In this document: piece after piece, positions 1 to 64,000 of the stretch
How the letters are laid out: every line of letters starts with the position of its first letter
How positions within the stretch are numbered: the first letter of the stretch is position 1
IMG/VR virus record: IMGVR_UViG_3300030104_006883
Coordinates: 64,001-128,000 of that record
Reading direction: 5' to 3' (one strand)
Length of the DNA: 64,000 nucleotides
Source of the DNA: a virus
Notes under the pieces: model-generated
What the model was told of the DNA's origin: nothing
Databases searched by the model: none
Seen by the model: only the letters and a program-made list of their open reading frames with translations
Translations under genes and position numbers: made by a program

Positions 1-1
1 T

Positions 2-190
2 CGGCATAATGGCACGATCTACTCGGTGCCCAAAGTAGATATCAAGGACACCTCCGGAGCAGGAGACACCTTTGTAGCTGCGCTTGTTAGCGAATATATA
101 GATAGCAAAGACATAGGCAAAGCTATAGAATATGCAAATAGGTGCTCAACTGTTGTAGTTCAAAAGAAAGGGGTTGCAACTATATGGTGA
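2..190 (+). CDS. 3' end (5'-truncated) of PfkB-family sugar kinase, probably heptose-7-phosphate kinase (RfaE/HldE domain I, HldA-like)
   Basis: Manual frame-2 translation RHNGTIYSVPKVDIKDTSGAGDTFVAALVSEY...KKGVATIW*. DTSGAGDTF is the PfkB anion-hole signature, and the next gene is an RfaE domain II homologue. Not in the ORF track because the start lies outside the window. Confidence 0.8.
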   Translation, partial: RHNGTIYSVPKVDIKDTSGAGDTFVAALVSEYIDSKDIGKAIEYANRCSTVVVQKKGVATIW

Positions 191-579
191 TTTGGACAAA
201 TGGTTGTTACGATGTTTTACACAGAGGGCACGTTGAATTATTTAAATACGCGGCATCTTTAGGCACAAAATTGATAGTTGGAATAGACACTGACGAAAGA
301 GTCGCCGCCGCCAAAGGCCCTAGCAGGCCTTTTAATAATTTAGAAGACAGAAAGTTTCTTCTACAGTCCATTCGCTATATAGACGAAGTTTATGAGTATT
401 CATCTGACGCAGAATTAGAAAATCTATTGGTTGAAAATAATGTTGACACGATGGTGATTGGATCGGACTGGGAAGGAAAAGGTGTTATTGGTGAGAAACT
501 AGTTAAAAATATTAAATTTTTTGATAGAATAGAGGGGTACTCTACAACGAAGGTTTTAGAAAATGGTATACGTAGTTGA
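184..579 (+). CDS. Heptose-1-phosphate adenylyltransferase (RfaE domain II / HldC-like, cytidylyltransferase family)
   Basis: WTNGCYDVLHRGH (HxGH), LIVGIDTDERV..KGPSRPFN, KGSDW-like IGSDW and GYSTT motifs. Start moved from 142 to ATG 184, which overlaps the upstream stop. Confidence 0.85.
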   Translation: MVIWTNGCYDVLHRGHVELFKYAASLGTKLIVGIDTDERVAAAKGPSRPFNNLEDRKFLLQSIRYIDEVYEYSSDAELENLLVENNVDTMVIGSDWEGKGVIGEKLVKNIKFFDRIEGYSTTKVLENGIRS

Positions 580-886
580 CATAGATGGGACTATTTGTAG
601 CTCTACAGTAAGCGGAGACTACGAAGACTCAGCACCGTACATGCATAGAATAGAAAAAATCAATTCTTTGTATGAAGATGGGCACACCATAATATACTTC
701 ACCGCAAGAGGAATGGGAAGACATAACAATAATCCGGTAAGAGCCGTTCAGGATTTCTATTCTATGACAGAGGTGAGGCTTAGGCAGTGGGGAGCTAAGT
801 ATCATGAGCTAATACTTGGGAAACCAGCAGCCGATGTTTATATAGATGATAAAGGGATAGAAGCAAATGAGTTCTTCAACAAATAA
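563..886 (+). CDS. Small HAD-superfamily phosphatase (capsule-biosynthesis phosphatase-like)
   Basis: HAD motifs DIDGT (I), FTARG (II), GKP (III), YIDDKG (IV); 107 aa, capless. Confidence 0.75.
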   Translation: MVYVVDIDGTICSSTVSGDYEDSAPYMHRIEKINSLYEDGHTIIYFTARGMGRHNNNPVRAVQDFYSMTEVRLRQWGAKYHELILGKPAADVYIDDKGIEANEFFNK

Positions 887-1238
887 AACTCCCCCCATAA
901 AGTTTGTTAAAAAAGGATGGGGATATGAAAAATGGATTGTTAATAAAAAAGAATATTGTGGAAAGCTATTGTTTTTTCTACAAGGCAAAAGATGTTCTTG
1001 GCATTACCATGTTTTGAAAGACGAAGTGTTTTATCTACAGTCTGGTAAGATGATGTTATACTATTCTGAAAATGATGATATAACAAAGGCTAAACAACTA
1101 ATATTAAACCCTGGGGACAATTTTTATGTTTACCCAGGCCTGAGACATCAGATGGTTGCGTTGGAAGATAGCGAACTATATGAATTCTCAACAGAACATT
1201 TTGACAGTGACTCGTACAGAGTTATAAAAGGTGATTAG
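867..1238 (+). CDS. Cupin-fold protein (sugar isomerase/epimerase-like)
   Basis: KGWGYE..., metal-binding SWHYHVLKDEVFY and PGLRHQM motifs; sits in a sugar-nucleotide cluster. Confidence 0.7.
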   Translation: MSSSTNKTPPIKFVKKGWGYEKWIVNKKEYCGKLLFFLQGKRCSWHYHVLKDEVFYLQSGKMMLYYSENDDITKAKQLILNPGDNFYVYPGLRHQMVALEDSELYEFSTEHFDSDSYRVIKGD

Positions 1239-2200
1239 TGAAATTAGTAGTTATAACAGGATGTTTGGGGTTTATTGGCTCTCACGTTACTCGTCTTTGC
1301 CTAAATAAGGGCTGGAGAGTGTACGGAATTGACGATCTTACTTATGCGGCCAACAAAGAACTGCTAGAAGAGTTCTACTCGTTTAATAAAAAGGAAGATA
1401 ACTTTGTTTTTAAGAAAGCAAATATTTGCGATTTAAAATCTATACCCGATTGCGACTATATCATAAATACAGCCGCAGAAACTCACGTTGGTAATAGTAT
1501 AATCGACAGTGAAGATTTTATTAAAAGCAATATTAATGGAGTTAAGAATATTCTTGATATCATAAAAAGCAAGCCAACAAATGTTGGACAAAGGCCAGTG
1601 CTGTTTCACTTTAGCACGGATGAGGTATATGGGGACATTATAAAAGGCGCTCATACTGAGAAAGATCCTCTTAAGCCAAGCAACCCATACTCTGCCTCTA
1701 AAGCATCGTCAGACATGCTGATTGAAGCCTGGGCTAGAACTTATGGAATTAATTACGTTATTTTGCGTCCAACTAATAATTATGGTACCCATCAAAACGC
1801 AGAAAAGCTAATACCACTTTCAGTCAAACTCTTACAGAGAGGAAAAAAGATACGATTGCACGACAGAGGAGAGCCGTATAGAAACTGGCTACATGCGGAA
1901 GATACCGCAAGTGGAGTCATAAGCATTATTGAATCTGGCGTTTTAAACGAGATTTTTAATATCGCTGGAGGATTTGAGCAGAAAAACAAAGAAACCGTTA
2001 AAAAAATAATAGAATGTTATTTCTCCCATAGTGTAGATTGGAATGATTATATTGATTTGGACTACGCTAGACCAGGACAGGATGTTAGATATTCGCTGGA
2101 CGACAGCAAACTAAGGAGCCTGGGTTGGGAGCCGAAAAAGAATTTTGATGAGGAAATAAGTGCTATTGTTTGGCACTATAAAAATAATTTTAAATGGTAA
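1238..2200 (+). CDS. rfbB: dTDP-glucose 4,6-dehydratase (extended SDR)
   Basis: GCLGFIG Rossmann motif, AAETHV, STDEVYGD, YSASK catalytic motif, NNYG..Q..EKLIP, RPGQDVRY. Confidence 0.85.
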   Translation: MKLVVITGCLGFIGSHVTRLCLNKGWRVYGIDDLTYAANKELLEEFYSFNKKEDNFVFKKANICDLKSIPDCDYIINTAAETHVGNSIIDSEDFIKSNINGVKNILDIIKSKPTNVGQRPVLFHFSTDEVYGDIIKGAHTEKDPLKPSNPYSASKASSDMLIEAWARTYGINYVILRPTNNYGTHQNAEKLIPLSVKLLQRGKKIRLHDRGEPYRNWLHAEDTASGVISIIESGVLNEIFNIAGGFEQKNKETVKKIIECYFSHSVDWNDYIDLDYARPGQDVRYSLDDSKLRSLGWEPKKNFDEEISAIVWHYKNNFKW

Positions 2201-2212
2201 AGGAGAACCAAA

Positions 2213-2431
2213 ATGGCTATTGAAGAAAAGACAAAGCTTTCGGATGAGGCCCTCGGGGCAGTGATGATGTGCTTACAGAAGTGCATTATGGAGCAGAGCG
2301 ATATTGTACCTATGTTAAAGAATTTAGACTTTACAACTGTGAATGACGAATTGTTTGTACTAAATCCACCAATTGTAAAGTTTGATGTGGAGGAAGTACC
2401 AGAGGGCGAAAGCTTAGTAGACGATGCCTAG
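2213..2431 (+). CDS. Hypothetical protein (72 aa, acidic)
   Basis: ORF with AGGAG Shine-Dalgarno upstream; overlaps next gene. Confidence 0.6.
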   Translation: MAIEEKTKLSDEALGAVMMCLQKCIMEQSDIVPMLKNLDFTTVNDELFVLNPPIVKFDVEEVPEGESLVDDA

Positions 2432-2693
2432 ATACGTTTACAAGTGCAGTGAGTGTGAAGCATCGTTTATGGTGCGCCACTCTATAAGCGATACGGTAGA
2501 GGATTGCACAGTTTGTAAGGCTAGCGGCTGTGTGACAAGGACCATATCAAATTTTACAGTAAAAAAGAGCGATGATACTCAAAACAATTCTGAGGTTGGT
2601 AGCTTAGTAAAGCGCAGCATAGAAGAATTTCGCTCTGATTTAAAAAGAGACAAGCAAAAGCTTAGAGAGGAAGAGTATGAACCAGGGAACTAA
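2424..2693 (+). CDS. FmdB-family zinc-ribbon protein
   Basis: MPRYVYKCSECE...CTVC pattern typical of FmdB-type putative regulators. Confidence 0.75.
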   Translation: MPRYVYKCSECEASFMVRHSISDTVEDCTVCKASGCVTRTISNFTVKKSDDTQNNSEVGSLVKRSIEEFRSDLKRDKQKLREEEYEPGN

Positions 2694-3060
2694 AGCAGCA
2701 GTCGCAGTATCGGTACTATTGAATGCCATATTGGTGGCTTTGGTAGTAGGGTTCTTGCCATTTTTGCTTTTTCTCTCTGCTTGCTTGAATCTGCTTGCAT
2801 TCTTTTATGTCAGAGATCTACTGAGAGAGCTAGCAGTATCTGAAGAAAATATAATAGAAATATCAAGTTCCTTAAGTATGTTTGCAAATCATATTGAAAA
2901 GATATATGAGATGGAAACTTTTTACGGAGACACTGTGTTACAAGAACTTTTAGAGCATTCTCAATATGTTGTCGAAGATATTGATAAATATATTTCTATT
3001 CAAACAGAGTCTGAACAAGAAATAGAGGAAATAAATTTTGACAGCCAAGAGACGTCGTAG
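2677..3060 (+). CDS. Hypothetical membrane protein (N-terminal hydrophobic segments, acidic coiled region)
   Basis: Residues about 7-45 hydrophobic; no family recognised. Confidence 0.55.
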   Translation: MNQGTKAAVAVSVLLNAILVALVVGFLPFLLFLSACLNLLAFFYVRDLLRELAVSEENIIEISSSLSMFANHIEKIYEMETFYGDTVLQELLEHSQYVVEDIDKYISIQTESEQEIEEINFDSQETS

Positions 3061-3736
3061 ACCAAGAACTACTAATAAGTACTTTACAAAGATACACCAG
3101 GAAGCAATAGTTGCATACGCTATTACGGATGACCTGGAGGAAAGAACCAAGCTATACGTAGAACTAATAGAGCCTGCTTTTAGCGAACTGGTCGACAAGA
3201 TAGTATTCACTTATAAATTTAATAACTTGCCAAATATTGAGTATCTAAAAGAAGATTGTAAGATTTGGCTAACCACTATTTTGGACAAATTCGATCCTGA
3301 GAAGGGGTCGAAAGCGTTTTCTTATTTTAGTGTCATTACAAAAAATTGGTTCATCTATAAAGTTAAAAAGAATTCTAAAAACTTAAAAAGAGAAGTAAAT
3401 TTTGATGATTTATCTAGCGAACTAGAGACGGGCTACCTTTCTGTTCAAAATGAATATTTGAACGAAAGAGAAAAGTATGAATTCTGGCAACATCTTTGGG
3501 TAGAGATCGATACTTGGGAAACTTCCAAATTAAAAGAAAACGAGAAAAAGGTTTTAGAGGCAATAAGATTCCTGTTTGATAAAGCAGATGATATAGAAAT
3601 TTTTAACAAAAAAGCGATTTATTTGTACATAAGGGAAATTACGGGTCTGAATACTAAACAAGTTGTTAATAATCTTAATAAATTAAGAATAAAGTATAGG
3701 GCTTTCAAAAAGGACTGGGTTGTAGGAAAAAAATAA
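3038..3736 (+). CDS. Phage late sigma factor (T4 gp55-like)
   Basis: KYFT N-terminus and LDKFDPEKGSKAFSYFSVITKNWF resemble the gp55 region-2 pattern (FDP..S.NAFAYFT.I...F); TTG start with GAGG upstream. Confidence 0.7.
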   Translation: MTAKRRRRPRTTNKYFTKIHQEAIVAYAITDDLEERTKLYVELIEPAFSELVDKIVFTYKFNNLPNIEYLKEDCKIWLTTILDKFDPEKGSKAFSYFSVITKNWFIYKVKKNSKNLKREVNFDDLSSELETGYLSVQNEYLNEREKYEFWQHLWVEIDTWETSKLKENEKKVLEAIRFLFDKADDIEIFNKKAIYLYIREITGLNTKQVVNNLNKLRIKYRAFKKDWVVGKK

Positions 3737-3743
3737 TTTTTTC

Positions 3744-3751
3744 CTATTTAT
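3744..3751 (+). promoter_or_regulatory. Putative late-promoter motif CTATTTAT
   Basis: Intergenic copy of recurring CTAHTTAH motif, 6 nt before ATG 3758. Confidence 0.5.
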
Positions 3752-3757
3752 TTTACT

Positions 3758-4057
3758 ATGGAAAAAATAGAAGAATATCTAGCTGAATCGGTTACAAACA
3801 TAAGAAGCGATAGGGCATTAGCCCTAACCTTGCTAACCGACATACTAGAAAAGATACAGCTAGCAGAGATGCACAAGGACCTGGGACCTGTTGCTGCGAA
3901 GTATCTAGAGACATTGCAGCGCTCTAACGAACAGTTGGTAAAAGTATCGGCGCTACTCCAGAAGAAGATATCCAGCGGTAAAGACTTATCGTCTTTTGAC
4001 AAAGACGAAATATTCAAATTAATACAGGCCGAGCCGGATGGAAACTTAGACGGATGA
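3758..4057 (+). CDS. Helical protein, candidate small terminase (gp16-like)
   Basis: VAAKYLETLQRSNEQLVKV aligns by eye with the T4 gp16 central helix VFATLMGQMTTTNREILKL; 99 aa. Confidence 0.4.
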   Translation: MEKIEEYLAESVTNIRSDRALALTLLTDILEKIQLAEMHKDLGPVAAKYLETLQRSNEQLVKVSALLQKKISSGKDLSSFDKDEIFKLIQAEPDGNLDG

Positions 4058-4698
4058 CAAGCAAATTAAAACAAAGATTAACAGCGCCCATAAACAATTT
4101 ACAGAGAAGAAGAGTTGATAAAAGAAAGCTCGACCCTCTCTCTGCAACTGTTTCCGGTAGGTTGGAACAACTCTCTCAAATAGGAAAAGAAAGAGTTAGC
4201 GAGCAAGCATCTATACCTTTTAGAGAGAGAGGCGTTTTTAAAGCTTTTGTGCTGGCGGTTTTAAGCCCAGAGAAGAATAAAGTCCATCAGAGCAAGATGG
4301 AAAACGAGGTTTTTATGGACCAAGGGGCACCGGCCATAATTTTTAGAATTCCTGAAATGCACGCTTGCCTACCAGCCCCGAGCGACTTAACTACTTTAGA
4401 TGATAAGGATTCTTTTTTAATTGAAGTTCACCCTGTCGCGCTACCCATGAACGATAGTGTTGTTGCACCAAAGGTTGGTGCTATGGTCGATATTATTTAT
4501 GAAGACCCCGTTAACATGATAGGCCCTAGATATGTTGGAGCAGTAAAGGGACAAAGTGCAGAAAAGACTAATATGAACGCCTCAAAAGAAGATAAGGCAA
4601 CAAAAGCGTTTAACTCTAGGTTTTCGGGTGTATCGGTGTCGGATTTTGACGGCGGGATAAATATAGGCGCAAAGATAGCAGATCCGGAGGAAGTGTAA
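4054..4698 (+). CDS. Putative baseplate spike N-terminal OB-fold-like protein (gp5-N/VgrG-like)
   Basis: FRIPEMH...VALP...PKVGAMVDIIYEDP....PRYVG resembles the gp5 OB pattern P.VG..V.V.F.D....P.V.G; lies upstream of gp25. Confidence 0.4.
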   Translation: MTSKLKQRLTAPINNLQRRRVDKRKLDPLSATVSGRLEQLSQIGKERVSEQASIPFRERGVFKAFVLAVLSPEKNKVHQSKMENEVFMDQGAPAIIFRIPEMHACLPAPSDLTTLDDKDSFLIEVHPVALPMNDSVVAPKVGAMVDIIYEDPVNMIGPRYVGAVKGQSAEKTNMNASKEDKATKAFNSRFSGVSVSDFDGGINIGAKIADPEEV

Positions 4699-4702
4699 TA
4701 TT

Positions 4703-5746
4703 ATGGCTGGTAGTGAGGAAAATAAGTCAACATCAAGCAACACTGTTTCGCGAGCAGTGGACTATACGGGTTATGTCACAACAGACCCCAGGGCTCAAAA
4801 AAGAACCTTAAGAAAAATGCGCAAAGACTATCCTGGTCTCGGCGGGTCTTTCATGCCTGAACCGGAACCAAAATATATTAAAACTGAATCCGAACACGTC
4901 ATTAAGGGCAAAAACAACTCTTACATAGTTATGGGGAAAGATCGACCCGGTAGTATTTTTTCTGGCTACGGAGGGGCAGGCAATACGAAATCAAACATGA
5001 TTGATATGGTTGTTGGCAGGATGGGCTATCTCGCTAAAAGTAAATTTAAAGACGGTAAAAATGCTTATGCTGACAATAATTTTATTTATGACGCTGCTAG
5101 AGTTTATATATGTCAAAAAACAAACATAGATACTAATTTCGGACTACAATCATCACCGGGTGCACCAACTCCTATGGACGAAGGTGTCGAGATGCCAAGA
5201 GCGGCTATTGGAATGAAGGCGGACGTTATCAGGATAGTGGGAAGAGAAAACATCCGAATTGTTTCTGGATTCGGCGATGGGACTGAATCTACCATGGAAA
5301 AAGGTAGAAGAAACTCTCTTGGAGGTCGCGTTATGGACGCTGGAGGTATTGACTTGATTGCCAATAACAATACCAACCTAAGAGGCGTTGATATGTCGGC
5401 AGATGTACAACCTCTAGTCAAAGGAAACAATTTGAGGGAATGCATTGACGACCTTTACGAGCAGATAAAAAGCTTGAGTGGGCATTTATCTGAGTTTGTG
5501 GTCAGCCAAACAAAGTTTAACAAGCAAACTATAGAGCACACACATAGGTCGCCGTTTTTTAATGGACCCACCAGGCCATCCGAAAGGCTAGAAAACGTAG
5601 GAAAAGGAATAAATGCGGTTTTGGCCTCATATTTCCAGAGAAAACTAAAAGCACATCAAGTGGTGATGATTAATAATAACAAAACTTATACTGATGCTCT
5701 AATGGGGCAAAAGTATATATGTAGCTATAAGAATCATACCAACTAG
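4703..5746 (+). CDS. Putative baseplate hub/spike protein (gp5 C-terminal-like, beta-rich)
   Basis: Short beta-strand repeats (HVIKGKNNSYIVMG, ARVYICQKT, IGMKADVIRIVGRENIRIVS); context between the OB-like gene and gp25. Confidence 0.35.
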   Translation: MAGSEENKSTSSNTVSRAVDYTGYVTTDPRAQKRTLRKMRKDYPGLGGSFMPEPEPKYIKTESEHVIKGKNNSYIVMGKDRPGSIFSGYGGAGNTKSNMIDMVVGRMGYLAKSKFKDGKNAYADNNFIYDAARVYICQKTNIDTNFGLQSSPGAPTPMDEGVEMPRAAIGMKADVIRIVGRENIRIVSGFGDGTESTMEKGRRNSLGGRVMDAGGIDLIANNNTNLRGVDMSADVQPLVKGNNLRECIDDLYEQIKSLSGHLSEFVVSQTKFNKQTIEHTHRSPFFNGPTRPSERLENVGKGINAVLASYFQRKLKAHQVVMINNNKTYTDALMGQKYICSYKNHTN

Positions 5747-5755
5747 GGCATTATA

Positions 5756-6703
5756 ATGAGTACGATAGTAATAGAAGAAGAAGTAGATGCAAGAGATTAC
5801 GACACGGAGATGTCGGCACTCGATACAGTGCAGGGCGAAGAATTTGTGGATCTGTCTATAGCTGGTGAGCCTTTGAACATTTATGAAATCTTAATACTCA
5901 TTTGTCAAAGGGGGCAAAATAAAGTGGATGACAGAGGTACGGCGACTCATTTCCATAAAAAAGGCCCAAGCGGCAGAGGCAAACCAGCAAAGGCCAAATA
6001 TCCTACAGGTCTTAAAGACAACCCTATTAGGTTGAAGGTACACGCTGCTACCGCTGAAATGACAAGACAATTTTTAAGCGTCGCAACCGATAGACGCGTC
6101 ATTTATGTACCACAGCATGGAGGACTGAGGCCTCATAAAACGTTGGCCAAGGGAGAGGTAGACACGCACGGATCGGGCATAGCTTGGGACCACGGAGACT
6201 ATAGAAAAATTTCTCCACCTGCGGCACCTACTTTCTTTTACTCCGATAACAACTCTGCTCTTACGACAAGGCAACTTGTTGCAGCAGTCGCGGTCTTATG
6301 CGACCAAGGTGTTTTGCCGGAAGGCAGGTTAGGATTTTATGGCACCAAGCATGTCATCAATAACATGCATTATGATTTTCTTTTTTGGAAAAAACAAAAT
6401 AGTAGTCTTTTTAAAAAGATTGATAATAGAACGATGACGGGCGGATCTGTATCTGGTTGGTATTGGCACAATAAAAAGAAGGTTTTAAGCTTTCCAAAAG
6501 CCAACTCTATGCAAGACAATCTACAATGGGTAAAGAAAAATAGACCAAAAAATAAAAGTATAGATGAAATTTTAGATCTTTATTCAACATATTCTAATGT
6601 ATTACAAGGTAACAAAATAATTACATTAGAAGAATACCTTAGCTACCTGGAAGAGCGAGAAGCAAATGCAAATTCATGGGTGAAAATGAAGAAAATAACC
6701 TAA
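5756..6703 (+). CDS. Putative Zn metallopeptidase (peptidase M15/LAS-like) domain protein
   Basis: GGLRP (SGYR-like), THGSGIAWD (HxxxxxxD) and downstream MHYD as candidate third Zn ligand. Confidence 0.45.
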   Translation: MSTIVIEEEVDARDYDTEMSALDTVQGEEFVDLSIAGEPLNIYEILILICQRGQNKVDDRGTATHFHKKGPSGRGKPAKAKYPTGLKDNPIRLKVHAATAEMTRQFLSVATDRRVIYVPQHGGLRPHKTLAKGEVDTHGSGIAWDHGDYRKISPPAAPTFFYSDNNSALTTRQLVAAVAVLCDQGVLPEGRLGFYGTKHVINNMHYDFLFWKKQNSSLFKKIDNRTMTGGSVSGWYWHNKKKVLSFPKANSMQDNLQWVKKNRPKNKSIDEILDLYSTYSNVLQGNKIITLEEYLSYLEEREANANSWVKMKKIT

Positions 6704-6718
6704 AGGATTATATATTTT

Positions 6719-9700
6719 ATGGCGAAGAAAATAAAAGGTTTGACCATTCCAGTATCGCTCTATTGGACGACTGAAAAGAGTTTTGTTGACAGCGACAACA
6801 AGAGAAGGCTTTCCGAAGAGCTACAGAGCATTATAAGAAAAAAAGCTGCTGATATATTAGATTCGGAATACAGCCTATCCCCAGGAGCTTATTTTGATTT
6901 ATCCAATGGTACCGCGTTCTTGCTCCCCTCAGCTAAAAGCAAAAAGAGCTTTTCTTACCAGCCCGCCACCTCTGAAATGCAAGTTAAGGTTTTCTTACCT
7001 TCAAGCAAGGTTAAGAGTTTAGGAATTACTAAGAAATCTGACTTACCTACGACTTATTTGTTTGATTCTACCGATTATCTTATTTTAGTTTTTGATGAGT
7101 CGTTTAGCGATAGCTCTCCAATAATGAAAAAGTTTGAAGAGTTTAAGGCCATTTTGAAATCGATGGTAGATACGGCGGACAAGTTTGGTGTAGACCTTTA
7201 TAAAGAAAAGTATATCCTAGAAAATTTTGACGCTTGGACTTCAGGAGTTAGGGACGACATACAAGAATTTTATAAACAAAAAAAACAAAGTGCCCAACAG
7301 ACAGGGTTTGCCAGTCTATACGACATGGGTCCGGTTATTCCTATCCTGGGAATAACTTTCCCAAACACAAAAAATATTAACGACTACAGGTCCGAATTGG
7401 CCGAGTCGGTTCCTACGCTCGGCCAATTTATGGACACACTACCCGGCCTGGCACCGGGACAGACAGCCCGAAGCCTTAGTGAGGAAGAATCTAAAGAGTT
7501 TGAGATTACTCGAAACAGAGAGGTAAATTTAAATAATGATGATTATGTAGCAAAGATTGGTTTTAAAAAAAATCACTTCGGCTTTACTTTCATAAAGAGC
7601 ATTCCAGAAGATGCGGTTAGATTTGGAGAGGCTGAATTCGAAGCTCAATTTGCTTTGAGCGCAAATCCTTTAAGTGAGGAGGAGTTGAAAGAACTCGAAA
7701 TCCCGCCCGCGCAGGCTGGAGATGCTGAAACACTTGCCAATAATCAATTATTAAACCCTACTCCAAAAAGAACTCAAAATACTATTGGCGGCGAATATTA
7801 TCCAACGTTTGTAAATTACATTAGAAACATGAACGAGATAATAAAAGAGTATCCTGCACAAAGTGATGATGTTTATGGAGTGGATAGGCAGGTAGACTTG
7901 ATGCCGTTCTTGGAGATGTATCACTATCCACAAGACATACCGCTAAAAGACTTAGAAAAGATAGGCAGGTCTTTCGATGAAGCAGAAGAGAATTATAAGA
8001 CCGCTGCACAAGTAGACACAGAAAACAAAGAGCTACACGTTCTCAACGCGAAAATAGCAGACAAACTTCATAATCAAGTGGTCAACGCACCGTTTACACG
8101 ACAAGACGCGGCAGACACACTAAAAGAAAATGGCGGCTTGCATGGCGCTTATGGTTCTCTGATGCAAGATGGGTTTAATTTTGATTCATTAAATTATGAG
8201 TATGATGTGCCCTGGCTAAGTTATCCTGGCAACTCTAAAATTAGACCATCCCACATTATTAGCGATTCGATAGTTTCTCAAATAAGTTCTGGAAAAATGT
8301 TGTCTAGAATTAAGACAATCAAAGACATAGAAAATCTGATTGTTAAGCGATTAACAATTAGAGATCTTTTGATCATGGCACTAACTTGTGCCGATAGGTA
8401 CGGTACCCCGAACATCAATGTTCTGGAAAGAATTGATAAGTTCTTGATGGCCCTTGGTAACACAAGAGTAATGCCTGCTTTTAGAAAGACCACTCCAATT
8501 GGAGATTTCTGGGTGGATTTCACGGATCAGATCGAAGGGGTCATTAAAGAAACTGTAGAAAAAGCGATAGTCGAGTTCTTTAAGCAAACCTTGGTGATGA
8601 TAGCTTCTTGTAACGTCGAGGGGGTTGGGAAGCAATTTAAAAAAGGCACAGCCGATCTTGGAAACTTTTTAACAAACAAAGACGGCGCTCTTCTAAAGTT
8701 TGCTGATGATGTTTTAACCAAGTCTCTACAGAAAACACCTAATTCTCAAAATTTACTTAGAACTAAGAATGAGTTGGAAAGAATAGCTAAAATTGTTACC
8801 ACAAATACAACTCCGCTAGAATTAAGAGAATGTCTCCAAGGAAACGCAAGCGACGCTGTGATCGCTGCGATAGCGGAAGGGCTTGGTAGGGAACTTGGCT
8901 TTAACGCCGAGAAGTCTGCTGTTGAATCATCTTTAAAGCAAATGGGCAGAGAGGATTGTGATTTAGCACTATTAGATGAAAGAATTGAGGAATATGCACT
9001 AGAGACAGCAGATACTAGCACGGAGCTTTGTGCGGACTTCAAAAGGCAACTTAAAGAAAAATATTCAAACTATGATGATAATTTACTAGAAGAAATTATT
9101 GGCAGCTTGCCGGATAAGGACCCAGAAACTGCACTTGCGTTCGATCCGGAATTCGCTTTGCAACCTTGCGAGCTTTTAAAAATCCCTGACCCTGCTGGTG
9201 ATTTTATGAACCAGAGCGCATACGAAAGTGCGTTTACCAGCGTGAAGACTAAATTTACTTTTGAATTAAATGCTTTTCCAATTTTCCTACTTGATTCGGG
9301 CGCTGTAAGAAAGCTAAATATTAAAACTGATTTGGTCGAAATTGATGATGGCACGTTTATGCCAACCATGACTTCTAACAAGGGGGCGCTTGAAGATAAC
9401 AGCTTGGGGTTATTGAAGGAATACAAAAAACTTCTTGATGACGACACCCGCGCTTTAGTACAGGTTGTCTCTAGCGATTCTAGGCAGGATGTAAAATACA
9501 ACGCAGCTAATCCTAAAGCTACAACTCTTCTGATGGAAAATCCTAATATTCCTCCTGTTCTTCTAAAAATTCTTGAAGACCTAGCTGCTGAAGAACCTGA
9601 TGCAGTGGCAAACTTGTCTTTGAAAAAGAAGGTCAATTCTCAAGATTTGAAAAATTCTAATATTGTTGATGGCTTAGAGTATGATAAAGAGATTATACTT

Positions 9701-12700
9701 AGGAACAAGGTTTATGCTAATCTTTCTCCTGTAGGTATTAGCCAACAGCTTATTTCTGTAACAGGATTGCAATCTATAGAAATAGACAATCTTAAAGAGA
9801 CACTTTCTCTTAGAATTTCTAGCCCACCTCCTAATAAACAACTAGAATCTGCAATCAAATCATTCGATAAAGATTTTAAATATCCTAACGTGTTGGCTGC
9901 ATCTTTTGGCTTGATAGAGAACGCTCAACCGACTTCGCAGGCGGAAAGATTTTCACAAGTAGCGACAAAGGGATGGAAAGATATTTTAGGCAAGATTGAC
10001 GATAGCTACACGTCGGCATTTAGGACCGCCATGCGCATTCACTACCCTGTTGCGGTAGATGCTTTCGCTGGCAGATTTTCTAAAAAAGCTAAGTATTCTC
10101 CGTTTTTAATGTCAGATAAGCTAACCACTATGAGTATCTTCGATGACCCTCTATGTCCGACAAAACAAGTTGACTTGTTGGATCTCGCCGCATTAACTGC
10201 GTCGATGGAGACAATTAGAAAAAACTTTATATGCCAAGGCATGGATGAACAAGAGGCACTGCAAAGAGCAATTCAGGCGGGTTTGACTATAACATTTATG
10301 AGGGTGCTAATCTATGAGAAGTTCTTACCATCAATTTTTTACTTCTCTGAGGTGGGGATGGACAACGTTAATAAAGAAATTTATATGGCGTTTATATTCA
10401 GTCTGTTCTGTGCTGAGATCGATGGCGGCGGGGACGATATACTAGGGATTATGGCACAAGCCTCTCGCGACCTTCTTTCCGAAGAAGAAGCAATTGACCT
10501 TTCGAACACTGATGCGCTGAAGCTTTTGTTAGAAAAAACTCTTTACGAAGTTAGCGACAAAGTTAAAGAAAATATACAGACAACCTCCGAATTAGATGTA
10601 AACGCAGAAAAGTTTGGAGAAGTTAGCGATGTGTTATTAAGGAGGATATTGGACACTCCAGTAATTGCAACCTATGGGCCTGTGCAAGATGACTTAAAAA
10701 ACAAACCTCTTACGGACGATACGTTAAAGCTTCAAGGCCGCACAGTATATCCAGAGATACTTAACGTGCCTACTTTTATGAGTGTGTACGAGGACACAGC
10801 CAACCAGGCGCTGGACACTGCGAGATACTTAGCATATACATATAACGGAAAGAAAAACGATGATTTGATAGGGATCTTACAACAAGCATCCAAAGATAAG
10901 ACAATTGATTTAAGCTCTCTAGATGCAGCAATCGCTTTAGCAGATGGAGCGGTGCCTCCTGAGCTTTTTAATAACGAATCCGGCAAGCTTGTCTCTATAG
11001 AAAAGCAATTATTAAAAAACGATATTGACAAAAAATATTTTAAAGAAGGCGGCTTTCTTCTAGAACAGTTCATAGAAGTTCAAACAAAGAAAGGGTTTAG
11101 TCTAAAAGACATTACTAAAGACACGCAGGTTAAAAAGATTAACTTTAACTTAAACCCCCTATTCTCAAATGTATCCGCTGAAGACGCCTTGGCAGAAGGG
11201 GTATATGGTGAAATTAGTGAAGAATCATTTGATTATGTTGATGACTTCTTAGAACTTGCTGGTTCCACTCCGTTGCTGAGCGGCTACGTTGGCCTTGATG
11301 ACTTTTATTCTCTGACAACGATTACACAAAATATAAATGAAGGATTTTCGGAACTTTCTCAAATCGATAAAGATCTTCATAATATGCTAGAAGAATGGAA
11401 GCAATTTAGGTACAGACCAACAGCTATACCAAAACAAGTTTTAGATCTCAACCAAGAATCGGAGATCTTTAAAAACATAAACTCTATAGATGAAAGTGGA
11501 AATATAAATGTTTTTAAAAGCATAAACAGTATTGATGATATTGCTAATACAAACGGTAATTCGCATGTTCCCATTGGAGCACATAGGCTTGTAGCGCCAA
11601 ACACTAGCAAGGCAAAGAAAGGAGCCAATTTTTCTTTTTATATTAGAGGCGATAGCTTAAACAGCGCAAAAAAATCAACAGTAAAATATACTCCAAATTC
11701 TTTGTTAAAGTTTGATGCTGATCTAGATGCTATTGATTGGGCTAAGTGGGAAACTCTTGACTTTGCGGATATTCCGGCAAAGCAGAGTGTGCTATATGAT
11801 ACGGTAGTCTCACTCTATCAAATTATGTTTAAAAAACAAGGCACGAACCTTGACGTCTTCAAAGCAGAATTAATGATGCGTGGATTTGTACCATACACGG
11901 GAGACACTCTGGACACAACAGAGCAAGGCGCTAGTCTCAGCGTTCAAGATAACAATGTTATTGTCGCCCCTGCGGGATATTCTGTAACAGACCCATACCT
12001 ACTAAAAGCTTGGCTTAACGTTGGGTACATACACAAATATCTAAGATCTCTTAAATATCGTGTTGAGTATGAATCAAAATTTACCTGGGAAATTTGGGAA
12101 GACACTGACTACCAAGGTCAAGAAAAAATTATACTAGGAGGTGGGGATATTGATAATCCTACTTCTACTGACGACTGCTATGCTGTGTTTGGAAAAATTT
12201 ATAGCAACCTGTCTAAACTTTTTGGTGATCAAGAAGAACAAAGATTCCACGTAAAGCAGCTAGAATACGATGCTGAAAACGAAAAATGGAGATTATCGTT
12301 TAAAAGCTCCGTAATTCCACGTCTTCTTCTTTACATGGAAAACCTATATCAAGAAGAACTAGGCCTGTTCCCAATCGAAAAAGATCTAATAGAGTACGTT
12401 AAAGATACTGATTTTTCTAATATAAACGAAGCATCTGAAAATATTCTTAGCTTCTTAAATCTACAATATGCCATACCGAAGCCGGAAGAAGGCACGTCGG
12501 AAATGGAGAATTGGCAAGCCATCTTCAACCCAGTCTATGTCACCGTTTCTCTACCTTTTGGTAAGTCTCTTGGCCTTAGCAACGCAGCCACTTTTGGTGA
12601 AATGAATAATAATTTCGTAGAGTTTGATGTTAATACTATGGCACAATCTTTTAAGGACGATGAACTAAAGTTTTCAGCGAACCTAGTAACTTCTTATAAT

Positions 12701-15562
12701 CAAGTAGACGAAATTTTATTTAATCTTAACGCCGAAGAGCTTTATTGGCACTTTGATCATGTACTGAAAAATATTACTTTTTATGGACTGTTTACGGACA
12801 AGTCGGTGGGAGCTAACTGGACCAAGTGGGTTAGCTGTTTAAACGGGTACAATTATTATCCTTACGAACTTACTGAACGCGAAATAGACCCAACTGAGAC
12901 CAAGGGAGATCCGGATAAATCAAAGATTGCTTGGAGACAATTTTCAAATCCCGATGTGGAGATAGAGTTTTTACATCAGGTCACTAAGAAGAATAAAAAA
13001 GATAAATATCTTAATTCAACCTCACTCCCTTTGCTTGACTACCAAGACAAAAATTATGATTTTGCCAAGAAAACATTTGGGGATGGAAAAACTACCAACT
13101 TACACATAAAGCCCTCATTGTTGTTTGGAAAGACCACCATCCATTATGACAATGGCGAATACAGCAATGAGCCGGAGGGGCATCCAAACGTAACTAATTT
13201 TCAATCATTTAATTGGTATACTGACCACGGAACTTATGGTCAGAACGTAAACGATGGCATCGACGATGACATTAGCGAGCACATGGCGAAAAGATATCAT
13301 CCTGATTATTTGCATGAAGAAACAGCTAGAGTCGGCTTTAAAATTCTAAAGAGCGATGCAGGATCCAATGCTTTACCTGAAAAGAATGTTAACACGACGC
13401 CCTACACTCCCTCACAATATGCTAGAATTTGGGGTATCAAGGCAAAAAATTATTCACCTCTCCTTAATGAGTCTTATGGTAACATGAAGGACTGGGATCC
13501 TAATTGGGACGGCGGGTTCTTTGCGGGTGCAGGCGACGCCGGAAAAGCAATCTTGGAGGGTATAGGGAATATCTTCGGTCTAGGCGGCTTTACAGACTCA
13601 GAAAATCCAGGCCCTAGAAGCGTCCTCTGGTTTTTAAACGAATTTAAAGACATATGGACAGAGGACCATGGTAGAAGAAAGGCTACTCTAGATACTCTAC
13701 TGATGAACATGAAATTTTATCTAAACCAAATAGAAAACTACGATACCCTACCCCAGAGTCACATGAACGATTGGACGGCTCTTTACGTTAGTGATGCCGT
13801 TGACAACATCATGCTAAATGGGCCGGATCTTGGACTTAAGTCAATTAGAATTGGTAGAACAACTCCGGTCGGCAAGCAGTACGAAATAAACTCGATGGGC
13901 AACTTAGATGGACTTGATGCTCGTGGCCTTGATTTTGATAATGAGATTGGAGATGTGATAAATAAATTTATGTCTAAACCAAATTATGACACTTTATATG
14001 GACAGGATTTTGAACTAGCAGAAGACGCGGAATACACGCCGATCATTAAAATTCCTTTAGTTAGACAAGGCATATCTGGACATAAAGCAGGATATGAAAA
14101 CTTTAACTTCCCTATGGATAAATTTGCCGTCCACATGCAAGACTCGGCGTTCTTTGCTACGGGCAAATCAAAGAGCGCATATAACAATATGTATAATGCT
14201 AGATCCCTATACTTGTACAATTCGACTGCCAATACTTATGAAAGAATAGACGGACAACAAACGGTAGCGTATAAATTATTGAAGCACTGGTACGACAGAA
14301 TTGAGGAGCTTCGTGACAAGAGAGCAAAAATACTAAATAACTTGAGAGATAAAATAATAAAGTTTATGCCCGCATCTCCACCTGGAGATTCTTATAAGGT
14401 GCAAGACGGAGACGCCGAAGTAACTTTCCCAGGGAGTGGATTTTTTGCAGACCAGCCGCATACGAACTACTTTAAACCTTTTAAAGCAGGAGTTAGGCTT
14501 AGCTATGTTCTCCCCGTTTCGGAAGAGTCAGAGGACGCGATACCTGCGGAAATGCCAATTCCAAAAGAAGTTTTGTCTAGCATGGTTCAAGCGCGCCGAG
14601 TTGAGGCTGGAACGCCTGGGAAATGGTACCCACCTCTTTACAGAAAGTCGTATGAGATAATTGAAAGGCAAGCTAGAGAAGTGAAGGTCGATGATGATGT
14701 AGAGGTGCAAATTACCAATAAACAAGTTTATAAAATTCCAATTGCTGAATCTAAAATTAAAATTAGTGAGATTTACGGAATTGAAGATCAAGAGCTACCA
14801 GTAGCATTCGCGCTACAGCTAGATGAAAACAATGATATAAAATACGATTATAACAAAGTTTACGAAGCTATTTTTAAACTTAAAGAAAAGCTATTAGAGA
14901 GCCCCGACTTCCAGGTTATGTTCAATTACTCTCTTCCTGTTGAAGACTTATCAACAATGAGCGCTCTGGCGACTTACAATACTGTGGTGGATAAAGCCAA
15001 GCCAGGTCTAGGACAAATGTTCGCTACAACTAAAAAAGATCTATTGAATACAATGCAAGCATTTAGCCTGCCTCTTAGCTATGATTCGGAAGCCTTAATT
15101 AGATCTTATGAAGAAGAATATGCTTTTACCACTACTGATCCGATTGACGAAACAGGAGTAGACGCAAAAGTTATTTTTGATGCAAGCCGGATGATTTTGA
15201 AAGCAGTGGCAGAAATTAGCGATCCAACAGTTGCAACAGCTAAGGCAATTAAAGATGTGACATACTTGGGTGTAAAATCAACAATAAAAGCTGGCGAAGC
15301 AGCATTTGGTGGAGACGCCTCATCGCTTTATGACAACAGTACTATGAGATACTGGAGAAGTTCAAAAGCGATGGCCCCAATTATTCTTTCATTGCTGCCG
15401 TATCCCATAATCCCGGCCCCGCTCTTGTTCAGCATGGGGATTGTCAAGCCATTTCATATTACGCCCCTTGGTATGGCTTATCTTGGCAATTCAATTTATG
15501 AACATATTGAGCCGCGTGATCAAACCCTTGCTGCTGGGTATCACTCTGATAAGGACTGTTAA
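6719..15562 (+). CDS. Giant hypothetical protein (2947 aa), probably virion/baseplate-associated
   Basis: Uninterrupted 8.8-kb ORF between gp5-like genes and gp25; mostly helical and acidic, hydrophobic Pro-rich C-terminus; no domain recognised. Confidence 0.7.
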   Translation: MAKKIKGLTIPVSLYWTTEKSFVDSDNKRRLSEELQSIIRKKAADILDSEYSLSPGAYFDLSNGTAFLLPSAKSKKSFSYQPATSEMQVKVFLPSSKVKSLGITKKSDLPTTYLFDSTDYLILVFDESFSDSSPIMKKFEEFKAILKSMVDTADKFGVDLYKEKYILENFDAWTSGVRDDIQEFYKQKKQSAQQTGFASLYDMGPVIPILGITFPNTKNINDYRSELAESVPTLGQFMDTLPGLAPGQTARSLSEEESKEFEITRNREVNLNNDDYVAKIGFKKNHFGFTFIKSIPEDAVRFGEAEFEAQFALSANPLSEEELKELEIPPAQAGDAETLANNQLLNPTPKRTQNTIGGEYYPTFVNYIRNMNEIIKEYPAQSDDVYGVDRQVDLMPFLEMYHYPQDIPLKDLEKIGRSFDEAEENYKTAAQVDTENKELHVLNAKIADKLHNQVVNAPFTRQDAADTLKENGGLHGAYGSLMQDGFNFDSLNYEYDVPWLSYPGNSKIRPSHIISDSIVSQISSGKMLSRIKTIKDIENLIVKRLTIRDLLIMALTCADRYGTPNINVLERIDKFLMALGNTRVMPAFRKTTPIGDFWVDFTDQIEGVIKETVEKAIVEFFKQTLVMIASCNVEGVGKQFKKGTADLGNFLTNKDGALLKFADDVLTKSLQKTPNSQNLLRTKNELERIAKIVTTNTTPLELRECLQGNASDAVIAAIAEGLGRELGFNAEKSAVESSLKQMGREDCDLALLDERIEEYALETADTSTELCADFKRQLKEKYSNYDDNLLEEIIGSLPDKDPETALAFDPEFALQPCELLKIPDPAGDFMNQSAYESAFTSVKTKFTFELNAFPIFLLDSGAVRKLNIKTDLVEIDDGTFMPTMTSNKGALEDNSLGLLKEYKKLLDDDTRALVQVVSSDSRQDVKYNAANPKATTLLMENPNIPPVLLKILEDLAAEEPDAVANLSLKKKVNSQDLKNSNIVDGLEYDKEIILRNKVYANLSPVGISQQLISVTGLQSIEIDNLKETLSLRISSPPPNKQLESAIKSFDKDFKYPNVLAASFGLIENAQPTSQAERFSQVATKGWKDILGKIDDSYTSAFRTAMRIHYPVAVDAFAGRFSKKAKYSPFLMSDKLTTMSIFDDPLCPTKQVDLLDLAALTASMETIRKNFICQGMDEQEALQRAIQAGLTITFMRVLIYEKFLPSIFYFSEVGMDNVNKEIYMAFIFSLFCAEIDGGGDDILGIMAQASRDLLSEEEAIDLSNTDALKLLLEKTLYEVSDKVKENIQTTSELDVNAEKFGEVSDVLLRRILDTPVIATYGPVQDDLKNKPLTDDTLKLQGRTVYPEILNVPTFMSVYEDTANQALDTARYLAYTYNGKKNDDLIGILQQASKDKTIDLSSLDAAIALADGAVPPELFNNESGKLVSIEKQLLKNDIDKKYFKEGGFLLEQFIEVQTKKGFSLKDITKDTQVKKINFNLNPLFSNVSAEDALAEGVYGEISEESFDYVDDFLELAGSTPLLSGYVGLDDFYSLTTITQNINEGFSELSQIDKDLHNMLEEWKQFRYRPTAIPKQVLDLNQESEIFKNINSIDESGNINVFKSINSIDDIANTNGNSHVPIGAHRLVAPNTSKAKKGANFSFYIRGDSLNSAKKSTVKYTPNSLLKFDADLDAIDWAKWETLDFADIPAKQSVLYDTVVSLYQIMFKKQGTNLDVFKAELMMRGFVPYTGDTLDTTEQGASLSVQDNNVIVAPAGYSVTDPYLLKAWLNVGYIHKYLRSLKYRVEYESKFTWEIWEDTDYQGQEKIILGGGDIDNPTSTDDCYAVFGKIYSNLSKLFGDQEEQRFHVKQLEYDAENEKWRLSFKSSVIPRLLLYMENLYQEELGLFPIEKDLIEYVKDTDFSNINEASENILSFLNLQYAIPKPEEGTSEMENWQAIFNPVYVTVSLPFGKSLGLSNAATFGEMNNNFVEFDVNTMAQSFKDDELKFSANLVTSYNQVDEILFNLNAEELYWHFDHVLKNITFYGLFTDKSVGANWTKWVSCLNGYNYYPYELTEREIDPTETKGDPDKSKIAWRQFSNPDVEIEFLHQVTKKNKKDKYLNSTSLPLLDYQDKNYDFAKKTFGDGKTTNLHIKPSLLFGKTTIHYDNGEYSNEPEGHPNVTNFQSFNWYTDHGTYGQNVNDGIDDDISEHMAKRYHPDYLHEETARVGFKILKSDAGSNALPEKNVNTTPYTPSQYARIWGIKAKNYSPLLNESYGNMKDWDPNWDGGFFAGAGDAGKAILEGIGNIFGLGGFTDSENPGPRSVLWFLNEFKDIWTEDHGRRKATLDTLLMNMKFYLNQIENYDTLPQSHMNDWTALYVSDAVDNIMLNGPDLGLKSIRIGRTTPVGKQYEINSMGNLDGLDARGLDFDNEIGDVINKFMSKPNYDTLYGQDFELAEDAEYTPIIKIPLVRQGISGHKAGYENFNFPMDKFAVHMQDSAFFATGKSKSAYNNMYNARSLYLYNSTANTYERIDGQQTVAYKLLKHWYDRIEELRDKRAKILNNLRDKIIKFMPASPPGDSYKVQDGDAEVTFPGSGFFADQPHTNYFKPFKAGVRLSYVLPVSEESEDAIPAEMPIPKEVLSSMVQARRVEAGTPGKWYPPLYRKSYEIIERQAREVKVDDDVEVQITNKQVYKIPIAESKIKISEIYGIEDQELPVAFALQLDENNDIKYDYNKVYEAIFKLKEKLLESPDFQVMFNYSLPVEDLSTMSALATYNTVVDKAKPGLGQMFATTKKDLLNTMQAFSLPLSYDSEALIRSYEEEYAFTTTDPIDETGVDAKVIFDASRMILKAVAEISDPTVATAKAIKDVTYLGVKSTIKAGEAAFGGDASSLYDNSTMRYWRSSKAMAPIILSLLPYPIIPAPLLFSMGIVKPFHITPLGMAYLGNSIYEHIEPRDQTLAAGYHSDKDC

Positions 15563-15578
15563 TAATAGTTTTATCAAA

Positions 15579-15586
15579 CTATTTAT
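15579..15586 (+). promoter_or_regulatory. Putative late-promoter motif CTATTTAT
   Basis: Intergenic, followed by AAGGAG Shine-Dalgarno and gp25 ATG. Confidence 0.6.
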
Positions 15587-15603
15587 TTTAAAGGAGCCAT
15601 GTT

Positions 15604-15978
15604 ATGCCTGGATACGGAGCAAAACTTCCATTAATAATTGATGCACAAGATGGGCCATATTCTCTAGTACACGATTACGCGACGCTTATGCGGCAAAACC
15701 TAAAGATGCTTTTGCTTACTGCTCCTGGTGAGAGGATGATGATCCCTAGCTACGGCGTGGGATTAAGAAATTTTCTTTTTGAAAATAGGGGGCCTAATGT
15801 TAAAAACGATATTAGGGCAAAAATAAAAGAGCAAGTAAAAATTTACTTGCCATTTATAAAAATTTTGAGGATAGCGTTTTTCGATACAGAGGAAAACACT
15901 TTATCCTTAGAGGTCTCCTATGTTGTTGAGTCTTTGAATTTAAAAGACCTTGTAACAATAAATGTTGATTTGAACTAA
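15604..15978 (+). CDS. Baseplate wedge protein gp25-like
   Basis: NLKMLLLTAPGERMMIPSYGVGLRNFLFE is the gp25/GPW signature (L.T.pGER...P.fG..l..flFE). Confidence 0.9.
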   Translation: MPGYGAKLPLIIDAQDGPYSLVHDYATLMRQNLKMLLLTAPGERMMIPSYGVGLRNFLFENRGPNVKNDIRAKIKEQVKIYLPFIKILRIAFFDTEENTLSLEVSYVVESLNLKDLVTINVDLN

Positions 15979-15982
15979 TTAT
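15975..15982 (+). promoter_or_regulatory. Putative late-promoter motif CTAATTAT
   Basis: At the gp25 stop, 22 nt before the gp6 ATG, GAGG in between. Confidence 0.5.
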
Positions 15983-16004
15983 TTTTGCTTGAGGAAACAT
16001 AGCA

Positions 16005-17798
16005 ATGGCAAAAAAAAATAATCCTATAAATTATACCAATAGAGACTTTGAATCGATAAAACAATCACTTGTAGAATATGCAAAAAGATATTATCCTACA
16101 AACTTCAAAGATTTTAACGAATCCTCATTTGGTTCTTTGATGCTTGACACCGTTGCATACGTAGGAGATATGCTCTCCTTTTATCTTGATTATCAAGTTA
16201 ACGAATCCTTCATAGATAGTGCTGTTGATTATGATAATGTCGTTAGGCTAGCAAGGCAGCTTGGATACAAACTCGATAAGGCTTATACGTCTTCCGGACT
16301 TGTCTCTTTTTTCTTAGTGGTCCCAGCAAAGACTGTTGGTGGAGGTCCCGACACCGACTACATGCCAAAAATATTAAAGGGCAGCACGGTTAGAAGCCAA
16401 AATGGTTCCTCTTTTACTTTAGCGGACGATATAGATTTTTCCGATGATAATAATTTAGTTTATCCGGCAACGATTGATTCGTCTACCGGAAGGCCGCTAA
16501 AGTATGCTGTGAAGGCGACTGGCAATGTGGTTTCGGGTGAACTGGCCGTTAAAAGAATCTCGGTGGGCAACTTTACTAGGTTTTTGAGATTGGCAGTAGA
16601 TGATGAAAACACGACAGAAATTATATCGGTCTATGATGCAAGCGGAAGACAATACTACGAAGTAGAGAGCCTAACGCAGGACTTTGTTTATAGGTCGGTT
16701 CCGAATCCGGGGTCGGACAGGCAACTTGTAAAAGAATTGATGAAGCCTGTGGTTGTGCCTAGAAGATTTGTTGTTGAGAAAGATGACGATAATACATTCC
16801 TACAATTTGGATTTGGATCGGAGTCCGAGCTTGATTCAGACGATGTAGTGGATCCTAGCAAGATTAATTTTAATTTGTACGGAAAAAAATATATTAGCGA
16901 CTCTACTTTTGATCCCACAAAGCTTTTATCGAATAGTAAGCTGGGCATAGCCCCTAGTGATACCACCCTGACAGTAACCTATAGAAAGAATAATACAACA
17001 GATTCAAATGCTCCGGTGGGCGGAATTGCAAGTCCGGGCAAGATTAACTATTTCTTTTTAGCAGAAGAAAGTTTAGATGCTTTTAAATTACAAGAAGTTA
17101 GAAGCAGCATCGAGATCTATAATGAAGAACCGATAAATGGAGACATAGAAAATCTATCTGCGGACGAGATTAGAGTTAGAGCTTTGGGCGCTCAAGCCTC
17201 TCAGGGGAGAGCAGTCACTAGACAGGATTACGTAAACCTTTGCTATAGAATGCCTGCCAAATTTGGAGCGATAAAGAGAGCCTCTATATATCAAGATCAA
17301 AACTCGGTAAAAAGAAATCTAAACTTATACACAATTAGTGAAGACTCCGACGGCAACCTTACGGAAACCAACTCCACAATAAAAGAAAATTTAAAAACTT
17401 GGATTCAGGGGTACAAGATGCTTAACGACACTATTGATATCTTAGACGCTTATGTTATCAATTTAGAGATTGATTTCGTTGTAACTGGAGATAGACAGTT
17501 CACGCCTGAGCAAACACTTACAGACTGCCTGAACGCTCTCAACGAAAAGTTTTCTGTAGTGCCGGAGATAGGCGAACCTTTTAAAGTTAGAGACATTTAC
17601 AAAGTTCTAAATAAGCTAGATAGTGTCTTAGATGTCGTAGACGTAAAGATTGGACAAAAGCTAGGCGGTCAATACTCTAGTAATGAATATAATATACCTA
17701 TCAACACCAGCGGCGATGGCTCACAGATCCTCATACCTGCCAACATGATATACGAAATCAAGTTCCCCAACACAAACATCAAAGGCGAGGTCAGATAA
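16005..17798 (+). CDS. Baseplate wedge protein gp6-like (baseplate J family)
   Basis: NYTNRDFESIKQSL, GSLMLDTVAYVGDMLSFYLDYQVNESFIDSA and RAVTRQDY are conserved T4 gp6-family motifs. Confidence 0.9.
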   Translation: MAKKNNPINYTNRDFESIKQSLVEYAKRYYPTNFKDFNESSFGSLMLDTVAYVGDMLSFYLDYQVNESFIDSAVDYDNVVRLARQLGYKLDKAYTSSGLVSFFLVVPAKTVGGGPDTDYMPKILKGSTVRSQNGSSFTLADDIDFSDDNNLVYPATIDSSTGRPLKYAVKATGNVVSGELAVKRISVGNFTRFLRLAVDDENTTEIISVYDASGRQYYEVESLTQDFVYRSVPNPGSDRQLVKELMKPVVVPRRFVVEKDDDNTFLQFGFGSESELDSDDVVDPSKINFNLYGKKYISDSTFDPTKLLSNSKLGIAPSDTTLTVTYRKNNTTDSNAPVGGIASPGKINYFFLAEESLDAFKLQEVRSSIEIYNEEPINGDIENLSADEIRVRALGAQASQGRAVTRQDYVNLCYRMPAKFGAIKRASIYQDQNSVKRNLNLYTISEDSDGNLTETNSTIKENLKTWIQGYKMLNDTIDILDAYVINLEIDFVVTGDRQFTPEQTLTDCLNALNEKFSVVPEIGEPFKVRDIYKVLNKLDSVLDVVDVKIGQKLGGQYSSNEYNIPINTSGDGSQILIPANMIYEIKFPNTNIKGEVR

Positions 17799-19426
17799 TG
17801 TCAATTAAAAGATATTTTGCTACAGCAGACAATACGATAACTAATGCCTTCAAGTCTAGTTTAACTACAAGGGGTACCGGATCGAACATGGGCGCTGCTG
17901 ATGTTTTAGAAGTATTTTCTATTTCTGGCCAAGCAAGTTCTGGATCAACTGAACTATCTAGAGTTTTGATACAATTCCCTATTTCTGGGTCAACGACTGG
18001 AGAAATAAAAGCAGACCGAACAGCAGGCACTATCCCTGCTAGTGGTAGTGTTAGATTTTATCTTAGAATGTTCAATGCAAAGCATAGTCAAACGCTTCCT
18101 AGAAATATGATTCTCAACGTACAGGCAGTTTCGCAGTCATGGAGCGAGGGAACTGGCCTAGATATGGAAAACTATACAGACAGGGGCGTTTCGAACTGGG
18201 TCTCCGGTAACATCTCTGGAAGCGTCGGTGCGCCTGCCTCTGGTAAAGGCGGCTGGGACGGGGCATGGGGGACTTCCAGTATGGACCAAACGACTGGGTT
18301 TGTCCCTGGAGGCACGTTCCACACGGCGGCGTATTCTGCCGGAACTGATGGAATGCCAATGTACACTGCAACCTTCACCAATGGTGATGAAGATATGGAA
18401 GTGGACGTGACTGCGGCAGTGGAAGAGTGGATTGCGGGTACATACTTAAACTATGGTTTTGGTGTGTATCTTACATCTTCACAAGAGGCATATTCGGTGG
18501 GGGACGGAACTAACGTTCCAAGAAATTTAGGCGGCTCGACTGACTCGTACTACACAAAGAAGTTCTTTTCTAGAACAAGCGATTTCTTTTTCAAGAGACC
18601 AGTACTAGAAGCCAGATGGGACTCCTCCGTTCAAGATGACAGAGGCCAGTTCTTTATGAGTAGTTCTTTAGCAACCGCGACAGACAATCTAAACACTCTC
18701 TTTTTGTACAACTACATAAAAGGGCAATTAAAGAATATACCGGAAGTTGGCACAACAGGATCAATCATGGTTGCACTGTACTCTGGTTCTGCTGATGATA
18801 CGGAGCCATCGGGCTCCAAGATGATTCTTAGCGCAGGCGGAAACGCAGGGGCAAGCCTCTTATACGCTACGGGAGGATATCACGACACGGGTATTTATAC
18901 GGCGTCTGTAGCCTTTACTGGGTCCTCAGCGTTGGAAACAATTTACGACGTCTGGACTTCCGGAACTTGGGATAATCACGAAGTAACGCAGTTCTTTACA
19001 GGCACGATAACTCCCGTGGGAATCACAGGGTCAATAAATTATCCAATTAGAGAATATGTGACAAACATAATCAATTTGAAGGCGGCATATACGGATAAAG
19101 AAAAGCCAAGACTTAGACTGTTCGTTCGAGACAAAAATTGGAATCCGAATATATACAGCCTGTCTTCTACCACGCCAAACACAGAGGTCATTGAAGAAGC
19201 ACACTATAAGATCGTTAGAGCAGTAGATGGTCTAGAGGTTCTTGCATATAACACTGGCAGCACCAAAGCAACCAAATTATCTTACGATTCTAATGGCAAC
19301 TACTTTGATCTAGATATGAGTATGTTAGATACAGATTATATGTATAAAATTTACTTTGCATATAATATCAATGGCGATTATCAAGAGCAACCGGAAGTTT
19401 TTAAGTTTAGAGTCGAAGAAAAATGA
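17798..19426 (+). CDS. Virion structural protein, Gly/Ser/Thr-rich beta protein (N-terminus resembles DNRLRE/CBM96-type modules)
   Basis: TAATG coupling to gp6; ADNTI...NMG...VLEV...SRVLIQFP pattern; about 10 [ST]GS motifs. Confidence 0.55.
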   Translation: MSIKRYFATADNTITNAFKSSLTTRGTGSNMGAADVLEVFSISGQASSGSTELSRVLIQFPISGSTTGEIKADRTAGTIPASGSVRFYLRMFNAKHSQTLPRNMILNVQAVSQSWSEGTGLDMENYTDRGVSNWVSGNISGSVGAPASGKGGWDGAWGTSSMDQTTGFVPGGTFHTAAYSAGTDGMPMYTATFTNGDEDMEVDVTAAVEEWIAGTYLNYGFGVYLTSSQEAYSVGDGTNVPRNLGGSTDSYYTKKFFSRTSDFFFKRPVLEARWDSSVQDDRGQFFMSSSLATATDNLNTLFLYNYIKGQLKNIPEVGTTGSIMVALYSGSADDTEPSGSKMILSAGGNAGASLLYATGGYHDTGIYTASVAFTGSSALETIYDVWTSGTWDNHEVTQFFTGTITPVGITGSINYPIREYVTNIINLKAAYTDKEKPRLRLFVRDKNWNPNIYSLSSTTPNTEVIEEAHYKIVRAVDGLEVLAYNTGSTKATKLSYDSNGNYFDLDMSMLDTDYMYKIYFAYNINGDYQEQPEVFKFRVEEK

Positions 19427-22400
19427 GTTTAAAAGATCTCTTTAAAAAAGAAAAATTTAGTCAAGTCTTGACTAAAAAAAGCAAAAAGGATTTGGAGCAA
19501 GAGGTAGAATCTTCTGCTTTTGTGCCAACTTATTTAAAAAAGTCTAATAGAGTTCTGCCTCAAGTGGACTACTCTGATCCTAAAAACTTTGCTAGATACG
19601 GCCTAGCGTCTCGATATTATAGGGATTCAATTGAGCGTATCTACAAAGAGTATCCCTATGATGGCTCATTAAGAGAAAAGATGGAGTGGGATGAAAGCTC
19701 TCTTTTAATTGATAAATATATTTTTGAAGAGCATTACCCTAGAACAAATGGATATATTAATTTTCTAGGATCTAGAGAAATGAGTACTGTAGCTGGTAAT
19801 TTTACTAGTTTTACTCACCCGTATGCTTATAACGATTACGCACAATATATCTTTTTAAAGGGAGGACCGCATCCTAGCAAACTTAGAGGCACAGAAACCC
19901 TAAGCGGAGAGCTTGTGCCAAGCTCCTCTATCAACTCTTTACCAAATTATTATGATTCTAACATTAATAGAACATCGAATCTTGAATTTAATGGAACCGA
20001 TGGAGTTACGGTAGAGTTCTGGCTTAGGAAAGATTCTTACCAAACGGCATCTGAATCTCCGACACAAACAGTTTTTGATCTTTGGAGTAGCGGCTCTTGG
20101 GGTGCTGATGTCGCAGGACAGCCTGGTTATGGACGTCTAAAGGTCGTCTCTTGTGTCGATCCTGTTGCATCTGGTTCTTCATTGTACATCTCTTTAATGT
20201 CCGGGTCAGGGCAGTATACCCAAGGAGTTTTCGACCCTCAACCTGCCACGATTGGCGGAGAAACACTAATATCAATAGGTACGGACGTTCCTGTCACAAG
20301 CTCAACATGGCACCATTATGCCCTTAGCTTCGCCAATACGGGGAGCAATATGAGAGCAAGATTATATGTGGATGGAGCCCTAAACCAAGAGATAGTAACA
20401 GGATCCTCTATTTCTTCAATAACGGGCACAATGGTGGCACAACTCGGCGCTCTAATTACTTCTCCTTCTGGATCTCATGCCGCCACACAGGGCTATGGAG
20501 CCCTAAGCGGGTCTTTAGATGAGTTTCGATTCTGGAGAAAAGAAAGAACTCCTGAACAGATTGGAAGATACTGGAAAAGACAGATTGGCGGCGGCACTAA
20601 CACGGACGATGTAAAATACTACTACAGTGGTTCCGTAGACGAAGGTAATGCTGTAGAGCTTGGGTTCTACTACAAGTTCAATGAAGGAATAACGCAAACA
20701 GCCAGTGTTGATTCAAACATTCTAGACTATTCCGGAAGAGTAACAAACGGTACTTGGACAGGATATAGCAACAGCAGCGCGCTATTAACGGATATGAGAT
20801 CAACAAATTCTGCAATTGTAGAGGCAAGCGCGTCAGCGGCAGAGTTTAAAGATCCGATAATTTACGAGAGACATCCAGATGTGCAGTCACTACTGGAAAC
20901 GAAAATAAAAGAAGGCGAACTACATGACCTTACTAATAACGCATCGATATTTAATTCATTCCCCTCTTGGATAAGGGAAGAGACAGAAGACAATCCGACA
21001 CTCGAACAATTATCTCAAATAATGGGCAGCTATTTTGATGAGCTACACATTATGATTGAAGATGTGAACAAAGTAAAGGATATCAGATATGTGTCTGGGT
21101 CTCTATCTGATGTTAATAAAGAATCTTCAATTGCTAAAAATCTCTTGTCAGGGGTCGGCTTTGACACGCCGGAGTTATTTGTTGATGCGGAGGTAATCGA
21201 AAAGTTTCTTCAAATGGGCGATGATAGAACCTATTCACAAAGCATAGATGATATTAAGAACCTCATATATAAAAACATTTATAACAATTTAACACACATA
21301 ATGAAATCTAAGGGGACTGTTAAATCTCTTAGAAATTTGATGCATTGCTTTGGTGTTAGTGAAGACTTAATAAAGATTAACACCTTTGCCGATAATATGA
21401 CTTTTGCTGTTAAAGACGAATATTATGATTCAACAATAAAAAAGACTTTCTTAGACTTTAGTTCTCTAGATGCGAGCAGTGCCGCTGTCTACCAGCAAAC
21501 TTCATCCTTGATCACGGATTCTACCGCGTATCTGTCGGCGTCTGGTTATCCCGCTGCACAGCAGGAATCGGATGGCTTTGGCTCTACATTTGAAAGCGAA
21601 GTGTTATTTCCATACCTACCGGATCAAGATACAGTAGAGTTTAAAGGCAACTATCCTTTAACATCTTCTATTTTTGGTGCACACTCCGCAAGACTGACTG
21701 CTCCGGCGGATACAACGTGGCAAGATGACAGCGGGGAAGATTACTTTTTCGAAGTACGCTCTGTAAAGAGCGTCAAAGACACAAGACACTCGTATTTCCA
21801 ACTTGCCAGCCCGCTGTTGTCTACTGGCTTTCTAGAGACTGAAGTTTTTTATGATGTATACGACAACTCGAATTGGACTTTTGCTGTTAAGGTTGCGCCT
21901 TCTAAGTACCCTCAATCTACACTAGACAATAGAACAGTGGGCACTGCCGACACTTATGTAGTTGAGTTTTATGGAGTCAACAACGTACAAGATATTATTA
22001 AAAATGAGTTTCATCATACGGAGACAATTAGTAATACGCTTGGAAAGAACTTTATGTCTTCGGCCAAAAGACTGTTTGCGGGAGCTAGTGTGGCCAACTT
22101 CACAGGCTCAGTCAACTTCTACTCAGATGTAAAAATTTCATCTGTCAAAGCATGGATGTCTCATCTTACTAACGAAGAAATTAAATCTCATGCAATAGAC
22201 GCTGGTAATTACGGAACTAGACAACCAGCGAACAACGCGTTTGTTTTCCAAACAGGGTCAACTTCTAACGACGGATCTACGAATGTTTTTATTCCAAAAA
22301 TAAAAACTCTTGCGCTTGATTGGGACTTCGGGCTTGTCACGGGCTCGGATGCCGCAGGAGCTTTTGCGGCATATGACATAACCTCCGGCTCCAGCGACCT

Positions 22401-25400
22401 TAGAAGAGAATACGGATGGCTTGGGAATGTTGTCAACTTACCAAATTCTGGAATTGGCAGAGGGTTCCCTGCGTCGACCGCTTCTTTTGTTTCTGTAGAA
22501 TACTTAGAGGATTCTAAAAAGCAGTTGCCAGAGATCCTGTATTCAGAAGACATGGTATCAATTTTATCTTTTGACGACGATAATCTTTATAGAGACCAAA
22601 AGCCGGTCGGATTTTTTACCTCTATAGAAAAAAACATGTACCAAGCTCTTTCTGAAGAGATTATGAACTTCTTTGCATCAATAAGAGATTATGGAGCACT
22701 AATTGGTCGAACTGAGGAAAGATACCGACAAGATTATAAGAGACTGTCGTTCCTGAAACAAATATTCTTTGAAAGACTTGGGAACACTCCGGACGTAGAC
22801 AGATTTGTTGAATACTTTAAATGGATAGACCAATCACTAGGCACAATGATAATGAATCTTGTTCCTGCATCTGCTAATATCAATAAGGGAATCAAGACGG
22901 TTATCGAAAGTCACGCTCTTGAAAGAAATAAGTACAGAAATAAATTTCCAACAATTGATTCTAAATTTGCTGAACCGGCATCATCGGGACAATTACAGCC
23001 AAACCTAGACACTACGAAGGTAAAGGTAAACTTAGCGATTCCAGACACGCTTGCTGGAAAATACCAAGATTTTATCGCAAAGCCAAATCCTTCTTTAGCA
23101 GGGCCTAAGCTCAATTCCCCACCGAGTACTGATCAAGATGTTCATATCTTATGGTGGAAGAACAAAGTCGACAAAACAAAGTTTGCGAAAACTGGCAACG
23201 CTGCACTAGATGTCATTAGACAGAAGTTATTTACGGTTTTTCAAAACAGTAACCAGGACTTACAAAACAAGCCATTTGTTTTTAGCACGAGTGTGAAAGC
23301 AAAAGAAATCGCTGGCGGTGCCAAGATGCCAGCGAACAAAAAAGGAATGTCTATAGCTTCAAAGATTTTATCTTTCGCGTCGAATAAGCAATTTGTAATT
23401 AATAATTCTAACGTGTCGGATCCGACAAAGACCTATATAGAAGAAATTATTCCAATAGAATTATTAACCAAGAGAAAGATAGTTGAGGTTAATATTGACA
23501 ACGAGCCAGATGCTTATCTTGTCAGCGGCAGCGACTCTGTTTTACCATTTGCTTTTTATAGTGCGAGCCATGAATATGACAGTGGAGCTTCGCTAGGCGG
23601 CTATTTGGCCTCTTTGGGCGTTTCTTTGAGTAATACGCAGATAAGTTTTGGCAATGATTTTTCAAATAATGAATTCGAAACCCCGCTGCAAGGGCCGTTC
23701 ACGGAAAGATTTGTAGGAGGGTATCAATATAGAAATGTCGCTCCTAATAAATTAGACGAAGCCGGGAATTTTAATACGGCGTACAATAGACCGGAAGGCT
23801 ATAATATAGTCCTTGCTTCAAATGAAATCACCGTTGTTCCCGTTGACAGTATTAATACAAATTTTGCTAGAGGTACTAGAATAAGACTACCTGGCGTTAA
23901 GAGGCCTGTCAACATCACAAACAGACCGTTTTATGCAACTAGTGGCTCTGTTATAAGTGGTAATTTAAATTTCACAAACCCAACAAGAACAGTTGGCAAT
24001 TTTGAAAGAAACTATGAATTAGTAATGACTACGGGCAGAGACACTAACAACCTATGGTTTAAGTCTGGCTCCACAGGAGCAGGCGGCGCTAGCAACCAGT
24101 ACGCTGAAGTTCTTACTTTAACTGGTAATTTGAACTTTGCTCTGCCGGATAGAGCCACTGGATCTAATAAGACTGTCATAGCAGAAAGATTCTCCGCACC
24201 AGGCAGTAAAGAAGTGTTGACAAGAGGGTTTTTAGACCCAGCGTCAGAGACGTACTCAGTTTATAACCAGTTGAATTATAGAAACTCGGTTGTCAGAACT
24301 AGTTTAAATGTTAGTGGAACTTTACATTCATTAGCATATGGTATACAAACTGGCAGCTTTGCCATTGGAGACGCGTATTCTTCTCTTGTTATGGCATCGT
24401 CTCACAAAGTAAATAGAAATGCTAGAAGAACAGTTTTTGTTACTGGAACAAGTTATTTTGCGCCAGTAATTTCAGTGGTAGTATCTGGCTCTAGATTTGA
24501 CAATGATAATGTAACGCATCAGATACCGCAGAGCGATAGAAATTATAATTGGATTACAGCGTCGATGCTTGATATAAACGGTGCTCCATATGGATTTGCT
24601 AACGCTGCTGGTTTTGTATCAAGTGCTGCTGGCGAGGTGTCTGAGTTTAAATTCTTAAGCGCAAGTCAAACATCAGTTAATAGTCATGTTGTAGATTTTG
24701 TTGGATTAAATACACTTATAAACGCACCATTACTAACTGGAACAAACGCTGTGAGTACGGCGTCCTTAAATACTTCTATCGCTTCATTAAGCTCGGCGGA
24801 TCTTTTAAATGCTCTACTTCTTCATCAGAACGGACCTTATGGGTTTGTTAGTTGGAAACAAATCAATAATTCAACCAACCCGCTGGTAAGGAACATGGTA
24901 AAGAATAATAGAATTTCTACCTTTACAGCGATGAATGATTTCTTCACTAAATCAAAATATAAGTGGTCGGGCGCTTCTGGAAAAGAAAAAGTATCCCACA
25001 ATAGCGCGACTAATGTGCGACGATTGTCTTCTTTTACAGAGCCGCCTGTTATTACTAGCTTCAAGCCAATTACACACAAGGTTGCTACAAAAGACTACGA
25101 TGGGAATAAGGCTAATTTTGATATCAAACATAGCTACGCCAATAATCTATCCAAATTCGCTTCGCCTGACTTAAACAACTCACTGGGCGCAGAAAGTAAT
25201 AAGCCAACACAGGCTTATGATAAATTATATAAAATATATACAAATAAAGAACTTGGAGAGGATAATCCGATTTCTGATTTGTTATCGCTTGAATATAAAG
25301 AAAATGTATATCCTCGATCTGTCAACGCCTATCTCGGCAAGTCTAGAGGGCGACAAAACTATACAGAGGTGCCGGGAACAGGACAGAATGGTTTCGATCG

Positions 25401-28113
25401 CAGAGAACATAGAACGTTTTGGCGAGATTCTCTTTTTGCGAGAGAAAGAACAGCAGCAACGGCGGTAAACTCTCAAGGATATACAATCTACAACAACCAA
25501 AGTAGAACACTTAGTGTTTGGCCTGTAGACTGCGGGGACGTATCTGAGATAGCCGGTCTATATGGCTTTCCTATTGATCTTACTGATTTGAACGGCGCGG
25601 TAGGTGAGCTTACTCACTATCCGTTCGTCAATCCCACGGGCTCTGTCACTGATGGCATCTTCCCTTCAGGCTTCTACGCCCCAATGTATGGGTATCACGT
25701 ATCGGCCTCCGCTGCGATGCATAGAAGAGCAATAAACCACAAGGTATATGCAGACACATATATCAGACCCCCAGTGTATCGCACAAATATACTTGCGGGC
25801 AAGAATCCTTGGTTTGATAGTTATGAAGACTATTCGGAAGATATAAGAAGGATAGCAAAAGACTACACTGTGCTGCCCGAATTTAGAATATCGGACCACA
25901 TGGACTTCTATCTAAATAATCAGACGGCATCTTTTGTTGGAACAAATAATAAATTCCTTAGTCTTGACGGAACAGCACACACCTCTAGCGCTCAAGGAGA
26001 GTTCGCTGAATTTGACGAAAGTTTTTTCAATGTTTATTCTAATTCTGACTTTATGAAATACTTTGATGTCATTCAAGAGGATCATGTCGGAGAGGAAATA
26101 GGTAAGCCGAGTAAAATTAAAATGACTTGTAGGGGAGTTAAAAAACTATTGCCATATAACGGATTTTATCCGACAACCAGAACACTTCAATTGGCTTCTC
26201 TACTCTCGCAGTCACTTGGGCCTTTCCTAAGCGGCTCGACTGAAAACTTAAACAATCCCGATACAGAGAGGTTAAACGCTGTTAACCGTCTTTTTGTGGC
26301 ACCTGGCTTGTTATTTAATAGTATCAAATCAGCAGTCGCGGTGGATTTTCCTTACTATACTTCTGCTGTGTCGGGCACAACCGCGTACCCTGGAGGATCG
26401 ACGGCAATTCAACAGCAGCTTCTTGGATATGAAACTCCGTATGATATGAGGCTACCATTTGAGGCGCTGGTAGATATCACTAAACACTTGCCCCCTACAA
26501 TTAAAGAGGTCACAGCGTGGGACTCCCTTACTTCGTTTCAGACAAACCTTTTCTTAGGCGAGCCAACTGCTACCGGTTCACATCCTTATGTAAACTGGAT
26601 GTTCGAAAAGAAACCTAATTTTGAGCTAGCCATGCATAACTTTCTGGGAGAGACGGTTAAGTTTTTCTTAAAAAATGAAAGTCTTACCAATTTCTATTCC
26701 GCACAACAGAGCCAGTTTAAAACTATGAAATCTGGTTCGACATATGGCCTGAGAGTAAATATGTTTAAGTCAAACGGCATGACGCTAACAGAGAATGTTG
26801 ATGCAAATCCTTCAAGGGGTCGAGCACGAGGAGCAATATACGGACCTCCCATGTCAAGTAGTTATTGGGCGTCGAAGAGCCATCCTAGCCTGAGCGGTTT
26901 TGACGATCCAGCGTATGCACCTCACACGCCACCCTACTTTTATGGTTTAGCACAAGCAAGTCTTAGCTTCGAGTGTTCTGAAACTAAAAAATATACTCTA
27001 CAAGAAATTTTGGCTGGACTAACTGTCTCTTACGCAAATGCACATCCTGGTTTGGTGCTAAATTGCTCAGCCTCTCTTAACAAGATGGAAGTTAGCTCTT
27101 CTATGAATTTGTTCGGAACTACAAGGGTGCAAAAAGTAAACTACTCAACAGGCCTTGGCCCTGAAGGTAATTACTTGCCAAGCTCTTTTGAGACTCCCGC
27201 TGACGACGCTTTTGATGTTTGGTCTATCGGAACTAAATGGGAATGCCCTGCATTGAACTTTAGCGCGTCGCACACTTCAACAGAAGGCGTAGGGATTTGG
27301 GCTGGGTATGGAACTATTCCGGACGAGACGACAGGAGTTTACACCGGACTGTCAAACGTTTCTGAGCAAGAGTCTTTACTGGAAGTGGTAGGGTTCCAAA
27401 CTACGAGAGAAAAGATCGGTAAAATTGCAGACGCTAAAGAAATATCCGAAGGTGTTGTTGCCATACCTTTTGTTGACAGTCCTGATTTAACTGATCTAGA
27501 GACAGTCGAATACCTTGGTAAGTCGTTCTTTAAGATAGATAGTGACACATATAAATACCAAACAGAGCTTAAAGAGGCAAAAGGCATTGCAGTGGAAAAG
27601 GCTAGCACGGAGGATGGAGCAGACAACGTACAACAAACCAGCATCACGGATATGTACGAAAAGATGCACAAATATGTAATCCCGCCACAACTTGATTTTA
27701 CTGATAAAGATTTAAATAAATCTCCGTTTGTGATGTATATCTTTGATTTTAACCACACATTAGACCAGAAAGACTTGGCTGATATTTGGCAAGGAGTCAT
27801 GCCAAAAATTTCAATAACAGCAGAGAAGCAGGATATTACTATTGAACATGCCATGAGCAAACACGAGTTCTTTGGAGGAATGCCATTGCCGCCGGAAACA
27901 AGGTGGATGGTGTTTAAAGTTAAGAAGAGAGCAGAGAATAACTACTTTAAAGTTACCGCCGATTCTAAAGATGACGATAGGTTCAAGTTCCTATTCAAGT
28001 CGTCAGAAAAAGATTATAAACATAGTTATAATTGGCCATATGATTTCTTCTCTTTGGTTGAGTTAGGACAGATAGAGGCCGCTGTAGAAATTGAGGGAGA
28101 CAAAAAAGAATGA
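19423..28113 (+). CDS. Giant baseplate/tail-tip protein (2896 aa) with LamG/concanavalin-A-like domain and gp7-like wedge motif
   Basis: LamG hallmarks VTVEFWLR, WHHYALSF, RLYVDGAL, GSLDEFRFW; NNLTHIMKSKGTVKSLRNLMHCFG resembles the gp7/P2-I KGT motif; ATGA coupling. Confidence 0.65.
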   Translation: MSLKDLFKKEKFSQVLTKKSKKDLEQEVESSAFVPTYLKKSNRVLPQVDYSDPKNFARYGLASRYYRDSIERIYKEYPYDGSLREKMEWDESSLLIDKYIFEEHYPRTNGYINFLGSREMSTVAGNFTSFTHPYAYNDYAQYIFLKGGPHPSKLRGTETLSGELVPSSSINSLPNYYDSNINRTSNLEFNGTDGVTVEFWLRKDSYQTASESPTQTVFDLWSSGSWGADVAGQPGYGRLKVVSCVDPVASGSSLYISLMSGSGQYTQGVFDPQPATIGGETLISIGTDVPVTSSTWHHYALSFANTGSNMRARLYVDGALNQEIVTGSSISSITGTMVAQLGALITSPSGSHAATQGYGALSGSLDEFRFWRKERTPEQIGRYWKRQIGGGTNTDDVKYYYSGSVDEGNAVELGFYYKFNEGITQTASVDSNILDYSGRVTNGTWTGYSNSSALLTDMRSTNSAIVEASASAAEFKDPIIYERHPDVQSLLETKIKEGELHDLTNNASIFNSFPSWIREETEDNPTLEQLSQIMGSYFDELHIMIEDVNKVKDIRYVSGSLSDVNKESSIAKNLLSGVGFDTPELFVDAEVIEKFLQMGDDRTYSQSIDDIKNLIYKNIYNNLTHIMKSKGTVKSLRNLMHCFGVSEDLIKINTFADNMTFAVKDEYYDSTIKKTFLDFSSLDASSAAVYQQTSSLITDSTAYLSASGYPAAQQESDGFGSTFESEVLFPYLPDQDTVEFKGNYPLTSSIFGAHSARLTAPADTTWQDDSGEDYFFEVRSVKSVKDTRHSYFQLASPLLSTGFLETEVFYDVYDNSNWTFAVKVAPSKYPQSTLDNRTVGTADTYVVEFYGVNNVQDIIKNEFHHTETISNTLGKNFMSSAKRLFAGASVANFTGSVNFYSDVKISSVKAWMSHLTNEEIKSHAIDAGNYGTRQPANNAFVFQTGSTSNDGSTNVFIPKIKTLALDWDFGLVTGSDAAGAFAAYDITSGSSDLRREYGWLGNVVNLPNSGIGRGFPASTASFVSVEYLEDSKKQLPEILYSEDMVSILSFDDDNLYRDQKPVGFFTSIEKNMYQALSEEIMNFFASIRDYGALIGRTEERYRQDYKRLSFLKQIFFERLGNTPDVDRFVEYFKWIDQSLGTMIMNLVPASANINKGIKTVIESHALERNKYRNKFPTIDSKFAEPASSGQLQPNLDTTKVKVNLAIPDTLAGKYQDFIAKPNPSLAGPKLNSPPSTDQDVHILWWKNKVDKTKFAKTGNAALDVIRQKLFTVFQNSNQDLQNKPFVFSTSVKAKEIAGGAKMPANKKGMSIASKILSFASNKQFVINNSNVSDPTKTYIEEIIPIELLTKRKIVEVNIDNEPDAYLVSGSDSVLPFAFYSASHEYDSGASLGGYLASLGVSLSNTQISFGNDFSNNEFETPLQGPFTERFVGGYQYRNVAPNKLDEAGNFNTAYNRPEGYNIVLASNEITVVPVDSINTNFARGTRIRLPGVKRPVNITNRPFYATSGSVISGNLNFTNPTRTVGNFERNYELVMTTGRDTNNLWFKSGSTGAGGASNQYAEVLTLTGNLNFALPDRATGSNKTVIAERFSAPGSKEVLTRGFLDPASETYSVYNQLNYRNSVVRTSLNVSGTLHSLAYGIQTGSFAIGDAYSSLVMASSHKVNRNARRTVFVTGTSYFAPVISVVVSGSRFDNDNVTHQIPQSDRNYNWITASMLDINGAPYGFANAAGFVSSAAGEVSEFKFLSASQTSVNSHVVDFVGLNTLINAPLLTGTNAVSTASLNTSIASLSSADLLNALLLHQNGPYGFVSWKQINNSTNPLVRNMVKNNRISTFTAMNDFFTKSKYKWSGASGKEKVSHNSATNVRRLSSFTEPPVITSFKPITHKVATKDYDGNKANFDIKHSYANNLSKFASPDLNNSLGAESNKPTQAYDKLYKIYTNKELGEDNPISDLLSLEYKENVYPRSVNAYLGKSRGRQNYTEVPGTGQNGFDRREHRTFWRDSLFARERTAATAVNSQGYTIYNNQSRTLSVWPVDCGDVSEIAGLYGFPIDLTDLNGAVGELTHYPFVNPTGSVTDGIFPSGFYAPMYGYHVSASAAMHRRAINHKVYADTYIRPPVYRTNILAGKNPWFDSYEDYSEDIRRIAKDYTVLPEFRISDHMDFYLNNQTASFVGTNNKFLSLDGTAHTSSAQGEFAEFDESFFNVYSNSDFMKYFDVIQEDHVGEEIGKPSKIKMTCRGVKKLLPYNGFYPTTRTLQLASLLSQSLGPFLSGSTENLNNPDTERLNAVNRLFVAPGLLFNSIKSAVAVDFPYYTSAVSGTTAYPGGSTAIQQQLLGYETPYDMRLPFEALVDITKHLPPTIKEVTAWDSLTSFQTNLFLGEPTATGSHPYVNWMFEKKPNFELAMHNFLGETVKFFLKNESLTNFYSAQQSQFKTMKSGSTYGLRVNMFKSNGMTLTENVDANPSRGRARGAIYGPPMSSSYWASKSHPSLSGFDDPAYAPHTPPYFYGLAQASLSFECSETKKYTLQEILAGLTVSYANAHPGLVLNCSASLNKMEVSSSMNLFGTTRVQKVNYSTGLGPEGNYLPSSFETPADDAFDVWSIGTKWECPALNFSASHTSTEGVGIWAGYGTIPDETTGVYTGLSNVSEQESLLEVVGFQTTREKIGKIADAKEISEGVVAIPFVDSPDLTDLETVEYLGKSFFKIDSDTYKYQTELKEAKGIAVEKASTEDGADNVQQTSITDMYEKMHKYVIPPQLDFTDKDLNKSPFVMYIFDFNHTLDQKDLADIWQGVMPKISITAEKQDITIEHAMSKHEFFGGMPLPPETRWMVFKVKKRAENNYFKVTADSKDDDRFKFLFKSSEKDYKHSYNWPYDFFSLVELGQIEAAVEIEGDKKE

Positions 28114-29918
28114 CATTCTTCAATAGAAAAGAAGAAGTTATAGATATTGAACTAACTCAATATGGCAAACTACTATTGTCTAAAGGAAAGTTCAAGCCAA
28201 AGAAGTACGCTTTTTTTGATGATGACATCGTTTACGATGCACAATACGCAACTCCAACAGATAGAACAAGTGTTGCGGGCGCTGTAGAAGAAAATCAAAA
28301 TGATATTTCTACTAGAATCAAAGAATCCGTTAGGAGCCATGCTCAACATAACTATGGAGATGCTTACAACTTAGGGGAGATAGAAGAGGCGGAAGAAAGT
28401 GTTCTAATGAGCACTTCGGTAAAAAACTTTAAAGGTATAGAATATGAATTGGTTTCAACTGATGCCGAGCTTGTATTGATGACTAAGACATTTGAATATT
28501 CGGATTACACGAAATACTTCCCCGCAGGACAGCAACAGTTGTGGATAGCCTGGATGATGAACAAAATCAATAAAATATTTTTAGGCCAAAAGAAGACGTA
28601 TTCAACACAATTGAAGTCTTACTCGCAATTTAAAATAGAAGTAGATGCCAATGCCCTTAACCCAGACGACAACACTCTGAGTCCAAAAATAACTCTCATC
28701 AAATATTATCCATATACCGAGACAAGCAAAAAGGCTTTTCCTACTTATGAGACGAGTTTTGAAACCATGGAGTTTGGAAAAAGTAGAACAGTGTTTGATC
28801 ATGATCTTTACTATGAAGGCCTCCCGCTGGGATCGATGGAACTTAAAAATCAAAAAATGCCAGCGTGGGACATTCTGTCTCTAAATGACAAAGAAATAAA
28901 TTTAAGATCTCTAACGTTAGATTTGTTTAGCTCTCCACCTGGCAACAAGCCGCTGGACAACTTTAACACAAAATATTATACTTATGGAAATCTTCCAATA
29001 CCACAAATTAGTGCTGACATAAAAGTTAGAACTATACTGGACGATGACAAGACTATAAACCTTCTTGAAGAAGATATAGTAGAGTCGCAACGCCTAATAG
29101 ACGGGCTTACTTTAAGAGTTAAGAACGATTATCTTTTACTAATAGTGGATGAAAAAAATACTTATTTTGAAAATGAAAATTTTGATATTGAAGTTTTTGA
29201 AATGCAAAACAACTCAAAGCCAGCGACCGCAACTTTTGTTGTGAGCGCGGTTGGCAGCATCTCTAATGGACAAACCCTTAAATTTACCACATACGATGGC
29301 GCACTATACAGCGCAGCCGTAGACACATCGGTGACTAAAGACAACTCAACTGCGACTGTGATAGGCACAAGCGGCGTCTCTACAGATGCGGACTTGGCAG
29401 AATCTATTAGCAACAGCATTAATTCTTTTAATAAAACACAATACACGGTGGTAGATGGAGTTGAGGCCACTTTCAATGAAATAGGGTCCACCGGAGATCA
29501 GCAGTTTGTACTGCAACAAGCTGGGTTTACCGAGGTTTACACTAAAGAACATGCTGTACAGGGGACTTTATTTACTGACGGCGTTTTGACATCTCTTGTT
29601 AATTGGGACGAAGATCCTGCATCTAAAACTCTAAAAAGGCTGTATTTTTCTAAGGACGCGACCAACATGGAATCGGGGATGCTATACTCTCCTGAAGAAG
29701 CCACTGCTGTCTCTGCCACGCCGGTAAGTGATACCCACGTAGCATATTATTTAAATGTTCTTGTAGATGAAGAGATTGATAGTCAATTGTTCAACAAGTA
29801 TCAAGATAAACTCAAAAACATGAGAGTTGACAAGTTGCTAAAACCCGAAGTACAAACAAATCCCAACAACTTTAATATTTACGGAGATGATACGGAAGAT
29901 CCGGGGAGTATTTGTTAA
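28110..29918 (+). CDS. Virion protein with tail-collar (DUF3751-like) N-terminal motif
   Basis: VIDIELTQYGKLLLSKGKFKPKKYAFFDDDIVY parallels the N-terminus of 36673-37614. Confidence 0.5.
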   Translation: MTFFNRKEEVIDIELTQYGKLLLSKGKFKPKKYAFFDDDIVYDAQYATPTDRTSVAGAVEENQNDISTRIKESVRSHAQHNYGDAYNLGEIEEAEESVLMSTSVKNFKGIEYELVSTDAELVLMTKTFEYSDYTKYFPAGQQQLWIAWMMNKINKIFLGQKKTYSTQLKSYSQFKIEVDANALNPDDNTLSPKITLIKYYPYTETSKKAFPTYETSFETMEFGKSRTVFDHDLYYEGLPLGSMELKNQKMPAWDILSLNDKEINLRSLTLDLFSSPPGNKPLDNFNTKYYTYGNLPIPQISADIKVRTILDDDKTINLLEEDIVESQRLIDGLTLRVKNDYLLLIVDEKNTYFENENFDIEVFEMQNNSKPATATFVVSAVGSISNGQTLKFTTYDGALYSAAVDTSVTKDNSTATVIGTSGVSTDADLAESISNSINSFNKTQYTVVDGVEATFNEIGSTGDQQFVLQQAGFTEVYTKEHAVQGTLFTDGVLTSLVNWDEDPASKTLKRLYFSKDATNMESGMLYSPEEATAVSATPVSDTHVAYYLNVLVDEEIDSQLFNKYQDKLKNMRVDKLLKPEVQTNPNNFNIYGDDTEDPGSIC

Positions 29919-32900
29919 TGGCTGTAATGCAAACGGCAGGATCTGGACCTTTTCCAGAGATGGGAGTCAAAGAGATATGCTTGTTTTCACTTGGACAACA
30001 AACTAAGGTCAAGCTTAAAGTTGTGTTAAAAGACAGAGGGGACAAGTTTGTTAAATGGTTCACAAAGTCCTCCAAAAAAAATCTATATTTAAAAGTTGTA
30101 CAGACAACTGATAATGATGCTCTGTCTGAAATTATGACCGAAAAGACTTTTGTATCCAGTCAGGAACTAAAACAAATAACCACAAAAACAAAGACTGAGC
30201 AGATTTTAAACATCGGATCAGAACTAGCGGATATGGGCCTCAAGTTCAATGTCACGCAACTTCAAAAATTCTTTGTAAGACAAGAAGCTGGAGGTAAGCT
30301 CTACGAGATTCCGTTAGAGCTTGAATTCCTTGTAAACACTACAACCCCCGAAGATCTATGCTATGTTTTAATTCCAAAAATAACAGGCAAGACTTTTAGT
30401 GACAGCAACACCGGCCTGTACTCAAGTAGTAACCAACTAAACTCTTTGATAAAAAAAGAGGTTGTTTTTGATGGCGGCGCGCTTACGAAAGATTCTAAAG
30501 TCTATTTGATGAACCAAGGCGAAAAAGGAATACCCGTAGCTTGGACAGGGGCAGTTCATTTTATGGGCGAGAACAGCACTTCACCAATGACTGGGCTATA
30601 TCATACGGGACAAAATAAATATTTAAGCGTGGGCACGGTTCCAAATACAAAGATAAAAGACTTTAGAGTCTTGAAGCATGTCTCGAACATAAACTTTTCA
30701 AAGCCTATGCCTGCGAGTGAAACCTTTAAGCCTGCTATTTTTTCTAAAATTTATCTTTCAAGGACTTACTACGATACAACGACTGGTTACTTTTCGGTCA
30801 ACGTAAACAACTTACTAAAAAAATACATATCCTTTTCAAAGCATTTCAATGATTCGGGCCTGAACTTAAAAGACTTCGCGTCATTTAAATCTTTTAAGCT
30901 CGTCAGAAGAAAGGTACAAATAATAGACGGAGAGACAATTCCTGTTGGGCCGAAAGAGGTTGTTAGAGAATTTAAAAATCCTGATAAAGCATTAACTACG
31001 GGTGCAGAGGACAATAAGTTCTCCTCGGTGGGAAATACTTTTAATGATAAAAGGTCTAATAGCTTAGTAAAAATGTTTGACTTTCACGACGAACTAGACC
31101 AATCAGAGGGCGCAAAATATCAATATGGTATTGAAGGCACTGTTGTAGACTTGACAAGCATCAAAGCAAACGCTTTAGTAAAGCAATTGTCAAAAAGATC
31201 TAAGGAGCTTGAAACTTACAAAGTAAACGCTGAAAAGAATTATAATTCCGATTCTGGGTGCTACACCACAAGTTTTATAAATGCCAATCTAAACAACAAA
31301 GTTGTTCATGGATCTATCAAAGACTTGGTAACAGTCTTGACAATTGGCAATGGACCGTTGGATATTTCTAGTACGGTGAGATTTTTTGTAAATATGACGT
31401 CTCCTGTTTCGGGAGATCCGGAGGGAATAACGGCGCTGATTAAGGCTATAAACGAAACAGCAAGCCGATTACAGAACTATTCGAGCGCATACGTCTCTAA
31501 AAAGCCTGGTACAACGTCCGGCAGTTCGACTAAAGCAAACAACAAGTCACCAAAAAATGTGAAAGAAATTAGCTTTTCTCATTATTTTAAAGATGTTATT
31601 AATGCCGATTCCACATATTATGGTTATGAATTCTTATCTTCGGCTAACAAGCTTGCCAACCTGACAGCGCAGCCTAGCGTATCGCCGATAAGATATATGC
31701 CTAGTCGTGACGTGAAGAGGCAAGAGTTTTTGGATAGGGTCGAACTAGAAACAAATAAGTATTTTATACCGGATGCCGCGAGCGACGCCGGGAACTTTTC
31801 AAGCACCCTTATACCCCTGGCTGGCGGCTCTAGCGTAAACCCGGATGATTCTATTGAAAATACGAAATATTCTTTCTTGACTCCTGCTGTGATAAAAATG
31901 GCACAAATTAAAGTTAAGCAGAAAGAAACGCCCGGAGGAGAAAAAAAGAATCTTGCTCTCATCTATAATTCATATGACGATAAGCCTGCTTTTGACAATT
32001 TAAATGTTGATGTCACAAGCATTGATTTAGATGAATACAATCAGGTTGCATCTAAAATTGTAAAGTTTAACCAGACCGGCAAGGTTTTTTCTGAAAACTC
32101 TGATAACAGCAAAAAAGCAACTGACTTGGTTATGAAAGAATTTTTTGGCAACTCTGGTGTTACAATTAAGACATCTGATAAAAACGCAAAGAAGACTTTT
32201 AATATTATTGATGTTGACTCTACAACAAAGAAGTCTTTTTCAAATATCAAAAAGGACTTGTTAAAAAAGAAGAAAAGCAAGCAATCCTTGTTTATGTTCT
32301 CTATCGCGGCGGATTCCTACTTAGATTATGACAACGACAGTATGGAGCTTTATAACATTAATAGCCCCAAATCTGCCATAAGTAAAAAGGGCTTTGCCCC
32401 GGACAGTTCCCCGGAGCAGATTACAAAAGCAGTTCGGCTTTTACCAAACCAAGTAAAATCCTTAATGTTTAACGCCATTGAATCAAGTGTGGTTAAGAAA
32501 AATAATTTAGGCAATGAGAACAATTCTCTAAACACTTCTAAAAACTTTGGTGCATATGCAATGTTATACAAAACCATGGTCATTATAGAATATTTGTCCG
32601 GATATGAACTGGACGAAAACGGAAGTCCGGATTTGAAGAAAGAAGTCTGGCGAGCTTTAGATCTTGCTAAGCTGTCTGACACTACTGTTGAAAATACCCT
32701 GTGTAGAATGACAAGATACGAGATACAGCAATTTAACATCAAAAAAATCAATTTGTTAGATCTTCCTATTTATGATGAGTACTTTAAAATTGTAAATGAA
32801 AATTTTGACCAAGGACAGACAGGCGGAATTCAATCAATGTCCCCACAGCAGGAAGAGACAATAAGCGCAATTGAGGCGGCAATCAGCCCGACAAACAGCG

Positions 32901-32953
32901 ATTTAATTGGTGGGAATGTTAGGGTGATGCCAGAGGACACGTTTACACTGTAG
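29918..32953 (+). CDS. Large hypothetical protein (about 1011 aa) in the tail module
   Basis: Long ORF; start moved to ATG 29918 (TAATG overlap with upstream stop). Confidence 0.6.
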   Translation: MAVMQTAGSGPFPEMGVKEICLFSLGQQTKVKLKVVLKDRGDKFVKWFTKSSKKNLYLKVVQTTDNDALSEIMTEKTFVSSQELKQITTKTKTEQILNIGSELADMGLKFNVTQLQKFFVRQEAGGKLYEIPLELEFLVNTTTPEDLCYVLIPKITGKTFSDSNTGLYSSSNQLNSLIKKEVVFDGGALTKDSKVYLMNQGEKGIPVAWTGAVHFMGENSTSPMTGLYHTGQNKYLSVGTVPNTKIKDFRVLKHVSNINFSKPMPASETFKPAIFSKIYLSRTYYDTTTGYFSVNVNNLLKKYISFSKHFNDSGLNLKDFASFKSFKLVRRKVQIIDGETIPVGPKEVVREFKNPDKALTTGAEDNKFSSVGNTFNDKRSNSLVKMFDFHDELDQSEGAKYQYGIEGTVVDLTSIKANALVKQLSKRSKELETYKVNAEKNYNSDSGCYTTSFINANLNNKVVHGSIKDLVTVLTIGNGPLDISSTVRFFVNMTSPVSGDPEGITALIKAINETASRLQNYSSAYVSKKPGTTSGSSTKANNKSPKNVKEISFSHYFKDVINADSTYYGYEFLSSANKLANLTAQPSVSPIRYMPSRDVKRQEFLDRVELETNKYFIPDAASDAGNFSSTLIPLAGGSSVNPDDSIENTKYSFLTPAVIKMAQIKVKQKETPGGEKKNLALIYNSYDDKPAFDNLNVDVTSIDLDEYNQVASKIVKFNQTGKVFSENSDNSKKATDLVMKEFFGNSGVTIKTSDKNAKKTFNIIDVDSTTKKSFSNIKKDLLKKKKSKQSLFMFSIAADSYLDYDNDSMELYNINSPKSAISKKGFAPDSSPEQITKAVRLLPNQVKSLMFNAIESSVVKKNNLGNENNSLNTSKNFGAYAMLYKTMVIIEYLSGYELDENGSPDLKKEVWRALDLAKLSDTTVENTLCRMTRYEIQQFNIKKINLLDLPIYDEYFKIVNENFDQGQTGGIQSMSPQQEETISAIEAAISPTNSDLIGGNVRVMPEDTFTL

Positions 32954-32963
32954 GAATACATAA

Positions 32964-35900
32964 ATGAATTTATCAAGCATTGCTAAAAAAAATTGTTACT
33001 ATAGTTTAAACTGCGTTGGATCTGCAACTGTAGACGCATTTAAAATAGAATTTAAGTCCTACTACACTTCTCCAAGTCCTTTTGGAATTGCGACGGTTGA
33101 AGAAGTAGACCTGCCTCCTTTGGACGGGAACACGACACAGACTGACATGTCTAGCGGATACTCCGAAAAATTCCAACATGTGGACGCGGTGTACCTCGAC
33201 GATTCAGGCGCAGGCTCTTCGTATGAAACACCAACTTTAGATAAGAAAAAATCTTCTTACTGGGAGTTTTACGAATATGATCAGACGGTAGTTATAACGC
33301 CTGACAACAACATGGCAAAAGCTGGCGTGATAGAAACTTCTTTTGAAACTTTTGTTATTGCTTTAAGGACTAACTGGTTATCATTTGAAACTGTTGACGA
33401 TAATAAGGTGTTAGTTACTCCACAAGCACAAAAGCTAGATATATATTCTTTGCCTTACAGCTTGGCATCTCCAACTGGCTATAACATGAATATAGGTGGA
33501 CCTGAAGGTGCCGCTGAGGACCAAGCAGATATCGACCTTGAGACAATTGTAGCTGCTGCAACCGCCGGAACAACCGAAGGCTCAGCGTACGCGTTTAAAG
33601 CAGTAGGCAAGGACGAGGCTAGCTACATAGAGGACTTTTCTTTTGAATATGACACCCCCTATACTAAAGACGGCATCACTGCTTCTGGAATAGAAGGCAA
33701 AGCTCTCGACGCAGATGTCAAGTTCAGATACCATTACTATCTCAAAGATTACGAGGATGCGGTTAATAGGTTGTCGGATGTGTCAACTAGTATATCAGAA
33801 GTAGCTGGCTTAGGAATTGGATTAAAAACTAACGGCGATAGAGTAGAGTTTTTATTGCCAAGCCCTTATGAATATGAGTATGCAAATTTTGTTTTAGATA
33901 ATCCTTACTATGCGAATATTTCTTCTGGAAATGGCAATGAGCAGGTCAGCCCCCTAGTGGACACGACAAAGAATGTTTTAAACTCTATCGCTGTCTTTAA
34001 CGAACTATATGGGACGGACTACGTAGACTACACTAGTCTTGGAGGAAAGATATCTTTTGCTCTGATAAAGGACGGGGCTGTTGTTGACTACCTTAGAGAG
34101 TGGTCTAAGATTGCAAGATGGTACCAAGAAAAAGCAGCGCAATTTGAAAACAAACAAGTAGAATATGTAGGAGAGGGGGAAAATACGCAAGCACTAGTTT
34201 ATGAGCACTTTAGTGAAGTGGCAAAAAACAGAAACAGATTTCTGGCAGAAAGCGCCAAAATAGACACGGAAGATCCGGGCGGGCTAAAAATACCGGGAGT
34301 GCAAACTAACGTCCCCAGTGCCCCGGACGCTTTAAATTCCCTCTTAAATAATGCTACGTTTGACTATTTTAATTTTAATCATCCAGATATAGAGAAATAT
34401 TTCGGAGACCTAGACTTTACTCTTAGAAATTCTCTTAACATCGGACAAGAAAACTCTAAGGTACAAACTACGGCAGCAGCTTTTCCGATGAGCGTTGAAA
34501 TAAAATTTAAATATCCAATACTTACGCTATTTCACCCTCTAGCACAAAGGACAAAAGAGTGGCTCCCAAACAAAGTTAATACTGATTTGGGTTTTGGCGG
34601 CTCCTTAACTCTTGAAAAGCATGGGGGCCTCATGCAAAAAATCATGGCTATGAATTTAGCAGATCCGTTCATGCGCCATGTAGTTAGCGAAATAGACGTG
34701 CCTAGTGGTGGCCCGACCCCAATTAATGAAAAGATGGATGATCCGACCGTCCTATCGGCGATAGCTAGAACACCTAATTTTGCCAAACAAACAAAGATAC
34801 TACAAAAAGAACAATATGGCTATAGGACTGATTCTATAAAGCTACACTCTGCAAAGCTAGACACGATCGTAGAGAAAATGTTTACCTTTGCTTATTCGTC
34901 TGAGAACGAAGAAAATCCTATGGGTGGACTGAACACCATGAGAAGAACATCAAAAACGTTTTTTTCAGATAGAGCGGAGGATTTCTTTTTGCCGATGGAA
35001 CAGGAAAAGGCACTAGATTTGCTATTAACAGTTAGAGACCATAAAAAAACGTATGAAGACATAGGCGAAGACAAAGGAACAAGAAGAGACTTTAAAGATA
35101 TTCTAGAGGGAAAGAAGTGCTTTGTTGAAACGTTATTTTTTGGAATTGAAAAATATGAAGTCACGAGAGATGATAGAGGCAGACATGTTCCAATTAATAG
35201 AAGTAACTCTGTTCAAAGGTTTTTTGTCACACCTCCTCCTTTGGCCGGAAACGGAAATACAGACGAATACGTTAGATACGTTGACACACAAGTTAAGTAC
35301 GGAAAAAAATATGTGTATCAAACATTTGCATATGTTCTCGTATATGGAACAAAATATAGATGTAGCGAGATAGCGGAGACAGCAAGGGCCTCTAAGCTAG
35401 CGGTAGCTGTGTACGGAGATGAAGTAAATGCTCCGGTACCGGCATTTGAAGTAACATATCAAACTAGTCCGGCGTATAAAATTTTTAAAGTACCGTATCA
35501 TGGTATTGATTTTGAAGACAAAGGTGGAGTTTTCTTTCCTACAACGATAAAAAGTAATCCTCCAACAGCACCCTACATGAGCGTGGTCGGATACAGAGAC
35601 GTAAACGATAAGATTTTAATTAATATGCAGCCTAGCTCCGGCGATGTTCTACAGTTCCCAATATCAATAAAAGAGGACGAGAAGTTTTCTTACGAAATAG
35701 ATCCTGCCGATATATATTATGGCAATTCTCCATCGGGCATGGTTAGGTTCGCAGCAGACGATAGGATTGGCGGCTACAGGATTTATAGGTTAGACACGCC
35801 CCCTTCTAGCTACGAAGATTTCAAAGATGCAACAATTTTTGAAATAGATACGGACCAAGGTTCTAGCCTAAAAGATACAATAAGACCAAATGTTAGATAC

Positions 35901-36599
35901 TACTATACGGCAAAGTCGATTGATATACACGGCATGTATTCAAATCCTTGCCCTGTAATGTCTGTAGAAATAGTAGACGAAAAAGGATTGATATATTCGG
36001 TTATAGAAGAATACCAAATGAATATGAGTAACAAGAAGACTAGAACCAAAGCAGGAAGAAAAGCGGTTTACATCTCTCCAGACATAGACCAGATAAAGAT
36101 TAGCGCGAATACAGACCCAGAGAACCCAACGTTGGGAATCAAAAATAAATCAATCTTTGGCAAGAGATTTAAAGTAAGACTTACGTCTAAGAAGACTAAC
36201 AAGATGGTTGATTTTAATGTTCGATTTAATCAAGTAGATGAAAACAAGAAAACTTTAGAAAAAACTAATTTTACTACCAAAGAGTTTTTGCCAAAGCATA
36301 CTCTTTATTCTGTTTACGGAGATCTTTTGACCCCTGACTTTGATTTGGCTCTAGCGGTATCTGGGGCTGAGCTTGAAGAGCAGGTCGATACCAAGAGCGA
36401 GGAGACCAGCGGAGCGCCGGAAGGGATGGGTTTAGTAATAAAGAAGAAGGTAGTCCAAAAAAGCAAATATCCTGCAACTCCTCCAAAGACCAAACAAGAG
36501 GCCGAGGAAGGAACTGAGCAAAAGAAAAAGCCAACATATGCGGATAGCGAGAAAAACGAAGATAAAAAAGTTAACAATACGTATACAAGCGGTAGATGA
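32964..36599 (+). CDS. Large hypothetical protein (1211 aa) with fibronectin-III/Ig-like segments
   Basis: YVDTQVKYGKKYVYQTFAY and GYRIYR...LKDTIRPNVRYYYTAKSIDIHGMYSNP resemble FN3 strand patterns. Confidence 0.55.
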   Translation: MNLSSIAKKNCYYSLNCVGSATVDAFKIEFKSYYTSPSPFGIATVEEVDLPPLDGNTTQTDMSSGYSEKFQHVDAVYLDDSGAGSSYETPTLDKKKSSYWEFYEYDQTVVITPDNNMAKAGVIETSFETFVIALRTNWLSFETVDDNKVLVTPQAQKLDIYSLPYSLASPTGYNMNIGGPEGAAEDQADIDLETIVAAATAGTTEGSAYAFKAVGKDEASYIEDFSFEYDTPYTKDGITASGIEGKALDADVKFRYHYYLKDYEDAVNRLSDVSTSISEVAGLGIGLKTNGDRVEFLLPSPYEYEYANFVLDNPYYANISSGNGNEQVSPLVDTTKNVLNSIAVFNELYGTDYVDYTSLGGKISFALIKDGAVVDYLREWSKIARWYQEKAAQFENKQVEYVGEGENTQALVYEHFSEVAKNRNRFLAESAKIDTEDPGGLKIPGVQTNVPSAPDALNSLLNNATFDYFNFNHPDIEKYFGDLDFTLRNSLNIGQENSKVQTTAAAFPMSVEIKFKYPILTLFHPLAQRTKEWLPNKVNTDLGFGGSLTLEKHGGLMQKIMAMNLADPFMRHVVSEIDVPSGGPTPINEKMDDPTVLSAIARTPNFAKQTKILQKEQYGYRTDSIKLHSAKLDTIVEKMFTFAYSSENEENPMGGLNTMRRTSKTFFSDRAEDFFLPMEQEKALDLLLTVRDHKKTYEDIGEDKGTRRDFKDILEGKKCFVETLFFGIEKYEVTRDDRGRHVPINRSNSVQRFFVTPPPLAGNGNTDEYVRYVDTQVKYGKKYVYQTFAYVLVYGTKYRCSEIAETARASKLAVAVYGDEVNAPVPAFEVTYQTSPAYKIFKVPYHGIDFEDKGGVFFPTTIKSNPPTAPYMSVVGYRDVNDKILINMQPSSGDVLQFPISIKEDEKFSYEIDPADIYYGNSPSGMVRFAADDRIGGYRIYRLDTPPSSYEDFKDATIFEIDTDQGSSLKDTIRPNVRYYYTAKSIDIHGMYSNPCPVMSVEIVDEKGLIYSVIEEYQMNMSNKKTRTKAGRKAVYISPDIDQIKISANTDPENPTLGIKNKSIFGKRFKVRLTSKKTNKMVDFNVRFNQVDENKKTLEKTNFTTKEFLPKHTLYSVYGDLLTPDFDLALAVSGAELEEQVDTKSEETSGAPEGMGLVIKKKVVQKSKYPATPPKTKQEAEEGTEQKKKPTYADSEKNEDKKVNNTYTSGR

Positions 36600-36646
36600 C
36601 AATAACTTTATTTTCAGACACATAGGGTATAAATTAAATTTAAATG

Positions 36647-36654
36647 CTAATTAT
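36647..36654 (+). promoter_or_regulatory. Putative late-promoter motif CTAATTAT
   Basis: Intergenic, followed by AGGAG and ATG 36673. Confidence 0.55.
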
Positions 36655-36672
36655 TATGCAAGGAGACAATAG

Positions 36673-37614
36673 ATGGGATTCTTAGACAATTCAGGGGACA
36701 TTATTTTAGATGCTGTCCTAACCGATACAGGAAGGTTTAGAATCGCAAGAGGCGGTTTTAAAATTACTAAGTTTGCTTTAGGTGATGATGAAATTAATTA
36801 TCAACTTTATAGAAACTCAAACCACCCGGATGGGGCACACGCAAGCGGAAGCGCTTATTATGATCTACAAATCATGCAGACGCCTGTCCTTGAATCTTTT
36901 ACGAATAACACATCTTTAATGCACTCCAAGCTAGTCTCGTATCAGTCAAACGACTTATTTTATTTGCCAGTTACGAGACTGAACACCGTCGTACAGCCGA
37001 ACATTCCAAACGCAGCGCACATGGATTCACAAGGCTTCATTGTCGGTGTTGATGCCGCTACTCAAGATTCTATAGCTGATAAGTTTAGCAGTCTAGAGGG
37101 TGTCTTAAAAGGGGCAACGCCAGACGGCGCTAAGTTTATTAGGCTAGATCAAGGCCTTGATACTACTGAGCTACCAGCAACCACGGCGCTAGACATTGAT
37201 CTAAGAGAAGATCAATACCAAATTCAAATAGATAACAGGCTGGCGCAGCTAATCAGCCCAGACGGCAGCCTAGTGGCAACTCCATCTTTTATAGATGATG
37301 ATAATATAGCCAACTATTACTTGTCGGCGGGCACTGACACTTCATACGTCACTATAGCCAGTCCCAAGGCAACAGATTCTGGAACGCTTAATGATTTTGG
37401 AGTATCGGGTCCTCGCGGCACGGTGTTAAGATTTTCACTAAAGTCTTCGATCAATCTCAATACGTCAACATATCTTTATGACTTGATTGGTAATGCCACC
37501 AATTTGACTGTCGGCGGTCAGGAATATAGAGTAATCGATACTACGGTTAGAGTGATCGGAGTATCCACGGGCTATAGAATTGATATTCCAATCAAGCTCT
37601 TGAAAAAGGCATAA
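36673..37614 (+). CDS. Virion structural protein with tail-collar (DUF3751-like) N-terminal motif
   Basis: IILDAVLTDTGRFRIARGGFKITKFALGDDEINY resembles the P2 gpH-type LT..Gr..la......it..a.GD motif. Confidence 0.6.
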   Translation: MGFLDNSGDIILDAVLTDTGRFRIARGGFKITKFALGDDEINYQLYRNSNHPDGAHASGSAYYDLQIMQTPVLESFTNNTSLMHSKLVSYQSNDLFYLPVTRLNTVVQPNIPNAAHMDSQGFIVGVDAATQDSIADKFSSLEGVLKGATPDGAKFIRLDQGLDTTELPATTALDIDLREDQYQIQIDNRLAQLISPDGSLVATPSFIDDDNIANYYLSAGTDTSYVTIASPKATDSGTLNDFGVSGPRGTVLRFSLKSSINLNTSTYLYDLIGNATNLTVGGQEYRVIDTTVRVIGVSTGYRIDIPIKLLKKA

Positions 37615-37635
37615 ACAATAAAGTAGGAAACAACT

Positions 37636-38751
37636 ATGGGAACATCTTTTAAAAATATTACAGCGGACGACGTAACTACTACGAGAACGCTATTACATGA
37701 AAACATACCGCTCACTGGTACGCTGGTCTCCGGCACATACGGTATTAATGGCAGTCCAACAGCATTTCCAAATGAAGCAAATATTAAAAATTATTCTCAT
37801 GGCATGTTCCAGTCAGTGTACGATTACCCGTACTTAAGCTCTTCTGCGAATCACATTTTTGATATCACAATTGGGTACTCGTCGGGTTCGGCAATAGCGG
37901 CGTCTACTAACTCCCAGCATGAAAAGAAGCGTAATATTTATAACCAGATGGCACAAGTGCTTATGGGCAATGATGTAACTGGAGCTATCCAACTTTTCGA
38001 CGAAGACGGAGATATCACTGGGGGCGGAACAAAGCTCACAAGTTGTATTTTCTTAAACTTCTCCAGGTTGCTTACAAAAGATGAAATTAAAAAGGGTGAG
38101 ACAACGTTACAGTTCTTGACTGGTGGTCATCTTGTAACAGGTGCCTTGAGCGCCGGTAGTCTTAGAACTCTTGTAGATGCAAGCGCTAGTACAGACTACA
38201 GAATAAACTCCCCCGCAGGAGAGTATGGAATCTTATATGAGCAGCACACAACTAATCCATATGGATTGATTTACTATCAAGCAGGCATTGCAGTTTTAAC
38301 TTCTTCTGTGTTTAGCAATCTAAGCGCGTCAGCCGAAAGTGCTACTGCATACAATGCCTCGCAGGCGAGCACATCCCCTATTAACTCTGACTTAAATGCG
38401 GCAGTACTGCATGTAACGGGCGTGTTTACCGGATCTACCATTAGGCAGGCGGCAGATCAGATTAGACATAGAACTCATAATATATCGTTCAACAATACGA
38501 CAGAACTCAATTCTACAATTTATTTCTGTAGAGCGAATCATAATGAGTTTAACTATAGTTCTAACCCAACTTATCTGAGCGCTAGCAAGGTATTTGTTAA
38601 GGAAAATAATTTAGACGTTCCGGTGGCCTATGCCACTACTGTTGGCCTGTATTCGGCTGACAACGAATTGATGGCTGTCGCTAAGCTGTCCGAACCTCTT
38701 AAGAAGACTCCAAATAACGAGATAACGTTAAAAGTCCGCTTAGATTACTAA
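37636..38751 (+). CDS. Virion structural protein with tail-collar (DUF3751-like) C-terminal motif
   Basis: C-terminus YATTVGLYSADNELMAVAKLSEPLKK..TLKVRLDY resembles the i.EvGLfd.dg.LiAva.l motif; paralogue of the next gene. Confidence 0.6.
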   Translation: MGTSFKNITADDVTTTRTLLHENIPLTGTLVSGTYGINGSPTAFPNEANIKNYSHGMFQSVYDYPYLSSSANHIFDITIGYSSGSAIAASTNSQHEKKRNIYNQMAQVLMGNDVTGAIQLFDEDGDITGGGTKLTSCIFLNFSRLLTKDEIKKGETTLQFLTGGHLVTGALSAGSLRTLVDASASTDYRINSPAGEYGILYEQHTTNPYGLIYYQAGIAVLTSSVFSNLSASAESATAYNASQASTSPINSDLNAAVLHVTGVFTGSTIRQAADQIRHRTHNISFNNTTELNSTIYFCRANHNEFNYSSNPTYLSASKVFVKENNLDVPVAYATTVGLYSADNELMAVAKLSEPLKKTPNNEITLKVRLDY

Positions 38752-38765
38752 ATTAGACACGAATA

Positions 38766-38773
38766 CTATTTAT
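38766..38773 (+). promoter_or_regulatory. Putative late-promoter motif CTATTTAT
   Basis: Intergenic, 17 nt before GTG 38791. Confidence 0.55.
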
Positions 38774-38790
38774 ATTAAAAGGATTCTGGT

Positions 38791-40128
38791 GTGTCTTATT
38801 ATAGGTTTGGAAAAGATGATCTGTTTTATTCAAGACTAAAAACGTTTCCTAAGAACGAATTTTGGATAACTGCAAGCAATATCTTCTTAAACAATGAGCA
38901 GAGGTTTAGAGGAAAGCTGTATCCCGGTGCGGAAGATTATGGAGGATTGTCAACTGGAAGTGGAGGCATTGTGCTTCACCTTGGTAATTCCGCAGACCTT
39001 AGCAGCGGGTCTATTAGTTTATATGAAATGAACGTTGACAGACCGTTTCTTAGCACAGTAACAGCCTCTGTCGTCAAGAGCGGCGAGCTTGAATCTTTTA
39101 AAACAGTCACCACTAGCTCTTTTAACGAATCAGAGTACGGAACGATTTTTTCTACGCAATACCCGCTTAGCTCAAGTATCTCGATCCAATTTGTTTCCGC
39201 CAGTAATGGACTGGCGATTGCGGACAATAATGCAACCTCCTCAACGGCAAATCCACCAGATACCAGGGGCTACAAGCAGCTAGCAGCAGTTAGCACAACT
39301 AGGCATGTAGATGCTCTACGAAATATTTTTGATAACTACACAACCCTTAGCCCGCACTATCAGTTTTCTAGTAGTAAAGGAAACGACACAGGCTGGGAAA
39401 AAGATAAGCAAGCGATGTCTTTTATTAACATCCCTTCTATATTCTACGGCTCATCAATAAACAAAGGGAGCGTGAGGCTGCGTTTTTATATCACCGGCAC
39501 ATTGCTGGGAGAACTAAAAGATGAAAAACAAAATGGAGAACTTATTCAAGTTGGCCCTAACGGAAGCGGTGGTTCTGGCAGCGTTGCTGGTCTTGTTTTA
39601 TATAATGAAGGAATAATTACTCTAACTGGTAGCTGGGATCCTTCTAACGGATCTGTTACGGGATCGTTCTTGGGCGCTGACGCAGATGACCGAGCCCCTG
39701 CATGGAAGTATTTTGGCCTCTTGGGGACAACAGGGTCTTCCGTAGCAACCGCTAGCTATCACATGGAGTTTGAGGGAGTCAACTATGTCCCCACAATGAC
39801 AATGCATGCACTAGCTCCAAGGGGTGAATTGAACCATTCGAATAATCCTACCTTTGTGAAATATAATTTTACATCGGGCAGTTTTAGCTCGGGCTCGGGG
39901 GTAACAACCGGAAGCGCGACTTTCATACAGAATCCAAACATAGAGTCGGTGGCTATTAATAGTAGTTCTTTTTCAAGCCATTCGGCTTCTTATGAGAGCA
40001 CAACGTATATATCCAGAATTGGCATATATGATGACTTTGATAATTTAATTGGAGTGGCCAAACTAGCAACCCCTATTCGTAAAAGAGAAAAGGACGAACT
40101 AACGTTCAGACTTAAATTAGATGTTTAA
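38791..40128 (+). CDS. Virion structural protein, paralogue of 37636-38751
   Basis: C-terminus YISRIGIYDDFDNLIGVAKLATPIRK..TFRLKLDV; shared ELNHSNNPTF / EFNYSSNPTY motif. Confidence 0.6.
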   Translation: MSYYRFGKDDLFYSRLKTFPKNEFWITASNIFLNNEQRFRGKLYPGAEDYGGLSTGSGGIVLHLGNSADLSSGSISLYEMNVDRPFLSTVTASVVKSGELESFKTVTTSSFNESEYGTIFSTQYPLSSSISIQFVSASNGLAIADNNATSSTANPPDTRGYKQLAAVSTTRHVDALRNIFDNYTTLSPHYQFSSSKGNDTGWEKDKQAMSFINIPSIFYGSSINKGSVRLRFYITGTLLGELKDEKQNGELIQVGPNGSGGSGSVAGLVLYNEGIITLTGSWDPSNGSVTGSFLGADADDRAPAWKYFGLLGTTGSSVATASYHMEFEGVNYVPTMTMHALAPRGELNHSNNPTFVKYNFTSGSFSSGSGVTTGSATFIQNPNIESVAINSSSFSSHSASYESTTYISRIGIYDDFDNLIGVAKLATPIRKREKDELTFRLKLDV

Positions 40129-40131
40129 TTG

Positions 40132-40140
40132 TGATATAGT
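40132..40140 (+). promoter_or_regulatory. Possible extended -10 promoter (TGaTATAGT) giving a leaderless transcript
   Basis: TG-n-TATAGT ends 6 nt before ATG 40147; weak -35 (TTAAAT); no Shine-Dalgarno. Confidence 0.35.
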
Positions 40141-40146
40141 GTTTTA

Positions 40147-40680
40147 ATGATATTGGGGCTGGACATATCAACTAGTATTACGGGCGTTGCCTTACTAGAG
40201 AAAGACGGGGCGTATTTTTCAACTTTATCTTGGAATACAAAAAAGCCTAAAGATCTTTTTGAAAAAGCCAAAATTATACACAATTTAGCTTTAGAGTTAA
40301 AAGACGAATTGGGCGATACTAAAGTAGAGAAGATTTTTATAGAGCAATCCCTGATGTTCCTTAGCTCTGGTATGTCCTCGGCAGGCACCATTACAAAGTT
40401 AGCTAAGTTTAATGGAATGGTCTCCTGGCTGATATATGAAGTCTTTGGAGTTACGCCGGAGTTCATCGGTGTAACATCAGCCAGAAAGGCATGTGGAATT
40501 AAAGTTCCAAGAGGCAGGAAGGGCAAGGACTGTGTTATGGAATTTCTACTTGACACAGAGCCTCGCTTTCCGGTAGAGTACACTCGTCATGGGAATCCCA
40601 AGCCTGAAGCTTTTGATCGTGCTGATGCCTTGGTGATTGCAAAGGCCGGTTATACTCTATGTCGGACAGAAAAAAGCTAA
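40147..40680 (+). CDS. RuvC-like Holliday junction resolvase
   Basis: MILGLDISTSITG (Asp I), FIEQ (Glu II), DRADALVIA (Asp III/IV); 177 aa. Confidence 0.85.
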   Translation: MILGLDISTSITGVALLEKDGAYFSTLSWNTKKPKDLFEKAKIIHNLALELKDELGDTKVEKIFIEQSLMFLSSGMSSAGTITKLAKFNGMVSWLIYEVFGVTPEFIGVTSARKACGIKVPRGRKGKDCVMEFLLDTEPRFPVEYTRHGNPKPEAFDRADALVIAKAGYTLCRTEKS

Positions 40681-41600
40681 AGATACTTGGTGATATATTA
40701 GGGTCGTTCTATCGATCTGGTGACGAGCTTTTATTTCATTGCCCTGCCTGTGACCACCACAAGAGGAAGTTGTCCGTAAACATAGACAAGGATGCTTTTA
40801 AATGCTGGATATGTGATTGGTCTGGACTAAGCGTTTATAGAGTAGTCAGAAAGTACGGAACGTATTCTCAAAAAAGTGAATGGAGATCCTTTGGCGACTT
40901 TGTTGATGTTAGCGATTTCTCAAGGGATTTGTTCAGCAAAGAAGAATCTTTAAAGATTCCGCAAATAGTAGATTTGCCTGTGCCCTTTAAGTCGCTAACG
41001 TCCTCTAAAAAATCGTATGCATGCAGACCAGCGCGTACCTATCTGAGCAGCAGAGGAGTAAGCCAAGAGGACATCCTTCATTGGAAAATAGGTTATTGTA
41101 GCGATGGAGAATACAAAAATAGGATTATTTTGCCTTCTTTCGATGAAGACGGGCACTGTAACTATTTCATTGCTAGAACGTACACACAAGACTATATGAA
41201 GTACAAGAACCCTCCAGCGAGCAAAGACATTATTTTTAATGAACTTTATCTTGAATGGGACGAAGAGTTGATGATTGTTGAAGGGGTCTTCGATGCAATA
41301 AAAGCAGGAAAGAATTCTGTTCCGATTATGGGATCAACATTGAGACAAGAGTCCAGGTTGTTCACAAAAATTGTAGAGAATGACACTCCGATATTGGTAG
41401 CCCTCGACCCGGACGCGGAAAAAAAATCCATGAGACTAATTAAAGATCTACTGGATTATGGTATAGAAGTTAGGAAGATGGATGTCTATCCATATCAAGA
41501 TATCGGAGAGATGCCCAAAGAGGAGCTAGATATCCGCAAGAAAAACGCGGAGTTTATCAACCCCTCTAACTATTTATTGAGGAAGATCCAAAATGTATAG
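40659..41600 (+). CDS. DNA primase (gp61/DnaG-like; Zn finger plus TOPRIM)
   Basis: CPACDHH...KCWIC zinc-binding domain, RIILP..D, IVEGVFDAI and LDPDA TOPRIM motifs. Confidence 0.9.
   Translation: MSDRKKLKILGDILGSFYRSGDELLFHCPACDHHKRKLSVNIDKDAFKCWICDWSGLSVYRVVRKYGTYSQKSEWRSFGDFVDVSDFSRDLFSKEESLKIPQIVDLPVPFKSLTSSKKSYACRPARTYLSSRGVSQEDILHWKIGYCSDGEYKNRIILPSFDEDGHCNYFIARTYTQDYMKYKNPPASKDIIFNELYLEWDEELMIVEGVFDAIKAGKNSVPIMGSTLRQESRLFTKIVENDTPILVALDPDAEKKSMRLIKDLLDYGIEVRKMDVYPYQDIGEMPKEELDIRKKNAEFINPSNYLLRKIQNV
41570..41577 (+). promoter_or_regulatory. Putative late-promoter motif CTATTTAT
   Basis: In primase 3' end, 34 nt before ATG 41612, with AGGAG in between. Confidence 0.45.
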
Positions 41601-41611
41601 GAGACCTCTCA

Positions 41612-41998
41612 ATGAAAATAACAAAATCAAAACTTAGACAAATCATTAAAGAGGAAATAGAAGAAGTGGTATTTGGAAGCAAGATAGGCTTTTCTTTTAA
41701 AAGCCCGCGCCCGCTAACGGACAGCGCTATATTTGGTGAAAAAGAAGAAGAGGTTAGCGAGTCGCTTTACTCGGGCACTGCGATGCCTGAAGATATAGAT
41801 GCAGTAAACGACGCTCTGTATCTGCTTGGCAACGTAGAGAGAACTTTGGAGAATGAAGAGGGCGCACCCGCCAGGAGAGCCCGCAAAGATGTCGCCTCCG
41901 CAGCAGACTTAATTCAGAAGGCCCTGGGGCACATGGAGCAGGGAGAGCTTCAATTTACTGCCATGCGCAGAGCAGCTTTACAGAAGTCGCGTAGCTAG
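41612..41998 (+). CDS. Hypothetical protein with MKITKSKLRQIIKEE N-terminus (candidate internal head protein)
   Basis: N-terminal motif shared with small genes in the head cluster. Confidence 0.6.
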   Translation: MKITKSKLRQIIKEEIEEVVFGSKIGFSFKSPRPLTDSAIFGEKEEEVSESLYSGTAMPEDIDAVNDALYLLGNVERTLENEEGAPARRARKDVASAADLIQKALGHMEQGELQFTAMRRAALQKSRS

Positions 41999-42003
41999 TT
42001 TTC

Positions 42004-42032
42004 TTGACATTAGAACCTTGGTGCTGTATACT
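42004..42032 (+). promoter_or_regulatory. Consensus sigma70-type promoter TTGACA-N17-TATACT
   Basis: TTGACA 42004-42009, 17-nt spacer, TATACT 42027-42032, GGAGG 42050-42054, ATG 42059. Confidence 0.8.
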
Positions 42033-42058
42033 CTAGCCAGCACAATCATGGAGGTTGT

Positions 42059-45000
42059 ATGAGGTTCGCTCATTTTGGGGATACCCACATTAGAAATCTG
42101 AAATACCACAAAGAGTATCGAGTGGTATTTGAGCAGATGTATAAGAAGCTTCGAAGGTTGAAGCCTGACGCAATTATTCATTGCGGCGACATCGCCCACA
42201 CAAAGACACAGATCTCTCCCGAGTTTGTACAGATGTGCTCGGACTTTTTTAAAAATCTTGCGGATATCGCACCGACCTATATTATATTAGGCAATCATGA
42301 CGGCAACCTCAAGAATAGTAGTAGGTTGGACTCTATTAGTCCGATTGTGGAGTCTCTTAATCATCCTAGCTTGCACTTGCTTAGAGAGGCACAAGAAGTA
42401 GTTCTTGATAAAAACTTTGCTTTAAATGCTCTTTCTATTTTCGATGAGGACAATTGGGTAGAGCCTAGTGATCTAGACAGAGTAAATATCGCTCTTTATC
42501 ACGGCTGTATTAAAGGGGCAATGACTGATATCAATTTTCTATTGGATCACGGAGATCATCCAATAGATATCTTTCAAGGATTTGATTTTGCTTTTCTTGG
42601 TGACATACATAGAACTAATCAAATCCTAGACAGCGAGGGCAGAGTTAGGTACTGCGGCAGCACAGTGCAGCAGAATTTTGCAGAATCAGACGACAAGGGG
42701 TTTTTGATTTGGGACATCGACAATAAGCAAGACTTTAAAGTTAAACATTACGCTTTTAACAATCCAAAGCCATTTGTTACAATTGAGTTAGACAGCAAGG
42801 GCAAGATTGCCAGCGATTTAGAAATCCCAGCAGACGCTAGAGTCAGGCTCATTGCCAGTTATAGCTTAACACTAGAGCAGATGCGCCGTGCGATTGATGT
42901 TTGTAAAACTAGGTTTAAGCCTGAGTCTGTTACTTTTGTTAACAAGGGAGACGTAGAGCCCTCTGCGGAAGAAGTGACCGACTGTATTGTTCATGAAGAT
43001 CTAAGAGATATCTCTGTTCAAGAAGAAATTATCGAAGAGTTTTTAAAAGACTATCAAACTGAGCCGGAGACATTAAAAGAGGTTTTCTCTCTAAACAAGA
43101 GATATAATGTAGCTGCGGAGCAGTCCGAAGAAGTTGCCAGAAATGTTAAGTGGAAGTTGAAAAAATTCAAATGGGACAATCTGTTTAATTACGGGACAAA
43201 GAACGAGATAAACTTCACCAGGCTTAGAGGACTTGTGGGAATATTCGGCAAAAACTATTCGGGCAAATCAAGCATTGTTGATGGGTTACTCTATACGGTA
43301 TTCAACACTACTTCTAAAAATAATAGAAAAAATCTTAATGTTATAAACCAAAATGAAGACTCTTGCTATGGCAGAGTAGAGATAGACATTGGCAAAGATA
43401 CCTATACGATTATAAGAGAATCGGAGAAGTATAGAAAGAAGCTTCGTGGCAAAGAGACTGTCGAGGCGAAAACCGATGTGTCTTTTAGTAAAAAGAACAA
43501 GACAACTCGTGAAGTGACTGAGATGAATGGGATTGATAGGAATGAAACAGATAAGAATATTCGTCGTGCATTTGGCGATATAGACGAGTTCTTGTTAACT
43601 TCGCTGGCATCCCAACTGGGATCTTTGTCTTTCATAGGGGAAGGTTCTACGAAGAGGAAAGAAATTTTGGCTAAGTTCTTAGACCTTGATATTTTCGACC
43701 AGAAGTTTAAGCTGGCGAAAGAGGACTCTTCTGATATAAAGGGCGCTCTAAACAAACTGAAAGATCACGATTTTATTGCAGAAATATCCGAGGCAACAAC
43801 TAACTTAGCTTACAGTGAAGTAGAATTAGATAGGAAAAAACAACAAGTAGAAGATTTAAAGACCCATATCGCTGCTTTAAGCGAGTCTCTAAAGGAGATA
43901 AATGATAAGCTGGACACTTCTCAACAAGAAGTTCTTAATATAGACGATATAACCAACGAACTACAGACGGTAGAATCTAGAATAGATTCCGTGAAGAAGG
44001 ATAATGTTGGTCTAGAGGAATCTATCGATAAAGACAAAGAGATACTCTTGAAAATAGAAGAGCATCTACAGGAGATTGATATTGATTCATATGAAGAGAG
44101 GCTAGAAGAAATAGACGCTAAGACTAGGGAACTCTCTTCTCTTGAAAAAGAAATAGAACTGCTGGAACAAAAGGAGACAACTGAGTCCAACAAAATCAAG
44201 CTGTTGTCGGAAGTACCATGTGGATCCGAGTTTGCCAGTTGCAAGTTTATTAAAGACGCGTATGGCGCAAAAGAAAAGCTTGAGACAATACAGGTTCAAA
44301 TGAATGATCTTTCTATTTCCAAGAAAGGCATAAGTCAGGAAGTGGACAGTTTAGATCCGGATGTGGTCAAATCATATTTGAAGAAATATAATGATTTGAT
44401 TAAGAAGAGGAGAGAGGTGACTGAACGGTCTAGCGACAATAAGGTTTTGCTAGAAAAAAATAAATCTTCTCTTCTAAATGCGATGAGGTCTCACAATGAT
44501 CTTCAAGAAAAGAAAAAGAGATATGAAGACAACGAAGATTCAATAAAGCAGCTTGAATTGATTATTGAAGCAAAAAATAAGCTAGTATCCAACATTGAAC
44601 TAAGCGACGAAGACCTGTCGTCCGCGCAGGAAGAGCTATTGTTGCTGTTTAAAAATCATGGATCTCTAGAGCAGAAGGTGAAAAATCTAGAGGAAAGGCA
44701 GCAAGAGCTTGAGGAGCTACAAAAAGAATACACCTCTTATGAGTTGTATTTGAAGTGCATGCACAGTAATGGAATATCTTATGATATAATCAAAAAAAGA
44801 TTGCCAATTATTAATGAAGAGGTTTCAAAAATTTTAGCAAATATTGTTAACTTTGAAGTGTTCTTTGAAGAGGATGGAAGAAAATTAGATATCATGATAA
44901 AACATCCAAAGTTTGAACCGCGACCCATCGAGATGGGTTCGGGAGCAGAGAAGACCATAGCCTCTATGGCAATAAGGTTAGCCCTGATAAAAATTAGCAC

Positions 45001-45211
45001 TTTACCTGTTGGCGATGTATTTATTCTCGATGAGCCCGCAACGTCGCTCGATGAAGAACATATGGAAGGATTTGTTAGATTGCTAGAGATGGTTAAGACT
45101 GAATTTAAAACAGTTCTACTTATTTCTCATCTTGATACTTTAAAAGATGTCGTAGACAAACAGATAATTATTGAAAAGGATTATGATGGGTATGCTCATG
45201 CAAGCTTTTAG
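42059..45211 (+). CDS. Fused Mre11/SbcD nuclease and Rad50/SbcC ATPase (T4 gp47-gp46-like)
   Basis: Phosphoesterase motifs DTH, GDIAH, GNHD, H, GDIH; then Walker A GKNYSGKS, coiled coil, PCGSEFASC hook-like Cys pair, signature-like MGSGAEK, Walker B FILDE, D-loop SLD, H-loop ISH. Confidence 0.9.
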   Translation: MRFAHFGDTHIRNLKYHKEYRVVFEQMYKKLRRLKPDAIIHCGDIAHTKTQISPEFVQMCSDFFKNLADIAPTYIILGNHDGNLKNSSRLDSISPIVESLNHPSLHLLREAQEVVLDKNFALNALSIFDEDNWVEPSDLDRVNIALYHGCIKGAMTDINFLLDHGDHPIDIFQGFDFAFLGDIHRTNQILDSEGRVRYCGSTVQQNFAESDDKGFLIWDIDNKQDFKVKHYAFNNPKPFVTIELDSKGKIASDLEIPADARVRLIASYSLTLEQMRRAIDVCKTRFKPESVTFVNKGDVEPSAEEVTDCIVHEDLRDISVQEEIIEEFLKDYQTEPETLKEVFSLNKRYNVAAEQSEEVARNVKWKLKKFKWDNLFNYGTKNEINFTRLRGLVGIFGKNYSGKSSIVDGLLYTVFNTTSKNNRKNLNVINQNEDSCYGRVEIDIGKDTYTIIRESEKYRKKLRGKETVEAKTDVSFSKKNKTTREVTEMNGIDRNETDKNIRRAFGDIDEFLLTSLASQLGSLSFIGEGSTKRKEILAKFLDLDIFDQKFKLAKEDSSDIKGALNKLKDHDFIAEISEATTNLAYSEVELDRKKQQVEDLKTHIAALSESLKEINDKLDTSQQEVLNIDDITNELQTVESRIDSVKKDNVGLEESIDKDKEILLKIEEHLQEIDIDSYEERLEEIDAKTRELSSLEKEIELLEQKETTESNKIKLLSEVPCGSEFASCKFIKDAYGAKEKLETIQVQMNDLSISKKGISQEVDSLDPDVVKSYLKKYNDLIKKRREVTERSSDNKVLLEKNKSSLLNAMRSHNDLQEKKKRYEDNEDSIKQLELIIEAKNKLVSNIELSDEDLSSAQEELLLLFKNHGSLEQKVKNLEERQQELEELQKEYTSYELYLKCMHSNGISYDIIKKRLPIINEEVSKILANIVNFEVFFEEDGRKLDIMIKHPKFEPRPIEMGSGAEKTIASMAIRLALIKISTLPVGDVFILDEPATSLDEEHMEGFVRLLEMVKTEFKTVLLISHLDTLKDVVDKQIIIEKDYDGYAHASF

Positions 45212-45220
45212 GAGAAATGA

Positions 45221-45871
45221 ATGAAGTTTTTTATTGCCGTGTGGCAACAAATAAAAAAAAGACTAGCTAAGATATTTTATAAACCTATTTTTTATCATTG
45301 GCTGGCTTGGAATAAATTAAGTCACCTAGTACACTACTCGAAGTATAAGAACGTAGAATTACAGAGAGATCAGCCGCTAACCAAGGTGCAAAGTGTGTTA
45401 GAGATGCTGGAGTGGAAGGTGGATGCTTGGAGAGACTTGTTTGATATTCACGGTACTCCAAACTATGTACAGCACATCATAAATGAGAGCCGTGACAACA
45501 TCTATAAGCACGGGCCAAGAATTAAAATTAAAAGTGGCCAAGTTGACCTGCCGCTGGGTCCTGATGAGTTTTCCATATGGGCGTGCAATGTTTTGGATAA
45601 AAACTACTACCCTCGTTTGTTTGTGTTTACTTGGATGGGCGGAGACGGAGAACTCGTTAGCCGCGTGATTTGTCTATGCAGGATGTCAGACGGAAGAATG
45701 TTCCATATAGGCAACTGGGGGACATCGAGACCGTTTGTTGATCTACGCCAGTTGACACTGGACATACTTAAGCGGACTGCGGCGAGAGAGGCGATAGGCT
45801 GGGCAATGCTCGATAAAAACTTGAAGATTCTAAAAATTGGAAAAGAGATACCAAGTGGAAGTGTCAACTAA
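45221..45871 (+). CDS. Hypothetical protein, possibly an inactive transglutaminase/papain-like fold
   Basis: GPDEFSIWA and SRVICL...HIGNWG resemble DCD(D/E)FA.. and GH.VC...NWG motifs but lack catalytic Cys/His. Confidence 0.35.
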   Translation: MKFFIAVWQQIKKRLAKIFYKPIFYHWLAWNKLSHLVHYSKYKNVELQRDQPLTKVQSVLEMLEWKVDAWRDLFDIHGTPNYVQHIINESRDNIYKHGPRIKIKSGQVDLPLGPDEFSIWACNVLDKNYYPRLFVFTWMGGDGELVSRVICLCRMSDGRMFHIGNWGTSRPFVDLRQLTLDILKRTAAREAIGWAMLDKNLKILKIGKEIPSGSVN

Positions 45872-45875
45872 TTAA
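45868..45875 (+). promoter_or_regulatory. Putative late-promoter motif CTAATTAA
   Basis: At the upstream stop, followed by GGAGG and ATG 45894. Confidence 0.45.
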
Positions 45876-45893
45876 GGAAGGAGGCTTACAATT

Positions 45894-46091
45894 ATGAGTG
45901 AACAGACAAAAGAAATATTAGATAGAATGATAGCAAAGGTGACTAGTAGGAAGCTATTGGTTTGGTTAACTGCGACAGGTCTTGCCTTGACAGGCAATGT
46001 AACATCGGAAGATTGGGTTGCTGTCGCACTTGTTTACATTGGCTCGGAGGCGCTAGTAGACATAGCATCGACTTGGAGGCACGGCAAGTGA
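45894..46091 (+). CDS. Small membrane protein, holin-like
   Basis: 65 aa, SRKLLVW followed by two hydrophobic segments, basic C-terminus. Confidence 0.5.
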   Translation: MSEQTKEILDRMIAKVTSRKLLVWLTATGLALTGNVTSEDWVAVALVYIGSEALVDIASTWRHGK

Positions 46092-46492
46092 CGTGGTTTG
46101 TGGCCAAGCATGCTTTGAAAAAAGCATGGCTTTGGACTAAATCATATTGGTATATCCCTGCTGTTTTAGCGTATACGCTAGTGCTGTTATTTGTTTTTAG
46201 AAGAGACAGTCAAGAGGCGGGCGAGCTTCTTGGTACGACTATAGACAGCTATGAAAAACAGCTAGCAGTTTTAAATAAAACCCATCAAGACGAAATCGAC
46301 AAAAGAGACGCTGCGCTACAGAAGTATCAACAGGTGTTGAGCGATCTAGAGAATAAGTATGCAGAAGAAGAGAAGAAGTTGTCTGAGTCTAAAAAAAGAA
46401 CTTTGAAGAGAATAGTTGAAAAGTATCATGATGATACGGAAGGGCTAGCTAAAGAGATAAGTAAAAAATTTGGAGCTACTTATGTACCATAA
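46088..46492 (+). CDS. Membrane-anchored coiled-coil protein (i-spanin-like topology)
   Basis: Start moved from 45962 to GTG 46088 (GTGA overlap); one TM (YWYIPAVLAYTLVLLFVF) then a charged coiled coil. Confidence 0.5.
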   Translation: MTWFVAKHALKKAWLWTKSYWYIPAVLAYTLVLLFVFRRDSQEAGELLGTTIDSYEKQLAVLNKTHQDEIDKRDAALQKYQQVLSDLENKYAEEEKKLSESKKRTLKRIVEKYHDDTEGLAKEISKKFGATYVP

Positions 46493-46946
46493 TTTTAAAA
46501 CAAAAATAATTTCACTATTTATGAGCGCTCTTCTTTTGCTAACACCCTCTGGAGTGTTAGCTACTGAGACGGGGAAGGTCGCTAGCCTTAAAGAGGGACA
46601 GCCTGCGCCTTATAGCGGAGTACTGTTCGATGAAACATTCGCGGCGAGACTAATCGCAGAAGAGGAGCACAAACAAATTGAATGTAATCTCAAAATTAAA
46701 TTCGAGCTTGAAAAGATGGAAGCAAAACATGCTTTGGAAATGGGAAATGTTAAAGCTACGCTTGACTCGCTTAGGTCGCAACATAGTGCGCTTATTAACA
46801 TTAAAGAAGATGAGATAAAGAGGCTACACACTCTTGCTTTAAAAAATCCAAACGATAACGCAAATTGGTGGTTTGGTGGAGGAGTTGCTGTTGGTATTAT
46901 TACTTCTATTATTATTTTTTATGCTGCTGTTGAGGTCCAAAAATGA
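46482..46946 (+). CDS. Exported coiled-coil protein with C-terminal TM (spanin-like candidate)
   Basis: Signal-peptide-like N-terminus (IISLFMSALLLLTPSGVLA), GQPAPYSGVLF, coiled coil, C-terminal TM WWFGGGVAVGIITSIIIFYAAV; alternative TTG start at 46470. Confidence 0.5.
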   Translation: MYHNFKTKIISLFMSALLLLTPSGVLATETGKVASLKEGQPAPYSGVLFDETFAARLIAEEEHKQIECNLKIKFELEKMEAKHALEMGNVKATLDSLRSQHSALINIKEDEIKRLHTLALKNPNDNANWWFGGGVAVGIITSIIIFYAAVEVQK

Positions 46947-47335
46947 GTGATGACCTGGACTATATTGTGAGGTTAGAAAAGGCCATAAGATTAAAATATG
47001 GTGAACAAGCAATTAAGAATCCAAAGTCTGGTTGGGACACAGAAAAAGAAAAAGAATATTTACAACAACTTAAAGCTTTGGCAATAAAAGAAAATAAAAT
47101 TCAAGAAAATAAAGATAAGGTAGAGGTTGACGGGTTTTTCGTACCTAAAAAACTACTTACTAGAGACGCACAAAGAAATTGTCCGGTTTGTAAAAAATAT
47201 TCATTCAAAATAAAAGACGATGTTTATATGGCTAAGTATGATGCTTGCCATAGTTGTTTTATTGAGTACATAGAAGGAAGAGAAGATAGATGGGAAACAG
47301 GCTGGCGACCCGAAAAAATCCAAGGAGAACAATAG
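46943..47335 (+). CDS. Hypothetical protein with C-terminal CxxC...CxxC zinc finger
   Basis: CPVC and CHSC pairs; ATGA coupling. Confidence 0.6.
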   Translation: MSDDLDYIVRLEKAIRLKYGEQAIKNPKSGWDTEKEKEYLQQLKALAIKENKIQENKDKVEVDGFFVPKKLLTRDAQRNCPVCKKYSFKIKDDVYMAKYDACHSCFIEYIEGREDRWETGWRPEKIQGEQ

Positions 47336-47866
47336 ATGTCACAGAAATCGTTAGATATAATTAGAGGAGTCGCACAGGCGGCAGCTAATGCCTATGATGG
47401 AGCCTTCGATTCGAATGGAGATCCGATATCTTTAGGTTTAAAAAGAGAAGAGGGGCACCCAGTGCTAAGTTCTAGAGACATGGACGGGTTCAAGGTTAAG
47501 ATGAGTGGGAACCACCTAATGGTTAACTACCAAGCCGAGATCAAGCTCAGGGACGTTCACAATACTAAGTTTGAAGAAGAACTAGAGCAAACTGTTGCTG
47601 ATATTGCTAGCTGGCTAAAGAAAGAATATAAGAAAGTAACAGGCGATACTCTTTCCTTAACGCCGGTAGGAGAAGTTGACGCAATTGTTCAAAGCACTTC
47701 AAAAGTAAGAGTCTTTGTTAACGCTACAAAGAAGTTTAAAGTTGGTGGCCTTGAAGGGGTTGAGGATAAGCTAGAGCCAAGCGAGGAACTAGTGCAGAAA
47801 AATTTTAAGGACTTTTTAAACCAAGGTGGATTAGGCTCAAGAGACGCTAAAAACGTTACAAATTAA
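47336..47866 (+). CDS. Hypothetical protein
   Basis: ORF directly upstream of TerL with AGGAG Shine-Dalgarno. Confidence 0.6.
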   Translation: MSQKSLDIIRGVAQAAANAYDGAFDSNGDPISLGLKREEGHPVLSSRDMDGFKVKMSGNHLMVNYQAEIKLRDVHNTKFEEELEQTVADIASWLKKEYKKVTGDTLSLTPVGEVDAIVQSTSKVRVFVNATKKFKVGGLEGVEDKLEPSEELVQKNFKDFLNQGGLGSRDAKNVTN

Positions 47867-47874
47867 GAGCCAGC

Positions 47875-49449
47875 ATGACACACGAGCTAACGAAGAAACA
47901 AATAGTTGCTGAGATAGTTAAGGCGGGAAAAGATCCCGTATACTTTATCAACAATTATGCAAAGATATCCCACCCTATGAAGGGTCTCATCCCCTTCAAG
48001 GTTTTTGATTATCAGGAAGATCTCCTTAGAGACTTCAATGATTATAGGTTTAACGTAATCCTAAAGGCTAGACAGCTAGGCATTTCGACGATTACAGCGG
48101 CCTATATTGTATGGTTAATGATGTTTCACAAAGACAAGAATATTCTTGTCATTGCAACTAAGTTTGGCACGGCAGCTAACTTAGTTAAGAAAGTTAAACA
48201 CATGATTAAAAACCTTCCGCCATGGATAATGATTACTGATATTGCGGTTGATAATAGAACCTCCTTTGAATTGTCTAATGGTTCACAAATCAAGGCTTCA
48301 TCTACAAGTAGCGATGCTGGCCGATCGGAGGCATTGTCTCTTTTGGTAATAGACGAGGCTGCACATGTTGAAGGGCTGGAAGAACTTTGGACTGGTTTAT
48401 ACCCTACTCTTTCAACCGGCGGTCGATGTATAGCATTATCGACACCAAACGGAGTTGGGAATTGGTTTCACCAGACTTTTATCGAGGCGGAAGAAAAGAA
48501 AAATAAATTCCATTCCGTAACACTACCCTGGGATGTGCATCCTGATAGAAATGACAATTGGTTTCATGAAGAAACTAAAAATATGTCCCCACGACAGATC
48601 GCTCAAGAGTTAATGTGTAACTTTAACATGTCGGGAGAAACAGTTTTTGATGCACAAGACATGGCCTTAATACATGACAGAGTTTGTGAGCCAAAATATA
48701 GAACAGGCTTCGACAGAAATATCTGGATATGGGAAGAGTTCGATGAATCCCAGCAATACTTGATATCGGCAGACGTGGCTCGTGGAGATGGAAGAGATCA
48801 CTCTGCCTTCCACATTTTTAAAATTGAAACGATGGAAATTGTTGCAGAGTATCGGGGCAAGCCTACCCCTGACATCTTTGCCAATGTTCTTTTTAATGTT
48901 GGCAAAGAATATGGAAATTGTCTGCTGGCAGTAGAAAATAACTCTGTTGGGTGGACTGTGATAACTAAGCTACAAGAAATGGCCTATCCTAATCTTTATT
49001 ACGCAAGAAAGTCTAGCCATGAGTTTGTTGACGCCACTGTTGCGGAGTCTTCTAGAAACACGATCGGCGGCTTTACGATGTCCAGAACTACTAGGCCGCT
49101 TGTTATTGCTAAGTTTGAGGAATTCATAAGGAATAAACTAATTAAAATAAACTCTAATAGGTTGTATAATGAAATGAAGACGTTTGTGTGGCAAAACGGA
49201 AGAGCCCAAGCTATGAAAGGATTCAATGATGATTTAATAATGGCTTGTGCGATTGGATGTTGGATAAGAGACTCTGTTTTTGTTACAAATGTTAGAGAGG
49301 GTGAATACCAAAAAGCATTTTTAAGTGCGATGACTAGAGCAGATACTAAAATGAATACGACAATTCCTGGCATGATTGGACATAAACCTATCAAAGAAGA
49401 CACTGCTAAGGAAGAGTATCAAAAATTTGGCTGGATCTTGAAGGGATAA
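47875..49449 (+). CDS. Terminase large subunit (gp17-like)
   Basis: ILKARQLGIST Walker A, LLVIDEAA Walker B, STPNG coupling motif, nuclease ADVARGDG.D.S and DDLIMA. Confidence 0.95.
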   Translation: MTHELTKKQIVAEIVKAGKDPVYFINNYAKISHPMKGLIPFKVFDYQEDLLRDFNDYRFNVILKARQLGISTITAAYIVWLMMFHKDKNILVIATKFGTAANLVKKVKHMIKNLPPWIMITDIAVDNRTSFELSNGSQIKASSTSSDAGRSEALSLLVIDEAAHVEGLEELWTGLYPTLSTGGRCIALSTPNGVGNWFHQTFIEAEEKKNKFHSVTLPWDVHPDRNDNWFHEETKNMSPRQIAQELMCNFNMSGETVFDAQDMALIHDRVCEPKYRTGFDRNIWIWEEFDESQQYLISADVARGDGRDHSAFHIFKIETMEIVAEYRGKPTPDIFANVLFNVGKEYGNCLLAVENNSVGWTVITKLQEMAYPNLYYARKSSHEFVDATVAESSRNTIGGFTMSRTTRPLVIAKFEEFIRNKLIKINSNRLYNEMKTFVWQNGRAQAMKGFNDDLIMACAIGCWIRDSVFVTNVREGEYQKAFLSAMTRADTKMNTTIPGMIGHKPIKEDTAKEEYQKFGWILKG

Positions 49450-49452
49450 GAC

Positions 49453-51420
49453 ATGGTTACGAAAAACACAAAAAATAATAATCCGAGAAACGCAGCCAGT
49501 GAGTTATTTAAAAGACTCACAAGGCTTTTGTCTGGTCCTGTTGTGGATAGGAGAAGACAAGCGCCAAGAAGAAATAAAAGAAGACAGCTAGATAAGTACA
49601 AGTTCACCTCAGCCTCTGGGCAGCAGTTTAAGAAGGCTAGTGTTAATCCGTATGAATCCCTCCAGTTAGACTTTATGGCCACCCAAAGTAGGCTGGATAG
49701 ATATGTGGACTTTGATCAAATGGAATATACACCGGAGATCGCGTCAGCTTTAGATATATATGCTGATGAGATGACAACATCTAATACGTTCCATCCGATG
49801 CTTAGAATCAAAACCCATAATGAAGAGATTAAAGGGATCTTAAGCACGCTATATAATGATGTGTTAAACATAGAGTTTAGTCTGTTCGGATGGTGTAGAA
49901 CCATGTGTAAGTACGGCGACTTCTTCCTCTATCTGGATCTTGACGAGAAGGTTGGGATTAAGAATACCATAGCGCTGCCGGTTGGTGAGATAGAAAGGCT
50001 AGAAGGGGAAGACAAAACCAACCCAAATTATGTACAGTTTCAGTGGAACTCTGGGGGCATGACTTTTGAGAATTGGCAAATTTGTCATTTTAGAATTTTA
50101 GGTAATGATAAGTTTACTCCGTATGGGACTAGCGTTCTTGATCCTGCGAGAAGAATCTGGCGGCAATTAATTTTGTTAGAAGATGCCATGATGGCTTACA
50201 GGATTGTTAGATCTCCCGAAAGAAGAGTTTTTTATATCGACGTTGGTAGCATCGCACCGCAGGATATTGAGCAGTACATGCAAAAAGTAATGACTCAAAT
50301 GAAGAGAAACCAGCTTGTAGATTCTAACACTGGTCGAGTTGACCTTAGATATAATCCACTTAGCACCGAAGAAGATTACTTTATTCCGGTAAGAGGTGAT
50401 ACTTCTTCCAAAATTGAGACGTTGCCTGGTGGCACCTACACTGGCGACATAGACGACGTAAAGTACCTGAGAGATAAACTTTTCTCTGCTTTAAAAATTC
50501 CCGCGTCTTATTTGTCAAATTCAGACGAGGGGTCCGGGGAAGACAAAACAACTCTAGCTCAAAAGGATATTCGCTTTGCTAGAACTATCCAAAGACTTCA
50601 GAGGTCTGTGATATCTGAACTAGAAAAACTAGGTATTATTCATCTGTATACGCTTGGCTATAGAGGGTCGGATTTAATATCTTTTGAATTACAGCTAAAC
50701 AACCCCTCTAAGATCGCAGAACTACAAGAGCTTGAGCAGTGGAGAACAAAGTTCGATGTAGCTAACGGAGCAACGGATGGGTATTTTAGCAAGAGGTGGA
50801 TATCCGAACATCTGTTTGGACTGGCAGAAGAAGAGCTTACTAGAATGCAAAGAGAAATGTTCTTTGATAAGAAATTTGAAGCTGCTCTTGAAGTTGCCTC
50901 ACAAGAGGTGGCTGAGCAGGGCGGCGGACTAGAGGGTCTGGGCGACGCCGGGGGAGACCTGGGCGGAGCGTTCGGCGGAGCAGGAGACGCCATGGAGGAT
51001 ATTCTTGGAGGCGAGGAAGGAATAGAAGACGAGGTAGATGCTCCGGCTGAAGAAGCAGACCAAGGGGCACTACTCGCTGAGCCGCCCGCCGAAGAAGCTC
51101 CTGCCAAAAGAGATGATGATGAAAAGATTTCTTCCAAAGGCAAAGTATATATCAAGAGGGGCCACAAGGGCAGCGGAGAAGTTAATCAGAGAAGCATGGC
51201 CGGTAGATCTAACACATGGAAATCGTCCGGAGGAAGCCGACTAGCTAGTTCTTCTAAGTCCAACCTATTTAAAGGACATGGAGACTTGTTGGGATTGGGG
51301 AGACTTTCTGAAGGTTTAGAAGCTACTTATATTAAAGAAGAGAATAAAATATTTGAAACTACTGAAGATATAAAGCAACTTTTAGAAGGACTTTCATCTA
51401 AGAAGGAATCGGAAGTATAA
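49453..51420 (+). CDS. Portal protein (gp20-like) with acidic Gly-rich C-terminal extension
   Basis: LLEDAMMAYRIVRSPERRVFYIDVG, EDYFIPVRG, IETLPGG, DVKYLRDKLFSALKIP are gp20-family motifs. Confidence 0.95.
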   Translation: MVTKNTKNNNPRNAASELFKRLTRLLSGPVVDRRRQAPRRNKRRQLDKYKFTSASGQQFKKASVNPYESLQLDFMATQSRLDRYVDFDQMEYTPEIASALDIYADEMTTSNTFHPMLRIKTHNEEIKGILSTLYNDVLNIEFSLFGWCRTMCKYGDFFLYLDLDEKVGIKNTIALPVGEIERLEGEDKTNPNYVQFQWNSGGMTFENWQICHFRILGNDKFTPYGTSVLDPARRIWRQLILLEDAMMAYRIVRSPERRVFYIDVGSIAPQDIEQYMQKVMTQMKRNQLVDSNTGRVDLRYNPLSTEEDYFIPVRGDTSSKIETLPGGTYTGDIDDVKYLRDKLFSALKIPASYLSNSDEGSGEDKTTLAQKDIRFARTIQRLQRSVISELEKLGIIHLYTLGYRGSDLISFELQLNNPSKIAELQELEQWRTKFDVANGATDGYFSKRWISEHLFGLAEEELTRMQREMFFDKKFEAALEVASQEVAEQGGGLEGLGDAGGDLGGAFGGAGDAMEDILGGEEGIEDEVDAPAEEADQGALLAEPPAEEAPAKRDDDEKISSKGKVYIKRGHKGSGEVNQRSMAGRSNTWKSSGGSRLASSSKSNLFKGHGDLLGLGRLSEGLEATYIKEENKIFETTEDIKQLLEGLSSKKESEV

Positions 51421-52250
51421 TGAAATTGAGACATAATAAAAAAAGAAATACCGCATTTATTTTCGAAGCTCTTGTCAAAGAGATGACCAAGAGCGTTATG
51501 AAGAAGAACAGCGACAAGAAGAGAAAGATTGCTGGTATTATAAAAGAACATTTTCGAAGCGGGTCTATTTTAGGTCAAGAGCTAAGACTGTACCAGTCCG
51601 TGATCGAAGAAGGATCTTTTGATTCAATTAATACTGCCGAGAGAGTATTGCAGGAAACGAAAAGACAATACAGCTTTTTAGACAAAGAGCAGATCTTTAA
51701 TGAACAAAGTAAGGTTATAAACAAGATTAACAAAATATTATCAAAGGATGTTTTTACCAATTTTGTTCCAAATTATAAGAGCTTAGCCTCAGCATATCAA
51801 ATATTTAATCAAGAAATGCCCCCAAAAAACAGGGTTTTGTTAGAGAACAAGTTGCTAGAGGGAATTGTTAGCACCACTAAGGCTGTTGCTGATAAGTTTC
51901 CTTCCGATACATTAGTTCTTAAGAATTTTATAAAGAAGTTTAACTCGGAGTATTCCGAAAAATTATTTGAAGAGCAAAAGAATTTATTAAACAATTACAT
52001 CACTTCTTTTGTCGACAATGGTATAGATTTTAAAATATTTCTAAATGAGGAACTCGGAAGGTTAAAGCAGGAGATAAGAAACGCTAGAGATCTCGAAGAA
52101 ATCGAGACAAGCCCGGAGATGCTGGATAAGACAGAAAAGGTGCTTGAATTTGTTGAGTCCTTTAGAGAAAAGAAAATAGACGATAAGTCTATAGAAAAGA
52201 TACTAAAAATACAAAAATTAGTTAGAGAGCTACAAACAGATGGCAATTAA
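51420..52250 (+). CDS. Hypothetical head-module protein
   Basis: 276-aa helical ORF coupled (TAATG) to portal. Confidence 0.6.
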   Translation: MKLRHNKKRNTAFIFEALVKEMTKSVMKKNSDKKRKIAGIIKEHFRSGSILGQELRLYQSVIEEGSFDSINTAERVLQETKRQYSFLDKEQIFNEQSKVINKINKILSKDVFTNFVPNYKSLASAYQIFNQEMPPKNRVLLENKLLEGIVSTTKAVADKFPSDTLVLKNFIKKFNSEYSEKLFEEQKNLLNNYITSFVDNGIDFKIFLNEELGRLKQEIRNARDLEEIETSPEMLDKTEKVLEFVESFREKKIDDKSIEKILKIQKLVRELQTDGN

Positions 52251-52809
52251 TATTACAATAAATAAAGACGTGGGGCTCCTAGCTGCCCCAGAAGTCCCTA
52301 CACAGCCGGAAAAGAAGCCAGTTGTTGCGACAAGAGAATTAAAGGTAAGAAAGACCCTTTCGGGTGACTTGATTATTTTCGATCATAGAGACATAGATAT
52401 CGTAGTGATGCCTGATAAGAACAAGATCATGTCTTTTTCCAAAGAATCCTATACAGAGGAGTCTTACCATTCGGCAGACAGGCTTTTTAAATATTTGACG
52501 GACAAGGGTATTGTGCAGAGAAGCAGTGTTCAGGGTGGGAATGTCTATTCTTCTCTAGAGGCAAAGATCGAGGAAACAAAAGACTATAATACTACGCAGC
52601 TTGCACTATTCACCATTGCAAACTTTATAGAAGAAGAGCGTCCCTATCTAGAATTTGAGGATGATGTAGAAGAAGCTTACGAAGATAGGATGACCGATCC
52701 GTCCCCAGAGGAGTCTAGCGAATATGACCCTCGACGCCACTCAGACAAGAAGGGGTCTGTAAGGCCAGAGCTTCGCCCGTATGGATTGTATACTAACTAC
52801 GTATACTAG
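52240..52809 (+). CDS. Hypothetical protein
   Basis: 189-aa ORF in head module. Confidence 0.6.
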   Translation: MAINITINKDVGLLAAPEVPTQPEKKPVVATRELKVRKTLSGDLIIFDHRDIDIVVMPDKNKIMSFSKESYTEESYHSADRLFKYLTDKGIVQRSSVQGGNVYSSLEAKIEETKDYNTTQLALFTIANFIEEERPYLEFEDDVEEAYEDRMTDPSPEESSEYDPRRHSDKKGSVRPELRPYGLYTNYVY

Positions 52810-52819
52810 GTTGGTTTCT

Positions 52820-53122
52820 ATGGACATTCTAATTTTTATTCTTTGCGCTTATGGCATGACGCAGATCCTCGTCTATGGGAGCATATTCAATTTAATAAGG
52901 CCCCAGACAGGGAGGATGGGCGAATTATTTAAGTGCCCTATGTGTGTAGGCTTCTGGGTTGGTGTTTTTCTTTTCGGTATTAACAAGTACACGGAACTAT
53001 TTAATTTTGAATATAATTTTGTAAATATACTGCTGCTTGGATGCTTGAGTTCCGGAAGCTCTTACATCCTTAATATGCTCTTTGGAGATAACGGTTTAAA
53101 ATTGGAAAACAGATTGAGATGA
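52820..53122 (+). CDS. Small membrane protein, DUF1360-like
   Basis: GELFKCPMCVGFWVG CxxC motif between hydrophobic segments; start moved from 52781 to ATG 52820. Confidence 0.55.
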   Translation: MDILIFILCAYGMTQILVYGSIFNLIRPQTGRMGELFKCPMCVGFWVGVFLFGINKYTELFNFEYNFVNILLLGCLSSGSSYILNMLFGDNGLKLENRLR

Positions 53123-53424
53123 CAATAACGAAAGAAAATCTTAAAAAATTTATCTTAGAGCAAGTACAGGGTCTTTTAGACCCAGATGCAGCGGACGACA
53201 ATGCAGAGAAACCGGACAGTTCACAATTAAAGCAAATAAAAAGAGGGGCAAGTACGGGGGGAAGGATGCCGGTAGAAGATTATGTTGAAGCACTAAGTGC
53301 CATACTGGCCTCTGAAAAAGTAAGTCCTCAAGTTAGGTTAGAGGCTTTTAGAAAAGTTTTTGGGCAAGGCCCAGGCGCGAGGATACACGCCGAAATAACA
53401 AAAAGAATGAAGGAGCAGCCATGA
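53119..53424 (+). CDS. Hypothetical protein with MTITKENLKKFILEQ N-terminus
   Basis: N-terminal motif similar to 41612. Confidence 0.55.
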   Translation: MTITKENLKKFILEQVQGLLDPDAADDNAEKPDSSQLKQIKRGASTGGRMPVEDYVEALSAILASEKVSPQVRLEAFRKVFGQGPGARIHAEITKRMKEQP

Positions 53425-53471
53425 GAAGAAGAAACATACCTGAAGTAAGGCGATGTTGTAAGGGATCTTAG
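53421..53471 (+). CDS. Putative 16-aa peptide MRRRNIPEVRRCCKGS
   Basis: ATGA overlap, AGGAG 5 nt upstream, fills the whole gap before the protease gene. Confidence 0.4.
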   Translation: MRRRNIPEVRRCCKGS

Positions 53472-53473
53472 CT

Positions 53474-54109
53474 ATGTCAAAGAAGCTTTTACAAGAGTAT
53501 TTTCAGTTGTGCCCTGACGGCGTTTGCGCTGTTGAAACATTAACTGAAACTGAAATTAAAAACATGGACAACGGTTCTGTTTATTTGGTAGGTGTATGCC
53601 AAAAAGCTGGTACTAAGAACGGCAATGGAAGAGTATACAAAAAGGAAACTTTGCAAAGAGAAGTAGAGGCCTATCAAAGAGCAATCCGTGAGAAACGAGC
53701 ATTGGGTGAGCTTGATCATCCTGATGACAGTGTTATCAATTTAAAAAACGCATCTCATTTAGTAACAAAGATGTGGTGGAAGGGTGATGATGTCATGGGC
53801 AAGATTGAGGTTCTCGACACTCCGTCTGGTAACGTTTTAAAAGCGTTGTTAAACTCTGGCGTGAAGCTGGGCATCTCTTCTAGAGGTCTTGGTTCCGTAA
53901 GTGAGTCCAACGGAGTAACGATGGTGGAGGATGATTTCCAACTTATCTGTTTTGATATTGTTTCGGAGCCTTCTACCCCTGGTGCTTATCTAAATCCAAC
54001 CATGAGCGACACTAAGTCGGCGGATTTAAATTTGTATATAAATGAGCAAAAAGACAAATCTAAAAGGGACATACTTAATGAAACTTTAGATGATATATTG
54101 GGAGACTAG
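53474..54109 (+). CDS. Prohead core protease (gp21-like)
   Basis: NGNGRVY, ALGELDHP (His), GISSRGLGS (Ser), DIVSEPSTPGAY. Confidence 0.95.
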   Translation: MSKKLLQEYFQLCPDGVCAVETLTETEIKNMDNGSVYLVGVCQKAGTKNGNGRVYKKETLQREVEAYQRAIREKRALGELDHPDDSVINLKNASHLVTKMWWKGDDVMGKIEVLDTPSGNVLKALLNSGVKLGISSRGLGSVSESNGVTMVEDDFQLICFDIVSEPSTPGAYLNPTMSDTKSADLNLYINEQKDKSKRDILNETLDDILGD

Positions 54110-54114
54110 ACATA

Positions 54115-54351
54115 GTGAAAGAATCTATTAATGAAATAATAAGTGAAGAGTTAGATCAATTGGAAGAGATTGACATGTTCGGCAAGAAAGCGTCAGCGAA
54201 CTATGACCGAGCCATGAAGTCCCACCATGATGATCTCGCCGCTATTCACAACCAGCTAAAAGATGCCTTGGGAGATCCCGGCAGGCTGCAACAGGTTGCT
54301 AGCGAGATAGTAAAAAAGTTAGCGCTTAAATTCAGAACGACGGATAGATGA
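54115..54351 (+). CDS. Hypothetical protein (MKESINEIISEEL N-terminus)
   Basis: GTG start with GGAG upstream; 78 aa. Confidence 0.55.
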   Translation: MKESINEIISEELDQLEEIDMFGKKASANYDRAMKSHHDDLAAIHNQLKDALGDPGRLQQVASEIVKKLALKFRTTDR

Positions 54352-54752
54352 TGAAGAAAAGTGAATTAAAAAATATTTTAAAGCCATTAGTAAAAGAGTG
54401 TATTAAAGAGTGTCTTTTTGAAGACGGAGTTTTGTCTGGTATTATTAAGGAAGTAACTCAAGGACTTTCGAGCAAGACTGTTGTGGAATCTAATCACCAA
54501 CAGGTTGAGATTTCTGATTCACGACAAAAGATGGCCGAAGAAGAGTATGAAAGACAAAGACAAGAAAGAATAAAGAGGCTTAATGAGAGCGCTTCAAAGC
54601 AATTCGGAGTCGATATATTTGAAGGAACACGGCCAGCAGCGCCAGACACAAGTGGCCAAGGAGCGTTGTCTGGGGTGGACGCAGGAGACAAGGGCGTCGA
54701 CATTGACGGGATCGTTGGCCTTGCTAAGGGCAAGTGGAAGCATTTAATCTAG
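54348..54752 (+). CDS. Hypothetical protein (MKKSELKNILKPLVKECIKE N-terminus)
   Basis: 134-aa ORF in head module. Confidence 0.6.
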   Translation: MMKKSELKNILKPLVKECIKECLFEDGVLSGIIKEVTQGLSSKTVVESNHQQVEISDSRQKMAEEEYERQRQERIKRLNESASKQFGVDIFEGTRPAAPDTSGQGALSGVDAGDKGVDIDGIVGLAKGKWKHLI

Positions 54753-54761
54753 GAGTTAATA

Positions 54762-54977
54762 ATGGGAAGCCCCATACATGTTGAGGTTACGTTAGATGAA
54801 GTCAAAGGCAACGTAACTAGAATGATTAAAAGATTTATAAAAAAAGCGAAGAAGATGCGCATTGTTGAAGAATACAAAGAAAGAATGTATTTTACCAAGC
54901 CATCTAAGAAGCGAAGGCTTGCTAAGAAGCGTAAAAAAGATAATGCTAGAAAAGCAGAAAAGAAACGAAAGAACTAA
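54762..54977 (+). CDS. rpsU: Ribosomal protein bS21 homologue
   Basis: 71 aa, highly basic; VEV...GNVTRMIKRFIKK..K.RIVEEYKERMYFTKPSKKRR matches bS21 pattern (al.rFk......i..e.r.r..yeKPs..r). Confidence 0.8.
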   Translation: MGSPIHVEVTLDEVKGNVTRMIKRFIKKAKKMRIVEEYKERMYFTKPSKKRRLAKKRKKDNARKAEKKRKN

Positions 54978-54999
54978 GTACTATTGATAGGAGCAAAAA

Positions 55000-55545
55000 A
55001 TGGCTTATGATAACATGTTCAAACGCTACCAGGCGGGAATTCAAAATGTTGGATCTTTCCAGGTAAGCGGCCACCCCTTTATTACTGGTGGGGTTTTCTT
55101 ACCCGTATCTCATGGATCTATAAAGGGCTCCGGAATGGGCGTCGATGCCGATGATCATCCTCAAGCGGTTGGTACCTTCGACACAATCGAATTTCCAAAG
55201 GTAACTAAGACTATAACCATCATTAACACGAACTTTTACACCGGAAGTCAGTACAACTCGACTTTGGGCGACGGCGTGATCCATGTTTACTTTGGTGATG
55301 GCGGAGAAGCGCACGCAGCGGCGGGAAATCAGAACAGTGCTATTGCACAAAACCACTACATTACATTGCCAAATACTAATGATTCTATTACTTTAGATAT
55401 CAAAACTAATAAAGTGCATATAGCTAACGGAGCCGCAGCCAATAGCGCGAGCTTCCAGTTATTAGCCGAGTTGACTCTTATTGAGCCTGGTGAAATGTAT
55501 GAACTCACTGGTTCTGGTATTAGTGAATTGACTGGTAGTAGCTAA
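55000..55545 (+). CDS. Hypothetical beta-rich protein, probably virion-associated
   Basis: 181 aa with AGGAG Shine-Dalgarno; carries TGS motifs. Confidence 0.55.
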   Translation: MAYDNMFKRYQAGIQNVGSFQVSGHPFITGGVFLPVSHGSIKGSGMGVDADDHPQAVGTFDTIEFPKVTKTITIINTNFYTGSQYNSTLGDGVIHVYFGDGGEAHAAAGNQNSAIAQNHYITLPNTNDSITLDIKTNKVHIANGAAANSASFQLLAELTLIEPGEMYELTGSGISELTGSS

Positions 55546-55584
55546 TAGAAAACTATTAAAAACGTCACTTTAGCGAAAAAAGCA

Positions 55585-55592
55585 CTATTTAT
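55585..55592 (+). promoter_or_regulatory. Putative late-promoter motif CTATTTAT
   Basis: Intergenic, upstream of scaffold-capsid genes. Confidence 0.6.
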
Positions 55593-55624
55593 TTGTGACT
55601 TAAAATATTTTAGGAGTGTTTACT

Positions 55625-56851
55625 ATGTCATCTATGTTGGAACAAGCAGTCATTGATGCTGCTGCTTTAAAAGAGGTAGCGCTAAAAAATGCTGAAGCTG
55701 CTGTAGTTGAGAAGTATTCGTCTGAGGTCAAAGAGGCCATGCGAACTTTGCTAGAGCAAGAAGATGACATGGACCTAGATGATCTCGACACAGACCTCAC
55801 AGGGGAAGATGACATGGAGGCTGAAGAAGACTCTGTTGTAGATAGTGTGCCGCTAGCCGCTACTGATGGGGAGGATATGTGCCCATGCCCTGACGAGGAA
55901 GAAGTTATCGTATTAGATTTCGACGATCTTGCAAAGCAGATGGACGATGAAGAATCTATGCCTGGAGAGATGATAGATGCGGAAGACACCGCTGAAGAGC
56001 TTCTTGACGATGAAGGTGAGTTGGATCTAGATGACATAGATCTACAAGAAAGCATTAAGGGCATTCTTGGCCTAGACGAGGCTGGGGCAAAGCCGGACTT
56101 CTTAGATCTCGATAAAGATGGAGACAAAGAAGAGTCAATGAAAGACGCCGCAGAAGACGCAAAAGAAAAACTAGATGAGGACGCTGATGACGACGAAGAT
56201 CAAGATGATCTTGATGAGGAAATCGATCTTTCTGAAGAACAACTAGAAGAGATTGTCGGTGCCCTGGAAGAGAAGCTCACTGTTGATATCGATGATGTAT
56301 TAACTGGGTGGGCTGGAAGACCTCAGTCGGACCAAAAGCTCGCTGCTGAAAAGATTCTTGCTCATATGCAAGATGATGAGGTTAAGGAAGAGGAGGGGCT
56401 TTCAAAAGAAGCAGTAGAGCAGGTCGAAGAATTAATGGAAGCCAAGCGAGAGCTTGAAGAAAAAATTTCCAACATTACAGAACACAATACAAAGCTAACC
56501 ACAGCAGTGGTGGCTTTAAAAGAGCATGTAGAGGAAGTGAACGCAGCTAATGCCAAACTCCTTTACACAAATCGCGTTTTAACTAGCGACTCCTTGAATG
56601 AGCGACAAAAGAATAAAATTGTCGAAGCTATTTCAAACGCGAATACTGTAGAAGAAGCAAAGGTAATCTTTGAGACACTTCAGAGCGCAGTGGGCAGCAC
56701 CGATAAGAAACAGCCAAAATCACTGAGCGAAGCCGTTGATAGATCTTCTACTCACGTTATGTCTAGCAGAAATTCATCGAAAAGACGTAACAGCGAAGTA
56801 GATCCAGCCGTAACACGCTGGCAACTATTAGCAGGACTAAAACAAAAATAA
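55625..56851 (+). CDS. Prohead core/scaffolding protein (gp22-like)
   Basis: Very acidic, coiled coil, directly upstream of the major capsid gene; C-terminal VNAANAKLLYTN...EEAKVIFETL; start moved to ATG 55625 after AGGAG. Confidence 0.75.
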   Translation: MSSMLEQAVIDAAALKEVALKNAEAAVVEKYSSEVKEAMRTLLEQEDDMDLDDLDTDLTGEDDMEAEEDSVVDSVPLAATDGEDMCPCPDEEEVIVLDFDDLAKQMDDEESMPGEMIDAEDTAEELLDDEGELDLDDIDLQESIKGILGLDEAGAKPDFLDLDKDGDKEESMKDAAEDAKEKLDEDADDDEDQDDLDEEIDLSEEQLEEIVGALEEKLTVDIDDVLTGWAGRPQSDQKLAAEKILAHMQDDEVKEEEGLSKEAVEQVEELMEAKRELEEKISNITEHNTKLTTAVVALKEHVEEVNAANAKLLYTNRVLTSDSLNERQKNKIVEAISNANTVEEAKVIFETLQSAVGSTDKKQPKSLSEAVDRSSTHVMSSRNSSKRRNSEVDPAVTRWQLLAGLKQK

Positions 56852-56871
56852 TAATTGGAGGATTTTACAAA

Positions 56872-58662
56872 ATGTCTGTTTTAGAAACATTAACTGAGGG
56901 CATTGTTAACCGTGACGTCCAGAAGGAAGGTGCTGCACTACTTGATAAGTGGTCAAACACCGGGCTTCTAGAGGGAATTGGTAACGATATTGCCCGTAAC
57001 AATATGGCACGTCTGCTTGAAAACCAGGCTGCTCAATTACTAAAAGAGTCGTCTGCAATGAGCGCAGGCGATGTCGAGGGTTTTGCTGCTGTAGCATTCC
57101 CGATCGTTCGTCGTGTATTCGGCGGACTTATTGCTAATGATCTCGTGTCGGTTCAGCCAATGAGCCTTCCTTCGGGACTCATTTTCTTCATGGATTTCAC
57201 CTACTCTGACGATACAACACAGAGACTTTCTTACGAGCAGGGCGATTCCATTTATGGTGGTGGCGTTGTTGGTCAGGCGTTGACTGGCGGTGTTAACCTC
57301 ACTGGTGAGAGTGGCGAAGATAGTTTTTACAACTTGAATAACGGCTTCTCTTCTCCAACAGGTTCCACCTTGTTTGCAGGAGCAGGCTACGTTGTAGTTG
57401 CGTCTGGTACTGTTGGAAATCCCGCTGGTACCGTTCCGCACCCACTTTCGCTGGCAGACCAGGCTAAGTTGGACAAGATGGCAAGCCATGACCCGGACCT
57501 CAGTGGTTCTGTGGTTGTTGTTTGTGAGATCACCGGAGCCACCGGACTTGCACAGCTTAACGTGGAAAATCTAATCGCCTTAAACATTACACCTGGCGGT
57601 GGACAGTTGATTCGACGCACAACGCAGCTTTCTTCGGGTTCTGTCGGAGATTACGCACCGGGCAATGCAGGATGGAAGGCGACGTTCCTTGTTGAGGCGA
57701 CTGGCTCGCAGACCATGCACGGCACCACCGCTGCTCAGATTAACAACCTAGTCGGAAATGTGACAGGCTCCCTGGCCGACGCTGCTACGTTCCCGATTAC
57801 CGACAACTTCGGTGGTACACCTACTGCTGATGGGCTCGCTCTCGGTGCTGTTGTAGGCACTACTACATGGGGACTAGAGAATGAGGTTGGCATTCCTGAG
57901 ATCGACATCAAGGTTGATTCCGTAAGTGTCACGGCGATGACCAAGAAGCTCAAGGCCAAGTGGACCCCAGAGCTAGGTCAGGACCTCAATGCTTATCACA
58001 ACCTTGATGCAGAGGTTGAGCTTACTTCGGTTCTCTCCGAGCATATTGCTCTAGAGATCGATCGTGAGATCCTTGAGGATCTTGTTAAGGGCTCGACGGC
58101 TGGTACACTGTACTGGTCACGCCGTCCTGGTAAGTTCGTTAACCGCGAGACAGGCGCAGGAATTAGTTCTTCAGCAAATGAGGAGCTTCTCGGTGCAGAC
58201 TTCACGGGTACGGTATCTGAGTGGTACGAGACACTCATTGAGACAATCAATGACGTCTCCGCTAGAATCCACAGAAAGACTCTCCGTGGTGGCGCGAACT
58301 TCGTGGTGGTATCACCTGAAGTCGCTAACCTCATGGAGTTCACTTCTGGATTCCGCGCTTCTGTTACTCATGATGAGGACAGAGGAACCGCAGGTGCTGT
58401 AAGAGTAGGTAGCCTTAGCAAGAAGTTCGATGTCTATGTCGATCCTTACTTCCCACGTAACGTGGTTCTAGTAGGTCGCAAGGGATCAAGCTTCCTTGAG
58501 AGTGGCTATGTATATGCCCCGTATGTACCTCTACAGGTCACACCGACCATCTTTGGTACGGAAGATTTCGTACCACGTAAGGGTGTCATGACCCGTTACG
58601 CCAAGAAGATGGTGCGTCCTGATATGTACGGTCTTGTCATCGTAGAAGACCTAATCGGGTAA
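56872..58662 (+). CDS. Major capsid protein (gp23-like)
   Basis: PIVRRVFGGLIANDLVSVQPMSLPSGLIF, TKKLKAKWTPELGQDLNAYH.LDAEVEL, YAPYVPLQ, PRKGVMTRYA. Confidence 0.97.
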   Translation: MSVLETLTEGIVNRDVQKEGAALLDKWSNTGLLEGIGNDIARNNMARLLENQAAQLLKESSAMSAGDVEGFAAVAFPIVRRVFGGLIANDLVSVQPMSLPSGLIFFMDFTYSDDTTQRLSYEQGDSIYGGGVVGQALTGGVNLTGESGEDSFYNLNNGFSSPTGSTLFAGAGYVVVASGTVGNPAGTVPHPLSLADQAKLDKMASHDPDLSGSVVVVCEITGATGLAQLNVENLIALNITPGGGQLIRRTTQLSSGSVGDYAPGNAGWKATFLVEATGSQTMHGTTAAQINNLVGNVTGSLADAATFPITDNFGGTPTADGLALGAVVGTTTWGLENEVGIPEIDIKVDSVSVTAMTKKLKAKWTPELGQDLNAYHNLDAEVELTSVLSEHIALEIDREILEDLVKGSTAGTLYWSRRPGKFVNRETGAGISSSANEELLGADFTGTVSEWYETLIETINDVSARIHRKTLRGGANFVVVSPEVANLMEFTSGFRASVTHDEDRGTAGAVRVGSLSKKFDVYVDPYFPRNVVLVGRKGSSFLESGYVYAPYVPLQVTPTIFGTEDFVPRKGVMTRYAKKMVRPDMYGLVIVEDLIG

Positions 58663-58684
58663 TTTTAGAGCTACTATAGCTTAG

Positions 58685-58717
58685 AAAAAGGTCTCCACGA
58701 AAGTGGAGGCCTTTTTT
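58685..58717 (+). terminator. Rho-independent terminator after the major capsid gene
   Basis: AAAAA-GGTCTCCAC-GAAA-GTGGAGGCC-TTTTTT: 9-bp stem with one G-U pair, GNRA loop, U-tract. Confidence 0.9.
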
Positions 58718-58747
58718 GTTTCTAAGTCCGAAATGCACATATGGACA

Positions 58748-58755
58748 CTATTTAC
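58748..58755 (+). promoter_or_regulatory. Putative late-promoter motif CTATTTAC
   Basis: Immediately after the terminator, followed by AGGAG and ATG 58779. Confidence 0.6.
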
Positions 58756-58778
58756 TCATAGCGCAGGAGACAACATGC

Positions 58779-60110
58779 ATGGCAATGCCCACCCTATCAC
58801 CAAAACAAAATCCAAGCCCTGTGGTTTTGACCTCCACTGGCTCAACTGCTGAGTCGAGTGAAAACGAGTGGGACAATTCCGCTGGCAATTCTACAAACTA
58901 CGCGTTTGGTATTTATTTAACCAACCAATACGGTGCTTCCAATAACGATTTTATTTCCGGCGCATCGGATCAAGTAGCCTACACTTATAAGAAGCTAGGC
59001 GGAGATGTATTAGATATTGAGTTAACTGTTGGAAATATTTATACTGCTTATGAAGAGGCAGTTTTAGAGTATTCTTATATTGTCAACATACACCAAGCCA
59101 AAAATGTCTTGGGCGACTTGATGGGCAACAGAACTGGGTCGTTTGACCAAGATGGCGAAATGAAAACTGGAGAACTCTCTTCGAGTCTTGGAGGGGACAG
59201 AGTAGAGCTAAAGATGCCAAGATTTACCTTTGAGTATTCTAGGAGAGCTTCTGATGGAGTTTCTGAAGCTGTTGGTATCGGAGGGGCTTTGCCGGAATAT
59301 TCCGCGTCGTTCGATTCGGTTAATGATAAACAAGATTATGATTTACAATCAATAATTTACTCTGCCTCAATTGATGGAACCACCGCTGGGAGCCTATTTA
59401 CAGGATCCATAGGCAAAAATAAAATTACAATTAAAAAAGTATTCTATAAAACTCCCCACGCTATGTGGAGGTTCTATGGCTATTATGGTGGTTTGAACGC
59501 AGTAGGAAACATGTCAACGTATGGAATGTTTTCTGACGATTCAACGTTTGAAGTAATTCCTGCATGGCAAAATAAAGCACAAGCAATGGCCTATGAAGAT
59601 GCCATTTATACTAGAAATTCTCATTATTCTTATGAAATAAAAAACAATACTTTAAGACTTTTCCCTTCACCAACGTCGATGTCCCCGGACAAGTTCTGGG
59701 TCCAGTTCACAGTAAAAACAGATGCTTGGGTAGAAGAGTCTGACAAGGAAGGCGGCGCTGATGGTGTTAATAATATGAACACGCTGCCATTTGCTAATAT
59801 ACCATATGCAAGCATTAACAGCATCGGTAAGCAATGGATTAGAAGATTTGCATTAGCGACTGCAAAAGAAATGCTAGCACAGGTGAGAGGAAAGTTTGGT
59901 AATACGATACCAATTCCAGGGGACAATGTTAACCTAAACGCAACTGAGCTTTTGTCCCAAGCAAAGGATGAGCAACAGGCACTGAGAGAAGAACTGAAGA
60001 CAGTTCTTGATGAGCTAACTTATGCGAAGCTTTCCGAGAGAGACGCCACTATACAGGGGAATGTCAACAACACTATGAAGGTGGTGCCGTCTGGCATTTA
60101 TACAGGGTAG
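58779..60110 (+). CDS. Neck protein (gp13-like head-tail adaptor)
   Basis: YKKLGGDVLDIEL...AYEEAV and WIRRFALATAKEMLAQVRGKF..IPIPG..VNLN match gp13 patterns; start moved from 58716 to ATG 58779. Confidence 0.8.
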   Translation: MAMPTLSPKQNPSPVVLTSTGSTAESSENEWDNSAGNSTNYAFGIYLTNQYGASNNDFISGASDQVAYTYKKLGGDVLDIELTVGNIYTAYEEAVLEYSYIVNIHQAKNVLGDLMGNRTGSFDQDGEMKTGELSSSLGGDRVELKMPRFTFEYSRRASDGVSEAVGIGGALPEYSASFDSVNDKQDYDLQSIIYSASIDGTTAGSLFTGSIGKNKITIKKVFYKTPHAMWRFYGYYGGLNAVGNMSTYGMFSDDSTFEVIPAWQNKAQAMAYEDAIYTRNSHYSYEIKNNTLRLFPSPTSMSPDKFWVQFTVKTDAWVEESDKEGGADGVNNMNTLPFANIPYASINSIGKQWIRRFALATAKEMLAQVRGKFGNTIPIPGDNVNLNATELLSQAKDEQQALREELKTVLDELTYAKLSERDATIQGNVNNTMKVVPSGIYTG

Positions 60111-60120
60111 GGGGAGTTAG

Positions 60121-60600
60121 ATGTCTAAATGGAAGCAGCCAGATAGTCCCCCGCCTCCCTTATTTGCTGGGAAAAAAGAACGAGATCTTGTAAAGCAAGT
60201 TAATGACGAGCTAATTGAAAGAGTCATAGGACAGCAAATAGTTTATTATCCAATTAGTTTAGAAAAAACTGACTTTCACCCTGTCTATGGAGAAGCGATA
60301 AAAAAATCTTTTTTGCCTCCGGTAAGGGTTTATGCGCTAGTTGAGTATGGAGGGAACCAAAGTAATTCAGATGTCTTTGGTATAGATAAGACTTCTACAA
60401 TAACTGTTTCATTTCACAAAAGAAGACTCTTAGAAGAACAAGACTTATATGTAAGAGAAGGTGACTTTGTGCTATATGGAGAACAATATTACGAAATCAC
60501 AACGATAACCTGGCAAAGACAGCTATTTGGCCAGATTGACCATAGATTTGAGATTATTGCTAGTTGTACGAGAGCCAGAGAGGGACTATTCAATGTCTGA
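60121..60600 (+). CDS. Neck/head-closure protein (gp14-like)
   Basis: ERDLVKQVNDELIERVIGQQIVYYP...VYGEA..KSF pattern; follows gp13. Confidence 0.7.
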   Translation: MSKWKQPDSPPPPLFAGKKERDLVKQVNDELIERVIGQQIVYYPISLEKTDFHPVYGEAIKKSFLPPVRVYALVEYGGNQSNSDVFGIDKTSTITVSFHKRRLLEEQDLYVREGDFVLYGEQYYEITTITWQRQLFGQIDHRFEIIASCTRAREGLFNV

Positions 60601-61495
60601 TCCTAAGAACGAACATAAAAGTAAACTTGATTATAGCTTTACGGGACTAGAAGACACTTCAAAGGTGCAAGAAAAGATTTTAGAGCCCTCAACTTTAGAA
60701 ACTATAGATGAATCTCTATATGATTTTGTCAACGAGCTTGACATCTTTGCTACGACAAACCGAGGGTTTAGCAAAGTCCCAGTAATTTGGACATCAGCGG
60801 AGAGAGCTTTTCATATTAAAGAGTCGCCGGAGCTACACGACTTAAACGGAAATATAATTCTTCCTGTTATTTCGATTGTTAGAGGTAATATAACTAAAGA
60901 TCCTGCAAATCGCGGAGGAATATATGCGAATGCACTCCCACAGAACAAAGAAGGCGGCACTATAACAATAGCAAGAAGGATCAAGCAGGATAAGACTTCG
61001 AACTTTGCGAATGCAGACGCCAAGAGACTACACGATCAAAGTACTTTCAAGAGAAAAAATGAAAAAGTTGTATACGAGACAATAACGATGCCATTGCCGG
61101 TATATGTTGATGTAGAATACTCAATTTATGTTAGAACAGAGTACCAACAACAGATGAACGAGATAACAACACCATTTTTGAATGTCGGCAGAGGCCTAAA
61201 TTATTTCAGCTTGGGAGCGAATGGTCACAGGTTTGAAGGCTTTATAGATCCTACACATAATTTTGAAACAAACGCTTTAGACGTAGCTGATCAGGAAAAA
61301 ACTTTTTTGACTACTATAAATTTAAAGGTAAGAGGCTATCTTGTAGGGAATGACAAGAACCAGGCACCGCCAAAACTTGTTAAAACGCAAAACGCTGTTG
61401 AGGTTCGACTACCGAAAGAGCATGTTATTTTTGGAGACATACCGGAAACTACAGACAAGGCCTTTTATAGGGAACAATCCTTAAAAACGAAATAG
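60593..61495 (+). CDS. Tail terminator / sheath stabiliser (gp15-like)
   Basis: KVPVIW, LPVISIVRGNITKDPANR, PVYVDVEYSIYVRTEYQQQMNEI; between gp14 and sheath; start moved from 60527 to ATG 60593. Confidence 0.75.
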   Translation: MSDPKNEHKSKLDYSFTGLEDTSKVQEKILEPSTLETIDESLYDFVNELDIFATTNRGFSKVPVIWTSAERAFHIKESPELHDLNGNIILPVISIVRGNITKDPANRGGIYANALPQNKEGGTITIARRIKQDKTSNFANADAKRLHDQSTFKRKNEKVVYETITMPLPVYVDVEYSIYVRTEYQQQMNEITTPFLNVGRGLNYFSLGANGHRFEGFIDPTHNFETNALDVADQEKTFLTTINLKVRGYLVGNDKNQAPPKLVKTQNAVEVRLPKEHVIFGDIPETTDKAFYREQSLKTK

Positions 61496-61527
61496 CCCCA
61501 ATTTTATTCTTTTCGTCGCTCCATTTA

Positions 61528-61535
61528 CTATTTAA
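61528..61535 (+). promoter_or_regulatory. Putative late-promoter motif CTATTTAA
   Basis: Intergenic, upstream of sheath gene. Confidence 0.55.
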
Positions 61536-61573
61536 TAGAGAATAACCATTTTATTTCATGGGAGAACATTAAC

Positions 61574-64000
61574 ATGTCGGTTAAGAAGTTTAAATTTGTT
61601 TCACCTGGAGTTTTCATCAATGAGATCGATAACTCCCAAAGACCAAACGAGCCAACAGGAAGAGGCCCACTTATCATCGGTAGAACCGAAAGAGGCCCAT
61701 CAATGGTGCCGTATCAAGTAAATTCTTTTGCAGAATTTGTAACTGTATTCGGCAATCCAATCTCTGGCAAAACAAACACAGATAGTTGGAGAGATGGCAA
61801 TTACGGCGCTCCAACATACGCTGCATATGCGGCACAAGCTTGGTTGACAAATAATTCCCCCGTGACAATAGTCAGGCTTCTTGGTGATGAGAATTCCAAA
61901 GGCACTGGAACCGGAGACGCATTGGCAGGGTGGAACACAGCGAACGAAATTAAGGCCGCTGGAGCTTCTAACGTTATCGCAGGCGGCGGAGCCTATGGCC
62001 TTTGGCTTGTTGATAGCGGTTCCAATATCGAGGATGGCACAGGCGGGTCCTCGAACTTCATGTTCGGCGCGGGCGTTACTGGAACACTAGGGGCGATTTT
62101 TTATACCAACACCGGTTGCCCACAGCTAAGCGGGTCGACCGCTGGATACAATATAGCTCCATCTGATGGCATACCTGATGTAACAGGCTCTGCAATTTGG
62201 GTCAAGTCTACAGCCGATAAGACCTTTAAGCTTGTTATGATGGATGGATCTACGGATGTGGCGGCTGCGGCTACTGAAACCGTTACATTTAATTTCGATA
62301 GAACTTCAAGCAAGTATATTAGAAAGGTTTTAAATACAAATCCGGTATTGACAAACTCCGATGTTTCTTCAGACACGAAGAACTTTTGGCTTGGTGAGAC
62401 TTTCGAAAGAGAAGTATACAATAGATGCTCTGGCTCCACACAATGGGGAGTTATTTTGCCAATGGCCCAATTCGGAACAGCCAGTAACCAGTGGCAGGAG
62501 CATAACTATGGAATGAGAAGATCTAAGACTGGCTGGTTTATTTCCCAGGACGTGAGAACGACTCCGGGGTCCGCTGTGGAAACTAGCAATGTCTTGAGCC
62601 CCGTGTATAGTCCAGAAAGCATGCAAAAGCTTTTCAAAATTCATTCATTGGGGTGGGGCGAGTGGAACCAGAACAATCTTAAGATCTCTATCGAGAATGT
62701 GTCGGCACCTACCAATAATTCAGACCCTTATGGTCACTTTAGTGTGAGAGTTAGAAAGATAGAAGACAATGATGGTGCTTTGAAGACTGTCGAGCTATAC
62801 GACAACTGCAATCTTAATCCTAATTCTGAAAACTACATCGCCAAGATGATCGGCGATAGGTACATCGAGTGGGATGAAGACACAAAGCGATACACAGAGT
62901 ATGGGAATTATGATAATAATTCGCAATTTATCAGAGTCGAAATGAATACTGATGTTGACGACGGAACAACGGACGCCTCGTATCTACCGTTTGGTGTTTA
63001 TGGGCACCCAAGGTTTGCACCTTGGCGGTTTGTGTCTGGAACGACAGGCCCTATTAAGTTAGCCTCTGCGGCGACCTCTGGATCTGTTGACTATGCCAAC
63101 ACATATATCTCATCCTTTGTAGGCGGAGTAACTTCGTTCATCCCAGGAGGTCAGTATCGCAATGATGCAAACAATTCGGATGCTTGGATTGGCGTTGCTC
63201 CGTCAGCTTCTAATAACGTTGCACAAGCAGGGGCGCACGCTCCCTTTGTATTCCCCGCTGTCCCACTAAGGTCTGGGTCGTTAGATGGAAACATCCAGAG
63301 CCCAAGACAGGCATACTTCGGTGCAGATGTGCTTAGAAAAGAGGGTGGAGTCTTTTATCTTGACTTTGAAAAATCAACAAGAGATATTCTTAGGGCGCTC
63401 CCTGACAGCCATAAAGACAGTGACACTGTGGCAAACCAGCTTGAGTGGTCTTGGGTATTCTCCCTGGATGATGTAAGTGGTACTTTTGGCAATAGTGTAT
63501 CCTACTCCTCTGGTAGCCGCGCGACAGGGCGCTCAATAACTGCGGGCTCTGGTTCGTGGCAAGATGTTTTGACCGCAGGGTTCAACAAGTTCACTACTGT
63601 GCTCTATGGAGGTTTTGACGGTCTTAGAATTGATGAATCGGACCCGTTTAGAAACACGTTTACTACTGACGGGACGGAAACAACTAATTATGCTTACAAC
63701 TCTATTAAGAGAGCTATTGACTCCGCGAAAGACCCAGAGGTAGTCGATTACAACATCGCACTTGCTCCTGGCGTCACTACTAGCGGATTGACTGACCACT
63801 TAATCAATATTTGCGAAGATCGAGGCGACGCACTAGCAATCGTAGATTTGGCAGGAGGTTATGTACCTAGTTCCGAGAATACCACGGCACAGTCAGGAAG
63901 ATTGGGCAGCGTCAATACAACAATTACCAATCTAAATAACCGTGGCATTAACTCTAGTTACGGGTGTGCATACTACCCCTGGGTACAGGCTAGGGACACG
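61574..64000 (+). CDS. Tail sheath protein (gp18-like), 3'-truncated by window end
   Basis: Manual translation MSVKKFKFVSPGVFINEIDNS...IIGRTERGP..VP..V.SFAEFVTVFGNP and ...GINSSYGCAYYPWVQARDT; absent from ORF track because there is no stop in the window. Confidence 0.93.
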   Translation, partial: MSVKKFKFVSPGVFINEIDNSQRPNEPTGRGPLIIGRTERGPSMVPYQVNSFAEFVTVFGNPISGKTNTDSWRDGNYGAPTYAAYAAQAWLTNNSPVTIVRLLGDENSKGTGTGDALAGWNTANEIKAAGASNVIAGGGAYGLWLVDSGSNIEDGTGGSSNFMFGAGVTGTLGAIFYTNTGCPQLSGSTAGYNIAPSDGIPDVTGSAIWVKSTADKTFKLVMMDGSTDVAAAATETVTFNFDRTSSKYIRKVLNTNPVLTNSDVSSDTKNFWLGETFEREVYNRCSGSTQWGVILPMAQFGTASNQWQEHNYGMRRSKTGWFISQDVRTTPGSAVETSNVLSPVYSPESMQKLFKIHSLGWGEWNQNNLKISIENVSAPTNNSDPYGHFSVRVRKIEDNDGALKTVELYDNCNLNPNSENYIAKMIGDRYIEWDEDTKRYTEYGNYDNNSQFIRVEMNTDVDDGTTDASYLPFGVYGHPRFAPWRFVSGTTGPIKLASAATSGSVDYANTYISSFVGGVTSFIPGGQYRNDANNSDAWIGVAPSASNNVAQAGAHAPFVFPAVPLRSGSLDGNIQSPRQAYFGADVLRKEGGVFYLDFEKSTRDILRALPDSHKDSDTVANQLEWSWVFSLDDVSGTFGNSVSYSSGSRATGRSITAGSGSWQDVLTAGFNKFTTVLYGGFDGLRIDESDPFRNTFTTDGTETTNYAYNSIKRAIDSAKDPEVVDYNIALAPGVTTSGLTDHLINICEDRGDALAIVDLAGGYVPSSENTTAQSGRLGSVNTTITNLNNRGINSSYGCAYYPWVQARDT

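What the first reader, a model, noticed from the sequence alone, without database searches (positions are those of the whole stretch)
17798..64000. [S/T]-G-S / [S/T]-A-S motif selectively enriched in a subset of virion proteins: candidate virion O-glycosylation system
Manual counts of [ST]GS: about 10 in the 542-aa protein (17798), over 20 plus about 12 [ST]AS in the 2896-aa protein, 9 plus 5 [ST]AS in the 445-aa protein (38791), 5 in the capsid (all within one insertion), 8 in the partial sheath, and several in gp13 and 55000. I found none or one in the 2947-, 1011- and 1211-aa proteins, gp6, TerL, primase and the nuclease fusion. The motifs are dispersed rather than tandem and usually follow a hydrophobic residue (VTGS, FTGS, YSGS, LSAS, ITAS). 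Established: AAH/TibC enzymes transfer heptose from ADP-heptose to Ser-rich motifs, and some actinobacteriophages have glycosylated virions. Inference: the motif is a sequon on exposed loops, and the sugar cluster at 1-2200 supplies donors for a glycan coat over capsid, neck, sheath and baseplate.
Basis: partly seen in the sequence, partly recalled or inferred. Interest (0 to 1): 0.82.

Follow-up and report, generated by a model that had tools for sequence, protein, structure and literature searches.

The report
Ser/Thr-Gly-Ser tag on phage surface
The outward-facing particle proteins of this uncultured 186-kb marine T4-like phage carry the tripeptide Ser/Thr-Gly-Ser about six times too often, and the excess occurs only in phages that keep one conserved pair of sugar-transferase genes, so it is probably where a phage-made sugar coat attaches, though no chemistry shows this yet.

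Summary
[ST]GS occurs 75 times against 12.4 expected from composition in ten virion proteins; the rest of the genome has 30 against 27.7. The motif is sharply defined: only S or T at position 1, G (less often A) at 2, only S at 3. It is selected at protein level, not DNA level.

SGS and TGS rank 1 and 2 of about 5,500 tripeptides genome-wide. In capsid and sheath the sites lie only in the variable regions between the blocks conserved with T4, which in T4 hold the external domains. Density is conserved among relatives while about 70% of positions turn over.

All 11 phages tested that carry the adjacent GT4 glycosyltransferase pair heading a 26-kb exporter-free sugar island show the excess. None of 7 phages lacking the second GT4 does, including LR756508, which nests inside the clade.

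The best reading is a sequon for phage-encoded cytoplasmic O-glycosylation of the virion surface (about 0.55). No modification is shown. This scan had already noted the same tag on at least eight other phage genomes. I found no paper describing it.

The parts
1..2200 (+). Last four genes of a 26-kb sugar island that starts 24 kb upstream of the window: cytidylyltransferase-like (142-579), HAD-like (563-886), cupin (867-1238) and SDR epimerase/dehydratase (1238-2200).
   Evidence: Pfam. The upstream island (genome 40.5-64 kb) has two GT4s, GT2, GT11, a GT1-like gene, WecB, two DegT, GNAT, methyltransferases, Ugd, RmlC, five SDRs and a PfkB kinase. It has no multi-pass membrane protein.
17798..19426 (+). 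542-aa baseplate-region protein next to the gp6-like wedge gene; 11 [ST]GS.
   Evidence: 11 against 1.19 expected, p = 0.002. Orthologues have 7/0.8, 6/1.3 and 4/0.4.
19423..28113 (+). 2896-aa giant baseplate or fibre protein with a LamG/ConA-like domain; 23 [ST]GS and 13 [ST]AS.
   Evidence: Orthologues have 19/5.8, 23/4.2 and 11/1.4.
37636..38751 (+). 371-aa paralogue of the 445-aa protein; 2 [ST]GS and 3 [ST]AS.
   Evidence: The family is expanded and enriched in Mel-JY01 and immuto.
38791..40128 (+). 445-aa virion protein of unknown fold; 9 [ST]GS and 5 [ST]AS at strand ends and loops.
   Evidence: 120 homologues average 5.3 against 0.77 expected, with sites in 67 alignment columns. AF2 secondary-structure mapping.
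55000..55545 (+). 181-aa head-module protein; 3 [ST]GS and 1 [ST]AS, including the C-terminal TGS.
   Evidence: 3 against 0.31. The G002 orthologue has 3/0.4.
56872..58662 (+). T4 gp23-type major capsid protein.
   Evidence: PHROG 138. Residues 63-180 (weakly) and 343-577 align to T4 gp23.
57358..57771 (+). Lineage-specific stretch of the capsid protein (residues 163-298, first part of the segment 181-342 that does not align to gp23) holding all five [ST]GS sites.
58716..60110 (+). 464-aa head-tail adaptor (gp13-like); 3 [ST]GS and 2 [ST]AS.
   Evidence: PHROG 211.
61574..64000 (+). Tail sheath (1008 aa, running past the window end); 8 [ST]GS and 2 [ST]AS, all in the variable region at residues 60-713.
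   Evidence: Across the clade, 66 of 68 sheath sites lie in the variable region.
6719..15562 (+). 2947-aa protein with no motif: an internal contrast within the same gene module.
   Evidence: 0 against 1.46 expected. No family match.

Best explanation
[ST]-[GA]-S is an acceptor tag (sequon) for O-glycosylation of the virion surface by phage enzymes acting in the host cytoplasm.

The proposed mechanism has three steps:
1. Two adjacent, phage-specific GT4 (retaining GT-B) glycosyltransferases head a hypervariable sugar island that lacks any exporter. They sit at genome 40,559-43,059, which is 21-23 kb upstream of the window. They prime a Ser/Thr of the tag where it is displayed in loops of outward-facing domains.
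2. The targets are the capsid insertion, the outer sheath domains, peripheral baseplate proteins, neck proteins and S74-type tail fibres.
3. The variable downstream transferases (GT2, GT11, GT1-like) extend the chain with the island's unusual sugars, giving a strain-variable glycan coat.

Shown here: the motif excess, its specificity, its location in lineage-variable regions, its turnover, and its co-variation with the GT4 pair.

Inferred: that the tag is modified at all, that the modification is a sugar, which residue accepts it, and which GT4 primes.
For: 1. Size and specificity. The ten proteins hold 75 sites against 12.4 expected, and the rest of the genome holds 30 against 27.7. Single-residue specificity is seen at all three positions. 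SGS and TGS rank 1 and 2 of about 5,500 tripeptides. Selection acts on the protein, not the DNA.

2. At least eight sequence-unrelated protein families are enriched. Only 371/445 and 377/800 share homology.

3. Location. All 5 capsid sites lie at residues 163-298, outside the well-aligned gp23 blocks. 66 of 68 sheath sites across the clade lie in the variable region, which is 61% of the length (P = 1.5e-12, not corrected for relatedness). Immuto and Mel-JY01 sheath sites sit at different, non-alignable positions.

4. Turnover. In orthologues at about 45% identity, density stays well above expectation (2.8-8.8x in the 542-, 2896- and 445-aa families) while only 29% of sites keep their position. 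Permuted control tripeptides keep 7-11%. The 445-aa family uses 67 alignment columns.

5. Co-variation.
- 11 of 11 phages with both GT4s have genome-wide observed/expected of 2.2-3.2, with SGS or TGS among the top tripeptides. They are this phage, seven IMG/VR relatives, Flavobacterium phage immuto, Microcystis phage Mel-JY01 and Rhodothermus phage RM378.
- 0 of 7 phages without GT4#2 do (0.66-1.62).
- LR756508 has the same structural module and a GT4#1-like gene but no GT4#2. It nests inside the clade in TerL, capsid and portal trees and lacks the excess.
- 17 proteins are shared with immuto and Mel-JY01 but absent from four control T4-likes. Of these, the only enzymes also found in RM378 are the two GT4s.

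6. The island has no polytopic membrane protein, so it acts on a soluble target.

7. Both GT4s keep the E-x7-E motif. The GT4#2 model (pLDDT 90.6) is closest to the chlorovirus NY-2A putative glycosyltransferase in PDB 3OY2, named B736L (E = 1e-17). The protein O-GlcNAc transferases GtfA and SdgB are also among the hits.
Against: - No chemical or structural evidence of any modification exists.
- The GT4 association rests on only two phylogenetically independent contrasts: the origin of the clade and the LR756508 loss. For LR756508 only 140 kb of 484 kb was scored for the motif.
- RM378 has the genome-wide excess, but its sheath and capsid are not enriched, and its GT4#2 is very divergent (24% identity, E = 1e-5).
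- Mel-JY01's GT4#1 is split into two ORFs, yet the motif excess persists.
- Several large proteins of the tail and fibre module (2947, 602, 1013 and 1211 aa) carry no motif, although some are probably exposed.
- Gly and Ser favour loops, so the loop location does not separate a sequon from a turn motif. No coordinates were available to measure solvent exposure.
- The island could instead modify DNA or a small molecule.
Confidence: 0.55

Rival explanations
1. The tag is read by something other than a glycosyltransferase. It could be the site of another post-translational modification (phosphorylation, acylation, ADP-ribosylation, phosphoglycerol or similar). It could also be a docking element for a decoration protein or chaperone. 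In that case the GT4 pair serves a different target such as DNA or a small molecule.
For: - The motif properties require only a sequence-specific reader, not a sugar.
- The island begins with a cytidylyltransferase-like gene and has a GNAT and methyltransferases.
- Phage glycosyltransferases are also known to hypermodify DNA (Pyle et al., cited in PMC12619734).
Against: - No kinase, ADP-ribosyltransferase or other candidate enzyme shares the phyletic pattern. Only the two GT4s do.
- LR756508 loses GT4#2 and the motif excess together.
Confidence: 0.2
2. The tripeptide is an unmodified structural habit of this clade. It would be a favoured flexible turn or solubility element in outward-facing, fast-evolving loops. 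Its link to the GT4 pair would then reflect shared ancestry only.
For: - Sites lie at strand ends and in loops, half of them in low-confidence segments.
- Three sites in the 445-aa family are almost invariant: 112, 109 and 96 of 120 sequences.
- The association has only two independent contrasts.
Against: - Control T4-like phages with equally Ser/Gly/Thr-rich fibres show no such excess. Observed/expected is 0.66-1.5 and SGS ranks between 69 and 3405.
- A generic turn would not demand exactly S at +2 and S/T at 0 while rejecting SGT, AGS and NGS.
- Sites are gained independently in non-homologous domains.
- LR756508 shares the structural module without the excess.
Confidence: 0.2
3. The excess is an artefact of amino-acid composition, low-complexity repeats or a DNA-level motif.
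For: The enriched proteins are rich in Ser, Thr and Gly. One control outlier, a P-SSM2 597-aa protein, is explained by collagen-like and HSFSGSGS repeats.
Against: - Per-protein shuffles give p = 0.002-0.012.
- Permuted tripeptides of the same residues are not enriched.
- Sites are dispersed with diverse flanks.
- The 75 sites use 63 distinct 9-mers, and the other reading frames show no excess.
Confidence: 0.02

Closest known systems
Mycobacteriophage virion glycosylation (Freeman et al. 2023, Cell Host Microbe; as summarised in PMC12619734)
   Same: Phage-encoded glycosyltransferases would decorate the phage's own structural proteins in the cytoplasm. The glycosyltransferase genes lie beside the virion module.
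   Different: There the glycans sit at the C-termini of the capsid and tail-tube subunits of siphoviruses. Here a dispersed internal tripeptide marks capsid insertion, sheath, baseplate, neck and fibres of a myovirus, and the tube has no site. The enzymes here are a GT4 pair plus a 26-kb island. That paper was not held in the library, so its details are second-hand.
GtfA/GtfB priming of serine-rich repeat adhesins (review PMC6973325)
   Same: A conserved two-protein GT-B pair initiates cytosolic O-glycosylation of Ser/Thr, and a variable number of further glycosyltransferases extend the glycan. GtfA is among the fold matches of GT4#2. The immuto 1053-aa fibre has near-tandem [ST]AS[YF] repeats.
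   Different: No Pfam family beyond generic GT4-type ones matched either phage GT4, so the DUF1975 domain that defines GtfA/GtfB was not detected. Both phage proteins keep catalytic E-x7-E. The sites are dispersed rather than long tandem repeats. There is no SecA2/Y2 export.
Putative glycosyltransferase of chlorovirus NY-2A (PDB 3OY2; named B736L)
   Same: It is the best structural match of GT4#2 (E = 1e-17, TM 0.65/0.70) and a weak sequence match of GT4#1. It is a virus-encoded soluble GT4.
   Different: Sequence identity is only 16%. Its acceptor is not known to me, and chlorovirus capsid glycans are N-linked (from memory).
AAH/AIDA-I and TibC/TibA autotransporter heptosyltransferases
   Same: They perform cytoplasmic O-modification of Ser in beta-rich surface proteins. 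Heptose-nucleotide pathway genes are present here (PfkB kinase, nucleotidyltransferase, HAD, SDR).
   Different: No GT9-type enzyme is in the genome. The motif excess does not follow the heptose genes, which P-SSM2 has without the motif.
Exporter-free sugar islands of large aquatic T4-like phages (P-SSM2-type 'LPS' clusters)
   Same: A large block of soluble sugar-nucleotide and transferase genes lies next to the virion genes, and its target is unknown.
   Different: This work adds a candidate acceptor motif and a candidate priming pair. P-SSM2 itself lacks both.

Membership tests
Phage virion glycosylation of the mycobacteriophage type | Phage-encoded glycosyltransferases near the structural genes | tested here: met
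   Five glycosyltransferases lie in a 26-kb island that ends 4.5 kb before the first large structural gene.
Phage virion glycosylation of the mycobacteriophage type | Glycans on the C-terminal ends of the capsid and tail-tube subunits | tested here: not met
   Capsid sites are internal (residues 163-298). The tube protein has none (0/0.4).
Phage virion glycosylation of the mycobacteriophage type | Glycan demonstrated chemically on virion proteins | not testable with these tools
   This needs mass spectrometry or glycan staining of virions.
BAHT (AAH/TibC) heptosyltransferase systems | GT9-like heptosyltransferase | tested here: not met
   PF01075 is absent from the whole 185,927-bp genome, while the control genomes were positive.
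BAHT (AAH/TibC) heptosyltransferase systems | Nucleotide-heptose donor pathway | tested here: inconclusive
   A PfkB kinase fragment, a cytidylyltransferase-like gene, a HAD and an SDR are present. No SIS isomerase was looked for.
GtfA/GtfB SRRP priming system | Conserved adjacent pair of GT-B proteins followed by variable extending glycosyltransferases | tested here: met
   The pair is conserved in 11 phages, and the genes that follow it differ between this phage and immuto. The fold is GT4 GT-B.
GtfA/GtfB SRRP priming system | DUF1975 acceptor-binding domain in both partners | tested here: not met
   Neither protein matches any Pfam family beyond generic GT4-type ones at E <= 0.001. GtfA aligns at only TM 0.47.
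GtfA/GtfB SRRP priming system | Long tandem Ser-rich repeat acceptor exported by SecA2/Y2 | tested here: not met
   The sites are dispersed. The island has no membrane or secretion genes.
Bacteroidota general O-glycosylation | D-[ST]-[AILVMT] sequon enriched on targets | tested here: not met
   0.67x in the enriched set.
N-linked glycosylation | N-x-[ST] sequon enriched on targets | tested here: not met
   1.08x.

The most novel reading that the evidence does not exclude
A very abundant clade of aquatic myoviruses coats the whole outer face of its particle with a self-made, strain-variable glycan. The clade holds at least 600 IMG/VR loci and 867 protein clusters of the marker GT4. Head insertion, sheath, baseplate rim, neck and fibres would all be coated. 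Attachment would use a three-residue O-glycosylation sequon, [ST]-[GA]-S, read by a phage-specific GT4 pair: a viral counterpart of N-x-S/T. Earlier notes of this scan report other tripeptide tags in other phage clades, so different clades may use different sequons.
Probability: 0.45. Interest if true: 0.85.

Novelty: new variant of a known kind. Interest (0 to 1): 0.72.

Why it matters
Large aquatic phages commonly carry sugar-building islands without export genes, and their target has stayed unknown. This work supplies three things that turn that question into a direct experiment:
- a defined acceptor motif;
- a list of target proteins;
- a candidate priming enzyme pair.

Cultured relatives exist for the test: Flavobacterium phage immuto, Microcystis phage Mel-JY01 and Rhodothermus phage RM378.

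If confirmed, it would be the first short O-glycosylation sequon described for a virus of bacteria. It would show that glycan shielding of virions is widespread in the ocean. That bears on host recognition, grazing, particle stickiness and phage stability. It would also give a compact tag-plus-enzyme pair for glyco-engineering.

Tried and rejected
- **Composition, low complexity and DNA-level causes.** Rejected.
- **One shared repeated domain.** Rejected: only two pairs of the ten enriched proteins are homologous, and there are no internal repeats.
- **AAH/TibC-type enzyme.** Absent.
- **Host sequons.** D[ST][AILVMT] and N-x-[ST] are not enriched. The other scan tags DS[DE] and LS[AGS] are not clearly enriched here.
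- **Fold of the 445-aa protein.** The AF2 model is moderate (pLDDT 70), and Foldseek against the PDB found nothing below E = 0.07, so its role in the particle stays unknown.
- **Independent lineages with GT4 homologues.**
  - Synechococcus phages S-EIVl and S-CBS4 have only weak GT4#1-like genes (24-26% identity), no GT4#2 and no clear motif excess. They are uninformative rather than contrary.
- **Literature.** No paper mentions Mel-JY01. No paper combines phage, O-glycosylation and sequon. Freeman et al. 2023 is not held. The held text of the Jabs preprint is an abstract only.
- **Avoidance test.** I tested whether non-target proteins avoid the motif, as might be expected with a promiscuous cytoplasmic enzyme. 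They do not: the rest of the genome has 30 sites against 27.7 expected.

Full report
**Setting**

The window is bases 64,001-128,000 of a 185,927-bp IMG/VR virus record judged complete. It is a myovirus with a T4 gp23-type capsid protein, TerL, portal, sheath and gp6-like wedge. Its nearest named relatives by capsid protein are Microcystis phage Mel-JY01, Flavobacterium phage immuto, Rhodothermus phage RM378 and the 484-kb metagenomic phage LR756508.

**Observation**

I translated every long ORF and compared [ST]GS counts with per-protein composition and with 500 shuffles per protein.

| Protein | [ST]GS observed / expected | [ST]AS observed / expected |
|---|---|---|
| 542 aa (17798) | 11 / 1.19 | 1 / 0.90 |
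| 2896 aa (19423) | 23 / 3.72 | 13 / 3.70 |
| 445 aa (38791) | 9 / 1.36 | 5 / 0.86 |
| 181 aa (55000) | 3 / 0.31 | 1 / 0.22 |
| capsid (56872) | 5 / 0.81 | 0 / 0.62 |
| 464-aa adaptor (58716) | 3 / 0.59 | 2 / 0.56 |
| sheath (61574) | 8 / 1.5 | 2 / 1.2 |

- The 2947-, 597-, 602-, 1013- and 1211-aa proteins, the SbcCD fusion, TerL, the portal and the primase-like protein have zero or one site.
- Over the whole genome there are 105 sites against 40 expected. Two further enriched proteins lie outside the window. Both end in the S74 chaperone domain typical of tail fibres.
- Ten proteins hold 75 sites against 12.4 expected. All other proteins hold 30 against 27.7.

*Specificity.*
- X-G-S is raised only for X = S (40/6.8) or T (35/5.7).
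- [ST]-G-X is clearly raised only for X = S (T 1.7x, A 1.6x).
- [ST]-X-S is raised for X = G (6x), A (2.8x) and weakly S (1.6x).
- Without choosing proteins or motifs in advance, SGS and TGS rank first and second of about 5,500 tripeptides genome-wide.

*Not a DNA signal.* The 75 sites use 63 distinct 9-mers and all four Gly and six Ser codons near genomic usage. The other five reading frames of the same genes show no excess.

*Not one repeated domain.* Among the ten proteins only 371/445 and 377/800 are homologous.

**Where the sites are**

- *Capsid.* The protein aligns to T4 gp23 at residues 63-180 (weakly) and 343-577. All five sites fall at 163-298, almost entirely in the stretch between those blocks. 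In T4 that region holds the external insertion domain (from memory).
- *Sheath.* Residues 8-64 and 714-1007 align to gp18-type cores (gp18 358-652), and all ten [ST][GA]S sites lie between them. Over ten clade sheaths, 66 of 68 sites lie in that variable region, which is 61% of the length (P = 1.5e-12, not corrected for relatedness).
- *Independent gains.* Immuto and Mel-JY01 sheaths carry their sites at different, non-alignable positions.
- *445-aa protein.* The AF2 model (pLDDT 70) places its 14 sites at strand ends, hairpin turns and loops, about half in low-confidence segments. This fits exposure, but Gly and Ser favour loops anyway. No coordinates were available to compute accessibility.

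**Evolution**

- 120 homologues of the 445-aa protein, mostly about 40% identical to it, average 5.3 [ST]GS against 0.77 expected (6.9x), and [ST]AS is 4.3x.
- Three sites in that family are nearly invariant, three occur in 45-60% of sequences, and 67 alignment columns carry a site in at least one sequence.
- Between this phage and orthologues at about 45% identity, only 29% of [ST]GS sites are kept in place. Permuted tripeptides of the same residues keep 7-11%.
- The orthologues of the 542-, 2896- and 445-aa proteins nevertheless remain enriched (2.8-8.8x).
- Conserved density with moving positions is the pattern expected of a sequon under selection for number and exposure. It is not the pattern expected of a fixed structural element.
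- The same families are enriched across the clade (sheath, giant protein, 542, 371/445). The same families stay empty (gp6-like, portal, TerL, tube, 411-aa and 313-aa proteins).

**The enzymes**

The four sugar genes at 1-2200 are the tail of a 26-kb island.

- It starts at genome 40,559, just after a PD-(D/E)XK nuclease gene (39,770), with two adjacent GT4 genes.
- It continues with GT2, WecB, GNAT, methyltransferases, two DegT aminotransferases, GT11, Ugd, a GT1-like gene, RmlC, several SDRs, a TPP enzyme, PhyH and a PfkB kinase.
- No protein in it has more than one hydrophobic segment, so there is no flippase, polymerase or priming phosphoglycosyl transferase.
- No GT9/BAHT-type enzyme exists anywhere in the genome.
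- Both GT4s keep the E-x7-E signature.
- GT4#2 folds confidently (pLDDT 90.6). Its best solved match is the putative glycosyltransferase of chlorovirus NY-2A (PDB 3OY2, named B736L; E = 1e-17). BshA follows, and the protein O-GlcNAc transferases GtfA and SdgB are also listed.

**Co-variation**

I fetched 17 further phage genomes, called ORFs uniformly and repeated the unbiased test.

| Group | Phages | Genome-wide [ST]GS observed/expected | Tripeptide ranks |
|---|---|---|---|
| Both GT4s (11) | this phage; IMG/VR G001, G002, G003, G006, G007, G009, G010; immuto; Mel-JY01; RM378 | 2.2-3.2 | SGS or TGS among the top four in every genome |
| No GT4#2 (7) | T4, DSL-LC03, S-CBS4, P-SSM2, LR756508, ACG-2014b, S-EIVl | 0.66, 0.86, 1.24, 1.31, 1.40, 1.48, 1.62 | best rank 28 |

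Sources.

- The single-residue specificity profile recurs in six of the carriers profiled and in none of five controls.
- The only significant control protein, in P-SSM2, is a collagen-like low-complexity protein.
- P-SSM2 has 41-62% identical homologues of the window's genes at 142, 563 and 867. The motif therefore follows the GT4 pair, not those sugar genes.
- LR756508 shares the structural module, including two sheath copies with 0 sites against 1.0 expected.
- LR756508 also has a GT4#1-like gene but no GT4#2, and only its 100-240 kb region was scored for the motif.
- LR756508 nests inside the clade in TerL, capsid and portal trees (clade support 100/100). This gives a second independent contrast.
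- 17 proteins are shared with immuto and Mel-JY01 but absent from four control T4-likes. Among them, the only enzymes also present in RM378 are the two GT4s.

*Scale of the family.*
- GT4#2 has at least 600 loci in IMG/VR.
- It has 867 clusters at E <= 1e-30 in the 1.8-billion-protein library.
- Among 50,697 GenBank phage records, only the four immuto records and Mel-JY01 match at the 1e-3 limit.

**Interpretation**

The evidence fits a phage-encoded, cytoplasmic O-glycosylation of outward-facing virion surfaces. [ST]-[GA]-S would be the acceptor tag, the GT4 pair would prime it, and the variable island would supply and add further sugars.

The architecture resembles GtfA/GtfB systems, which have a conserved priming pair plus variable extenders (PMC6973325). 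The DUF1975 domain that defines that family was not detected, so this is an analogy and not membership. It is a variant of the virion glycosylation known in mycobacteriophages, where glycans sit at the C-termini of capsid and tube proteins.

**Weak points**

- There is no chemistry.
- There are only two independent evolutionary contrasts.
- RM378's sheath and capsid are not enriched, and its GT4#2 is highly divergent.
- Mel-JY01's GT4#1 is split into two ORFs.
- Four large tail-module proteins carry no sites.
- An unmodified turn motif and a different modification each keep about 0.2 probability.

**Earlier scan notes**

Other sessions reported the same [ST]-G-S tag, tied to a GT4 pair, on at least eight other phage genomes. 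They also described this genome's island as an exporter-free glycan factory of unknown target. I treated these as leads only and re-derived every claim above on this genome. My literature searches found no paper that describes the motif.

**Verdict**

It is a new variant of a known kind, and it is directly testable with cultured relatives.

Noticed in passing
Flavobacterium phage immuto NC_055915.1 97658-100819 (L041/L042): A 1053-aa protein (17% Ser, 13% Ala, 12% Gly, 11% Thr) has 26 [ST]GS and 27 [ST]AS sites. Many sit in near-tandem [ST]AS[YF] units such as 'ATSASYATTASYSNTTTSASF'. It looks like a serine-rich-repeat-style fibre and would be a prime target for glycoproteomics.
   Followed up: partly
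Microcystis phage Mel-JY01 PP395634.1 83441-84930 (L050): The GT4#1 homologue is split into two ORFs of 190 and 302 aa. This could be a frameshift, a sequencing error or a real split, yet the motif excess persists in that phage.
   Followed up: no
Proteins P0121-P0124, P0145, P0158, P0191 and P0207-P0210: Many GT4#2 family members are fused to extra C-terminal sequence, giving lengths of 666-705 aa or 1050-1080 aa. One 3153-aa protein holds five matched stretches. The added domains were not examined.
   Followed up: no
Prochlorococcus phage P-SSM2 NC_006883.2 238199-240000 (L119): It has 41-62% identical homologues of the window's nucleotidyltransferase, HAD and cupin genes (window 142-1238). 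These form a mobile three-gene sugar cassette shared with a cyanophage that lacks the GT4 pair.
   Followed up: partly
window 6719-15562: A 2947-aa ORF just upstream of the gp25/gp6-like genes has no Pfam or PHROG match and no [ST]GS site. Only the IMG/VR relative G002 has a detectable homologue among the seven genomes compared.
   Followed up: no
window 40659-45211: A DnaG-like primase (313 aa) and a fused metallophosphoesterase-SbcC nuclease (1050 aa) sit between the tail/baseplate genes and the terminase. This order is conserved in G002, G003, Mel-JY01 and LR756508.
   Followed up: no
LR756508.1, about 145763-149923 (L123): The portal homologue is 1386 aa, roughly twice the usual length, which suggests a fusion.
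   Followed up: no
Rhodothermus phage RM378 NC_004735.1 25085-25387 and 66276-67547: In RM378 the significant [ST]GS excess sits in a 100-aa and a 423-aa protein rather than in sheath or capsid. Their roles were not determined.
   Followed up: no
genome 35524-36312 (L002:524-1312), upstream of the window: A stand-alone 262-aa LamG/ConA-like lectin-fold protein is encoded 4 kb before the glycosyltransferase island. Next to it is a PhoH-PIN fusion.
   Followed up: no
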